Positions 1-64,000 of a stretch of DNA of 64,000 nt are shown here, piece after piece. The position numbers and the translations under genes are program-made. This stretch comes from Asterionella formosa (lineage: Eukaryota), in NCBI GenBank assembly GCA_002256025.1, contig NKIB01011728.1:1-64000 (forward strand). Direction: 5' to 3'. The notes beneath the pieces were generated by a model. The model had not been told where the DNA came from, did not search any database, and saw only the letters and a program-made list of their open reading frames with translations. The stretch's first letter is position 1, and each line of letters starts with the position of its first letter.

Positions 1-127
1 CGTTAAGTATTCCTTGAAAGTTCTTGTAGCACGCGTATGCGAGAAACTTCGCTTTCCACATGTGCCATTTAGCATCTTGCCCATCGAATGTCGGCAACCT
101 CACTGACGTGTCTTCGTCACTTCCCAT
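1..127 (-). CDS. Ty1/copia (CoDi-like) gag-pol N-terminus, runs off the window start
   Basis: Manual translation from ATG at 127: MGSDEDTSVRLPTFDGQDAKWHMWKAKFLAYACYKNFQGILN, matching the copia gag 'LP.FDG....W..W...F.AY' pattern; directly downstream of a TG...CA LTR. Confidence 0.8.
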   Translation of the reverse strand, partial: MGSDEDTSVRLPTFDGQDAKWHMWKAKFLAYACYKNFQGILN

Positions 128-171
128 GGTTCCTGAGTAGCCTGTGGCCTTAAAGTGAACGCTTTAAAGCG

Positions 172-550
172 TGTTGAAAGGTCTCGTACTCCTTCCCGTC
201 TGACGGGTTCTTCTTACGTAAAACTTACCTGTTATACCACTAGTATTGTTATCTTCTTTCTGCTGCTAGCCTTCGTGCTAGTTTTCGCTATTGACCTTAC
301 TCTGTCAATTCTCACTGTTTCTTAATTATAAGATTAAACTAAAACTAAGTTTCAATCCCATTCATCACACTTCGAGAACCTGTTCTTCGTGTTCCCTTTT
401 CGTTGATGTAAACCTTCTTCTGATTGATCTAAGACATCAATCTCGTTAGCAAGCTTCTTGACATGGGAACGCACCATTTGACTCATTGGACTATAGTCGA
501 GTCCACAGTCCTTGTGACTCATTATAGCCATTGATGCTATATTCTTGACA
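172..550 (-). mobile_element. 5' LTR (~379 bp) of a copia retrotransposon
   Basis: On the minus strand it begins TGTCAAG (550) and ends TTTCAACA (172), 45 nt before the gag ATG; the left-terminal boundary is supported by a homologous fragment at 60374-60470 that stops at the same point. Confidence 0.7.
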
Positions 551-1210
551 CACCACATGGTACGAGAATGATGCTACGCACAGCTTTTCCATCAGTCCCA
601 GTCAGGAGAATACCAGTAATCATGACCCTAGTTTATACATCATTTTCTGGATTGATTGTCGTTCATCCTATACTTGTTGGCAACATGGCTATGCCATCAC
701 CAATACAAAAAGCAAGCCAATAACAGTGCATCCTCCAGTGCCATTTTTTGGAGCACTGACCCACTTACTAAGTACGCCCTAGTTGCGTCTTTGTTATCTG
801 GACATTCGTGATCCTCATAGATTTTACCCGATATATCTTGCCAGACGAGATATTGTCGTGCGTGACCAAACCAATGCTGAAGCACATTAGACGAGAAAAT
901 TTCCTGAAGCAGCGAAAGGAATATTTTTCGAGTAGCTGCAACAGCAGGTAAAACTTATTGATGAGTTTTATGCGACGTATCTGGAACGTTTCAAGGGTGA
1001 AGTGGCAACTTCTTTTAAAACATCCCTACGGAACGATTTTCAAGTGCCCTTTACTTTATTAACCACCACATACTGCAAATTGACCAGCAAAGACTACATG
1101 AATGACTATTCAGTCAAGGTTGCGGAGGTAAGCCAAGTTCACCGTAGATTTTGATGGTGAATATTTCTCTAGAAACGTTTTGTTACTCTTAACTTCCTTT
1201 TTGTAAATAA

Positions 1211-2686
1211 TTATATGGATGCATTGTGCGTATATGTCACTGGATCAAAGTTTGGCTGCTGTTGAACGGGATTATTCCAGTCCTCACAGGCATCGCGATA
1301 TCCCATCATTCGATAGACAAGCTTCCTGTCGATCAATCCACCTCTTAGCTCATTAGCTTTTGCCATTATTTCTTTCTCTCGCATTTTTAGATCACAGACT
1401 TGATTCTCGAAGGATCTAAACTTATCCAGAAGACTATTGACGTTCATATACTGAACTTCACGCCGATTTGCGGAACCATCGTCAATGTCCTGCAAACACA
1501 TAGTTTCATAGACCTTTTCAAGTTTGTCGAATGGTACTCTGGGAGAAGTACTTGCGTATGATGCGTCATTGTCGAGCGCTGCAGTATTGTTTTCGTCCTG
1601 AAATAATCTAGTTCTGTGGACTACTTTGTGGAGAAGACTCCCCGGTGGGGGCAAAATCGTCTTCACTCGCATGGATGATATGATTTGCAATACCTGTCGA
1701 GAGTTCAATTTAGGAGCTCTTCCTTCATTTGCATCCGCGAAAAATTGATTGAGAGCCGCAGATCCCAGTTTCTCTCCAAGCTGTAATGCATCCCAAGAAT
1801 ATACTACATTTGTGGAATTTTGGATTATTTCCTCGTCTTGCTCGTCATCGGTATACTCATCAGAAGCTTCCGAATATGTCCCGACATTCTCCTCATTTTC
1901 TAAGTACAACTTTCGACTTGCTATCCTTCGGTTGGACGAAGTTGGAAGTTTAAGTTTATGTCGTGCTCTCGGCGGAACAGGTGGGCGAGTTGCAGCGTTG
2001 CCTGCATTTTGTTTTGAAACAGTCCCATCAGGATCGCGTGTTTGCCTTTGGTGTGTCATTTTAATCACGCCTTCCGTATTAATCCCTTCCTCGATGTTTT
2101 CCGGTTTGTAGGTACGTTTAGGAATAGCAAGGCGCGACGAGGCAAAGCTAAGCCTTGAGACTGGCCTTGTCGACGTCGTCAGTCCTGACACGATTGGAGT
2201 GATTTCACCTAATCGAGCTCGTTTGGCTATTGGAGTACCACGAGATCCTTCTAACCCTCGTTCGGGTGTCTTTGGGACGCTAGTCGATCGCTTTGTCTGT
2301 GCTGGGCAGACAGCCCCTTCCGGATGCCTTGAGGTGTCAGGTGTTGAATGGTCAGGCATTTCTATCTGGCTGGTGTTGTCAATTTCGAAAGGCACATAAA
2401 TCTCTTTAGAATCTCTAACATTACAGAATGCCTCGCCTAGAGCTCCTGGAGGCAACGAAGCAACAGATTTTGACTGATAATTTAGATAGCTAGCAGCTTG
2501 CGCGCCACCCAAGGATTGCTCGTGAACACAACTTGATTTTGCGACCACTTCCTTTCCGTTTTCATTAACCATTGGCTCTTTTTTATAGTCCAATGATGGG
2601 CTGGCATTCATCTGATCGGCATCATCTCGGGTTGTATCAGTCGTCGACGGATCTTCATCGCTGCAGACGATGGTTGTTCTCGTCAT
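1211..2686 (-). CDS. Hypothetical, largely disordered protein with C-terminal coiled coil
   Basis: Long open frame (1211-2776); probable start MTRTT at 2686; S/T/P-rich, no recognisable domain. Confidence 0.65.
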   Translation of the reverse strand: MTRTTIVCSDEDPSTTDTTRDDADQMNASPSLDYKKEPMVNENGKEVVAKSSCVHEQSLGGAQAASYLNYQSKSVASLPPGALGEAFCNVRDSKEIYVPFEIDNTSQIEMPDHSTPDTSRHPEGAVCPAQTKRSTSVPKTPERGLEGSRGTPIAKRARLGEITPIVSGLTTSTRPVSRLSFASSRLAIPKRTYKPENIEEGINTEGVIKMTHQRQTRDPDGTVSKQNAGNAATRPPVPPRARHKLKLPTSSNRRIASRKLYLENEENVGTYSEASDEYTDDEQDEEIIQNSTNVVYSWDALQLGEKLGSAALNQFFADANEGRAPKLNSRQVLQIISSMRVKTILPPPGSLLHKVVHRTRLFQDENNTAALDNDASYASTSPRVPFDKLEKVYETMCLQDIDDGSANRREVQYMNVNSLLDKFRSFENQVCDLKMREKEIMAKANELRGGLIDRKLVYRMMGYRDACEDWNNPVQQQPNFDPVTYTHNASI

Positions 2687-2803
2687 TTTTCGACTGAATA
2701 TATCGTAACTGCGACATGATATGGAAAACCAGTATGTATGATAACTATCGGTACCTCTGCTCTTCAATATAACCATGTACCGGTACCAGGTACCCTGGTA
2801 GGG

Positions 2804-2874
2804 AGTTGCGGTACAAGACGGTTTTGACTACCGGGAGGAGGAAAACAAAGCTAAACTTCTCATTTACCGCAACT
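2804..2874. mobile_element. Tiny MITE-like element, copy 1
   Basis: Perfect 10-bp terminal inverted repeats AGTTGCGGTA/TACCGCAACT; same termini as 44520-44611. Confidence 0.5.
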
Positions 2875-3512
2875 TGCATACCCGGTAGGTCCCTGTGGTA
2901 CACCTGACTTGTCATTACTAGCTCTCGACGTACCGGCCAGTATCATATTAGCAGCCTTGGTTCAAATTTATTTCCGGTAAATCGCCGGTTACAAGGTACA
3001 TTGCTACATACTCCTCCTGCCAGGGCATATGCTGGGCATGAACAACGAAAATCCAGGTTCGTACTTCCACCTCAAAATATGCCAAGTGCGACCAGATACC
3101 GTGGTATGAACCCTGTTTCTCACTTGCGTTATGAATGTCACCCTCTGAAATAAACAAGGCAGCATGATCAACCTCAATCTCACGAAACTTGAATATCGGT
3201 ACCAGTACCTTCGTACAATCTGTTGAGCAAGCAGCAAGCAAGGTATAATATATGTTTACCGGGGGTAGTTGACTGACTAATTAATGTAACAACTGCTTTT
3301 ATAGTCTATTGCAGTTATAATATTATAACAAGGAAATGAAGTAGCAACAAAGGATTGCCGCAGTGCAGATCGAATCATCCAACATGTACCTTTGCATCAT
3401 GCGAAAGAACTGGCGGAGTGAAATTGCTTGTAGTTCGTTGCAACCCGGGTTGATCAAATGAGCGGCCTTGGTGGAATAGTAGTATTGTTACAGAGTAGCG
3501 TTTTTCGTCCTT

Positions 3513-3959
3513 CTACTGAGGAGCAGGTGTAGTTTGTCCCGGAGAAAGGCTGGGAAGGCGAGGTGCTGGTGCAAGGGGTCTTCCAGGAGGTAGGGGTGCG
3601 AAGGAGAATGTAAACATTGGTTCAGCAGTTGTAGTAGGGCTAGAATTGTTCATCCTTTCCCGTTTCTCGCGAAATGCTTGGCCACTCCCTTCCTTAGGAA
3701 AATCACTTTCGTCGTCAGATATGGTTGCGATTCCATCGATCTTTCCATCAGATCCTTTAAGAGCCTGCCTGTCATTCCAGGCCGTAGAGGAAGAATGACG
3801 AATTGGTAGATAAACGTCCGAACGCTTTCTCAACGCAAGGATTGCTTGTACCACTTCAAGCGATGACGGTGAGTTCATCCTTTGTTTCTTTGAAGGAGGG
3901 TGCGTTTTCATAGTTACATCAACGATTGGGGCCCTTTTCGTTGCAAATTGATTAGCCAT
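3513..3959 (-). CDS. Hypothetical 148-aa protein with basic NLS-like motif and Pro-rich C-terminus
   Basis: ATG-started ORF; PSKKQR motif; C-terminal PLPPGRPLAPAPRLP. Confidence 0.6.
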   Translation of the reverse strand: MANQFATKRAPIVDVTMKTHPPSKKQRMNSPSSLEVVQAILALRKRSDVYLPIRHSSSTAWNDRQALKGSDGKIDGIATISDDESDFPKEGSGQAFREKRERMNNSSPTTTAEPMFTFSFAPLPPGRPLAPAPRLPSLSPGQTTPAPQ

Positions 3960-4119
3960 GGTTTATTGCGTTTTGCTTCTATGATTGCTTGGTGTTAAAT
4001 ATGATTCTGAAATCAGACGTGATGCAATTGGATTTTTGATAGTCTGTCTGGACGAGTGGTGGATGCAAAATTGCTCCACCTTGTTCCTGACTCTCGTACC
4101 TAGTATATACTCCCTCGAC

Positions 4120-4935
4120 TACAGTACCAGGTACCTGGTACCAGGTTCTGCAGGGAACAGGCCCCTTGACGCCCTGACACTCTATCTGGTACTGTACCAG
4201 GTAAAACGTACCAAGGTAAACAGGAATACCGTACTATTATTGGTACCAGGGTACCTGGTACCTCTAATTTAGATTCTATACGAAGTGTCCGAAGATTCAA
4301 ACCAAGATTAGTTCCGTGTTTGTGATTCGAATCCTAAAAGGATGTTCTCTCATTACTGTTTGGAGAGCTTGATGATTCATCTACGGTAGGAGTATGTACC
4401 AGGTATTTAAACAGGTTACATTTGTACCCTCTGGTATCACCCTTGTTTCGTCATATGTAAGATCAATGGATAACAATACGTCCACCAATAGCCAAAATTT
4501 ATTAAATATAATAGATGGTAAATAGGAAAGTACATCGTGACACTTGGTTATTAGTCACAAGTACATTTTCTGATTTTCTTGCATTTGCAAGTGCAATCGA
4601 TTGATTACCAAACCTCAACTTCTGGAACTTTCTTAACACAATGCCGAGAACGTTGGTACCAGGTACCCGTACCTGGTACCAGGTACCGGTGTTGTCCTTT
4701 CAACGAAGTGTAACGGTAATCTGGGAACAATTTTATATCTCGTCTGGCGGAACAAACAGTCTGGGCCTATCACAGCAATTGTGTGGAGTGGTTTCTGTGG
4801 AGGACTATGTGGTACCAGGTAGCGGGTACTCGGTGTACAAGGGTGTGATGTATGTACCAGGTACTATGTATCACCAAGGTCCTCCGTACATGGTGTTGTC
4901 TTGACTGCTGAACGGAGTACCGGTACCAGGTACCG
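4120..4935. repeat. Clusters of GGTACC/CCAGGTACCTGG palindromic motifs
   Basis: Many overlapping ggtaccagg/cctggtacc units at 4123-4262 and 4654-4935. Confidence 0.8.
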
Positions 4936-6001
4936 GTAGCTGGTCCTGGTAATCCGCGAGTTGATTCGAAGAATGACCCATTTTGCAATTTCGCAGGATG
5001 CCTTCGTTTAGGGTGACAATTTATTCTTTATTTGTGTCGTGCTTTGTACACACTCCCCGAGTAATGAAAAAATGCGATTCATTTTTTATGTGCGTATGAA
5101 AGTGCACATCGCCTACCGGCCACGGTACCAGGGACAGGCAGTCTACCCAAACAAACCTTAGTGACTGTGGGAACCTGGTACTATTGTGTTAAGAAACCAG
5201 AGGTTGATGTATGTTGGCCTACCGGTAGTATGTTCATTCACCAAAACGCTAGCAACTCTCTTTTCTTCGATATTTGCCTTGCTAAATGCCGATCACCATG
5301 CCACTCATTCATTCTTACTTTTCTCTTGTTGTCATTGCGTTGTCTACTTCTTTGACTGGTGCCACCATTCTTATTGTTCATATGATGAGTGGAAATGTCA
5401 AAGAGAAGCTGAAATCCCAAGCGAAATTGCTTGTTCTGACATGCTTAACATTTGTCAGTGCCTATACCCCCTGCATCCATAACTATGCAAATTGCCAATA
5501 CTATTAAGAATCAATTCTCAGTTGATAAATGACTTGTTCACATCATTTGCTTAAATTAATCATTGTATTGTACTAGTCATTATAGTATTGTACTGTAGCT
5601 AGTACTGTAAAGTGTCAAATCTGTTTGTATCATCGTCATTTTGAATTGTGAACCTCTGAATTACATGAAAAATGGAGATGTCAGCAACTTCAATTTTCGT
5701 TGTCAAAATTAGTGCAATGGCAATCATTCTTTGATGACTGTTTTGCCTTTGTCATGTTTGAAACTATATGTACCAAATAGGAAAGCGTCATTCTTATTTT
5801 TAGGTAGTAAGATATTCACCATTTTCGTCATGGTCAAGATTGAAAGGTTGAGACAACATGAAGAAGGATTCTCCAGCTGATCACAATGATTACACTCTAG
5901 TGTTTTATATATAAAAGGATCGCGTGTTCTCAGCTAAATATTTATATATCAGCTAGTACAAGGGCTACCACGGGCACCCTTAGCATGATTCTAGCCATAT
6001 A

Positions 6002-6366
6002 AAAAAGATAGTATATTTTATAGCCCATTCGTACTCCCCGATTTCTAGACAAATATTTCATTGTGCTACCTGCCAACAAGACCTGTGTTTCCCTAGTTTT
6101 GTTTGCATAGGTGAGTCCCCAACCACCTTTCATGAAAGGTGATCATCTTAGCTGCATCGTTAGGGGAAACTCCAACCGCCTAGGAAGGCGGCACAAGATG
6201 CATGAAGGGAAGGGGGCAACCCACTATTTCTTGCGCGCCAGGCAAGACCGTGTGGGACGGTAAGGAGTGTGGGAGTCAAACCCATCAATTGGTTCTCAAA
6301 AAAAACGGGAGTCGAACCTCACAACCTCAGATCAAAGGCAACATGCAAAACCACGAAGCCATTCCC
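6002..6366 (-). mobile_element. tRNA-derived SINE, family 1, copy A
   Basis: Homologous over ~350 bp to 40589-40963 (inverted); A-box-like TGGCTTCGTGG and B-box GGTTCGACTCC in the head; 16-bp flanking direct repeat TGATTCTAGCCATATA (5986-6001) / TGATCCCAGCCATATA (6367-6382). Confidence 0.8.
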
Positions 6367-6994
6367 TGATCCCAGCCATATATATATACCATTACTTTTC
6401 AAGTTGCAGTCATCTTGCTAAAATGGAAAATTTGATGTAGGACAGGCACTTCATTTCTTCATACTACATAGAAAACTTCATCAATTCTCTCATTGAAACC
6501 ATCTGTATCACCTCCCAATGTGTTTGGAGGCAAATGCACCAATTAGCTGTCTCTCAATAAACCCGACATGACAACAATCCTTGACATCCTGTCTCCCAAC
6601 AAATAAGACTGCGATATCAGTCTCCTCTCTATCAGTCACCATGTAATCAAAATGATAACTTTCTCAAATTCAATGATTCTGCCTGGCACAAGATCATTGC
6701 GTCAACAGACATGGTGGATGTCACACAAATGGCAATTATTGCTGGCCTTGAGCCCAAGAATACTTGCCAATATATTTTCATTTCGATTTTTTTTGTTGCC
6801 AAATTTTCTTTTTGCAAGGCATTTTTACTCTTGTTTGTTGCAGGTGTAGTCAGCCGATCTTGATTATTGCATGCCACTGTATGTAGAACAAAATTGCTGT
6901 GCTGGCTGGCTAGCTAAATACAAGTTAATTCAATATCCCGTCTAAGCGATCCACAAGTATCGCTATTTAGTGTTGCTAACGTTCTCGTAAATTC

Positions 6995-7072
6995 ACTAAT
7001 CTAACTGATGTACCTGTTGCCTGCATCGTCTTGCATAGAAAATGCATGTTACTCCTACAGAGGGCTTCTTAA
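6995..7072 (+). repeat. ~78-bp dispersed repeat, copy 1
   Basis: Diverged direct copy at 41336-41412 (actaatcta.ctgatg...catagaaaatgcat...ctacaga.ggcttcttaa). Confidence 0.75.
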
Positions 7073-9159
7073 GCCTGCAGCCCCGGCTAAACCATAGCTT
7101 CGAGGGAAGCATCGCTAGGGTTGCTGGGGTTGTAAAATTGGCATGGAACAAAGCGTTTGTTTCTGTGAATTCCCATGATTCAAGTGTCCGTTTTAATTTT
7201 TAAATTGAATAGCAATCAGCGCCAGATCGATAGAGTTCCCTTTCAAGCAAACAAAAAAGAGTATTTACAGGTTTTGTATTATATCGTCATCGGTGCGTGT
7301 AGATTTTTAATAATCCACGCCAAAACACATATATTAATCAGGATATGCCGATATGTATGATCATGGATCTTGTTCAAACAAGCAAAAGAAATGATATTTC
7401 ATGTTAACATTGAATCAACATTGCTGTATGTAGATACAATATTTCTCTGCACACAAAGGGACATGTTTAAATGAAAAAGTGTTAGGCCTAACACTTCTTT
7501 CATTGATAATAAGAATGATAGTTGATATGCTTCATGCATCCATTTGTCAACAACCACATAAATTCGATTTTCTCGATCAATTTATGCCCGATTTTACTTC
7601 AGAAATTTGCGGTCGATAGCAAACATAACCAAAATAGATCAAGTCTAGCACTTAAAAATTGATATAAAATCATGATTCATTCCGAAGCTGTTTTGTTGAT
7701 CATTAAGGCTGGATATTACTTGCATCATGTATTATGTCGCGATATTTCTCGAGATCAATTTCGTTTCATTTTTATCAATCAATTAAGGGCCAATTTCACT
7801 CAAACAATTTATAAGTATTGTCGATAGTTTAAAATAGTGCTCAAAGAATGTTTGTTAAGGGCAGGTCTTAAAAGAGATACAAAATTTTTAAATCTGTATC
7901 TCACACATCCGGGTGTTATGTTGCTTCCAGCAGCACAATTTTTGTTGATCCGAAATGTGTATCTGCTGGCTGCTGTATATCGCTGCAGATAGAGCATTGC
8001 TCAAGCGACGCTAATTTTATAAATTTATTTTATGTCATCTAAGTAAAAAATAGCAAACGCACCATTTTTATATCCAACGGCAACAACAGAAAGGAATTTT
8101 GGTTGGAGGGATCACCAGTAGATATCATTATTCGAACACATGTAGTTATGGTATGATTCAGTATTTCTTGCAACATTTACGAGTTGCGCTTCTTGTTGTT
8201 GCTACTTTTCATACATAGAGAAACTGGATGGGAAAAATGATGGCTTTCTCGCTTTAATTAGGAATGGATAGATACGCCTTAGCCGCAACCAAAATGAGAG
8301 GTTATTTAAGTTATTTGAGCATCTACACTTCCTCAATAAAAACTGAATTTCAATTTAGCTTTCCTGTTCCAAATCTTTTTATGAAAAGCAAGCCATTACT
8401 CATTGTTCAGATGTTTCATGTTGAACAACTCCACAATAGAGTAGTAACACGGTGGGTCAACGCAATAGCCAGTTACACGCATGTGCGCGTTTCAAAGTCA
8501 TTTGCTCACTCTAAATGAGACTCGGCGGGCAGTGAGGACGATGATGGGCGGTGCGGGCTTCATCAGTTCTAGTCATGATGACGTGATTTTCGTTGATTGC
8601 GGTGAGACTACCACAGACAAGGAAGATATGGAAGTCTCAATCGAGAGGACTCAACTGTTAGTCAAACTACTAGCACCGGCAGCACGTCGCATTCTTCAGT
8701 AGATAATACCAGTCAACCAAACTCATAATTAGTGAATGTATCTGAAGCCCAACAAAAGTTTTTGGTAGAAAAGAATTTCGAAAGCACTGGTGTTCAATCT
8801 GTTGCGCCTCGTCGAGTAAGTGAGCAAACCTCCCACTCAAGGCCAAGACCCAAATCTTCATCGATTAAATATTGATTCGTCCATTACTCGAAAACAGGCA
8901 CCAAAAAGAATCGAAAGTGTCCATGACATGTCCAAGGAGTGAAACACTTGGCGATCTTCCAGTCGTGGTGACAAAGGCAAGGCAATTCCTGTGCGTGAAA
9001 GTTCTACCGATACACAAGCTTCTACCAACAAGACAACTAAAATGAGCTATGAATCCAGAGGATTCTGAGAATTGCATTTTAGATATAACGACCGCCCCAT
9101 CACTGTCACTGTAGATGCTTCTGGAATCACACAATAATTAGCAAGCAACAACAAGAGAA

Positions 9160-9400
9160 CTGGCTGGGTATTTCGTCTACACCTAGCCTGATGGACAACA
9201 ATACACTGCCTGGAGATTGGTTGGATAGAAAATTCACGGCCAAAGTACATATACTTGGCCTAATTGAGGTCCTCTTTTTGCCAGTTCATACAAGAATGGA
9301 CTAAAGTATGGAACTGTCATTTTGAGTGGCCAGATGGCTACAAATATGATGGTGAATTCAATCTTGGGAGGCATTATGGGAAGGGTTCGTCTGCAAATAA
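9160..9400 (+). pseudogene. Decayed MORN-repeat coding fragment
   Basis: Broken MORN-like units: YT*PDGQQY, HGQSTYTWPN*, WPDGYKYDGEFNLGRHYGKG, with stops. Confidence 0.55.
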
Positions 9401-11851
9401 AAAGAATCGTACGCACAAGATCAGGGGTATTGTACAAAAACTGGCACAGAATTTTTCTGTGCATGATATGCATTTTGTTATTTGAGTGATAGGTACATAA
9501 CATACATATGAATATTTGATTAGCATGTTTATACTTACAAAGTTTGATCACAATGTTCCAATATTGATCAATATTGACTCATATCGATAACCACAAGTAA
9601 TCATACCAATACAGTAATTCAGTAACTACAACTCAATTTGAAATCATCACTTCCCTTCGAAATTCAATTGCTCTTCTCATGATGATGAATTACTAATTGT
9701 ATTTATAAGACCATCATCGATTTACGTTAGCTACATCCTATATTGTGTATTCGTTCATCTTATAGCCATATTAATACCATCGTATTTCTATGAAAGTATC
9801 TGTCCAAAATATGTGGAAACAGACAGTCATTTAATTCCTAAATTTAGAATTGTTTCTATCTAACTATATAAAGAGTTGTAAGACACCGTCTCAATCCTGT
9901 TCACTCTCTTGTATGCTGCTTCCCTGCTACCCCGCCCGTTTCTGACACAACTGTAACTGCCAATTGTCTATGGCCTTTCCCTTTTACTCCTCCGATTCTG
10001 AAGGATAAACTGATGTTGCTGATAGCGGCGGGTTGCCTCTCCCCATTCCGTTGTTGTACTCCGTTTCAGAGCTTTCCTTCATTATTAGTATTCATGTTAA
10101 TGTTGTAACAATTGCCAAGCAAATACTTGTTAGTCATTTTAGTCTTAATAGTATGCAACAACTTGCAGTTCCATTCTATTTTCACTTACCATGAATAGAT
10201 GTATTCCGTCACACAGGTTTCTCAACACAATGTGTCAATCGATCCATTTTGATTGTTCACAGTATTAACTAATGGGAAGTAAATATGTGTTAGGCTTGTT
10301 TAGTAGTTTTTATTACAACAGGCAGTTCCAATCATTATGGTATGGTCACTTACCGCAACAATGATACAAATACATGTTCAGTTTCCGTATTCCTCAATAA
10401 ATTGTGGTCATGTTGATGTTTAGAACTTCCATATACTCTTTGTATAAAATTACCCTGACATATGTAAAAGGATGTGTTACTTTCTGTTCCAACAGGTGAT
10501 TCTTGTGAGCATTGATCCAACGACAGCACTTACCGCAACCGTCATTTCTTCACATTGAATTTGTCCCCACAAGTATACATATTCAGGTAAGCAATGAATC
10601 ACTTGAAGAGAAAGCACGCATTTAGTTACTGTCAAGCCAACAATATAATATTCTGACATATTCCATTGACTTACCATGGCTTTCGGCCTTCTGTTCAGCG
10701 CCATTCCGTATTGTGTTTCCAATGAAGTTGCAAGGTATCGATAAATTGATCTGTTGCGGTAATAAACTGTTTATCTGTGTGTTGTTTATTCATTTCATGT
10801 AGTGTACATGAGAATGAAGATGTACCCACAAGTCCCAAAAAATTGAGCCAACCATACATGTATTTGTATGTTTGAATATTTCAAACACCCTTGTACTATC
10901 GTACACATAGATCTGACTATCATCTATATTACCATACTTAATTTGATTTTATGCAATGTTGTAAGATTTCATTTGTTTTGAACTTAGTAGGCTGTAAAAA
11001 TTTCAGTACGTGATATTACCAATATTACTACCCATACCAAATTTGATTATATCCAATGCTGTATGAGTTCATGATTTACCACAACCTAATCTAGAGTATA
11101 AATTTAGGTTTTACGACAATTCGGTACAGAGTAATAGTTAATAAAAATATTAAGCCCCATCATGGACGTGACATATACGTGAAAAAGGATTAGGGTTAGA
11201 ATGCGAACTATGAATACTGCGGTTGTACAAAATTTGATGTAAAAATGATCTTAGTACGATTAGTTGTTTAGTATGATCATAACTCTAGTTTTTGTATTAT
11301 GGTGGTGTACAGTAATACATTTTACAACATGCAATGTTGTAAGTAGTAGAGCCCTATTTTCTATCATGTTCACAAGTAAGGACTGCTAGGAGTAAGTACC
11401 GGTAGTAAGAAGGTACCGGTAGTTATGAACAACTGCGTACATCTTGTTGAAGGACATGATATGATGATGTACATACCTGGTAGGATGATCTTTTTCCAGT
11501 TGTAAACATACATGAATATACAACATCTTTCTATCCATAAGTGTGTAAGTAGCTACCGGTACGTTACTTGTCCATCGCAAAGGTACTTGTAAGAGCATGT
11601 TTGATCTCCCATTTTCCTTAGTTTTAGCAACACTTAATCATATGCTCCTTGTCCTTCCTCGCCACACCTATTATTCAATGCCTCCAAAACCAGTGCGAGA
11701 TGCTGTAAATATTATATCGTGAAGTGGCTCGAAGCCATTTTTAACTGGTACCTGGTACCAGGTACTAACAATAGCTACCGGTAAGAAGTAAATAGCACCC
11801 TGGTGGTATCTATGTACCGGTATATACCGGTAGGACTTGCAACAAAAATAT

Positions 11852-11899
11852 TGCTGAAGGCAATACACGCCCGAGGTGGTCTCTTGCCTGCGAGTATAC
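11852..11899 (-). repeat. 48-bp GC-rich repeat, near-identical inverted copy of 31396-31443
   Basis: 47/48 identity by manual alignment. Confidence 0.9.
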
Positions 11900-12403
11900 C
11901 GGTACATAGAGCGGGAACAATTGCTTTAGCACCGGTATGCACTTCATTTTCAGTCCCTGTACAGTGCTCTGCCTATGTAAATGATAGTGATATACGTTCG
12001 TAGAAACGACGCTGCTCTGTAACATGTTCATTTTTGTCAATACAATGGTAAATTGCAATCTGCAGTGATTCTAGGCATGTATATTTCAATTATGTTATCT
12101 GATGGTCGTACTTTAAATGAGTAGGGTCGAGCAGACGCCGCGAGAGAAATACTCTGGTACGACTCAAGGCATTGACGAGTTGGCTGAGCGGTGATACCGA
12201 TTTACCGATTAGCCCCTTTTTTTAGTCTGTTTGCATTCTGTATGTACCAGGAAGGATGTTAAGGATACCAGGTGCAGCAATATATTTGTCGGCATTAGCG
12301 TTGATGCTAGTAAGTCATTTATGGCTATGTGGCTGTTTGTCATATTTTTTCATTGGAAGACATCATTCATTAATTCCAACAGCCCATTTTTTTCTTTCCT
12401 GTA

Positions 12404-14383
12404 ATGAAACTTGTTGGCTTGTGTGCCCTTCTGTTTCTCCGAGCAGGGGCGCTCGAAGTGACAGAAGACATAGAAGGATTCTTTGACGGAGTGCGCAAAG
12501 AAAATCCTAACGGAATGGTTGAAGAGACTAGAATTGTCGGGGGATCTCAAGCAGCTCGTTCGAGGTACCCATACTTTACAAGGCTTGATAACAACGGACA
12601 ACCTCATTGCGGAGGAGTCTTCATACACAATGATATAATATTGACTGCTGCACATTGTGCGTCGAACCAATTGTCGGCTGTGATCAACGCCTTCGTGGAA
12701 ACAGGATACACCTACTCAGGTCAGATTAACCGTTCTGTTCAACGTGTCATTGTGCATCCACAATATAATGCACAGGGACAATCAAACGAATTCGCCATCA
12801 TCAAACTTAGCAAACCAGTTTATTCGATCAAGCCAATACTTCTGAATGGTGATTCGCTCCAGCCTGGCACTGGAGATACTGTCACTGTGGTAGGCGTCGG
12901 TGCTAGTTATGAAGGCGGTCCTACCACCGTTGTGCTCAACCAAGTTTCTGTACAAGTCACAAGCACAAACGTATGCAACGCTGATTACAGTGGACTTATC
13001 ACAAATTCAATGTTTTGTGCAGGTTCACAGTTTGGAGGAAAAGATTCATGTCAGGGCGACTCAGGTGGCCCAGTCATTCAGATTAAGAACGGAAATGATA
13101 TCCTCGTTGGTGTGGTCAGCTGGGGTATAGGGTGTGCTAGAGCCAAAAAACCAGGAGTATATGCGAAAGTGAGCTCAGCCAAAAGCTGGATTGATTCCAC
13201 TGTTTGCTCAATTACATCAGTACCCAAACTTGGCTGCCCAGGTGTCTCTGCTGCATCGATGCCTCTTCCTTCACCTAGTCGTGCACCTGTTCGTGCAGCG
13301 ATTCCAGCTACTAGTACTTGCAGCGATGATGATGAAAGTGTATTTTACCTATCCTTCTTTGGCAGCAAGACATGTAGCTGGCTCCGCCAACGACCGGCGC
13401 TTCAGCGTTCTGTGTGTCGACAAGATACCATTGTGTACAATATTTGCGCGGCGACGTGTAAAAAGTGCACACGCACCCGTGCTGTTGATTTAAGTGAAGG
13501 CATTATTATTAATGGAATTTCTCGTGACTGTCTCTATCTCTCACAACACCCAATGGTCCGTGATAGGGAGTGTCGTCTGGGGCGTCCCGCCTATGATGTT
13601 TGTCGAGAGACTTGCAGTTCTTTTAATACTGGTGGCTCTCTTCGTCCGTCAGATAAATTGTCTGTGGCCAAGGGCAAGAATTTTTGCGACGACTCTGTAT
13701 CCACAACCTTTTTTGTTCAAGATATCGGCCAAGATCAAAACTGTGCGTGGCTGGCGGCGCGATCTGAATACATTGATACTTACTGCGTTGCAGGGCACCC
13801 CTCTGGAGCTAGAGACGCGTGTCCTGAGACATGTGGCAAGTGCAACGATACATGCGTGGATTCCACCGCAAAATTTGATATCGATGGTGTTCGACGAAAC
13901 TGCTTTTGGTTAAGCCTTCGAGTGGAAGTGCAGGCCAAGGTATGCTATCCAGAATATGAGGCGTGGATACATTGCCGCAAGACTTGCGAGAACTGCCCTG
14001 CACTCAAATCAGCTGAACGACTATCGAACTCTAGCGGGAGTATACACAGTGGCAAATGCAACGATGACAGATTCGGCACTTTTTTCATCAACTCACAGCT
14101 TCGTGAAGAAAAGTGCGTTTGGTTAGCAGCTCAACCAGAGTGGCAAGCCATCTTATGTGTAGAGGGACACCCTTCTGATGCTCGAAACGTTTGTGCTGAA
14201 ACATGTGGGAAGTGCATTGACAATTGCGTCGATACTGCTGACAAGTTTGATATTGACGGGATTATTCGTGACTGCCGTTGGCTGGTGTTGTTGAAGCCTG
14301 AAATGCAAGACATGTATTGCTCAGCTGATAATGGTGCCAAAGTAGCGTGCCCTAAAATTTGCAACAGCTGTACAACACGTTAA
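12404..14383 (+). CDS. Secreted trypsin-family (S1A) serine protease with C-terminal Cys-rich (ShK-like) repeats
   Basis: Signal peptide, R|IVGG activation site, LTAAHC, DSCQGDSGGP, VSWGIGC; about seven C..TC..C-terminated repeats after a Pro-rich linker. Confidence 0.92.
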   Translation: MKLVGLCALLFLRAGALEVTEDIEGFFDGVRKENPNGMVEETRIVGGSQAARSRYPYFTRLDNNGQPHCGGVFIHNDIILTAAHCASNQLSAVINAFVETGYTYSGQINRSVQRVIVHPQYNAQGQSNEFAIIKLSKPVYSIKPILLNGDSLQPGTGDTVTVVGVGASYEGGPTTVVLNQVSVQVTSTNVCNADYSGLITNSMFCAGSQFGGKDSCQGDSGGPVIQIKNGNDILVGVVSWGIGCARAKKPGVYAKVSSAKSWIDSTVCSITSVPKLGCPGVSAASMPLPSPSRAPVRAAIPATSTCSDDDESVFYLSFFGSKTCSWLRQRPALQRSVCRQDTIVYNICAATCKKCTRTRAVDLSEGIIINGISRDCLYLSQHPMVRDRECRLGRPAYDVCRETCSSFNTGGSLRPSDKLSVAKGKNFCDDSVSTTFFVQDIGQDQNCAWLAARSEYIDTYCVAGHPSGARDACPETCGKCNDTCVDSTAKFDIDGVRRNCFWLSLRVEVQAKVCYPEYEAWIHCRKTCENCPALKSAERLSNSSGSIHSGKCNDDRFGTFFINSQLREEKCVWLAAQPEWQAILCVEGHPSDARNVCAETCGKCIDNCVDTADKFDIDGIIRDCRWLVLLKPEMQDMYCSADNGAKVACPKICNSCTTR

Positions 14384-15151
14384 TACTTTTTGAACAGGTT
14401 CAGGCATGTTCAAAGAAGAAATGAGGGAAGGTTGCAGTACTGTTGAAACTATTTAAAGAATGTCGAGTGGCAATTAATGCATATATCTAAATGAATACCA
14501 TTGTATTCACAAAGAATCAAGAAGGATTGCGCATAGTAAGGGAGGAGTCACCAGGGGAAACACACACCTAGATACTACTTAGTTGCCAACTCTAGAAAAC
14601 TAAATGTTTATAAGAATGTATATACATGTACCAGTTTGACTACCGGGTATATATTTATGGTCCTCTAGTATATCGTAGTTCTTCCGAATGCCGTCCACAG
14701 GAGCGTATACAACATGGAATTCTGGATTTTAGACTACATGGAGTACCAGGTGCGTACTACCACCCATTGTTCCAAGGGTGGAGTGAATATAAGCATGCTA
14801 AACGAGCTCAAGGTAAACATGATGGATTACTATGCATGTGTGTATGTACATGCCATCTTTGCTATCTTGATGCATGATGTTCGCTCTACAGGTTTACTTC
14901 GGAGCGCGAATAAAAGAGGAGTGTGACTTTCCTAACATACATGCCAGTACCCGGTAGTAATTCTTCTGACATCATCATCCTATGATACTGTAGATACTAC
15001 GCACGTTTTGAATTTGTTACTGACTGGATGACGATGAAACAGAAACTTGGTGAATCGGAAGAAAAACATTAACAGCGTCACTCCTATAAAATGAGAAATC
15101 ATCTCTTCGCAGCATAGATACCCTGGTAGATTCAATCGCAAAAGCGAAGAC

Positions 15152-17446
15152 ATGTTGATCTCCTCCCTCAGTATTGTTTGCATCCTTTGCTCTGCGCATT
15201 GTGTCAATGCGTTTGATGTGCCAAATAAGAGACATCGGCTTCATCGCTGGATGGCTTCGACCAAGCTGTCCATGAAACCGAACGATCGCATCGATGTCGT
15301 CATTTTTGGGATTGGAGATCTTCGCACTGATGATCATGGCGGCTTGAAGGCTGCCATTGATGCAAATGAGAGCAAGATATTACCATTTGCCCTTTTGGAC
15401 CCACTCAACCTCGCGAAAATCCCAGGTGCCATATCAGCGACGTTGGATACCGCGGAGATGCTATCAAGTGCCCTGGTGGATCTGCAAAGTCAATTGCAAG
15501 TACTGAACCTTAATCTGCGAGTGGAAATGGGAGATACGGCATCTGTTTTCGAAGAAATTTTCTCCATGGGTGCTGGCAAGGATGTGCATCTTCATGTCTG
15601 CGATCTAGACCCTGTAGACAATGGGTTGGGCTATGGATCACTCTCAATAATCCAAGGAATGCTACTACCCGATCACGTTACGTTGCATGCATGGTCCTGT
15701 CACCTCAGGGAGGAGCCCTGGACTAATGTTGCCAACTTGTCAGACTCACACCCTAAATACGCTCAAAATTACGCAACATTTCCTGCAGCCGAACCTCTTG
15801 GAACAGCTAGTCCGGTGCCTACGGAACGATCAATGCTTTCCGAGGCATCTTTCATTCCTAGTGCCGAATCAATTGCAGACACAATGAAAGCTACACTAAA
15901 GTTAGACAATGCCCGGTGTGTCCAAGAAAAGACATCAGGGTTGTACGGAACTCATTGGGGAGGTCTTGCATTTGATTCAGTCGGAGAGTCCAAAGTGTTG
16001 GTAGCACTACAGGATTTTGCTGAGGTGTGTGGTGAAAATGACGAAGAGTGGGTTGCTCACCCAAGGTATGTTGGAAGACCTTGCAAGCGCAACGGCAGGT
16101 CCTTGGAGCATGCTGCCGTTTGCTGGATGATGAAGGGTGACGGTACGAAGCCAACGCCTGACACAAACAACTTGATTGCTGGGGAAAGCATGACCCGATA
16201 TTTGACCGCTCCACTCATGCTAGGAACAGTTTCATCTCGTAGAGTTTGGCATGCTTCACGAAAGAATGATGTGCTGTTCACAAGCGTTCTGAAAACAATT
16301 TCAGAAACTCGGGAGTGGCACAAGATCCTCGCTGCTAGAAATATCGGAATAGATCCAAGTTATCAAGGAAAGGGGAACATGCAATACAATTACTTCCGGT
16401 GGCAAGGCTTTCTTTGTAGGTATGCCAAAACACCTGTGCGTGAGACTGGCCAAAATGGCGTTTTGCTCGTCCATGGGTTTGGTGCTTCTGGGTCGCAATG
16501 GACCAAGGCTTTCCAAGAAATGAATGGCAGAGTTGATGCTGGTCTCGCCCCAGACTTGATTGGCTTTGGTCAGGCGGAAAAACCGCCTCTAACCTATACG
16601 CAATACCTTTGGGAGAGCTACCTCATGACATTCATCAAGGAAATCGCTGTTCAAAAGGAAAAGTGGGACTCCTTCGTTGTTGGAGGAAATTCAATTGGTG
16701 GCTATACAAGCATGAGTGCTGCAGCCGATGATACGGTTTGCGTCGATGATACATTCTCCGTGTCAAGTTCAGGGGCACCTGGTACTGGTCGGTGTACAGG
16801 CCTCATTTTGATGAACAGTGCTGGACAGATCCAAAAGCTAGAAGACGTAGAGATCATGCGTGCTGCAGGTGAAAAGATGCAGTTAAAATCCATGGCAGAA
16901 ATTACTTCTATTGATGCCCTTCCAAGTTGTAAACCAATCGCAAGGCCCATTGCTCGTGTTTTCGGTAATGGATTGCTCTACTATCTACGACCAAGAATCC
17001 AATCTATCTGCAAGAACCTTTACCCAACTAATCCATCTGCTGTTGATTCGGAACTCTCTGCTTCGATTCTTCGGGATTCTCTTGATCCTGGGGCGGTAAA
17101 TGTTATGATCTCGGGGTCGAAACTCCCGCCACCCAGGACAGCGAATGAGCTGCTAGGGGCCGACTATGGTTCTGCTCTTAGCGAAGCTGGTAGTATCAAT
17201 GTCAATGAAGGCATATGGACTGGTCCTGTGCTCGTTGCCCAAGGAATGTTAGATCCCCTCAATGATGCACCTTCCAGGGCCAACATGTTCGGAGCTCTGA
17301 GGAAAGGCATTACTATCAGTCCTATTAATGCTGGACATTGTCCTCACGATGAACTTCCTGTGGATATAGCTGATGCCATTGTTCAATGGAGGGACACAAT
17401 TCAATCGTCCCAAGCATCCCAAGTCTTGATGGGTGAAAGGAGATAG
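15152..17446 (+). CDS. Photolyase-like N-terminal domain fused to alpha/beta hydrolase, probably plastid-targeted
   Basis: DLRTDDHGGL (photolyase N-domain motif); VHGFGAS, PDLIGFG, GNSIGG nucleophile elbow, GHCPHDE; signal peptide ending VNA-F. Confidence 0.8.
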   Translation: MLISSLSIVCILCSAHCVNAFDVPNKRHRLHRWMASTKLSMKPNDRIDVVIFGIGDLRTDDHGGLKAAIDANESKILPFALLDPLNLAKIPGAISATLDTAEMLSSALVDLQSQLQVLNLNLRVEMGDTASVFEEIFSMGAGKDVHLHVCDLDPVDNGLGYGSLSIIQGMLLPDHVTLHAWSCHLREEPWTNVANLSDSHPKYAQNYATFPAAEPLGTASPVPTERSMLSEASFIPSAESIADTMKATLKLDNARCVQEKTSGLYGTHWGGLAFDSVGESKVLVALQDFAEVCGENDEEWVAHPRYVGRPCKRNGRSLEHAAVCWMMKGDGTKPTPDTNNLIAGESMTRYLTAPLMLGTVSSRRVWHASRKNDVLFTSVLKTISETREWHKILAARNIGIDPSYQGKGNMQYNYFRWQGFLCRYAKTPVRETGQNGVLLVHGFGASGSQWTKAFQEMNGRVDAGLAPDLIGFGQAEKPPLTYTQYLWESYLMTFIKEIAVQKEKWDSFVVGGNSIGGYTSMSAAADDTVCVDDTFSVSSSGAPGTGRCTGLILMNSAGQIQKLEDVEIMRAAGEKMQLKSMAEITSIDALPSCKPIARPIARVFGNGLLYYLRPRIQSICKNLYPTNPSAVDSELSASILRDSLDPGAVNVMISGSKLPPPRTANELLGADYGSALSEAGSINVNEGIWTGPVLVAQGMLDPLNDAPSRANMFGALRKGITISPINAGHCPHDELPVDIADAIVQWRDTIQSSQASQVLMGERR

Positions 17447-18080
17447 AATCTACAATGATATATACTGCTTGAATTCCTTTTCGAAATACGAGGTAGAGTA
17501 CCGGTATATACGTATTATGTATACCGGTATGTATATGTATGTACCGGTATGTAGTAAAAGTACAAAACCCATGAACCATTTGCCTACATATTATGATACA
17601 TACAGAATACAGACAGTACCGGTATTCGGGTCCATGATACCAGGTACAGGTACTGGCTGGTAATTTATATCCGGTCATCGTGGCCATACACAAAGCAACT
17701 ACCAGATACCGGTACCGGTACAGGTATGTAAATATATAATTATCATATTTGTTATGCATCAGGTATGCTTTCATTTCATGCATTGTTCCATCATTACTAC
17801 GAGGTACCTGGTGCCAGGTACCAGGGTGGTACATGCACCAGTACGAGGGTACCGCCCCTGGGGAGTACTGTCAGAGTACCAGGTCCCTTGTACCTTTGCC
17901 CGGTAAATAAATGATGCATGACGGTATGGTCTTATTGATATATATGATACCGCCATTATTGACAACCATCATCTATACGTTGTAGCTAACTGTCTTTCAT
18001 TATCTTTAGACAATTTCTACACATCAAAACTAACCAACAGTTGGCATCTATATACGCTATTCTGAGGATCGGTTCTTACA

Positions 18081-19106
18081 ATGAGCGCTCATTATGGCGG
18101 GAAGCAAGAATCAACAGAGGAGATGAAGAAAAAGGTTCAAAAGTTAAACATCTCCGTCGGTGACCTGTTTGACTCTTCCAAGCCCTGGATTCTGGTGCCA
18201 AACGGGTCAATCCTGGGCTACTTTGACTGGGTGAGCCATCCGAGGTATTTCTCGATGCAGCTTCACACGTCCCTTCTTTCTAAAGCTAACGCCTTTTATG
18301 TACTGTTGCCACAGGTTCCTGAGCATCTGCGGGTGGGTCACTGGTCGCCCATGGGAATGGCGTACCTTTTTATGATTGTCTACGTGGTTTGCATGAGCCT
18401 CGCGTGGTGGAGGGTCCAACCCAGGGAAACCTTGGACCTAAATTACGACGGAGTCGGGACGTTGCTGTGGTGTTACAATCTTTTGGGATTCTTGTGGACA
18501 ATATTTGTAAATTTGACAGTTCTTCGGGGCCCAGCGGGTGCAAAGGCGTGGGCCACATTTACAATGTGGGCCTGGTCGACACTGACCATTAGATATGGTC
18601 TTTCGGTACTGGCACCGATCATGTCGAAAGGTGGAATAGCTCTGGATATTCTCGAATACACTCGATTTCCAACCTTGATCATGGCTTCCGTGACATTTGG
18701 TATGTGGAACTTTGTTGTTGGTCCTTTTATTTACTTTTTTGGAATGAAAACACCCGAGATGAAGGCCAGCTTCTTAAAGGTTTTTACCAGCTTTCGTTTG
18801 ACGCAACTGCATGTTTTTAATATCGTCTTAGCTATTGGGAACTGCGTTGTGGCCAGTCCATCGCGGTCCCTTGGGTTCGGAGATTTCATCACTGGCATTC
18901 TGATTGCAGTGATTTACTTTCTATTTTATCTTTTGGTTTTGGATCGCATAGGTGTACATCTTTACCCCGTGTTCAGTCCAAGAACTAATTGGCTTATCCT
19001 TCCGTGGTCATTTATGATTGCTTCTTTCATTGGAGGATTCTACTTTTGGAACGGAGTCCTGTCGAAGGGTGAATGGAGAGGCATGGTTGTACAATTGTTG
19101 AGGTGA
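18081..19106 (+). CDS. Multi-pass membrane protein of unknown function (probable in-frame intron 18231-18314)
   Basis: About seven hydrophobic segments; GTGAGC...GCTAAC...ACAG 84-nt intron-like segment. Confidence 0.75.
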   Translation: MSAHYGGKQESTEEMKKKVQKLNISVGDLFDSSKPWILVPNGSILGYFDWVSHPRYFSMQLHTSLLSKANAFYVLLPQVPEHLRVGHWSPMGMAYLFMIVYVVCMSLAWWRVQPRETLDLNYDGVGTLLWCYNLLGFLWTIFVNLTVLRGPAGAKAWATFTMWAWSTLTIRYGLSVLAPIMSKGGIALDILEYTRFPTLIMASVTFGMWNFVVGPFIYFFGMKTPEMKASFLKVFTSFRLTQLHVFNIVLAIGNCVVASPSRSLGFGDFITGILIAVIYFLFYLLVLDRIGVHLYPVFSPRTNWLILPWSFMIASFIGGFYFWNGVLSKGEWRGMVVQLLR

Positions 19107-19299
19107 CTTTTTCATCCATGGTATCCTGTTGGAATAGTCTTACTTTGGAAGAATGATTATTGCACTACGATAGTGAGGTTATCTTATTTTTTTTGAACCT
19201 GTACCCTAATATAGTCAATGAATTAGTTTGTTGCCCTACTTTCGAAGCAGAAACGGAATGAAGAAAATGAAAACAGAGTTCGAACTCCAGTCACCAATC

Positions 19300-19794
19300 T
19301 CAGGGCTTTGTGTGTTCCAACAATTCTTCCACGGATCTCACTAGATGTTCAATTCTATATGCCTGTTTGGCATTTATCTTCTTGAGGGCAGCATTTTCCG
19401 CTTGGAGTGCTTGTATTTCTTTCGACCCTACTGTGTGCTCTCCCGAAGACAATTGCGATCGAATCGCTCTCAACTTTTCCAGCATTTCCATTTGTACTTG
19501 ATGAACAGCAGACTGAGTGGCATCAAACGCGGCTCCCGTCTCGAGGCCCTCAAGTCGTTTTGTGAGTGCCTCCACGTCCTGGCAGTGGTAGTTGTTGTTG
19601 TAATTGGGGGTTAGTGGGTACAAACGAGCATGCGACATTCAAAGTGATGGGTACTATCCTATTTCTTTGCTACGCCATGCTAGCAATGCTATGGACGCAC
19701 AACAGCAGCCTTCTTGAGTGCACCCTAAGATTTGGATTTTGGATGAACCATCAGTGGTCTGCGTTCTTGTACTTACAGTCATTGCTTGGCTCAT
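19300..19794 (-). CDS. Small coiled-coil protein (~98 aa; intron 19579-19776)
   Basis: Exon 1 MSQAMT followed by GTAAGT; exon 2 after CAG reads DVEALTKRL...LQAENAALKKINAKQAYRIEHLVRSV. Confidence 0.7.
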
Positions 19795-19987
19795 CGATGC
19801 GGATGCCGTCAGTGTGTGTGCTGGTGTTGTAGTTTATTGTCCGCCTCTTGAAAGTGATTCGACATGAAACCACCAGCAGTACCGGTATACTGTGGTATAT
19901 TGTTATACTAATGAGACCCAGTTACAATTCTACATTGTAATTAGGGAACAGGTATACCTGTAATACCGGTACCTGATACATAGAATG

Positions 19988-20060
19988 CCAGGTACCAGGT
20001 ACCAGGTACCAGGTACCAGGTACCAGGTACCAGGTATCAGGTATCAGGTATCAGGTACCA
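19988..20060. repeat. Tandem 7-mer array (CCAGGTA)7(TCAGGTA)3
   Basis: Directly read; lies in the divergent promoter between 19794(-) and 20267(+). Confidence 0.95.
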
Positions 20061-20266
20061 AATGTGATGGAAGCATCAACGAATAATAAAAATGATGTGT
20101 TTCTCAGTTGCGTTCACAACTAGCTAGCAGGGACTACTATACCAGGATATTCTATTACTGTACGTACAACAGTCTCCGCCTAATACTGGTATGCAAGCGA
20201 ATCGGATTTTCCAGCACTTCGCCACTTTCCAGCTTCTACAACCGACCTGAGAAATAAGCAATAGAA

Positions 20267-21010
20267 ATGTCGGGAGGAACTGGAGCCAAAGAGAATGCGA
20301 ATCCAATCGTTCATGAGATTGAAGAAACGCCTACAAAAAGAGCCAATGGGGGCGCTCTGGAACGATGGAACCTTTCGGTTTCCAATGATCTACCAATAAC
20401 CCTCGACCTTCCAGAAAGAAAAATTTACACCGCTGAGGACCGTGGGATCTATAATGCTCTTGTGGAAATTGCCAATGCAACCAATGGGAAGGGCGTCTCC
20501 CTACTGACCCAGGCAGGTCTGAACCTCTTCAACGAGTCGTCGCAACCCATCGCCTCGCCCATGTATTTGGCTGAAAAGTTGCAACAGCCACAATCAAATT
20601 CCTGCAATACTAGAGAGGCGTTCACTGCCGAGGAAATATTTCACATTGTACGCAACATTCAAGATCCCGAACACCCACTCACATTGGAACAACTCAATGT
20701 AGTTAACCGCCATCATATTGTTGTACACGACAATTACCCTGACATGTCCATGGTACATGTACGCTTCACTCCGACCATACCTCATTGTTCTATGGCAACC
20801 TTGATTGGATTATGCATTCGTGTCAAGTTGCTACGATCACTGCCCCCTCGCTTCAAAGTTCATGTTACGATCCAGCCCGGTACACATGCCAGTGAAGCAG
20901 CCGTGGGGAAACAATTAGCAGATAAAGAACGTGTGTGCGCTGCGTTGGAGAATGAACACCTACTAGGAGTTGTCAACAAATGTGTTGGAGAAGGAATGAA
21001 CATGCAGTAG
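20267..21010 (+). CDS. CIA2: MIP18/FAM96 family cytosolic Fe-S assembly component (CIA2/AE7-like)
   Basis: ENANP N-terminus; [47 protein letters not shown]. Confidence 0.9.
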
Positions 21011-21106
21011 GAGCTGTTGACTATAGCGTCTCTTTCTATTATCAAAATATATACATATACTACGTTAGAAACCACATTTTGCACATTACAGTAGTTTGCT
21101 AGCTCA

Positions 21107-22792
21107 TTATTCGGTCTTGGCTCGGTTCACTATATTTGCATCGACCCAAGGAGCCAGCGCCAAGGCAGCCCCCAGCCGAAGTGGAACAAGTAGACGAGCC
21201 ACGTTGGCACCTGCAAAAATGAATCCCAATACTGTTGTTCGGTCGGCAACATCATTAATCACGTCTGGCCAGTGACCTGTGGTTTGATACAGTGCTGTGG
21301 ATGCTACTGGAAATGCCACGGCCCAAAACAAGAGTTCTGTCAATACGTACGCTAAAGTTCCACTGATGCCATACTTTTTAACGTCTGCCATCGATAATCC
21401 TTCGCCGTCGTTTCCGCCAAACTTTGGAAGAGAGAAAGCAAGGGTACCTCCTTCCTTCTCTGATCTACTTACATACTGAAATGCAGTGATAGCAGGGATT
21501 CCAATCACCATGGCAAGGGCCACAGGACCATTGGCAGTAAAGGGTACATCTAGACCAAGTTCACCATACTTAATAGCATACGATGTAAACAACGTGAGGG
21601 CCGCCACCTTGGAAAACAATAAAGCGTTCGATTCCGATCGTTCCACAGTTTGCAAAGGCATGGAAGCAATGGCCTCCACCGTCAGGCCAACGGGGCTTGT
21701 TGGTGACTTTGGGAATGGATTGATCTCGTCCAACGTCCATCCGTTGCTTGTCGCGATGCGGTACGCCGCAATAGCGCAAGTAATGTTCCCCAGACAAGTA
21801 AATCCGGCTTGCATAGAAACGAGCCACTGTAGCGCGGAAGGATTAAAAAAGAAATGATAGGTGCACGCACAGATACCCGATGCGTGCAGGGGCAGCATGC
21901 CCCACGTGAGTCCTTTCCACTTCTCGTTGTCGGTCGCTTTTGAAAATTCCCATACTAATTGCATGGCCACCAAAAATTCAAAGACAGAAGAAAAATGAAT
22001 TGCCCAAGTAGGAATAGACAAGGCATTGGCTGGTTCGGCGTGTACCACCTGCAGAGATTTTGTTGCGTGAGTGTTGGGTGTTCCTGGTCTTTGTCACAAT
22101 TCAGTCGCCATTGTTGAGCACACACGTACCCAAGGAAGTGCTGATGTAGTCTCGGGAGACAAATCTCCGATTCCTAGCAAAAACGGGGAATGAGCTTCAA
22201 ATCCTGCGGCAGGACCAAACGCACACGATGCGGCAAAGAGCCCAGCGCACCCCAAGGCAATTAAACTATTACGCAAGGCTGGTGGAGGATTTGGGTTGGA
22301 CAATCCTTCCTTGAATCCCAGTACTAAGCAAACGTTGGCAGCTGTCAAGAGAGCTTCGGCTCCTCCGTGCAACCAATCAACGTTTGCCAATGAGTCTCCA
22401 TACGAAGCTCGGGTGATAATGCCTGCTGGAATAGTCGCAGCAACGAAAATCAAGATAAACTGAAAGCCGAAATTGCCCAAGGCAGGAATGCGATTTCCAC
22501 GAAAGGAAAGGAAATACAAAAATAGCAGGTATGGCAAGAGAGATGCCTGGAAAAATATCCCCGCCAAATTCTGCCCCTGATCGGAAAAGGCCAACATAGG
22601 ATTCGTTCCTACGGCTTGCTCCAACCAAGGCGCTGCGTGTATGGACGCATCCATCAGGGACACAGGGTCTAGCATCGAGAGTGCAGCGCTCGATGAAACA
22701 GTGCGCAGTACTCTTGTAGAAACAAATGATGCTGGTACAAACGCAGTCGACGAAGACATGGTCGCAAGAAAGAAGGAGAGCGCGTATCTCAT
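21107..22792 (-). CDS. Plastid membrane protein, DUF3593 + Ycf49/DUF2499 fusion (intron 22049-22129)
   Basis: Bipartite presequence (STA-F); SLLPYLLFLYFL...LANVDWLHGGAE (DUF3593-like); ALSIPTWAIHFSSVFE...CACTYHFF (Ycf49-like); GT-AG intron joins the two ORFs in frame. Confidence 0.85.
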
Positions 22793-23178
22793 GGTGAAGA
22801 TTCCTTGGGAAGAAATGATGCCATGAAGGTCTATTCCTTCCGCCTTAATCGCTGCTGTCGGCGGCAAAAAAGGGAGGCTCCACGTGGAAACGTAGTCTCT
22901 GTGTCGTCGCAACAAAGCTTTTCTCCAACTTCAACTTGCGGAAATTGATTCACATGAAGCATTATCCTGCGCTGATGCTGATGAGCATGATGACGCAAGA
23001 TATTGCTCTGTTTTTATCGTCTGGCTGATCTTGGCGACTGCGACGAATACGAACATCATTGCATATCATTCCTTTTCCCCCCTCATCTTTCTGGCATTCA
23101 AGAATAATTGCTTATTACCTTTGCCATTTTATTAGTCCCCTAGGTACTTGCTATTACACTCTCTAAGTATACTGAACA

Positions 23179-24806
23179 ATGAAGGTTTCCGCTCTTGCCG
23201 TGGCTTTGGCCTTGTCGCCTCTTTCTGTTGGAGCCTTTAGTGTCTCATCCAAGGCGTTTAGGACCACTACTGCTTTGCAATCTACAACTGCTCCAGAGCG
23301 AGTCGCTCCCGATGCTGGCTATGCCCCTGATTGGGAAGATCGACCAGGTCTTCCAGACGCGGAGTACATGGCGAGTGATATGACCAAGCCTGATAGGAGT
23401 GGGATGTGGGAGTGTCCTTTGACTCGTTGGGATTCGGACGGGTAAGCGAGGCGCAATACATTGCACCGTGTTTATAGAGTGCTTTGCGAACCATTCATCG
23501 ACTCACATTACGATTCGTGCATTTACTTTGATTACTAAAGTATCGACGTCGCCAAGGCTCAGAGGGAGGCTGCCAAGATGCCAAAATGCCCACTGGAGGT
23601 TCGTGCCAGTGCTGCAGACAACGCAAAGGGTGCAGACTACTTTGTGCAAAACAAGAAAAAGCTCCGTGCAGATCTTCTCAAATATGGAGCCATTTGGTTC
23701 AGAGGTTTTGATCTTATGAAAAGTGTCAAAGGACACCGCATCATGTATGAATCGTTGGGGTTGGATCCTTGTTTGGATCCTTTGCATTCCTCTGGACTTC
23801 GCAAGTTTGCCTCCGAGCGTGATGCTCTCTACGAAGAGGTGAGTTCATGTGACAGGTTACAACTTCATTTAAACTGTCATGATGCGCTGCAAATATATCT
23901 AACACAAATATGGGGTTTAGGTCAACAAACCATCGCTCCGAGGTCACTACATCGGATTGCACTGTGAGTCCACAAGTAAGCGAACTGCTGCCTACGCGGC
24001 CTTTGTTTGCTTCAAAAAGGCAACAGAGGGGGGTGGACGTTTCTTGGTGGCCGACGGTGCCGCTATTTTGGCGGAATTGGATACCAAAGTCTTGCAAAAG
24101 TTGTACGATCGCAAGATTCGAATTTCTGTTTCCAACTTGGACATTCCCCCAGCTCTTCCAGGATTCGTCAAGGAAGGTATTATGAAGTTGGTCGACGCTG
24201 CTGTAGCCCCCAAGTTTGATATGGATTTGGAAATGATTTATGAGAGCGATGGTAAGCCAGGACGATTACAGGCGGTTGAGACGGCCGAATCTCCTATCAA
24301 CCGCCATCCAGTTACTGGGTTACCAGTCTGGTTCAACAACGCACACAACCATGCCAGAAAGCTCAGGGATCGCAGACCATGTGGTGTTCCCGAGGTTGGT
24401 ATGACCGAAGTATTTTATGCGGATACAATGGAGCCTTTGACGGAAGAAGATTGTGCTGAAATCAAGCGGTACGCATTATTCTTGATTGATGGCTGGTTGA
24501 TCCATCGTTGCACCCTTTAACTCACATTTTTCACACAACATCTTGGTGTATAGCGCTTCGGAGAAGCACATAACGGCTCTACCCATGGAACCCGGTGACG
24601 TCTTGTTGGTAGACAACTATCGTGCCTTACATGGACGTGATGTGTTCCAGGGTGACCGATTTCATGCTGTTTCGTGGTTCACTTGGGACAACAATGAGGA
24701 ATGGCGTGGAGATGAAAGGCGAATCATTGAAAAGAACGGACTAAACAAGGCAATAAATGCAATGATGGATTGGTTGCCAAAGGATTTCGAGAGCAATCAA
24801 AATTAA
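23179..24806 (+). CDS. TauD/TfdA-family Fe(II)/2-oxoglutarate dioxygenase, plastid-targeted (introns 23442-23540, 23839-23920, 24469-24553)
   Basis: Presequence VGA-F; GAIWFRGF, IGLHCE (HxE), HPVTG.PVWFN, GDVLLVDNYRALHGR; three GT-AG introns restore one frame. Confidence 0.85.
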
Positions 24807-25571
24807 GAAAGTATAAATGACATTCGATCCCTAGACAAAAATAGGAAGCACAACCATGATGAATTAAAGGGCGATGAATTCGTGCCTCGCCTTGTTTCTC
24901 TAGGACTCAATGGTGTTTTGCACAAACCAAAGAGCGTAGGTACTTAACCTCCGGGATCTGGTAGGAGTACCTACCATCTATCTTTAGATCTACTACCTAT
25001 ATGTTCTTGTTTCCTCGGATCGCGAGTCCCGCATCCAGCCATGCATCAATCGCCTACACAGTATTAGGGAGCAGTTCCATCAGCAAGGGACTGGTTTGCA
25101 ACAAGTGGAAGTCAAGGTAGTGAAGGATTTTTGATGGGTTCCCATCTGAAACTTCAACTTCTACGAGAGGCCCTACAGATGGCCTTCGTACCTAAGATCG
25201 TAATTATCCGGGTTCCCAATCGGAAACGTACTAAATTCTAGGGAGTACAAGGGGACATACCGGTAATAATACTAAATACATACCGGTAGGTAAGTGCAGT
25301 ATGCATTATATTACCAGTTCCGTAAAAGATCATCTGGAGTACCCGGTATGCATAGATCCCAGTATACTGGTACACAAAATACGTACCGCTACAACATGTG
25401 GGAAGAACTTGAGACGAATTCGGATTCATGCACCTTATCCTTCATCTACTGCCGACCATTTGTTTGTCGATATTAAGGCCTAAGCATTTACCGGTACACA
25501 ACAGCATAAATTGCTGTTAACCAACTTTTCGGATTTCTTACTTCGCAGAACGAGATCTCTACATTTTTGTC

Positions 25572-27930
25572 ATGAGTGGCTTACGATGGACAGCAGCACT
25601 TGCCATTGCTGTTGCTCTTTCTAACGTTCAAAATAGCTTGTCATTTGCACCCAGCAAGGCCATACGAGCATGTTCTGCAGTAGAATACCGTACTCGTTCA
25701 ACGCGCCGCTACGTGTCAGAACTTGAAAAAACCGCGGTGGAAACGCCAATGCCTTCGCTCGAAGCCAGGAGGGAATTAGATCAGCGTTTGGCCGCTAATA
25801 TTCCTCAAACACTTAGAACAGCGGGAAGTGGTATCCCGGCTAGAAACTCTCCCGTTCAATTGCTTGATCCGTCAATGTATGAGTCCACTTTAATACAGTC
25901 TTGGGAAGAGGACCCAGCGAAACAACGAGGCTTTGATTGGGAGATTGAAAAGGCGCGACGCTACTTTGCAGGCCTTAGAATGCGTGACGATGGGGCTTGG
26001 GTTCGGCAGCCATCCTTGTTTGACTTTTTGGTTAGCAGAGGACGCGTATCAGCGGTCAGGGCTCAAGGGGCACCTTTGCCCGTTAATCCGATTGATGTAA
26101 TCATCTTGGTGGCTACCAACTTTCTCGCCCACATTGGGTTTGGTCCTTCTCTCGGCATGGCAGCAGTTCCAGATGCTGTGATTCAAAAGTATGAAGGATC
26201 CTTCCTTTCCTTCATCAAGGGGGCATTGGGCGGCGACTTGCAAACCCTTGCAGGTGGTCCGCTATTTTTGTTACTGGCAAAGTATTACAAAGACTATGGA
26301 CCAATCTTTAACCTGAGTTTCGGTCCAAAGTCCTTCTTGGTAATATCAGACCCGGTCATGGCTCGACACATTCTCAGAGAAAGCTCACCAGAACAATACT
26401 GCAAGGGTATGCTCGCTGAAATCTTGGAACCTATCATGGGCAAGGGCTTGATTCCGGCCGATCCCGTCACTTGGAACGTGCGTCGCCGGGCTGTAGTGCC
26501 TGCATTTCACAAGAAATGGTTGCAACGAATGGTCGGACTCTTCGCGGATAGTGCCGAGATTTTGGTTGGCGATTTGGAAGGCAAGACCAAGACTGGCGTT
26601 GTAGTTGACATGGAAGAACGATTCTGTTCTGTCACTCTTGATATCATTGGAAAATCTGTGTTCAACTACGATTTCGGATCAGTGACAAAGGAGAGTCCAA
26701 TCATCAAGGCTGTTTACCGCGTTCTTCGTGAGGCTGAGCATCGATCGTCGTCGTTTATTCCATACTGGAACTTGCCTTATGCCGACAAGTGGATGGGAGG
26801 ACAAGTTGAATTTCGCAAAGATATGACCATGTTGGATGATATTCTCGCCGACCTGATCAATGACGCTGTCTCGACGCGACGGGAAGCTACTGTTGAGGAG
26901 CTTGAAGAACGTGAGAATTCGGATGATCCTTCGTTGTTGCGTTTCTTGTGTGATATGAGAGGAGAAGATCTCACATCTGTAGTCCTCCGAGACGACCTTA
27001 TGACAATGTTGATTGCCGGACACGAAACTACAGCAGCCATGCTAACTTGGTGCCTTTTCGAGCTGTCCCAGGGCGCTCCTGGTATGCTTCGTGAGGTTCA
27101 AAGCGAGGTTCGCACGATTATGAATGGGAAATCAAGACCTGATTATGATGATTTGATGGAAATGAAAAAACTTCGTTTCTCCCTAATCGAAGCTCTACGA
27201 CTTTACCCCGAGCCTCCAGTTTTGATTCGCCGTGCACGATCTGAGGACACTCTACCTGCTGGAGGGTCTGATTTCAAACAGGGAATCAAGGTGCTTAGAG
27301 GCACAGATATTTTTATTTCAACCTGGAACTTGCACCGATCACCAGAACTTTGGGAAGATCCTGAGAAGTTCGATCCGACCAGATGGGAGAGACCTTTTAC
27401 CAATGCAGGTGTTGAAGGCTGGCAAGGATATAACCCAGATAAAATTACTGGTCTGTATCCCAACGAGATCGCCGCAGACTGTGCCTTCCTGCCTTTTGGA
27501 GGGGGAAAGAGAAAATGTATTGGTGACCAATTCGCCATGATGGAGGCTATTGTTACAATGGTAGGTTTTACAATGCCTACCAGTTATCATTTTTGCATTA
27601 AATCCAACGACTAACTTTGACTCCCATAACTAACGTTTTGCTGAACAGGCTATGATGCTAAACAACTTCGAGTTCACATTTGCTACTTGTCCCGAAGACG
27701 TTGGCATGAAAACTGGAGCCACGATTCACACAATGAATGGACTCAACATGAATATTCGAAAATTTTCGCCGGATGCACCATTGTCGACTGCAGATGGATG
27801 GTGGGAACAACAGCACTTGAAACGGGGTCTGAAAGCAACTGGTAAACCGTACAGTTCCGAGGAGGACGCCGTTTGGCAATCGAGTGAACACACCAATGGG
27901 AAGGAAGCTGGCTCCCCCACCCTCCAATAA
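25572..27930 (+). CDS. CYP97: Cytochrome P450 CYP97 family (LUT-like carotenoid hydroxylase), plastid-targeted (intron 27561-27648)
   Basis: FGPKSFLVISDP, KGMLAEILEPIMGKGLIPAD, LRDDLMTMLIAGHETT, EALR, FLPFGGGKRKCIGDQFA heme motif; presequence LS-FAP. Confidence 0.93.
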
Positions 27931-28137
27931 TGAAGCTACTAGATAAAGTGATGATAAATGTTAATTAAACTATGCATAAATGCTGTAATTTACTCTCCTT
28001 AGCTCTACATATCGTCTCCAGGATCCATGGGTGACTTGTCGTAGCATCGAACCAGTCAGTTAAATCTACATCGGGGGCATCTTACTCCAAGATTAGCCAA
28101 TGCGCCGAAATTTGAGAGGGTCGCTCTATCCGCTTTT

Positions 28138-28842
28138 CTAATCAATGCACATCAAACTTTCGCGTGTGTCAACGCCAGTGACTGGGTTTGTTCCCTTTGC
28201 CGTTGGATGGCCGCATAGGTACAACTTCTGATCCTTTCTGAGCTCTGTGTCAGTCCAGTCTGTGTTTTCTATACTCTTGATACCTTCGAACAGAGTCGAA
28301 CCCGACACATACATCTCGCGTACAACAGCATTCTTCAGGTTCGCTCTGTTGAACTGAGCCATCTCAAAGTTCGCTTGAGTCAAGTCTGTGTCCTCAAAGT
28401 CAGTTCCGTCAACGGTGGCGTCAAAGAATGACGAACCAACAAGGTTGGATCCCTTGAAAGATGCATCGCGAACAATACTTTGCTGAAACGCCACACCCTT
28501 GAGGTTCTGAAACGAGAAATCTTGTCGATCCAGGTTGACTCCTCGGGTAATCGAAATGGTTCGGCCACTCTGCAAGGTAGACGCTCCCCCTTTCGTGATC
28601 TTGGCGTTCGCGCCTGAGCTAGCTCCTTCGTCCGCAAAGGCAGAAGATCCGAGTGACAGAGCACCAGATAGCAAAGCCACCATAGAAGCCTTGGCGACGG
28701 TTGTCATAAGATCGGCAGCAGGCGATGGAATAGCAAGCACTGTCGGTTTTTTTGACGGGAATACCGGTATGCCAAATCCGGTCACCTTGGAAACGACCGA
28801 GCTCGACATTAAGGCAGCAAAGAAAGTGGCAGAAATCTTCAT
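28138..28842 (-). CDS. Thylakoid-lumen pentapeptide-repeat protein
   Basis: Presequence with AFA lumen-peptidase site; pentapeptide repeats; C-terminal LC...AKGTNPVTGVDTRESLMC. Confidence 0.88.
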   Translation of the reverse strand: MKISATFFAALMSSSVVSKVTGFGIPVFPSKKPTVLAIPSPAADLMTTVAKASMVALLSGALSLGSSAFADEGASSGANAKITKGGASTLQSGRTISITRGVNLDRQDFSFQNLKGVAFQQSIVRDASFKGSNLVGSSFFDATVDGTDFEDTDLTQANFEMAQFNRANLKNAVVREMYVSGSTLFEGIKSIENTDWTDTELRKDQKLYLCGHPTAKGTNPVTGVDTRESLMCID

Positions 28843-30984
28843 AGTTTCGATGGGTTAATCGAAATACAAGAATAAAAACAACTAAGTGATCGAGCCAAAG
28901 TTCAAAAGAGCTATCTGGCCAACTCCTTCAGTAGAAGGTTGGAAGATGGCTGAGTTCTTGACAACGAAGGAAACGGCCTGATATAGAAGCAAGTTAGCCC
29001 CATCACTGTCAGTCCTCCCTCACACGGCAAAGGAGTTCCCTAATGTGTCATCTTTTTGTACCTTGGTACTTTGTACCTGGTATCTGGTACGGAGTACCGG
29101 GTAGTATTGTATCATGAATCATGATACCAGGTAATCTGGTACCTGGTGCCGCATGATTATATTTTTCCACACTCCTCGCTCCTCGGCAAGATTGTTTACA
29201 AGATGATTCGCCTGACGATGAGCGAGGATGCATACGGCGACCAATTTCACAGATGCTATTGTTAGGGTTCAAAGGATTTACTCGAACAGAGAAGCATGGA
29301 CACTTGCTTGCCATGGCAATTGTTCCAGCTCCAGCTATCGTCTTGCCATTCTGGTACTTCTAAGTAATTATTAGGTTCTAAGTAATTTCTTAAGTAATGT
29401 TTATTTAAGGGCAATATGGGGGACATCGAATTTTTCGGCATCAAAATTGCCAATTTGAGCATGACAACCAGAATAACGGTAATATGCATAGAGATGGTAC
29501 AACAAGCGTAAAACACACGAGAATGATTGTAACATGCAACATCAATGAAAATTGAACAAGATGTTAAGCAACCAAACTATGAAATGCGATGTAATAAGTA
29601 GCATCAAATGCGAAAAAGAAAAAATTGTTTTGGGTTAGAAATGAAGTAAAAAATAATAAGAGTTTCAATGGAGACATATGCATTGTGAATCATTGTAGTA
29701 CTTACACAGGCAACATTGACTTTCCATCACCACACAATCAAAGACCGAAAGAAGAAGAAAAAAGCTGAACCCAATCTTGACCTGCATTGTTATGTAGCGT
29801 AAATGGTCTAGTTGCTGCAACCATGCACATTGCTGTAGTAGCCTGACACCAGTAGCAGCATTTCCGCCACAGTCATTCCTCTCCGCCGCCCACCAAACAA
29901 GCAACCCTGATCATTCCATTCTGAGCAAGCATGATCGCCACGCTGCTCCAGCACTATTGACTCCCTCTAGCTGAGTATTCATGTAGCTTATGATATGAAC
30001 TCGTAATAGAAATGTAGCAAAGCGCATTAGTACAAGAAAAGCATTGCTTGGCGGCCATATTGACATCATTTGCAATAACTATACAAATCAACAAATATGA
30101 TCAACAATGACACAATACCACATCTTCAATGAGTAGTCATTGATAAATGCATTGGTTCTTATGTAGATAAATACAATCAAAACAAAACGACAGTGCAGAA
30201 CGACAAACAACGATGGAAGCGATCAAAACGGACCACGGAAGCTATCAAATCGGAAAGTTGATAAATATGATCTACAATCCACATTCAGTGTTTCACTGTT
30301 GTACTTTCCGATCCGCTTCAACTAGCATAACAAGCAGCAGATGATGGGATCAAAGAAAGACAAATGTTGCCTATTGCAAGCCCGAATAGAGCAAAGGCAG
30401 GCAAGATAGAGTGAGAACAATAATTGTGAGGACAAAATCAGGCATACGGTATGTAAAATCAATGAATATGTGAACGATATAATTTAACATACAGGTCTTG
30501 TAAAAGTAAAACCGAGTCTACAGAGATGGTATTATAACGTGTTCAAAGTAAGCATTAAAGTATAGCTTAAACCATTTATGGTTGTTTTTAGTAGGACATA
30601 CGTATGTAGACCAGATGACTGCCAGTGGTACTGGTAGAATATCCGTTAAGCATCATCACATGCATGACTGGAGCGAAAACTTGCCACCAACATCAGATGT
30701 ATCAATATCATTGTTCATCCAACGAAATATGGACAATGTGACTACATGAATCCCTCGAGAATACAAGCAATCCAACAACCAACTGCATCCATTAGGCAAT
30801 GAATTGCTACTGGCATCATCGCGGAACTGATTTCGCTTCAAACCGGTCATGATGGACAATGATTGGAATGGTCAAAGGTGAATTGCTGGAGTCCACTTTT
30901 CAGGAGACAAACAAAAACGAGGTGAATTCTAGATATAAATGATCAAATCTGATTGGTATATAAAATGGTTTCCTTAAGTAGACC

Positions 30985-31445
30985 CCTTGCCGATTTCGGC
31001 AATCCCAGGGCTGGAAAACCGAGGGGCAATTGGCGTCTGTTGTCTTGCGAAAAAGCGAACATGTGAAATATTCAAAATTTATTTTAATGATGGGCAATAT
31101 CGGACCTTTGGCAATTTTCGAGGTGAAGATAGGAAATATAACAACTTTATTTATATGATGGGCAATAGTAGGCTAAAATTGACATTTATGCTTTGTATGT
31201 GGGCAGTAGGTAAGCGAATGAGACGACAATAGCTAGAGCCGGAATTGCCTCAACAAATACCCTTCTCGACGGCTACTTGTCTTCTCGCATTCATGTGTAC
31301 TCAGCTGGGATGGCACTCGTAGGGTGACCTCCCCGCAGCGCCGGGGGCGCCACTCGTGCGGTCAACCTACTCGCGCCACCCAGCCTCGAACACATGTATA
31401 TTCGCAGGCAAGAGACCACCTCGGGCGTGTATTGCCTTCAGCAGG
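30985..31445. repeat. Left arm of diverged inverted repeat (probable transposon terminus) with GC-rich hairpin
   Basis: Reverse complement aligns patchily with 33995-34462 (ccggcgctgcg, aggcaattc, attgccc..cat...aaa units, ggattgcc.aaat.gg). Confidence 0.6.
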
Positions 31446-32053
31446 TACGTACATCCTACTCTGGGCGATGGCTTGCTTATTTCTTATGAGGAGCGATGAG
31501 CGAGGTACGGTCCAATTGCTGCTGTAGGATTCTACGCACAAGAAAAAAATCAAAAAAGTCGAGCGAGGGTTCACCTTTTTGTCGTGTGTTCTATAGAACA
31601 AGCAAACGAACCGGTACTTCTATGAAGAACAAATGAGAATACAACGTATATTGGTACACCGATATGTTGTCTCATGTCACTCAAAGCCACGAGGGATAGT
31701 GTGGTAGTGCTACGCGTCATTACCCCCCTCCCATCTCAAGAAAAAAAATGAGAAATCATTGGTGTTTGTAGTGATTTCCCAATTGAAGGTGGGATGGGTA
31801 ATAAAGATATAATAGGATACAAAGGTCGATTAATCATATTTGTTGTTAAGATATTTCTAGCCTCCGAGTGTGATGATGTCGTCCGTTGATATCATCAGCA
31901 TCGAATAAGGGTTGAGCAGCTGCAACTGTGTATTGGATTGATTTGAGAATACATTGAAGGGCCAGAAAGGTCTATTGTATATATAGCATGTTATAGCGAT
32001 GTTTGATGTATGAGTCGCAATAATCGGGAATGCCGATAATCCATAATGCATCA

Positions 32054-33201
32054 TCAACACGCAGCCGTCATGGCTGAGAAGTTGACGGTTGACTTGGAGA
32101 GCATCATCAAAAGGTTTGCGGCGTCATCGTCATTATCTGAAAGACTTGAGTTGTCACTAACGGCATGGTCATCGGATGCAGACCAAGACATAGGACTAGC
32201 AAGTGGACGAAGAGCTGAAGGCTGGCTTTGCTCAGGGCTGCAGTGGACGACCAAAGGAATTTGATTGGGTACAATGCCCAATTCCAAATCCTGTTGTAAT
32301 AAGTGGCGCATATGCTCGAGTTGAAGAATTTTGCCACTAACTCCGATTTCATCCTCAACTGTGCTGACTGCCAGCTCTTTGCGGACCCTACGTCCTTCCG
32401 AGGTCTTGGCAGATTCGCATGGCTCCACTCTCTTCAGCTGTAGGACAGTCGTGATATCTGCAGTACCATTCTCGGCAAGGTCCCGATTCACCCATAGAGC
32501 AGTAGTTGTAGATCCCGTCGTGCTGAAAGAACGAACATGGACGAAACCGTAGTAATTCAGTTGACGCCGAAAGGTCTTGAAGTTCCTTGTGTTAAAATAC
32601 CTGGGGAGAATTGTTTTTGCAAACGCATCAGTAGAATGGAGAACGAGCAGTCCTCGGCGCCACTCCACAATGCCAGAGTTTTGTTCTTTTTGTAGCATGT
32701 CATGCAGGCGGCGCACGAACTTGTTGAGACGCGTTCCTGGTGATTGCGAGGAGCGTCTGGGCTTTGAACTAGGTGAACTACATTCGTTGATGCCTGAGAG
32801 TCGCAAAATAGGATACGTGAGTTTTTGCCAGTTTTGCGCATCATGAAAAGAACGCAATAATTTAGGGTTCTCTCTTTCAGTCTTCGTGTTTGAAAATGCA
32901 TTCCGATATCAGCGACTACTCGCCAGTACCTGGACGTACCATCGTTGGGAATCACCAAACTTGCGCTTGTCATCGATATCATTGATTCATTAGCGATAAC
33001 CAATGGGCATGTGCTCACTGTAGAGACTACTGATGAAGGAACATCCCCTCGTGGCGTCGAGTTTGGTGAAACTAGAGCCATTGCAGTGGGTGCTGAGTTC
33101 AGAGGCAGGGTCAAGGCTTGCAAAGCCGACATCTCAGGCGCTTCACATATAGTGAATGCAGAAGTGTTGGGATGAATATAGTGGGTCATTGCCATTGCCA
33201 T
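32054..33201 (-). CDS. Heat shock factor (HSF)-type transcription factor (intron 32794-32939)
   Basis: KFVRRLHDML...IVEW...FAKTILPRYFNTRNFKTFRRQLNYYGF; a phase-1 GTACGT...CAG intron joins the two ORFs. Confidence 0.9.
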
Positions 33202-33994
33202 GATTGAATTAATGGGGCTTCACCTGGCGAGGGAAAAGTTATGAGAGACGAGAACCCAGATAAACATGTCATATTCCAAAACTATCTATCTAGTGTCTGC
33301 GATCAAATGGCCATGATTGCCAGGACACTTACGAAGCTTATTCGGATATATAATGCAACAATTCGATCAGAGTAGCTCAAAGGTGAATGCTTCGAGGCTA
33401 TCTTTGTATGACGACGTTGTGTTTTCGCCTTCCTAAAATAAAAGTAGGAAAGAAGAAAACGTGGACGAGGTGAGCAAATCTTGAGGATTGATTTGCGTCG
33501 TTTCTTCCTTTGTTACTGCCTTTCGTAGAATCTACATCGGGGAAAGACACCTGGTTTTGGCTCGTGAGGCACTCAGTGAAGTCACTGAAAGAGGAGTGGT
33601 GGACAGGCGCACCTGTTCTCGTTTGTGCAAGTCACGACCCTACATTACCACCCCATAGACACCAGGACTAGTCCGGGAGATTTTGAGCAGATACTTGACG
33701 CTGAGGAGATTTACAGCTGGTGCGAACCTCGGGTGTCAATAAAAAGGCAAAAGTAACTGCAAGTTGTGACACCTCGAACGTTGGTTGGCCCGAGTTTCCA
33801 CACCAGCAGGAGATGCATGATCAGACATACGTACCGGTACTGTACCACCTGTATTTAGGTTGACGAAACAATGCGGAGTGGGCCAATGCTGATTGGTGGA
33901 TGTTTGCCACAGCTAGCATGCTGTTAAGGATTCTCAGTGCAAACAATATGAAATTTTTACTATGACAGCTATATATACATTTATTTACTGAACA

Positions 33995-34462
33995 GGTTAA
34001 GACACGACTGAGGGTGGAGCTAGCATGCCAGTATTTCCGGCGCTGCGACAAGGTCTACCTGGTGCGAGGGCCTCCCCGGCCTTGAGAACAACTGTGCAAG
34101 TAGGCAGACTCCTCCCGAGTACGTAGGGTCTTAACTACCGGTAGGCAATTCACAGCCTGGCTATCGGCGCGCTTTTCACAACCGTATTGCCTTTTCAGTA
34201 ACATTGAAAACATATTTTAGATAGTTTGTATGTTCGTTCCGAAGTGGCCAATTGCCCTTCATCTAAAACATTTTTCGGATATTTAATATGTTCTGTTGTT
34301 GGATTACTCAATTCTGCAATAGTCCTCCATATAAAACATATTTTGCACATTTCCTATGCTCGTCTCTGTTTCTGGATTGCCAAACTAACATCAATACTTC
34401 CAGTAGCCCCTCAATTTGCCTGCTGTTTAACAGAAGGAAATTGGACTGCCAAAATTGGAAGT
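33995..34462. repeat. Right arm of diverged inverted repeat flanking the HSF gene
   Basis: Homology blocks to the reverse complement of 30985-31390. Confidence 0.55.
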
Positions 34463-34740
34463 GAGTAGGATGACCCACAAAATGATGGTTATCTGTCAAG
34501 TGTCAATGGCAATTCCACATTAAAATGCTCCCCATTGTCAAGCTTGTCCAAAACTATACAGACTGTGTTCATTGAAGAAAAAGTACTGATTCATTATCAA
34601 ATAAATAAAGCTGGTTGTTGATGATTCAACTTATTGCGTTCTGCATTGACTCCTATTTCGCAATCATTAGGAAAGGAGCGAGTGATACATAGGTTGATTG
34701 TTGTCATGGTTGAGTTGTTCCTGCCATGGTCTATAATACA

Positions 34741-34993
34741 AAAAAAATTGAAATGTTAATTAAGTTTTATAGTATATTAAAGCTATCCAATAATCGCACT
34801 TGTGCCCCCTTGAATGGAAACAATTAGTACCGGTTTTCCTCGTCTGTATGGTAGTACAACAGGACCTGTCGCTTCATAGTAAGCCTCACCCCCCGGAACC
34901 CTAGGGACTACATAAAAGAAAAAGACAGGTGGAGAATGCAGGAATCGAACCAGCAACCTCATGAGGTGTGCTAACCAGTTTAGCCATTCCCCC
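34741..34993 (-). mobile_element. tRNA-headed SINE-like element, family 2
   Basis: Head GGGGAATGGCTAAACTGGTTAGC...GGTTCGATTCCTGCATTCTCCA folds into a cloverleaf with a truncated anticodon arm; A and B boxes present; ends CTATAAAA plus T-run like family 1. Confidence 0.65.
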
Positions 34994-36787
34994 ATAGTAA
35001 TTACAGTTTGACTGAGAAGCACCAGAGGGATGTCAAGAAATGATGTGTTGCTCTTTTTTCTGTTTGTTCACTGCTGTACATTCAATGGATTGTTGTTTAT
35101 TGCTGTTCATTTGCTTCATCACATTAATTCCTTCCAACAACCACCCCAGCCACTATTTTTCAACTTCCACCAAACTCGATTTTCAAGCAATGGTATGTTT
35201 TATTGATTATTGCGTAGGCTTTTGTTTCTTCAGTTCATGCCTTCCATTCCAGTCATCCAAAGCCGCCATTGCATTTGCTCCTTCCAGCTATAGCCGCATT
35301 AATACTATTGCCTCAAAATCGATTCCCAATGAAATGTTCATTTCCAGTATCATCTGCTGCACTACCACTATTGTCTCTCAAAAAGACCATGCAATCCAAT
35401 GATGCATCCAATGCAATCAACAAGGCTGGTTGATTACCAATTCTTCCAGCCAGCTTATGTTCCTTCCAGCAGGAGGACCAAACCTCGACTTCTACATTTC
35501 ATCCATTCGAGCTTAGTAACATCATGAATTCAAAAGTGGTCTCGTATTGAATAACCAATCATCCCAGTCATCCTTCTCTTTAAAGATCGAGCAAGTTGAA
35601 ATTGAAAACCCATCTGCAGTTGTAGGTCCTAAATTAAAATATTTCTAATCTGTGCAATTTTGTCACCTCTGACGCAAGTGAACCAACTTTTTTGATTGCA
35701 TAATTCCTTGGTCAGCATGATGCTGTGTATCTGTGAATCCATAATCCCCCAGATATGATGATGGGCCAAGAAAAGGAGGTTTTTCGTCATTGTATTAAAA
35801 CCCTTTCTTGTCAATTGCATGTTTATATAAGATCGACCAATTTGTTGGCACTGTTGAAGAGTAAAAGTCGATGCACTTAAGGGATACTCTGCTGGTATAT
35901 CATTGGCATTAAAAAGACATCCTGAGGTAGATTGGCAATCTTTTTAGTCTCAGTGCATGTATTTTTCTTACTCATTCATACAATTCAAGTATCAGTAAAT
36001 GGATTCGAAATTGTCAAGTTGATTGACCAAATTAGTTAACAATTATTGGACGGCAGTGGTTTTGAGGAGCACACGTATTCCTATACAGTTATGAAGGCGA
36101 ATATTGTAGGAGTAGCACAGATTTGAAGGATAGAGGTGAAATTGGTGCTGCAAGAATTGTGGTGCAAATGCCTATGAGAATCAGTTGAGTTTACTAATAG
36201 ATTTAATGTTTCACCCAATTTTGGAGGAGTCCTGATAGTCTAGTATGGAAACATAAATAGACTCTTTAAAGACTGTCTCTTTAAAGACTGTTTTCGTCAT
36301 TGTAGACTCAATCCTGTGGTCATGAGAAGTGCCAGGAGGCACCAGCACAAGAAAGAAAAGCATGGTAGTACAGGATGGACATGTAACTCATCAGCCACTT
36401 TAAATGCTTTTATTAGAGGAATACAATGTTAGTCGATCTATTGATGAATGCCAAAGAATTGGTCATCTCTCTATATCTCATCAGGACTGATGCCATTTGT
36501 TTGCCGCCCTACGCGAGGCTAGATTGAGCAGAAGACTTCACAACAAGGTCTTCGTGAGTCGTCGCTTTATGATGAAGTTCTTGACCAATATTTTAGACTA
36601 CTTGGTAATATATTGTTCCCTCGCCCAGTACTAGAACTGGTACTACTGAGTATATCAAACTTGACTTCATCCTAAATGCCGTGCAATTATCGCATTCTGA
36701 TTAGCGATGGTTTTGAATTAGAATTTGAGACTCCATTGCCCAGTTTCGCATATTATTATGTTTTCGTCATCACAATTGTCTATAATA

Positions 36788-38701
36788 TCAATCAAGAACA
36801 ATTATTCCACCATCCTCAGTTTTTGATTTCTTGGCAACTGGCTCGCTGTTGACAACTCCATTCGATGTGGTCTCCGACTTTCGCTTTGCAGATGCAGCTG
36901 GTTTGACTTCTTCGCCACTGCCCATGTCGAGGATTTCGACATCCTCGTCTTCTGCTGCTGATTGCTCTTCAATGCCCCTTTCATCGGCTATGACTGTAGT
37001 GCCAGGCTTTGGTTTATCACCCCCCACCAAGTACCTTTCTGCGTCTTCATCACTTTCCCCTTCTTCTTGCTCCCATACGTCTTTATGTGTGATGCAAATG
37101 TCGACTTCCAAATCTTGAGAAAAATCTTCAATCCGCACAATGGAGCCGTTCTGAATACCTCCACAGGGCAGTTGGGCAAGAACCTTTACCAAGTTTGGTT
37201 CAAACGCAGCTGTGTCGGCACCTTCTCCTTCTTCATAAATCATGTCACCTTCCAACATCAAAGTTGGTTCTTCAAATCCCAAATCTTTCTTAATGACCTT
37301 TGTCAACAAATCCTGCAAGGTCCATTTTTCAACGTTGAGAGTCAGTGGAATGGTGGCATTGCGGCAGACAAAGCATTTTGGGTTTGGCTGGTCTAGCTTG
37401 CTCGACGAGAGGAAGAATCCAGGACGTCCCATCTTGTTACGCAGGCAATCCACGTATCTGCACACTTCCCCCAGATTGTCTTCTTTCCCTTCAAGCTGTT
37501 GTTGGAGGATGTGAAAAACTTGAAGAACCTGTAGACCTGCAACAATAGCATTGGTAGTTGCAATGGCGGGCACAATATTGCCAGCAATGCCCTTGGCACT
37601 ATAGAACGATTGCAACGGTTCGATCCCAAAAATAAAAGACCGAAGGTTTGATGCAGCAGTTACCAACCGCATGGCAAGTAAATCATCCTTATCAAAGCTA
37701 GGAAGGAGAGTAGCAGGATGGTCATCTGTGTCTATCAAACACGACGCCAATTCGGCAATACAGTCCGCTAGAGACCATACGTCTGTTGTTTTGTAGGAAA
37801 TTGCTTTCATGGGAGATTTTAAAGCAAAACTAGCTTCAATGAGAGCTGCGGACATTGCAGTTGGAACGACCTTAGCAGTCTTGTAACGTTGCATTTGTAA
37901 TTGCTTGGTGATTTCTGTTGCGTAAAGATGAGTCACAACAGCAGAAGCTGCCTTGATAAGGTCCTGTTTGGCTGCATCTTTCTCCAATAGAGAACGATAT
38001 TCCAGTACAGCAGCCATGTAGGTGCTTGGCTCCTCCCCGTCAGGATCTTCGAACAGCATGCTTTCTGTCGCAACACCAAAGAGCAATTTATACAGTTCCT
38101 TCGCCCAAACAATGGTATGAACAGGCATGGAAGGAGTTGATCTAATGGTGCAAATGGGATATACCTTTTGCGTTTCTTGAGTTGCACACTCATAACAAGC
38201 AAGGTTAGAGGCTTTGTCAATAACCTTGACTTGTCCGAGATATCCCGTAGTTCCGGCTTCGACAAGCGGAACTTTGGCAGCCAAACAAAGCCGATTCACT
38301 CGACGCCGTGCAGTTACATTGTCCAATGCATTCAGGACCAAGGCGAATCCAGATACATATTGCACATTGAATTTAGTATTATCGCAAACATTCCCATGAT
38401 ACGGAATGTACTTGGTATTCTCCTTGTCGACTGGAACCATATTTTGAGCGACGGCACATGCCACTTCGCATTTGGACTTGCCTACGTGCTGCGATCGAAA
38501 GAGAAACTGTCGATTGAGATTCGAGACATCAATGGTGTCGAGATCTATAACTTCAACGTGCCGAAAGCCGCTGAGCGCAAGATTCTTGAGGAGTTCACAG
38601 CCAATACCCCCTGAGCCGACCAACAAAACTTTACAAGCTTGAATCTTTTCAAACAAGGCCTTCCCGAGCGTGGTTTCCAGAGAAGAGTAGGTTGCTGTCA
38701 T
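36788..38701 (-). CDS. UBA2: SUMO-activating enzyme subunit 2
   Basis: GSGGIGCELLKNL, DLDTIDVSNLNRQFLF, YPICTIRSTP catalytic Cys, AGNIVPAIATTNAIVAG, CFVC, C-terminal basic NLS; probable start MTATYS at 38701. Confidence 0.95.
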   Translation of the reverse strand: MTATYSSLETTLGKALFEKIQACKVLLVGSGGIGCELLKNLALSGFRHVEVIDLDTIDVSNLNRQFLFRSQHVGKSKCEVACAVAQNMVPVDKENTKYIPYHGNVCDNTKFNVQYVSGFALVLNALDNVTARRRVNRLCLAAKVPLVEAGTTGYLGQVKVIDKASNLACYECATQETQKVYPICTIRSTPSMPVHTIVWAKELYKLLFGVATESMLFEDPDGEEPSTYMAAVLEYRSLLEKDAAKQDLIKAASAVVTHLYATEITKQLQMQRYKTAKVVPTAMSAALIEASFALKSPMKAISYKTTDVWSLADCIAELASCLIDTDDHPATLLPSFDKDDLLAMRLVTAASNLRSFIFGIEPLQSFYSAKGIAGNIVPAIATTNAIVAGLQVLQVFHILQQQLEGKEDNLGEVCRYVDCLRNKMGRPGFFLSSSKLDQPNPKCFVCRNATIPLTLNVEKWTLQDLLTKVIKKDLGFEEPTLMLEGDMIYEEGEGADTAAFEPNLVKVLAQLPCGGIQNGSIVRIEDFSQDLEVDICITHKDVWEQEEGESDEDAERYLVGGDKPKPGTTVIADERGIEEQSAAEDEDVEILDMGSGEEVKPAASAKRKSETTSNGVVNSEPVAKKSKTEDGGIIVLD

Positions 38702-38997
38702 CGCGGCTGCCTCCACACACTGAACAGAAGAGCAAGTTAATGCGGACGAGTGGCCAATGACCACCGTTGGATACACTTTAGCAATTATATATTGATTGAA
38801 GTGTGTCTTTTGTTTCTATATAAAGTTCGTCCATTCTTGTCCTGCAACATGACAGCCGGTAAACATCGTTGGCCGAAGAAATGTCATACATATAAAAGGT
38901 ATTGCTCCTAGTCCGTATCTCGCCGGGCTAACACGGTACTAGAAGGCACTCCCACGCAGAGAGTACCTGGTACCAGTGCCGGTATGTGGTAACGAGA

Positions 38998-39250
38998 ACA
39001 ATTGCGTCAATTCTTAAAATTTCTCTGCGACCAATTTGACTCTTAGATTTTTGCCGGCTCCTAATGGTGTCTTGTGCTTAGTTGCATATCCATGATGCAT
39101 AATGTATATGTTTTAGTATATTTAAAATTGGCACCTTCGTTTCAAACTTTTTTTTTGAGCTTTTTCTATTTTCACTTGTGGCCGGCCATCTCAAGCAAAA
39201 TGCAGATGCATGATGCATGATGCATGATTACCCATTTTTCTTCAAACCAT
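38998..39250 (+). mobile_element. Terminal fragment related to the mariner-like relic at 57725
   Basis: Shares ttgc.tc.at...aaattt...tttgactc, catatccatg and catctcaagcaaaatgca.atgc...cccattttc blocks with 57729-57965. Confidence 0.55.
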
Positions 39251-39280
39251 CTATTCTCTAGATACATACAAAGTAGGATA

Positions 39281-39877
39281 GTAGAAAAAGAAAATTTTAT
39301 AGTACGCTTTTATTGAAACTCGACTCTTATGGAGTTTGTGAAGTTGCCCTGGGGCCCAAGTGGGCCCCAAAGGAATGACGAGTGAGTGAGGGCGAGTCCA
39401 TCGAGGGACTCTTAGGGGTTGCAGTTTGGAGGTAAAACAACCGTAGAGATGGTGAGCAAGGGAAAGGAGCCCATTATGAGGCTCTTAGGGTTTTGGAATC
39501 GTGTCTAGAACAGTGTAGGAAATGGAGAGAAGAGGGGAAGGCCAGCAATCAAGAAATGGAAAGCAAATATGAAAACTGCAAGGCCAAAGTGGGATTTTTC
39601 CAAGAATTGGAATAATCGAATATGAGGAGTGTAGGCTGAGGAATACATGATAAGAGAGCAAGGGTAAAAGGGTCTTGGGAGAAACAACCGTAGAGATAGA
39701 GGCGGAAAGTCACTTTTAGGCGGGGCACAGGGAGCGGCGCTGGCGGAAGGCGCCATGGCGGAGCGAAGAGGAGTCAGCAGGAGCAGCGTAGAAGCGGCCG
39801 TAGGCCGAGTATTATAATAATGCAATTGATATTGGGCAGGTAACCCGGAAATTTTAAAGTTGCATTGTTGAAAAAGA
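39281..39877 (-). mobile_element. 597-bp retroposed insertion, probable 5'-truncated non-LTR element 3' end
   Basis: Exact 17-bp flanking direct repeat ACATACAAAGTAGGATA (39264-39280, 39878-39894); minus-strand 3' end AATAAAAGCGTACTATAAAATTTTCTTTTTCTAC; GGGGCCCA-CT-TGGGCCCC hairpin near the 3' end. Confidence 0.75.
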
Positions 39878-40588
39878 ACATACAAAGTAGGATATATAAA
39901 ACAGCAGAACAATAGTAACTTGCCTTTGATCCTCATGGAATGTGCAACTGTGGAAGTGGGCAATGGTGGAAAGGGAAAAAATGATAGCATGCTTGTTTTG
40001 ATGATTGGACCCATTATATGTCTGGTGGTATGGTCCATGTAAATACAACAACCATAGAATGTATAAGAAACATCATGTGCTCTATTCATGTTGCAATTAC
40101 CGGTATCATAGCTCCTGCAAATATTTGAGTGGCTGGCCAATGTAATACAGCATTTGGCAATATGTACACCATGTAAACAACCATGAATATGTATATATAC
40201 ATATATATGTTAAATTGGTTTCGAATATTAAATTTAGATGCTAATAATTTAATAAGTGATTATGAGTATATACTTACATCTAAATAACTAATAAAAACGC
40301 ATTTTTTGAATAAGCTGACCTAATGTAGAAAAATGGTATGTTTTCTCCGTGATCTATGCTAAAAATAAGCTGCTCGGCACCGGAATTGCTGCAAATTTAT
40401 GTAATTGTTTTTCCCAGAGGGAGTACCTAAGGTATTCTCTCTGTTCAACTTTGCATATTAGTAGCACTCAAACTTGAGGTGATTGCCTCTCATGAATTGC
40501 AAGCTCTGATAACTCTCCTGCTAACAGCCCTTACTATTATTTAAATAATTATTCCGAACTTGATGGTGAATATAATATGTACTAAAGA

Positions 40589-40963
40589 GGGAATAGCTTA
40601 GTGGTTTAGCATGTTGCCTTTGATCTGAGGTTGAAAGGTTCGATTCCCGTAATTTTTTAGAAGCAATTCTTGGGTTCGACTCCCGCACTCCTTGCTGTCC
40701 CACACGGTCTTACCTGGTGTGCAAGAAATAGTGGGTTGCCCCCCCCTATTTGCAGCTTGTGCCGCCTTCCTACTAGGCGGTCGGAGTTTCCCCTAATGCT
40801 GCGGCTAAGATGATCACCTTTCGCGAAAGGTGGTTCTTGGGGAATCACCTATGCTAACAAAACTAGGAAGCACAGGTCTTGTCGGCAGGTAGCACAATGA
40901 AAGACTTGCCTAGAAATAGAGAGTACAAATGGGCTATAAAACAGGCTAAATTTTTAGAATTTT
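40589..40963 (+). mobile_element. tRNA-derived SINE, family 1, copy B
   Basis: A box TAGCTTAGTGG, B boxes GGTTCGATTCC and GGTTCGACTCC; homologous to 6002-6366; flanking TATAATATGT repeat (40571-40580, 40964-40973). Confidence 0.8.
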
Positions 40964-41335
40964 TATAATATGTGTTCTAAGTACTAGTCTAGATTGAGAT
41001 GAACCTTTCCTCGTTTTTTGGCGTGTTTTCGTAGAATTACACCCTATTGACCCTTTGTTGGTCAATAGACCTAAAGGAGGAGGATTTAAAACCGGAACAG
41101 GGACAATACATTGCCAAATAATAGTTTGGCAACCTCGAAAGGGAGGCTGATGAGACCATCAACATGGATGGCCAGCTCATCATAAATCTGGGTGTGCACA
41201 AAACTTAAACTATATTTTTCGACATCAGTAGAACAAATTACTTTTTTGTATGGAAATGCGTGCACCAACAAAAATAAAAAGCCCAAAACAATTCACGACA
41301 TGTATCCCTATTTAGATTTATACTTTGCTATATAT

Positions 41336-41412
41336 ACTAATCTATCTGATGCACGTGTCACCACATCATCTTACATAGAAAATGCATATTGTTTCTACAG
41401 AAGGCTTCTTAA
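41336..41412 (+). repeat. ~78-bp dispersed repeat, copy 2
   Basis: Diverged copy of 6995-7072. Confidence 0.75.
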
Positions 41413-42028
41413 AAGGGCTTGGATCAAGCCAGTTTAGTTGTTGAGCATGTTGCATTGAACAGAGGAAGTAAAGAGTATGCTGGTAACATGGTTAGGGACA
41501 AATTTAGTCATTGGCCATCATGCTGGGAGAAAAGGGCTGTGAATGAAGGATTGGTGAATTGCATTAAAGAGAACAAGCAGGGGCTCAATTAGCAATGGAT
41601 CAAGTTGGATGTACTATCACGCCAGTTAGATTCACAGTTGGGTCTCTTATGTTTTGGTCTGGAGTATTGGAAAGGGTTGTTTGTTGTCTGGAAACCATGA
41701 TTATTGATATTTGTGACCCTTTTGAGCATGCAAAAGCAACAGGGGCAGGAGTCGAGATATTTAGGTCGATTTTGTATGTTTGCAATGCCGCTCTGGTCGA
41801 ATCAGTATAATGTACTTCTGGAAGGGAAGTTGTACAGGTTTATGTATGGAGGAAATCCTTACACAGTAGAAATACATTGAGCTATTTGCAGGCTTGATAG
41901 AGTAGAAGTATTTCCACAATGCACATTTATTGACAAATTTATAATATCTGGGTACTGCAATAGCGATCGAATTAAACGACGCGCTTTGATAAATGAAAAA
42001 GTGTGAAGTACCAAATAGTTAAAACTTG

Positions 42029-43600
42029 CTAGAAATCAACAACGACTTCGTGCCAAAACCCGACCGCAATCATCAGATACGTCGTAATCAGCAGCGAACC
42101 TTCCAGCCAGTTACTCCGTGGGTTACTAACACAGATTGACACGGTAAAGATTGAAAGGACAAATAGAGTGAGCTCAAAGTGAGGAAAGTTCAAGGTCATG
42201 TCCTTGCCAAAGGCCCAGCCAATCAAGACAGTAAGGGGTACAACAAAGAGCGAAATTTGGGTACAGGATCCCACCGCGATTCCCATGGCCAAGTCCATTT
42301 TATCCTTCATAGCAACAGTGACTGCTGTAATATGCTCCACGGCATTACCGACAATAGGAATAATGATGAGACCGACAAATGTTCGACTGATTCCGGATCC
42401 TTGACAGAAACCATCAATACTGCTGACTAAATATTCTGAAAAGATGGTAATCAACAAGGTCGTGACACACAGGCCAGTCAAGGCAATCGCCATGGAAATC
42501 CGAGCATCACCGCCACCGCCGTCATCGTCAAACAAGTCAGCATGAGTATTGAGTTGGAAGATTAGTAACTGAATGTACATGGAAATCAAAAAGATCGCTG
42601 CAACGCGTGAAACTTGTAAAACGTGCGCATCTTGGATATCATAGTATTCCGCAAACGGTGTAGGTAAGACCAGAGCCACGCTGCTGAGAGCTAAAAGCGA
42701 CATATTGGCAGTCGCTGCTGTACTATTAAACTCTTGTTCTTTGTACTTAATTCCCCCAAAGAAGAAGCAACAACCTAAGACCAACAATAGATTTGAAAAA
42801 ATGGATCCAATCATGCTGGCCTGTACCACCCTGATCTCATTCGCTAGCAAGGCCTGAATTGCCACCACTACTTCCACAGCATTGCCAAAAGTGGCATTTA
42901 TAAGGCCTCCCAGGGTCTGATTTGTATGAGCAGCGACTTCTTCAGTGAAGTCACCCAGAATGGACGCCAGCGGAATCATAACAAAAAAGTTTAGCCAAAA
43001 GACCCACAAGGGCCCCCAGTCCAATTTTTTGGCTAAGAAAGCAAATGGCATCAATATCAAAAAGATGGAAACAGTCTTTCCAAAAATCAAGTCATGGAGA
43101 AAATCCCAAACAGTCTCGTCAGCTTTGCCAGGCTCTCCGTCAGCTGACTCATCCTCTTCTTCGATCACCAATGAAGTTGTTTCATCAGCCTCAGATCTTT
43201 GCGAATGAGCGAAGCTCTTCACAGATAGGCTATCATATCCCGCCAGGAGGCGTCGTTGGGATCGCTCCTTTTTCGCGTGTCGCTTGAGTTGGACAATCAC
43301 CTCGAATCCTAGTGGGCGCGTTCCCATTCCACGAGGGCTATTATTATGGCTATCACTACTATTCGCATGCATCAATCCCTCCCTTGATGCAAGTATTGCA
43401 TTTTTCTCGTTTTCTTCCATCTGTAACGTTGCCAAATTATCGTCAATATCAGGATCAGTCTCCTCCAAACCCTCCATCGTGCTGTTTGCACTCAAACGCG
43501 TGCTCTTTCTCCGATCGAGAGAGGCTTCTGATTGTTCTAACTGGCTGAGTCCCTCAGATGCTTGACGATGGTTCATGTTGCTCGGCTTCGGTATCAGCAT
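42029..43600 (-). CDS. CAX: Ca2+/H+ exchanger (CAX family)
   Basis: Two alpha-repeats ATFGNAVE and PIVGNAVEH; GSIFSNLLLVLG; acidic loop; long hydrophilic N-terminus. Confidence 0.95.
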   Translation of the reverse strand: MLIPKPSNMNHRQASEGLSQLEQSEASLDRRKSTRLSANSTMEGLEETDPDIDDNLATLQMEENEKNAILASREGLMHANSSDSHNNSPRGMGTRPLGFEVIVQLKRHAKKERSQRRLLAGYDSLSVKSFAHSQRSEADETTSLVIEEEDESADGEPGKADETVWDFLHDLIFGKTVSIFLILMPFAFLAKKLDWGPLWVFWLNFFVMIPLASILGDFTEEVAAHTNQTLGGLINATFGNAVEVVVAIQALLANEIRVVQASMIGSIFSNLLLVLGCCFFFGGIKYKEQEFNSTAATANMSLLALSSVALVLPTPFAEYYDIQDAHVLQVSRVAAIFLISMYIQLLIFQLNTHADLFDDDGGGGDARISMAIALTGLCVTTLLITIFSEYLVSSIDGFCQGSGISRTFVGLIIIPIVGNAVEHITAVTVAMKDKMDLAMGIAVGSCTQISLFVVPLTVLIGWAFGKDMTLNFPHFELTLFVLSIFTVSICVSNPRSNWLEGSLLITTYLMIAVGFWHEVVVDF

Positions 43601-43781
43601 TTCGTCGTGCTTTGTCTTGCGGTGTACTGTGTTGTCGGGTTATTCTTGTTTGCTGCATACGAGTTTTTCCTTCCTCTGGTTGAGTAATGAAAGCTCGTTG
43701 CTTGATGCTGCTCGGAAGTCCGAAAGATTTTATACCGTGTAGCTACTGTGCCTGGTACGGGAACCTGGTACCAGTAACAAA

Positions 43782-43862
43782 AAGGTGTGGTAATTTTGCT
43801 GAACTAAGGATTTAGCTAAATTTATCCCATATTAAATCTTTTCTAAGCAAAATGACTGCATA
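43782..43862. mobile_element. Tiny MITE-like element, decayed copy (inverted relative to 44520-44611)
   Basis: ggtaattttgctgaactaa.gatttagcta...atccca.attaaa...taagcaaaatgac.gca matches the reverse complement of 44520-44611. Confidence 0.6.
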
Positions 43863-44519
43863 CACTTTTTGCACAAAAGTGTCTGGAAATGCACAATGAG
43901 TTAGTCCAGGGAATGCGTGATTGCTTCTTCTGACTAAATATCTAGCAAATCAATCAATATTTATATCAATTTTCTATGTAAGTTTGCGATGTTTATTTCT
44001 GTTTAGATATCATGATAACAGATTGATCGTCAATGGACACAGTAACTCAATCTAAAGACAAAGACAAACAGGAAGTATATAATGCATACACAAACAAGCT
44101 GACAACATATACAATATACATATATGAGAAGGAATCTATGTATGCACACGCAAATTTCCACTGATTTAAATATTTCAAACAGAATTATCAATGTTCAAAA
44201 TTTGCGCATAAAATTTCTTAGCTCCAGGGAATTTCAGCAACCCTAAGCAATATTTCATTATTTTTGCCTAGTAGGGGTTCACATGCAGGAACCTTAATTA
44301 CTATCTATCTGACACTTGTTGCTCCAAAAATATGAGCATTGCCTGTATTGTCTTTTCAAGCCCAAATTTAGGTCTGGTATTTCTTGAGGCTGGGAGCGGA
44401 GCTATGTGGGGGGGGGGGTACTGCAGGTTATGACCCCTTGCCCCTTCTCTGTCACTCCCGTGGAATTAATACCAGGTATGGTAAACCGATATACCGGTAC
44501 CTGGTACCATGGTACCAGA

Positions 44520-44611
44520 AAGTTGCGGTCATTTTGATTTTGCTTAAACTAACAGTTTAATCTGGGATGAAGATAGCTAAATCTTTAGTTTCAGCAAAAT
44601 TACCGCAACTT
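44520..44611. mobile_element. Tiny MITE-like element (~92 bp)
   Basis: TIR AAGTTGCGGT/ACCGCAACTT with subterminal attttgct/agcaaaat. Confidence 0.6.
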
Positions 44612-45199
44612 GCAGGTACCCTCTGTATTATTCTCTACCTTTACTTTACAGTACATAGATAAATCATTCCTGTAGAACTCTTATGTAGTAGTATGCCGTG
44701 GTTGTTCTTCTAATATAGCTTAGTATGTACCGACCTAAATTATGTGGACATCATTGTGTTAACCTTACTCAAAAGTATTGAGAGCAGGCAGGGTTTTCCA
44801 TACCTGAAATTCCAAGAACTGAAAAGGAAGCAAGTCTTCTTACTTTCATTTTGTCTGTAGCCTTGTACCAACATTTTGTCAATAGGCTTTATTTGGCCTA
44901 GGAAAAACCGAGGTTCCTTTCTGCAGTTTCTCGCCGAAAGTTACCTTCTGAGGCTATATGAAGATTACCTATGTACTTAACTCTTCTTCAAACCCTGCCA
45001 ATGTTGAGCTATTGTCGTCCAAAATTCGACAATATCGGCCTTTTCAACGGTAACCAAAGTGTCGGAATCAGAATCACTAATTGCCAAAACTCATCATCGG
45101 AATAGGAGTCTTCTTGTGATTCAATTTTTGTAATACAATCGCCTGTTCAAAAAATTCCATTGTAAGTGCCCGCTTCACTTTAAATATTTAGATTGGTAA

Positions 45200-47300
45200 A
45201 ATTCAATTACTTACCGACATTTTCTTGGCCCAGTTTGCGCAGTCTTGCAAACCCAAGCTGGCCACACTGGATGCACATATAACATTTTCTTGGGTGTTGG
45301 CCAATACAATATCCACAGTAGGTAGCTGATCATCATTGATCCTACGCATAACAGTATGACCAGGCACTTTGCCTACATTGAATGGACAGAGTGCGCTGCT
45401 TTTCCTTTGATGATCATTGCGGCCACCATGATTGCAGACATTTGTTTCTTTCCTTCTTGTTTCCTGATGTTCCCTTCTGAGCGCCACATCAGAACTGTAA
45501 GTCTTACCTGATTTGTTGTCTTGCCTTTCCTGTTTGACTGTTTCAAATTGTGCTGCATGTAGTTTTTCGCTTCGTTTCCTCTTTCATTTGAATTTTGCTT
45601 TATAGGCTCCATCATCACTTTGTCGCTTTTCTTTTCGTCTCCAGAAGAAGGATTCTTGCAGTGCTGACATCTGCATTCCACAATACTCGTATACATTCCT
45701 TTTGTGTTACCCAGCAACCAAAGCCACTCGATATTGAAGGCCTCCAAATCCCGCCAACACCTTGTTTTTTGGACATCGTCACAACACTGCATTGTTAATT
45801 GCCTCATTAATTTGCATGTCAAAGGGATGATGCAATGATAGCAGCTTTTCGCCTTCGAGTTTCGTTGCAACATGCAGCATTAACCATTCATACAATTTTT
45901 TTTCCTTTTCCTTGTCATGATATTTTCCGTTACTAACCATTTTTCCTGCTTTTACAGGGCACCACGTCTCAGAGCAGTAATCGTGGCAGCCAAATAAATG
46001 GTTGATTGGTGCCTTGGTGGAATTGCTAAATTCGGCCAGAGAGAAGTTCCGCTTTTTAATCCAAGCGCCATAGTAAACTTTCAACCGGAGACAATCTGTT
46101 TATGGGGGACGCTCGAGGTCAAGGGAGGAGACTGGGCCATTGGATTTCATAAAAGCTGGGCGGAGAAGGACCTGTATTCTGTGGGATGGGTCAGACAAAA
46201 ATGTAGGTTCAGGTACAGTCAGTGGAAGGCATGATCCATTGTCCGATTTTTTCAATCATTTCAATGTTCTTGGCCATTGGAAGGATAGCTTATTCTCAAT
46301 AACTCCTTATAGGAACACTTAGAAACAGCTTGAATAGCAGAATCATCATCACAGATGATTGTAGAGTAGATAACATTGGTTTTCATTACTTCATCAGCAA
46401 TCATCATTTCCACTCTGGCATCTGGTTCCATTACTTTCGAACTACCAGTTACATGATTCTTGGGACAAACATGTTCCTTGATTGGTTTCTTGTACTGTGT
46501 AGCCCTGTTGCACACATTACAGACCTTAGATTTCACTCTGTAGTCTACTATCTTTTTCGTTTAGCCGCCAATGCAAAAAGCATGTCCACTTACAGAGTTG
46601 TACTTGTTCCTGCTGGACTGCGCGCTGCTACCAAACCATCATATTGTAACTAGGAGTGATTCAAGGCATATTCAGTACAGACAAGCGATCCGTACCAGTC
46701 AGACTGTTCCACCACTGAAAATCACGTCCTTTGTCAGCCCAGTCTCCTCGTTCATGCACATTGAGTGTCAGATATTTTTCCTCCTGACAAGCCTCTTTCA
46801 TTGCAAGAGCGGTTGCAGTAACTTCAGCGTTTCCGACCAGTTCCTTTAATACAACAAAGTTACCTTGCGTAGACCAAAATCCAAAGATAAATGGAAGATT
46901 CTTTGCAGAGCAGATGATATCTCTCTGCATCTGCCAGTCCCGTTCCGGCTTCGTGACAACCCAAAATAAACTGTTTGTTGATAGAAAAGATTTTTGCTTC
47001 TATTGCGTTATTTCTTATCTCATCATTTCTGTCTCCCCTGCTGTTGCTTCCTACAGATTCGAGTTTAGAAATAAGTTTCTGACAGGTCAAACAAGAGACT
47101 TTGAATTCGCTTGCCAAGCAATCAACATGATGTTGGTGGGTAGGGACATATGCAGCACTCTAAGTCGCCATGTTTCCTTTGTTTTCGTTGATTTGGTTGT
47201 TTTATCGAATGTGTGATGAAACGCTTTTTCTTCGTGTTCGTGTGTTTGCACTATTACCATCTGTTTTTGAATTCTACATGCAAGAAGCTCCAAATTCACT
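45200..47300 (-). mobile_element. Decayed Mutator-like transposase
   Basis: Frameshifted fragments SKVCNVC...HVCPKNHVTGSSKVME, IICDDDS, DPSHRI, NHLFGCHDYCSETWCP, QINEAINN in the expected order. Confidence 0.8.
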
Positions 47301-48299
47301 CAGTTATCACCATCATGCCAGACAGAGAAACTATTTACCAATTAATATTCTACTATTGTGTGCCCTATGAATTTATTTTATACCCTGTTGGATATACTGC
47401 TGCTACTCGGAGTAGCAGTTAAATCCATAGATTTAAGTTCCAGCACATACCTACATCCGTATTGGTCACATTTATCTCCACCATACTGCGTCTGTTAACA
47501 ATAGAATGACTCCACCAGAGGTATATTGTAATAATCCTCTGCTACTGATGAAAGGGCTTTTGTGTTGTATATAGGGAACAATATTGTTAGTTGCTAACAC
47601 ATATCATACATTTATGAATAATTATACCGGTATATATTCTATTTATAAACTTGCTATAGAAAACAGGATGGATCTCGGTCGTGTATGAAAATGTTTCATG
47701 AGGACTGATGAGGACCACATTTTGAGAAATTACGAGCAATTATATTTTTTATTCAGTGTACTGGTACACCGATATCCTTACAACAGGTACAGTTAAAGGG
47801 AAAATACCGTTGGTACTCCACCTGGTACGTGCTAATCGTTATGTAAGAGAAGATTGAAGTTTAGTCCAATATATAATGACTCCACATGGACCCTCCACAT
47901 CAAAAGTCGCTCCACATTGGGGGTTCAGCCAGTCATAATATCTCCACATGTAGGTAGAATTTTTACATGTGTGATGGTGCTGCAGGTTTACATCGTGACA
48001 TATACTAGTAGTTTTTGTTGAATATATGAGCTAATTACTTAATTCTTGTGTGCAACTTGATCTCCTAGGCTGACACTAAAGTATTTAAATAGGTGTTAGT
48101 CGAGTTCTCTCCTGTTAGAGTTCTGATATATCTATGTAAACCTACTAACCCTATAGGTGTGTCTGTAGTTGAGCTAGATCGCTCACTCTCCCAAATCAAG
48201 GGAAAACCTTTCACCAAGTAAGAAAAGGTTTGATACGACGAATATTATTGTTTCACAATTAAGATTTAAATTACATTTGAACTAACTAAAAATTGCACT

Positions 48300-51200
48300 T
48301 GTGCCTTGGCTGGTAGACACATTACCGCTTTCACGTCTATTTCTTCCAAACCCTTGGGACGCCAGCCGTGAATTCTTTGTCATAATGGGGCGAGGCGAAG
48401 CCGAGCTCCTTCCAAGGTTCCAACAGCATGTGTTCGATACCACGTGTGGTTGACTGCCATATTTACTCATTCAATCCACTGTCGTTTTTGAGACATGCAT
48501 AGAGTGACGACGTATGTGTATTTCCACAGGAAGACGGAAAAAAGATTTATCTTCCTCGTGCACTTTCCCTTGATCTTTTTCGAATCTTATCATTGACCTC
48601 TTTGGTAATCTTTGCAATTCGTTCCTCCGCTGTCTTTCCATATAGTTCCTCATTGAGATGGATCCAGCTGTCGATTCCGACTTGCCATATTTCTTTTATT
48701 ACTCGCACACTCCAATTTCCCCTGTCTTTTGAGGCACCCATGCATGTCTTTAGCTGTTTGAAAGGCCGTGATGGCCTAGTTGCGGCTTTTGCTGATCCTC
48801 CCTCTAAAGGCCTGACCCCAGCCAATATCTATTTGATTCTCAAATGCCTCAAAGGTTAGCCGTCCCACAACATCCGTTTCAAGGGTTATTAGGCCTACCC
48901 ACCTCTCTGGTTCAAATTTGAGCCAATGTTGCAGACCTTCCTTAATTTTTTGTGTATTATACTGGCATGAATTCAAACTATCCTGTAAGACCTTCTCTAC
49001 AAAATGCGTGACCAGAAGATGTCTATTTGATAATGCATCTGGGAATCAGAGTATGTGATTCACGCCCTCGTTTAGTCGTTTGGACCAAAAGCACCTGTTG
49101 TCAACCACTGTATGGTTGTATTTGGAGCTACGCATAAAAGTAGCCAGTAAATCAAATTCTAATTTTAATATTGTCATTTTCTTCGATCCCCATACCTTTT
49201 GCCATGCCAGATTGCGAGCTTCCCAGTCAACCAAATCAAAGACAAAACGAGTGTCCCATCCTGGTGCGCATTTCATTATGTATTGTACCATTTCTTCTCT
49301 GTACATCATTGTATATCTTATGGCCAACGAAAGTTGAGTAGTAATTTATTTGGAGCCAATTTGTAGAGAGGCTTTATGTCCTGGGGGAAGCTGATATACC
49401 TGTGATGTTTTAGCACATTTTATACAACTCCTCACTTGTGCAGCTTGATGATCACAATCGCAATTTAGTTTCGCCTTGCTTCCATGATAGTTGATCATAT
49501 GATTTTTCGTCATCTTGGTGAGCCTTAGTATGGTGTGGAAACAAATCAATATTTAGTTCTTCAGCAAGATGCATTGACAGTTGCAAAATATCATAATCGG
49601 TGCGAAGTGTGCCAGATGGCCCCCATATTTCCACCGCTTTTTGATCTGAGATATCAGGGCTGAGTTATCTATTTATATATTCAGAGATATTCTTTTACCT
49701 GGCTGGAGTAAATGACAGCTCAACCATTAAAAGATGAGAAATGGCCGCCATTCCACCCAAAAGTCCACCTATCTCTGCGCGAAGTGAGGACATTTCTTGG
49801 CCCCCGCTTGGAACCCATCCATGACCATATGCCTGTTATTTGGTTTTGCGATCATGTAACTTCCACCCATGAGTAGCGCTTGCAGGAGTGGCTATAAGGA
49901 TCCATCCAATGCCAGAACCACTGATCCAGATACCAGACTTTCTCTGAGCGAAGTTAAGGATATCTGACGGGAAACATGATCTCCCATGGCCTGTGTCAAA
50001 AAATTTCTATGTATACTTGATAGAGACTGTATTTCCCATGTTAAAGCCATAAGGCGCATTGGCTTCTCTTCCTTCTTGGTCATCTTGATGACTTGGACCC
50101 CCGGTAGTACCTGCAGGTAGACCTGTTATCTCATAGTACTCTTCCGACTTTTTATTTATAGATACAGGAATTAGACATTGGGGCCGGTTGAATATAACAC
50201 TGTAGGTGCGAGAATATAAACTCTCAGAGAGGCCTTTGGGATGTACTAGGTATATCCCTTCACTTGTCTGTTTTATTAAACGTTGGTTCATTGTATCTAG
50301 GTGAAAGCACCATTTCTGATGTCTGTGGACCTGTGGAATTCATGTTCCAAGTTTCACTTTTAAGTGATAGGTTGCCTTATTAACACATAGGCACCTTATG
50401 ATTGTATTCTTTGATACCCACCATGCCAGAAGAGTTGGTCATGCCTGTTTCAATTTTAATAACTTGTAAGAATAACCGGCAGGCATTCAATCTTTTTCAT
50501 TCCTTGGGCTGTAAATGCAAGTGGTTGCTATTGAAAATATCCAAAAAATAAGGCATCTGTCATTTATCCTCTGGGGTTTTGATTCCCACTCATCTTCAAT
50601 GTGTATTGTAGCTTTCAGGTAATTAATAAACTTCCATACCAATGTTGTCCAATTGAATTCGATGTATTTCATGGACAGGGCAATGGAAAATTGAAATGGT
50701 TTGCCCAACACCCCCATTTGTAATTGTAAATGCTCAAGTAAAAGTATAAATAAGCTGAGCAATCTTGTCATTGTGGCGCATATGGCCCAAAAACATTTGT
50801 AGTTGTGCAATTCCTTGATCTGTGTAAGCGTCTGTAAAGCCATATGCCCCCAATTTCAGCGGGCCAAAGAATAGGAGACGTTTGGTCATTTTATTAAAAC
50901 CCATCCTTGTTAACAAAGTTGGTAAACACGACCGATCTATTTGTTGGCACTGTTGGACACATAGTGGATACTTCATCGCCGGACAAAGCATGGTCTAATA
51001 TGCTAGCAAAACCTCGTGGCATTTCAGTGTGGAAGCCGAAATGTTCAGACTCATTGTTTTCCCTTTTGCTACCAATTTTTAATCCCTGTGGATGAAATGG
51101 GAGCGAAAATTCGCCCATGTATGGTCTGTTGCGGTATGGTCACGCCAAGTCTAAATACTATGAGCATAAACACCAGCCTCTTCCAGTGCAGAAAGAGTCA

Positions 51201-51420
51201 ACCGCATGACAGTGCTGTTGGAAAAGGGCTCCCCACTGGCATCGCCAATGGTACGGAGATGTTTGATGCCGACCTATAAGGTCTCAATAGGTTCATCGGG
51301 TGTCCAAGCATCAGCAAAACACATGTGGTTAAATCCTAGATCATCAGCACTCAAGGTGGCATAAGTTGTCTCTAAATGAGCAAGTAGATATCTCTTTTTT
51401 TCCAAGAATGTTGTAGTACA
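48300..51420 (-). mobile_element. Decayed non-LTR retrotransposon (RT C-terminal region + RNase H)
   Basis: Fragments PAMKYPL...MGFNK...FGPLKLGAYGF...QGIAQ, LQLQMG, DGS...SSLRAEIGG...HTKAHQD...LNCDCDHQA (RNase H-like), QIDIGWGQAFRGRIS; many stops and frameshifts. Confidence 0.8.
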
Positions 51421-52072
51421 TAGGTCGATGGCTGCTGAAATTTTGTTGTCTGTAAAATTTGTTGTTTAAGAGCTTTGCAGATGTGAGAATAACGGCGGAA
51501 GTGCATCAACCTTTTTAAAAAATTCTACAAGGGATAACTGCACTTTCTCTCCAGAAGTTAACTCCTGATGTTTATAGGGTATATGGCTATCCATTTTAAT
51601 CTTGATGAAACCAGTAAACGTTGAGCAATTATCTTCCAAAAAGTCGACTTTTAGTTTCAGCACAATTACCACAACCTGCAGGTACGACTCCAGTAACAAC
51701 ACCAGGTACCAGTAGTCTAGTGAGCAATGATCAAATCTAGAAAAGTGTCAGTAAATCCAGATCATGTTTAGCAACTGGAACAACAAATCATCATCAGTTG
51801 ATAAGAATAATGGCTGGATTACTAAATAAGTTAAGCAAGTTTGAAATCGAAAGCCAGTCTATCCCACCCAGCATACATGGAACAAATCATTGGGGATGAG
51901 TCAAAATTGAAGGTGTGCATAGAATGTGTGATACCAGACCTTCTTGATGACTAAGATGTGACATGTTGTGTTTTGGTGCTTCAAAACATGACAGCAATGG
52001 AATGTATTCTTTGGAATACATGATGGTCATTTCTGTCATTCCAACTAATTAAATGCAGCAGATCATTAAATC

Positions 52073-54192
52073 CTAAAGCTGGTCAATTCCAACTATGGGA
52101 TTAGGATGTTGTGAAGCTGCATCAAGTACAGCCTGTGCCTTCTGCAATTCCCAATTTTCGATTCGCTTTTCCACAAAATGCAAAGGTTCTGACAGCTTGG
52201 ATGCGAAAAACCGAGCCATATCCAAATCACCTCTTTCTCCACATTCAGAGATCAACATGGTCAGTGTCTTGTTACTCACATTTAAGCCGACATCCAGGGC
52301 ATCTAGAACAGCACTTTGTGCTGCATCAAATTCACCCAGGTTGCCAAGAGTATGGACATAATAGTGCAAGGTGTGATGATTTATCACCACATCCTTTTCA
52401 GTCATGGTATTGATCAACCATTCTGCAGCAGTATAATATTTTGCGAGCAATGAGGCACTTGTTTGCATATCTCCTCCACTTGCTTTCGACAACGCCTCCA
52501 TCATGTACGAATACGTGTCTTCGTCAGGATCCAATTGGTATTTAGTGAAATCATCAAACATGGCGAAGGCTCGGTTCACTTGACCGAGTTCAGCATACCC
52601 AGAACAGACCATATTGAGTGTCGAGACAGTAACCCTGGCACCTTCCACGCGATCACTAGCAACATTGATATGGGCGTGATCTACACGACCTATACTGAAG
52701 CGCAGCGATCTGGTCACACTTCGAATCAATGCACGACTTGGTTTAAATCCCCTAGCTTCCATATCACCCAATGCAGAGAAGCAATTTAAATCTTGTTTGT
52801 ATCCCATAATGAAAGCAGTGACGATGTTTTCGTAGATTGTTTCGGAAGGTTGCACACCTTGAGCTTCAAGAATATCCCATGCTTTCAGACAAATATGATA
52901 CCGTCCTCGCGTAGCGGCTGCTCCTGTAATCATTTCCAAGGTGCCAATATCAACTTGATAATTACTGGATTTAGCTTGCAGCTTGTTTACAGCTTCCATA
53001 GCCATCATTGTCGCATCGAAGTTGTTGAAAGGGAACAATTGTTGCAGTACGCCGATTGCTGTCTGAAACTTTGGTTTATGACCTGTCAAAACCAAAAAGC
53101 AGTACACAGAATAAATAATTTTGAAATCAGACACAATCCAACCTACCAGCAGTGTCAGTCCATATTCTAACGCTTACCTTCTTGAACACACATGTGCAAC
53201 AACTCGTGATAGGGTAGCTCATTTTTACGAGTGTACCGTGCAAAAGACATGGCTTCTTCCATTTGTTGAACATTTAATGGAAAGTTATTTTGCCTCATGA
53301 ATTCGTACAGTTGATGGGCCTTGTAGCCAATCATTGGCACCTTTTGTTTCACCATCGAGACGAGCAGACGAGGATACAAACGCTTCTGAACATCGACATC
53401 GAATGTCATGATCTTGAACCGAAGTTTCGTGACAAACCTTTCCAGCATGTGGTCTTGTCCATGTTTCCTGTGGTCCAAAATACCAACGGCGTCGCAGAGT
53501 TGTTCGTACAATTTGACACTGGGTGGTCCGTGCGAATGCTCCAAGTGGGTCAAAATTTCTTGGGCCTTCATTGGGTCTGTCTGGCATTGAAGTGTGAATA
53601 GTGCGTTGAGAATTTTTGCGCTCATTTTTACGCCTCTTTTTAAACACTGACCGTAGGCATTCATAGCCCAAACATCTTGTTTTCGATGTATGGTATTCTT
53701 GAGGCGTTGAAGCAAATCTGCTTTTTTGAGCCCTTCTGCAGGAGAGCCTTTGGCGGATGTCGATTGCTCCTGCTTAGCTAGTACAATTCTATTCATGGTT
53801 ATTTCTTCTGCACTCTGCATTGATTGCTTTTCTAGAGCTTCTTTTTCCACCTCGTCCAGGTTTCCGCCTTGTGTGTCATCGTCTACTGCATCAACAGCTT
53901 GAAACGGGACTGTCGGTGTCATGCCCGACTCAACCATCAGTTGGGGCCCACCCAGGGATAACTTCCAGGGAGATTCCACTGCACAATTCAGCGTATCTAT
54001 GAATTTCAGTATCTCCATACGATCGATAGGACGAGTTGTTTCATGGGAAGCTAATGATGACTGAAGTCGTTGACCATCATAATTCCCTGCAGAGTGAGAA
54101 TGGGGATGCATCGTTGCGTTGTATCGCAAAGCCGACGCTACTGACCTCCGAACTATCGTATTGAATAGTCCTTGGCGTCGTAAATGCATCAT
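52073..54192 (-). CDS. PPR-like helical repeat protein, probably mitochondrial (intron 53083-53177)
   Basis: Arg-rich transit-like N-terminus; 35-aa PPR-like units (TLNMVCSGYAELGQVNRAFAMFDDFTKYQLDPDEDTYSYMMEAL); a GTAAGC...ACAG intron joins the ORFs. Confidence 0.85.
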
Positions 54193-54729
54193 TTGGCGTA
54201 TTATGCTTTGGTGACCAGCGACGTGAAGTGAGATTGATGGACGGGGATGAGGCGGGGGTCAAGCGCCTGTTTTGACTTTTTGGGTTTCGTTGACTAATGA
54301 AATAAACATGGCTTTATTTAGCATTTTGTCACACGACATTTAGTATGTAAGGAGAATATTTAATCATTATTTTTTGATGGGTACTGGTAGATAAGATAAT
54401 GGTCTGTTATTTGATGGTGTGCGTGGTACCTATTACTTGGTACCCTGGTACCGGTACAGTAGGTAAAATAGATCCCGGTAGCAACGTATATACCGATATG
54501 GATATACCGCCCGGTGTACTCGGAGTACCAGGTACCAGGTACTTGTACCTGGTGCAGTATACTAACTGTTTATGTACCGGTATAATGACGGGAGGTGATC
54601 GAGCGATTGGAAGGCTGCTTGGTTGTGCTCATAACCCCACAATCTGACAAAGAGATAGATGAACATACCGGTAGGAACAATAGGAACAATATACTTTCAG
54701 TGTTTAGGCAATTCCTATGCTGTATCTGA

Positions 54730-55045
54730 CTCTGGTCATACATGGTCAACCTGTCAAAGCAAAAATGTAGCCTATGCCCCTGACAAAGGCCTTTGAAAGG
54801 AATCCTAAGTGGAGAGGAAGTATCACCCTGGTGAGGAGCGAGCCAGGACTCAGCTGGGGTGTAGATTGTCCAGAGTGATAATGATGAGAAACCTTTGAAA
54901 ATGAAGCAACACAGTTGTCTATGCAAGTATGATCATGGCATTTCAGAGTGGACCATTTGGATACATATGCATATGGTGCCAGAAACACACAGAGTTTGCT
55001 GATGAAAATGCAAAAGAAGCATGGGACAAGTTAGTTCCTATGATA
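54730..55045 (+). mobile_element. Copia gag relic
   Basis: Broken frames AK.VAYA..K..KGILSGE and NTVVYASMIMAF...EFADENAKEAWDKL resemble CoDi-type gag and the gag start at 1-127. Confidence 0.5.
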
Positions 55046-55533
55046 TACTGTTCTCAGAGTATGAGTCAGATAATATGGCAAGTGTGATTGGCTGTCAATG
55101 TACTTACTGGTAGTTGCCATTCAACAAATCAGCAGTGGACAAAATGCACACCAGCCAATTATTGAAAATGAGAACCAGGATATTTGGGTTTTGGAGTGCT
55201 GGGACAGCAGAATTCTTCGAGAAAAATGTGTTCGAGGGCGGAACAGCGTGTCATGGAGGGGACGAGACACCATGGAAATTATTTGGTTCAAAACTCTTTT
55301 TTATAAAATATAGTTTTCCGGTAGATACCGTGTATATAGTTCATGAAGCAGGGTACCTGGTACCACCAGTTGCCGGTACCAAATTAATCAAAAATGAAAA
55401 TTGTATATATCATTCCTCATGTACTAACGGTACATGCCATAATCTCTTGAACTTTGCTTGCAACGTTGGCTTGACAGAATCACCAATTCCTGTGCATAGG
55501 TACAGTAATTAAAAGGTATACACGCAAGAATTC

Positions 55534-56181
55534 ATGTGGAAAGCAGGCCAAGGAGTAGTTAGGACACACTTGGGTCGATCCAGCTTGCTTCGAAGCAGCG
55601 GCGTCATGCTCAATACCAGGATGGTCCCTACGCCGGCGTTTTGTCAACCCGTTATTGAAACCTATCACACCATGATAGCAGGATCTTGTCATTGTCCTTC
55701 CTGTGAACGATGTATGGCCAATCAACGATGTTTCAGTACTGACGGCGAGGAGAAGGGTCACCATTCTATAATTTCGCACTCCGATATGGATTTGGCTGTT
55801 CAAGCGGTCGCTGAAGAACACACTGGGCTCACAAATCTTCCAGGTGCACAAAAAGGAGGCAGAAAGCTTGCCATTGTTTTTACCTGTAAGGTTTGCAACA
55901 CCCGGTCCGCTAAGCAGTTTACTGAACAAGCGTATCAGCATGGTGTAGTCATGGTGCGGTGTCCAGGGTGTGAAAACTATCATTTGATCGCCGATCGACT
56001 GGGCTTCTTTCAAGACGAGAGTTGGGATATTGAACAAGCCATGGCCGCATTGGGTGATACTGTTAAGGCTGTTACGAATGATAATGTGTTGGAGTTGACA
56101 GTTGATGACCTAATGGGAGAGGAAAAGATGAAGGAATTTCGGGATAGGCACGGACAACCGCAAGGTGAACAAACGAAATGA
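55534..56181 (+). CDS. DNLZ: DNL-type zinc finger Hsp70 escort protein (Hep1/Zim17-like), mitochondrial
   Basis: FTCKVC...AYQHGVVMVRCPGCENYHLIADRLGFF. Confidence 0.92.
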   Translation: MWKAGQGVVRTHLGRSSLLRSSGVMLNTRMVPTPAFCQPVIETYHTMIAGSCHCPSCERCMANQRCFSTDGEEKGHHSIISHSDMDLAVQAVAEEHTGLTNLPGAQKGGRKLAIVFTCKVCNTRSAKQFTEQAYQHGVVMVRCPGCENYHLIADRLGFFQDESWDIEQAMAALGDTVKAVTNDNVLELTVDDLMGEEKMKEFRDRHGQPQGEQTK

Positions 56182-56335
56182 AAACAGGCGTCATTAAAAT
56201 TATGCACATAGATTTCCTTTCCTCTTATTTTTTATAACAGCAATTCCAAACTCAGATAAATTGTAGCTTCGAATTTGATTAAAGCTAGAAAGTAGGTTGT
56301 TTAGAATCGTTATTCAGAAAAATGAAAAGTTACCA

Positions 56336-57166
56336 TTACGCCAAAGCAAAGGCTTCAACGACTGCACCTCCGGCATTCACAGCACTAGTGATGGAGGGAT
56401 CCACTGCCGATAGAACCTTTCGCTCCGTGTTGGGAGAACTAAGCGCCTGGACGACTAGGGCAGCAACGTCTTCACGGTGGATACTTCCAATGGCCATCCT
56501 GTCTTGGGTCAAAATAGCAGCACCTGTGGCAGGCTCTGATTTCAGTCCCCCCGGTCTGATAATGGTCCAGTTCATGTTGGTATAATACTTAATCAAAAGA
56601 TTCTCTGCTTTTTCCTTTGCAGCCAAGACTTCTTTGAGGACCTCAAAGACTGCAGGTGGTGCAGCTTCCTTGCTAGATCCACATCCGATACTGGTTACCA
56701 AAACAACACGGGTAACTCCGAGAATACCAGCAGCCTCGATAACATTCGAGTTTCCGTTGTAGTCCACTCGGTTTCCGCCATCCTGTGTGGAACCGCCGAG
56801 AGTCGAGATAGCAGCCTGGCAGCCATACATTGCATTCTCGACAGTCTTGTAGTCAAATGCATCACCTTTGACAGCAGTCACTCCCTCAATTGCATTTAAT
56901 TCAGTAACAGCTTCATCCGATCGTACTAGGGCAACGACTTGAGACCCATCAGCGATCAACTTGCTAATGATGGAGCGTCCAACTCCCCTAGAGCCACCAG
57001 TCACAAAAACTTTAGGATACAAAGTCGCCATCATTTGGAGGGACCCAGACGAACTGGCCAAAGTCTTCAGGTTAGTCTTGCTTACAAAGGCTGGCGTGAA
57101 AGCAGCCACTTGGCTGAACAGAAGAGAGGAAATCAATAGTCGGATGGTGGTCATCATAGACATCAT
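56336..57166 (-). CDS. Plastid NAD(P)-binding atypical SDR (Tic62-NAD/flavin-reductase-like)
   Basis: Presequence VAA-F; VTGGSRGVG, VLVTSIG, KEKAE, WTIIRPGGL, IHREDVA; probable start at 57166. Confidence 0.88.
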   Translation of the reverse strand: MMSMMTTIRLLISSLLFSQVAAFTPAFVSKTNLKTLASSSGSLQMMATLYPKVFVTGGSRGVGRSIISKLIADGSQVVALVRSDEAVTELNAIEGVTAVKGDAFDYKTVENAMYGCQAAISTLGGSTQDGGNRVDYNGNSNVIEAAGILGVTRVVLVTSIGCGSSKEAAPPAVFEVLKEVLAAKEKAENLLIKYYTNMNWTIIRPGGLKSEPATGAAILTQDRMAIGSIHREDVAALVVQALSSPNTERKVLSAVDPSITSAVNAGGAVVEAFALA

Positions 57167-57362
57167 GGTGAACAAATAATACGGAAGTGGATGTTTTGGA
57201 TACCATGTGTTCACAACACTTGTGGTGACATGGAGATATGTTGACTTTTCTACCGTACTCGTAATAATTATTGATGTCAAGCAAGTTGAAGTGCGTCGTG
57301 CGTTTTGCGTCGACCAAGCTCTGTGTACAATGTATACTCTGAATATTGCATATGTAATGGAA

Positions 57363-57572
57363 CTGGTACCAGGTACCAGGTATCATACTCCGTACCACTG
57401 GTAAATGGACTTCGGTGTATCGGTACCTGGTACCAGTTGGTACCACCAGGTACCTGGTACCTGGTACCTGGACCTGATTACCAGCCAGAGGTACAGTACC
57501 TGGTACCAGGGTACCAGTACCAGGTAGCACCGGTCGAATACCGTTATGCTGTACCCGGTGCCTGGTACCAGG
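57363..57572. repeat. Dense GGTACC/CCAGGTACCTGG motif cluster
   Basis: More than ten ggtacc sites in ~210 bp upstream of the SDR gene. Confidence 0.9.
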
Positions 57573-57724
57573 AGCTGATAGCATGATTGAATGATCCTCT
57601 TCCCTGGGCCTTATATAGTCTCTACATACCGGTAGAACATGTTTGCTGGCCGTGGTCATTTCCGTACCTGACACAAACTTGAAGTAACAGGTACCTGGTA
57701 TTCCCTTCGTCAAATATTAGGTAC

Positions 57725-58691
57725 GGTAGTTGCATCGATAAGTCAAATTTATCCGGGGACATTTTGACTCCTACGATTTTCTCCAGCTCCATTGCCCTAT
57801 TGAGCGGCTTGCTCTAAGCTACATATCCATGTAGCTAAACAATAAATATAGAAAGATTAAACTTGGCAACTACCTTGGAAAAGAATGTTTTTCGGCTTTT
57901 CGACTTCCGCTATTGTGACATTGTGCATCTCAAGCAAAATGCAAATGCCTGACCCCCATTTTTCCTGACCAAAACCTCTTCTTAACAAGCATATGAGAAA
58001 GGATCTTACACCAGAAGAGCATCAACTTGTGTTGGAGTATCATGGTTGACAGAACCTCAAAAAGGACCTGATGGAGGTGAAGAAAAGGATGGTTGGCTTG
58101 TTTTAGTAAATGGAACCATTAAAAATTTGGCAGGACAGTTCAAAGTATATAAAAACTGTACAATGCAGTATATGAAACCACCTGCTTGAATCCTATTATA
58201 ATGGTGATACTAGTACTAGTGATGTGTTTGCACTGTTTTCCCGCAAATTCCGTGCTGGCCAGCATCCTCGCAAATACAATCTTGAAGAAATAATTGCAGT
58301 AATTAGAGATATCCCATACTATCACAAACATACAATTTATTGTAAATAAGCAGCAGCTCTTGCACTTCCGAAGTCAACACTTATTTGGATTGCAAAGGAT
58401 AATAGAGATAATGTACTAGTATGATCGCACACAAGTGAGGTCAAGCCAAAGCTTAGTACAGTGGAGGGTAAGATTAGTTGTTTTAAGTATCATTGTGTCA
58501 ACCATATACAATTAAACCAACTAGTAGATCAAGAGCATCCTTACAAGCTGACGCTCTTCTGGAGTGAGATCCTTTCTCAAATGCTAGTTGAGAAGAGGTT
58601 TTGGTAAGGAAAAATGGGGTCAGGCGTTTGCATTTTGCTCAGATGCACAAAAGCGGAAGTTGACAAATGTTTTTTTCAAATGTAGTTGCCA
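57725..58691 (+). mobile_element. Decayed mariner-like (plant/stramenopile type) element with an inverted copy of its 5' region
   Basis: Broken frame MRKDLTPEE...RKFRAG..PRKY...IRDIPY...AAALALPKSTL...HTSEVKPKL (mariner HTH region); 57864-58030 is inverted at 58543-58691. Confidence 0.65.
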
Positions 58692-59072
58692 GTACCAGGT
58701 AATCTATGTAAACATACAAATAATCATAAAACATGAATACAAGTGCCATATGTACTGACAATAACTATTGGTATACATGGGATGTTTCGGGTGCATGTCA
58801 AGTAATTACTGGTATTCAAATTGACCCTGATGCACAATGTTGTACAGCTTGTCCAACTTTACAAAAAGGCTGAAATGTAATGGGAAATATCAGAATAAGT
58901 GACTCTGATGTGCTACATGCATGAATTGTCTCAAAATGGATCATCTTGGTTGAGACTGGGGAATACAATTTCATGTCTTATTGCCTCACTAATGGCACAC
59001 TGCGTAATAGGAAAGGCACCTGTTGATCCCCAAACAATGCGGCTCATACAAATTATCGGCACATGTAACTGC

Positions 59073-60242
59073 TTACAGTCTCTCTCGAAGTGTCCCAGAA
59101 AATGATTGTTGTTGTTGCCTTTGTTGGTGCTGCTGCTGTGACTGCGCCACAACCGCTTGGGTTGCGGCACTAATCCCAGTCAGGGCCGCCATGCCTGTCG
59201 TTTTCAGGGCAAGGAATACCAGTCGAACTGAAAGTAGAGCCGGCAACAGAACGTCGCCTGCTGATTGTAAGATTGGCGTGGCCACCCGTGCGGTGTGTTG
59301 GCCAAGGGGCGTGGCAAGGATCATGTCCGCAGGGAGGAGGGCGATATTGACTGCAGCGTCAATGAAAGTAGAGTGTTCAATAGTAAAGACAGCATTTCGA
59401 TGTAATCTCATGGTGGCTTTGTTGCTCCTAATGTCGTGAGAATCGTGTGGTAGGTGATACTCAACCAATATAAAGGAGCCTCTTGTTTGCAAGACACGCA
59501 TGGGTTGTAATGGTGGAAGCACGGGTCCGATGCTGCTGTCCCTGGCGAGTCTCGCGAAGGCTTCCAATGCCACCAAATCATTGTGCTGAGGCTGAATTCC
59601 GTTCGGTTGGTAGCTCACCAAAACCCTGACTCTTCCCGTTTCTTTCTCCGATGCAGCTGAATCTGTTTTGTGTATAGGAATCCATGCGTCAATAATTCCC
59701 ACATGCATGTCTCCATCCTTGTTCAGGCCTAAACACAATTCAGTCACATCCAATTGTCCCACCCCCAGCCACCTATCTTGGTCTGACGGAGCCATCAAAG
59801 GAACGAACCCTTCCGCGGGCGTCGAGTCTTCCATCACTCTGACCGTCAGTTGTACCGCGGCCCCATCCTGCAGTCCCTTGCGCAGCGGAAGCGAGCCCTG
59901 ACAGGCGTGCCACACGGGGTCGTCATTGCATGGTACCACAGGAGATTGGAACGACGACGTTGCCTGCTGGTTCAAGGACAGCACCACGAAACTGCTGACT
60001 TTACCGTGCGCCTTCGAGAGGCCTAAATGTTTGACGGGTCCCAGCGCCAGTGCGCTCCAGTATGACCGCTGCAGGGCGGCAGCTTCCAGCAACTGCACCT
60101 GGAACGTCCCAATGATGCCTTGCTGGTGATGCAACAGCCGATACGGAGAGTCTCGCACCGACTGCGAGGCGTCCCAGATGATCTTGTCGGGCTGGTGACA
60201 TGTCGAACGTAGGGCTCGAGTGGTTTCGTACGTGTTGGACAT
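59073..60242 (-). CDS. C2-domain-containing protein
   Basis: QVQLLEAAAL...SPVV.CNDDPVW...LTVRVME...LGVGQLDV...DAWIPI...GRVRVLVSY; hydrophobic C-terminal helix. Confidence 0.8.
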   Translation of the reverse strand: MSNTYETTRALRSTCHQPDKIIWDASQSVRDSPYRLLHHQQGIIGTFQVQLLEAAALQRSYWSALALGPVKHLGLSKAHGKVSSFVVLSLNQQATSSFQSPVVPCNDDPVWHACQGSLPLRKGLQDGAAVQLTVRVMEDSTPAEGFVPLMAPSDQDRWLGVGQLDVTELCLGLNKDGDMHVGIIDAWIPIHKTDSAASEKETGRVRVLVSYQPNGIQPQHNDLVALEAFARLARDSSIGPVLPPLQPMRVLQTRGSFILVEYHLPHDSHDIRSNKATMRLHRNAVFTIEHSTFIDAAVNIALLPADMILATPLGQHTARVATPILQSAGDVLLPALLSVRLVFLALKTTGMAALTGISAATQAVVAQSQQQHQQRQQQQSFSGTLRERL

Positions 60243-60373
60243 GGTTGTTTGTTGTTTGGGTGCTTCACTGGTACTCCCTCTGTCTAGTAGGTAGTTAAAA
60301 CTTACACCGGTACCGGTACTTATCGTTGCTAGCCTGCTTCGTTTTGGTACTGTACCGGTAGGCAGTTTTCAAT

Positions 60374-60470
60374 GCTCCATTTGATTCATTGGACCATAAT
60401 CGAGTCCACAATTTTCGCGAGTCATAACAATAGCCATTGATACCGGTACTACATACGGTATATTCTTGAC
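60374..60470 (-). mobile_element. Fragment of the copia LTR 5' end in a bidirectional promoter
   Basis: Aligns to 471-549 (33/37 in the first block, then atagccattgat and tatattcttgac). Confidence 0.75.
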
Positions 60471-60471
60471 C

Positions 60472-61710
60472 ATGGTGGAACCAACATCAACTTCATCACC
60501 CATGCAGCACCAAGTGGAGTCGACCATTGAAGGTGTCATCTTTAGTAAATCGATCCGATCGTACTTCTTTATCCTACATGTTGTGATCACGGAACAAGAA
60601 AGGCATGTGGTGGTCCGCATTCAAGTCGCAGAGGATGAAAGAGCAACTGAGTTGAGGTCCTGGTGTCGTCGATCGCTCAAACTGGGAGATTTGTTAACAA
60701 TTCGAGGGTGTTGGAGCAAGGCTAACTATGGAACAGATCAAAATGATGCGAGACTGGTCGTTAATGTTTTCTCTACAGAAGATGCCAACGAACGAATTCA
60801 GGTCAAACAAATTCATACATGGAACATGGAAGAATGTCAACTTTGGCAACAACAATACTGTGCAACCAACAAAAATAATCAACTACCGCCAGACAAGAAA
60901 CGTAAGTGTCAAGAAGAAAAGAAGGAATTAGAGAGTACCATCAAGTGCAGGCATGGAGGTGGAAGGGGCAAGCGAAACCAAGCTGAACTTCTTGCCAATT
61001 TTCTACTCCACATGATGTCGCAAGAACGAAACGATGATGACTCGGTTGAGCCTTTCAACTGGACAGAGCCTCTTTTGAATAAAAAGATTAGAAAAAAGGC
61101 AATAGATCTGCTCAACACAGGATCAGGCGTGATCGATGCCGCAGGAGGAAGTGGCCATGTTTCCATGGCCTTGGGTCTCGTGGGGGTCAAATCAACCGTA
61201 GTGGATCCTCGAGAATCCGTTGGAAAGCTACCGGGTAGAGATCGAAAGGCTTGGAACCGAGCATTACGAAGCAATTTAGTAAAAGCAAGCTGTGAGATGT
61301 CGGGAGGAACCCTCTTTTGTCAACCATTTGATACCATCCGCGCGTGGTTCGCTTCGAGGCCTGAGGGTGTGAATGAGAGCTTTCGCAATGTGGATGCTGC
61401 AGATGTTCCGGTGTGTGACGAAAATCATGATTTGATGACACAGTGTTCGGCAATTGTAGCTCTTCATCCAGATGAGGCAACTGACGCTATCGTTGATATG
61501 GCAGTTCAGCAAAAGAAGCCCTTTGTTATAGTTCCTTGTTGTGTCTTTGCACGATTGTTTCCGAATCGATATAACCCAAATAGCCCAGGGAACCCAGTGA
61601 CAACATACGAGGATCTTGTGGACTATCTAGCTGCCAAACACAGTGATATTAAAAGAACAGAGCTTCCGTTTCTAGGTGCAAACGTTGCGTTATGGGCTAC
61701 ATTTAATTAG
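60472..61710 (+). CDS. Conserved hypothetical protein: OB-fold-like N-domain + SAM-methyltransferase-like domain
   Basis: LKLGDLLTIRG (OB-fold-like); VIDAAGGSGHVS, TVVDPR, ALHPDEATDAIVD, PFVIVPCCVF. Confidence 0.75.
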   Translation: MVEPTSTSSPMQHQVESTIEGVIFSKSIRSYFFILHVVITEQERHVVVRIQVAEDERATELRSWCRRSLKLGDLLTIRGCWSKANYGTDQNDARLVVNVFSTEDANERIQVKQIHTWNMEECQLWQQQYCATNKNNQLPPDKKRKCQEEKKELESTIKCRHGGGRGKRNQAELLANFLLHMMSQERNDDDSVEPFNWTEPLLNKKIRKKAIDLLNTGSGVIDAAGGSGHVSMALGLVGVKSTVVDPRESVGKLPGRDRKAWNRALRSNLVKASCEMSGGTLFCQPFDTIRAWFASRPEGVNESFRNVDAADVPVCDENHDLMTQCSAIVALHPDEATDAIVDMAVQQKKPFVIVPCCVFARLFPNRYNPNSPGNPVTTYEDLVDYLAAKHSDIKRTELPFLGANVALWATFN

Positions 61711-61725
61711 ATTATTGCGCAAGAA

Positions 61726-64000
61726 CTAAATAAATCGTCTGCTCAGCAACCGCTTTCCGATATCTTTTCGCCTTTCTTTGTCGTATCTGGTTTGCCTTGT
61801 ACCATTCTGAAAGTCGATTCTTCGGTATGATGCGATGAGCTCTTTGCATCGACCAAGCTCAAAATTAGCTCCCTCCTCAATATTCTGAAGGATTTTGTCT
61901 ATTCCACTTCCACTGATCTTCGTAATGGCGCGAAGGCGATTGACAATATCCACTGTTTGTGTCGCCGCCTCGTTCAAAAGATTCCGCATGTCCTCGAACT
62001 GTTGAGACTGTTGCTCCAGGGGCGGGTCGATGCATTCCTCTGAACGAAAGAATCGCGACCAAAGACTATTTCTCAGTTCGGCAAATGAAGAATGATTCCC
62101 TTCCTTTCCAGATAAACTTTTCCCTATGAGGGTGACAGTATCATCTGCTTTTGACATCATGGTTTCCAAAGATTTCAATTGTTGAGACTTATCGGAAGTT
62201 CGGGATATAACTTCTTTCGTAACCGCGTCGACGAGTACACCAGCTTCAAATGGCAACATCGTGACAACGATCATTAATCGTCGCAGTTGCTCAGGAGAAA
62301 ATTCTATAACCTTTCCCGCTGCTTCATCTGTTGCAGACACGAGAATTCTTTGAGTAAGAGCGAGGATTTCTGCTTTTATGATTTCAACCTCTGAAGTACT
62401 TGCAATGACGAATTCTTCGACAGTATCTTCAGAGATTTGGGGAAGGGAATCAGCTTCTTTTTCACTACATAATGTAAGGGCAATGTCAACGAGTTTTTCG
62501 CTGTCTTGAACTAATCTCCTGGCCTTTGCAAGGATTTCAATCAGATTGCAGAGTTCAGAATGCTCCAAGCTTGCGAGTTCTCGAGTTTCAAATGAAGTTA
62601 ACACGCGAACCACAAACGAAGGGTTACTGCTTAAAAAGTCCATTGATATCACTCCAATAAGGAATTTTGTGAGCGACGTGGTCGAAAGTGTTGAAATCTG
62701 GTCATCTGAAAGAAGAATTTTATCGGTGACGAGGTGGAGTTTGCGATGAGCTGACAGTAAGTTGTCGTCCTTATTTTCATGATGCACTCCGAGCTCACCA
62801 AGGGACCAAATCAAATTGGATAAATCCCAAGGCGAGACTTTCAACAAGGACAGCACATCTGGCACATTATCATTGGAAACACCAAGAATTTCGTTCAGTA
62901 GTTGAACGACCCGTCTTGCGTAGAGTTTTGTCACTGTTTCCCTTCCATATCCGGGGATCTTGTTACTGGCACATGCCATGCAGAGACGGATAATGTCTTT
63001 CATTGATGTTTCTTTCATCAGGGTTCCATGCCTCGATACAAGCAGTCTGACAGCGATTCGTGCAACTGTCCAAGCCCCCTTGATCTCAGGGTGATTAGCT
63101 GCAAACTTGGCTAAACCAGAAGCAAGTTTGCAAAGGGTTGCGGGGTCTGTAGACAAATCGCGAAGCAGCGGCAACGACGTTTTCTCTGGCACAACTGACA
63201 ACAAATCGTCGTCAATGTCAAACTCGCCCACCCGTTGGTCAAGGAGAGCAGGGTACAATACTCTTGGTCGGCCAAGGAATGACGAGTATCGAATAGAATC
63301 TTCAGCATGAGAGCTGTCGTGGGATGATGTAGCCCCTGACTTTCCACTTTCCCATCTCAACAGGGAAGCGTCTAAGATTGAAAGTATCCGACCAAGCGGC
63401 TCTGCTAGTGTCGGATCCATTCTTGTATCATCTTTATGGTAGAGAATCAGAAAAGCCCATGCAACTCTTGCCTGGTCATTTTTTAGCAGCGCAAATAATG
63501 GTCAGAACACGCAATACTGAAATAAGTTTGATAGAATGATTCATTCTGGAAAAACGTACCAGATCTTCTGATCCAAAAACTGGGAGGTTTGTAGCTGCTA
63601 TTCGCAAGCAAAGGGCAGCTAATCGACTTGCTTCGGGCGAGGACCGGGTCGAGGAGTCCAGCAATATTGTTGTTGTCAAAGCAATGGACCATGTCAAGCG
63701 ACCTATTTCAGGAGGTTGGAAATGATGAAGCAGTGTCGATCTTTCATTATCGTTGCTATGATTGTCTCCTAGCGAAAGCGCTTCCCGTGCAATCAAGTCG
63801 GTAATGGTCAAGCATGATGTTGAATTTAAGGCACCTCCTTCTGAGCTTCCAATGTCTGCCCTTCTTGCTATCGCCCAAGCCAGGTTGGCCAGATCACCTC
63901 CGACGAGACCTGAAGCACGATCGTTTCCTCGGGTCATGAAGATATCTAGAACTAAGTCAACAATTCTCACTCGCAATGAGTCGTTGAGCTCGGTGGCGGC
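61726..64000 (-). CDS. Large helical-repeat (OPR/RAP-associated-like) protein, 5' end outside the window (intron 63472-63559)
   Basis: Recurrent DLANLAWA, EIGRLTWS, DLARVAWAF, DLSNLIWSLG motifs; a GTACGT...CCAG intron joins the ORFs in frame. Confidence 0.7.

Follow-up and report, generated by a model that had tools for sequence, protein, structure and literature searches.

Within the 64,000-nucleotide stretch of freshwater diatom DNA analysed here (the window), four inserts (E1–E4) each end in CTATAAAA followed by 14–24 T-rich bases, just as an earlier note on this DNA had described (Table 1). E1, E4 and E2 are repeats of 365, 375 and 253 bp that are short by the measure applied to SINEs (<1 kb), interspersed and non-tandem. 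E1 and E4 belong to one family, A, and E2 to another, B, of which the window also carries a fragment.

Table 1. Inserts, their flanking duplications and a related fragment in the window
Feature	Position	Strand	Evidence
E1 duplication, 3' copy (5' copy 6367–6382)	5986–6001	-	14/16 match
E1, complete SINE family A copy	6002–6366	-	Pairwise alignment; nhmmer family-profile E 2.7e-131
E2, SINE family B copy	34741–34993	-	tRNA model, head alignment, contig depth
E3 duplication, one copy (other 39878–39894)	39264–39280	+	Perfect 17/17
E3, headless, C+T-rich, non-coding retroposon copy, 597 bp	39281–39877	-	Sequence, 17/17 duplication, contig depth
E4, second family A copy	40589–40963	+	Alignment to E1; contig breakpoints
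E4 duplication core TATAATATGT, 3' copy (5' copy 40571–40580)	40964–40973	+	Perfect 10/10
Family B fragment, degenerate and 5'-truncated; matches E2 positions 149–237	48256–48338	-	nhmmer E 0.0018

In E1, the tRNA-like head is followed by T8 (element positions 62–69), a body of ~290 nt and a tail in which CTATAAAA, at 6016–6023, is followed by TATACTATCTTTTT. E4 has a T6 run at 40653–40658 and its CTATAAAA at 40934–40941. Lying 34 kb apart on opposite strands and in unrelated flanks, the two copies share 86.3% identity across 357–358 nt, and the homology begins exactly at GGGAAT and stops in the tail, beyond which the flanks are unlike; family A measures about 365–390 bp. The E4 head matches both the A-box and the B-box consensus, for which the standard strings were used, exactly, as does the metagenome copy L015. 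Against the Rfam tRNA model the same head gave no match at E≤10, showing only two T-loop motifs.

E2, about 253 bp long, carries CTATAAAA at 34765–34772 and then a T-rich tail; in the family B fragment at 48256–48338 this tail box has decayed. The E2 head (34930–34993) forms a complete tRNA-like cloverleaf with a shortened anticodon arm, and aligned end to end with the Rfam tRNA model at 28.3 bits, slightly below the gathering score (29), with an E of 1.7e-4 over 121 nt. The head of family A could in turn be aligned with that of E2 (nhmmer E 0.012). The earlier proposal of two SINE families with tRNA-derived heads is supported. The B-box motif GGTTCGANNCC was seen five times in the window against 0.17 expected, four of the five in these heads, while ARAGORN found no tRNA gene in the window and Rfam no match there at the gathering threshold. 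A T5–T8 run follows the head immediately in every SINE copy (six of six in family A; in E2, T5 at element position 71). In the excerpt of SINEBase available to us, a head is recognized by at least 60% identity over at least 60 nt to a tRNA species, 5S RNA or 7SL RNA, and promoter boxes are an indication, not proof (PMC3531059).

Flanking duplications had been claimed for three of the inserts, and all three were recovered (14/16 for E1, 17/17 for E3 and a 10/10 core for E4). When duplication scores were set against those of 20,000 pseudo-insertions placed at random within the window, the E1 flanks TATATGGCTGGGATCA / TATATGGCTAGAATCA scored 10, a value attained by 0.0002 of the pseudo-insertions, and the E3 score was attained by none of the 20,000. 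For E4 the ungapped score is low (4) and the evidence is the perfect 10-mer core, whose 5' copy is separated from the start of the element by 8 nt; judged by eye, an indel is needed to align this spacer with the 3' flank. The 'degraded' candidate once suggested for E2 was not significant (score 3 against the pseudo-insertions). L021, a full copy in a metagenome contig, has flanks TGTAAATATACA / TGTACATATACA that agree at 11 of 12 positions, and its score was again attained by 0.0002 of pseudo-insertions. Thus four of the five complete copies (E1, E3, E4 and L021, but not E2) carry a duplication; the lengths are 10, 12, 16 and 17 bp, and the first bases are TAT in three and TGT in one, with T leading in all four.

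Searched for terminal inverted repeats, E1, E2 and E3 scored no higher than shuffled sequences (p 0.49–1.0), and E4 scored marginally (p 0.033). Since the duplications vary from 10 to 17 bp and terminal inverted repeats are absent, the data support E1–E4 as retroposon-type insertions of interspersed, high-copy families. Short, non-coding, AT-flanked inserts, one of them with a weak terminal inverted match, could also suggest DNA transposons (MITEs) or segmental duplications. However, a transposase would give duplications of fixed length, the layout is polar, with the head at one end and the T-rich tail at the other, and hundreds of contigs carry different flanks, so that this explanation is largely refuted and in our judgment highly improbable.

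Contigs of three public DNA runs, X1 (probably the source sample), X2 and X6 (both of the same species), were aligned to the window; the copies counted in them are not independent genomes. Depth on E4 and E2 exceeded that of the single-copy flanks roughly 200–700-fold in the three runs (200–450-fold for E2 alone), a depth that is summed across all aligned contigs and is not a copy number. On E4 it reached 520–534 thousand in X1 against about 720–1,000 in the flanks, 22.9–33.5 thousand against about 87 in X2, and 1,203–1,655 against about 6.25 in X6, with equal depth in both halves of the element; on E2 it was 399,814, 22,404 and 1,292, respectively. In the three runs, as many as 99, 93 and 65 separate contigs had a single variant base at 40685, within E4, and as many as 66, 34 and 33 had one at 34839, within E2. 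Contigs diverged exactly before 40588, at E4 (45, 41 and 32 contigs, with flank agreement of 0.42–0.43), and just beyond ...CCATTCCCC, at the E2 5' end at 34993 (58, 41 and 36 contigs). Variable flanks, for which the earlier note had proposed to test, are seen in the contigs of all three runs, which diverge at the element ends, and L021 is a further copy with a duplication of its own. Because of the heads, the duplications, the contig pile-up, the exact breaks and the L021 copy, we assign E1/E4 and E2 to tRNA-derived SINE families.

The E3 5' and E4 5' junctions were bridged by contigs of both X2 and X6, and the E2 3' and E3 3' junctions by contigs of X2; the insertions are thus present in samples of two other studies, and no insertion polymorphism appeared among the joints listed. 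In metagenome contigs, an 18-mer from the family A head was found at 22 loci, four of them with extended homology; in the other 18 the match was confined to the seed and is a chance one. Of these four, L003 and L015 are found where contigs bearing genes of bacterial or phage type end, and L015 itself terminates in a string resembling an adapter; the two are probably chimeras. In contigs of prokaryote genomes the 18-mer occurred at nine loci, all bacterial and all lacking extended homology. Viral contigs gave no match to this 18-mer or to a 23-mer from the E2 head, and a single locus, a chance match, for a 19-mer from the 3' end of family A. In RNA run X12 we saw contigs with relatives of E2, E3 and E4, one of them 655 nt long at a depth of 455; all continue into unlike sequence, and such contigs cannot show transcript ends or expression.

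E3 is a real multi-copy insertion placed inside another repeat, and a contig without E3 is present in each of the three DNA runs. The idea that the host repeat is an old family A copy was rejected: with E3 excised, the profile search returned only a 12-nt match (E 0.58). No Rfam match was found within 34600–41100, in agreement with the earlier description of one insert as headless. In the E3 tail, CTATAAAA at 39295–39302 is followed by TTTTCTTTTTCTAC, and the element end reads TTTTTCTAC. The earlier note had taken E3 for the 3' end of the partner LINE; in that case E3 would be a 5'-truncated autonomous LINE, and both SINE families would mimic its CTATAAAA and T-rich 3' end and borrow its enzymes. 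The lack of a pol III head, the perfect 17-bp duplication and a tail box placed 14 nt from the end, as in E1, all suit such an element. So does the depth, which drops from 3' to 5' in the three runs as expected of 5'-truncated copies (120,459 to 24,213 to 5,321 in X1; 4,094 to 1,178 to 436 in X2; 229 to 80 to 24 in X6), although the highest bin, 39204–39427, also takes in low-complexity flank. However, a 3' module common to several families fits this gradient equally well, and the 5' and 3' parts of E3 are joined to different partners in other copies.

The coding evidence was examined on the same question. From the 5' end of E3 as far as 39508 a single reading frame stays open, but it continues for 110 codons past the duplication into the flank and is therefore probably a by-product of base composition (E3 is 65% C+T). 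The frame contains no Pfam family. Against 1.84 billion proteins it gave six matches, all short conceptual ORFs of 56–204 aa that fall short of the length of a LINE protein (one, P0121, comes from this very locus in a different assembly), in a search that is blind to a purely untranslated LINE 3' region. A pattern made from the E3 hairpin had no match in metagenome or viral contigs. With no RT found in the window, its halves joined to other partners and only 8–10 nt in common with the SINE tails, the assignment of E3 as the LINE 3' end is not supported, and we regard it as rather unlikely; E3 may instead be another passenger of the partner element.

The box itself, CTATAAAA, occurs seven times in the window against 2.87 expected (128 kb, both strands). 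Four of the seven are the element tails, on the element strand and within the last 22–32 nt, followed by 14, 24, 14 and 22 T-rich nt in E1 to E4; the remaining three (2581-, 3297- and 15084+) have no T tail. Past the box, 14–17 nt are homologous among E1, E4 and L021, and the SINE tails end in T5–T8. Among the three families, E3 included, the tails share no more than those 8–10 nt, and local alignments of the last 70 nt between families are marginal (p 0.02–0.19, the lowest being 0.022). No common hairpin precedes the box among E1, E2, E3, E4 and L021; the 3' ends of E3 and of L021 form stable folds (z about -3), and those of E1, E4 and E2 are no more stable than shuffles. The weak alignments, the missing hairpin, the AT-rich nature of both box and tails and the decay of the box to CGATAAGA in L021 would all agree with a coincidental box, or one without a single partner, in which case the three families would have been moved by different elements. 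Against this stand the position and strand of the four tail boxes, the leading T of all four scorable duplications, and an RNA contig with a family B relative that has CTATAAGA at the matching place (the reverse complement of the 34778 loose end). By our own estimate from the background rate, the box is unlikely to be common to three families jointly by chance; for two further families the joint chance would be ~1e-3 to 1e-5, with the post hoc choice and the AT-rich tails allowed for. We consider a coincidental box, or movement of the families by different elements, unlikely.

Taken together, this freshwater diatom DNA probably carries copies of two related tRNA-derived SINE families and of the headless E3 family, all retroposed via an autonomous non-LTR element. 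Each SINE consists of a tRNA-derived head with pol III promoter motifs (A-box and B-box-like), then a body, and a fixed 3' end of CTATAAAA and a short T-rich tail. Its RNA would be copied into nicked target DNA by the RT and endonuclease of the autonomous element, with the T-rich RNA end pairing with the nicked target (target-primed reverse transcription). Of the retroposon system put forward earlier, the retroposon-type insertions stand, but the partner LINE was not found in the window ORFs: no Pfam RT or endonuclease domain was detected in the 110 ORFs (15 + 95), and none in the 12 ORFs of L003, L015, L017 and L021. An RTE-like LINE is our best guess for the partner, and a tentative one. In sequence, the T5–T8 run directly behind the head looks like a pol III terminator and should end a pol III transcript after about 70 nt, which makes it doubtful that the whole element is simply transcribed by pol III. 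A more far-reaching reading, which we think quite improbable, would make the CTATAAAA box and T-rich tail the sole retroposition signal in diatoms for three otherwise unrelated non-coding families, served by an undescribed LINE with non-poly(A), 'relaxed' template choice. The SINE copies would then double as small pol III genes, several hundred of them each encoding a ~70-nt tRNA-like RNA, and the full-length template would come from readthrough or pol II transcripts.

Returning to the two SINE families and E3 as products of a non-LTR element, the closest known kind is the T-tailed, RTE-related SINE, which in the available part of the description has T-stretch ends and duplications starting with T (Nishiyama & Ohshima 2018, PMC6007223). 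Like the plant Au-like elements, AFROSINE and Sauria SINE described there, the present elements combine a tRNA head carrying A and B boxes with a T-stretch end and T-starting duplications (four of four here) (PMC6007223). They differ in several respects as far as that text goes. RTE-related SINEs share both ~75 nt of their 3' sequence and a hairpin with an identified RTE LINE, whereas here only an 8–10-nt box is common among families; most RTE-related elements have duplications of 13 bp or less, and two of ours (16 and 17 bp) exceed this; the hosts named are plants and animals, and ours is a diatom (PMC6007223). A T stretch ~10 nt upstream of the first base of the duplication, as in RTE-related elements (PMC6007223), is not evident in the four sites, a very small sample: TTTT is present at one site, E3 (-7 to -4); the L021 site is no more than rich in T, and no T stretch lies at E1 or E4. 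The 5'-flank consensus of the E4 family has an A run 24–30 nt before the element.

Compared with the generic tRNA-derived SINE of the SINEBase excerpt, our families agree in length (<1 kb), interspersion, an apparent copy number of about 100 or more, a tRNA-like head, a body whose origin is unknown and a simple tail; head, unknown-origin body and tail make up the commonest SINE structure there (41% of 175 families) (PMC3531059). Unlike that type, they have a fixed box and T-rich tail in place of a variable simple repeat, and a conserved T5–T8 run directly after the head (PMC3531059).

The kind of element is itself textbook, and descriptions of it from the host group are scarce. To our knowledge, SINEs were long thought to be missing from most unicellular eukaryotes. 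Diatoms and oomycetes are both stramenopiles, and infSINE and related SINEs are reportedly found in the oomycete Phytophthora infestans. As the earlier note had supposed, SINEs are poorly documented in diatoms: the literature we found, in the portions available, holds only automated 'putative SINE' calls, in Phaeodactylum tricornutum (13 copies, 1,454 bp in total; PMC5859163), Cyclotella cryptica (PMC7466962) and Pleurosigma pacificum (PMC12803021). These calls share host group and class label with our families, a comparison made by description and not by sequence, but in those portions they are classifier output, with nothing given on heads or tails, on duplications, on copy numbers reaching the hundreds or on partners (PMC5859163, PMC7466962, PMC12803021). 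For two diatoms, another study reports non-LTR elements of RTE-like type (PMC2806351).

Families A and B, whose heads, tails and duplications are clear and whose copies apparently number in the hundreds, would offer a solid, analysable case in a major algal group and a handle on the diatom LINE machinery. SINE insertions could also serve as presence/absence markers for freshwater diatom strains and species. The insertions in the window sit between closely spaced genes and may therefore shape promoters and untranslated regions.

Reading the four inserts together with their flanks reproduced the coordinates, strands, tail box (CTATAAAA) and direct repeats that an earlier note on this DNA had assigned to them. 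The flanking repeats, taken as target-site duplications, were scored by comparison with 20,000 random pseudo-insertions matched to the inserts in length. The headless insert E3 lies between perfect 17/17 repeats whose score was reached by 0 of the 20,000 pseudo-insertions, and E1, one of the two family A copies, lies between 14/16 repeats whose score was reached by a fraction of 0.0002. The other family A copy, E4, has a perfect 10-mer repeat with the 5′ copy 8 nt away from the element start; its ungapped score is low because of this offset, and aligned by eye, the 8 intervening nucleotides fit the 3′ flank only if an indel is allowed. For E2, the family B element, the same scoring found no significant flanking repeat. 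Taken with a full copy in a metagenome contig (L021) that has its own 11/12 duplication (TGTAAATATACA / TGTACATATACA), duplications of 10, 12, 16 and 17 bp accompany four of the five complete copies (E1, E3, E4 and L021; E2 is without one), and the first base of the duplication is T in all four. We counted seven occurrences of the tail box in the window (2.87 expected); four of these are element tails, and the T-rich continuation is absent from the remaining three. No element has terminal inverted repeats.

E1 and E4 share 86% identity over 357-358 nt, with homology that begins exactly at GGGAAT and extends into the tail, while their flanks are unrelated. The E2 head matched the Rfam tRNA model over positions 1 to 71 with 28.3 bits (gathering score 29; E 1.7e-4 on 121 nt), retaining the acceptor, D and T arms and a shortened anticodon arm. 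The E4 head gave no tRNA match even at E≤10; two T-loop motifs alone match. Since the heads of family A and E2 align with each other (GGGAATGGCT, GGTTAGCA, TGAGGTTG and GGTTCGATTCC) and a family A profile search finds the E2 head (E 0.012), the two heads have a common origin. Using strings that we take to be the A-box and B-box consensus, we found the B box five times in the window against 0.17 expected, four of the five within SINE heads, and an exact match to both boxes in E4 and one outside copy. The two SINE families of the window are judged to be real.

Directly 3′ of the head, every SINE copy (6/6 family A copies and E2) has a T5-T8 run, and the sole other run of at least five T in the SINE copies is at the 3′ end. 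The run behind the head resembles a pol III terminator placed in mid-element. Transcription by pol III should end at this first T run, yet full-length copies dominate, which is a misfit with the textbook picture.

Features of the window, with positions and strands
Feature	Position	Strand	Remark
E1, family A	6002-6366	-	
T run behind E1 head	6298-6305	-	
E2, family B	34741-34993	-	
T run behind E2 head	element position 71		
E3, headless insert	39281-39877	-	
E4, family A	40589-40963	+	
T run behind E4 head	40653-40658	+	
Decayed family B fragment	48256-48338		E 0.0018
SUMO-E1 ORF	36788-38815	-	closest named relatives are diatoms
Mutator-like transposase remnant	45782-46560	-	split across frames
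Repeat pair, ~140 nt	6940-7080 / 41280-41420	+ / +	~78% column identity
Inverted repeat pair	57921-58030 / 58543-58650		110 nt, 89% identity
Inverted repeat pair	11852-11899 / 31396-31443		48 nt, 98% identity
Further unclassified repeats	38980-39203, 39876-40547, 40996-41200, 35844-36291		~10-30x single-copy depth in three runs

We compared Logan contigs of three DNA runs (X1, X2 and X6) and one RNA run (X12) with the stretch 34500-41200 at 80% likeness. The summed contig depth of single-copy genes was about 720-1,000 in X1, probably the source sample, about 87 in X2 and about 6.25 in X6; the respective values were 520-534 thousand, 22.9-33.5 thousand and 1,203-1,655 for E4 (two bins) and 399,814, 22,404 and 1,292 for E2 (main bin), a 200- to 700-fold excess in a measure that does not equal copy number. 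In E4, as many as 99, 93 and 65 distinct contigs (X1, X2 and X6) show one variant base, and in E2 as many as 66, 34 and 33. Exactly before 40588, 45, 41 and 32 contigs part company, with a flank agreement of only 0.42-0.43, while 58, 41 and 36 contigs continue through ...CCATTCCCC and then diverge, which therefore places the 5′ end of E2 at 34993. Depth does not differ between the two halves of E4, which is what a short element copied whole would show. Among the 11,992 X1 records, 1,317 are at least 99% alike, 3,085 are at 95-99%, 5,050 at 90-95% and 2,540 below 90%. The 5′ junctions of E3 and E4 are spanned by contigs from X2 and X6, and the 3′ junctions of E2 and E3 by contigs from X2; samples from two other studies therefore contain these insertions. 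In the 5′ flanks of E4-family copies, the consensus of the 45, 41 and 32 loose ends at 40588 opens in each DNA run with a stretch of A at a distance of 24-30 nt from the element, and this stretch may be a target-site signal. The RNA run contains a 655-nt contig of depth 455 at 34778-34948 in which sequence related to the family B body follows unlike upstream sequence; a CTATAAGA box lies ~10 nt before its end (the loose end at 34778, reverse-complemented). A contig does not reveal where a transcript ends.

A scan of metagenome contigs with a head 18-mer returned 22 loci, four of them with extended homology. The tail of L021 is homologous to that of E1, with the box decayed to CGATAAGA. At L017 a family A 5′ part adjoins the terminal ~40 nt, with the tail, of a family B-like element that lies on the opposite strand (L017:157-196 + / L017:1-156 -); in this other sample, either one element inserted into the other or the two inserted side by side. 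The SINE fragments of L003:1-2092 and L015:1-3127 stand at the ends of low-coverage contigs with bacterial or phage-type genes (DnaB helicase, glycosyltransferase and others), and the end of L015 resembles an adapter; both contigs are probably assembly chimeras.

Each of the three DNA runs has an E3-less contig at single-copy depth, in which 39275 is joined to 39896 with 7 other letters between, and E3 and one duplication copy are missing to within a base or two; E3 is therefore a real insertion. Its flanks (38980-39203 and 39876-40547) are repeated 10- to 30-fold, and the repeat that hosts E3 could not be recognised as a family A copy. Going from the 3′ to the 5′ end of E3, depth decreases (120,459, 24,213 and 5,321 in X1, the top bin also spanning low-complexity flank, and likewise in X2 and X6). 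This is the pattern of 5′-truncated copies and fits E3 being such a copy of a long element (LINE); however, a 3′ module common to several families explains the gradient as well. The E3 frame is open from the 5′ end to 39508 and extends 110 codons into the flank, and it looks compositional, because E3 is 65% C+T. Searched against 1.84 billion proteins, it gave six matches of 56-204 aa, one of which (P0121) is E3's own locus in another assembly. Two (P0122 and P0126) have the 3′ part of E3 in common and a different 5′ part, and three (P0123-P0125) have its 5′ ~180 nt in common and a different 3′ part, so that E3 is a mosaic of modules paired with different partners. No common hairpin before the box was found among the elements. 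The earlier note had both families using one LINE with E3 as its 3′ end; this is supported in part: the two families stand, while neither E3 as a LINE end nor the single partner is shown. The 15 + 95 window ORFs scanned contain no RT or endonuclease domain, and alignment of the final 70 nt of E3 to the tails of the SINEs extends over 8-13 nt only (p 0.02-0.19 per pair).

The elements are polar: one end is a tRNA-derived head, the other a fixed CTATAAAA/T-rich stretch. They have many dispersed copies, duplications of variable length and no inverted repeats. They would be copied via RNA by target-primed reverse transcription, with enzymes supplied by an autonomous non-LTR element. An RTE-like element is a possible candidate for this partner, though less likely than not. 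The T-rich end and T-initial duplications match a signature of RTE-related SINEs (PMC6007223). The T stretch near position -10 is not evident here, and two of the duplications exceed the usual RTE length. Reports of non-LTR elements in Thalassiosira pseudonana and Phaeodactylum tricornutum concern the RTE-like type (PMC2806351), and LINE/Ambal is mentioned for Pleurosigma (PMC12803021). As far as their accessible text goes, diatom papers contain only automated 'putative SINE' calls (PMC5859163, PMC7466962, PMC12803021). We found no paper on tRNA-derived SINEs plus LINE in diatoms in a search outside which lie subscription journals, supplements, Repbase and Dfam, and a library entry is possible. 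The element type is well known, and the families here add new members to it from a lineage with little coverage.

The window is eukaryotic, closely packed with genes and 43% G+C, and its long ORFs, nearly without introns, encode a trypsin, a cytochrome P450, a SUMO-activating enzyme subunit, a Na/Ca exchanger and others. The SUMO-E1 ORF has 56-58% identity to Attheya, Seminavis and Nitzschia and up to 79% to unnamed metagenome proteins, and the public runs containing the stretch are labelled as algae, lake-water and freshwater metagenomes. The DNA therefore belongs to a freshwater diatom, one to which no named species among the proteins searched is closely related. The match of the Mutator-like remnant to Pfam PF20700 has an E value of 1.4e-18 at 46264-46560 and is weak at 45782-46099. 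Near both family A copies lies the ~140-nt repeat, which is a separate small family, because its geometry relative to those copies is inconsistent.
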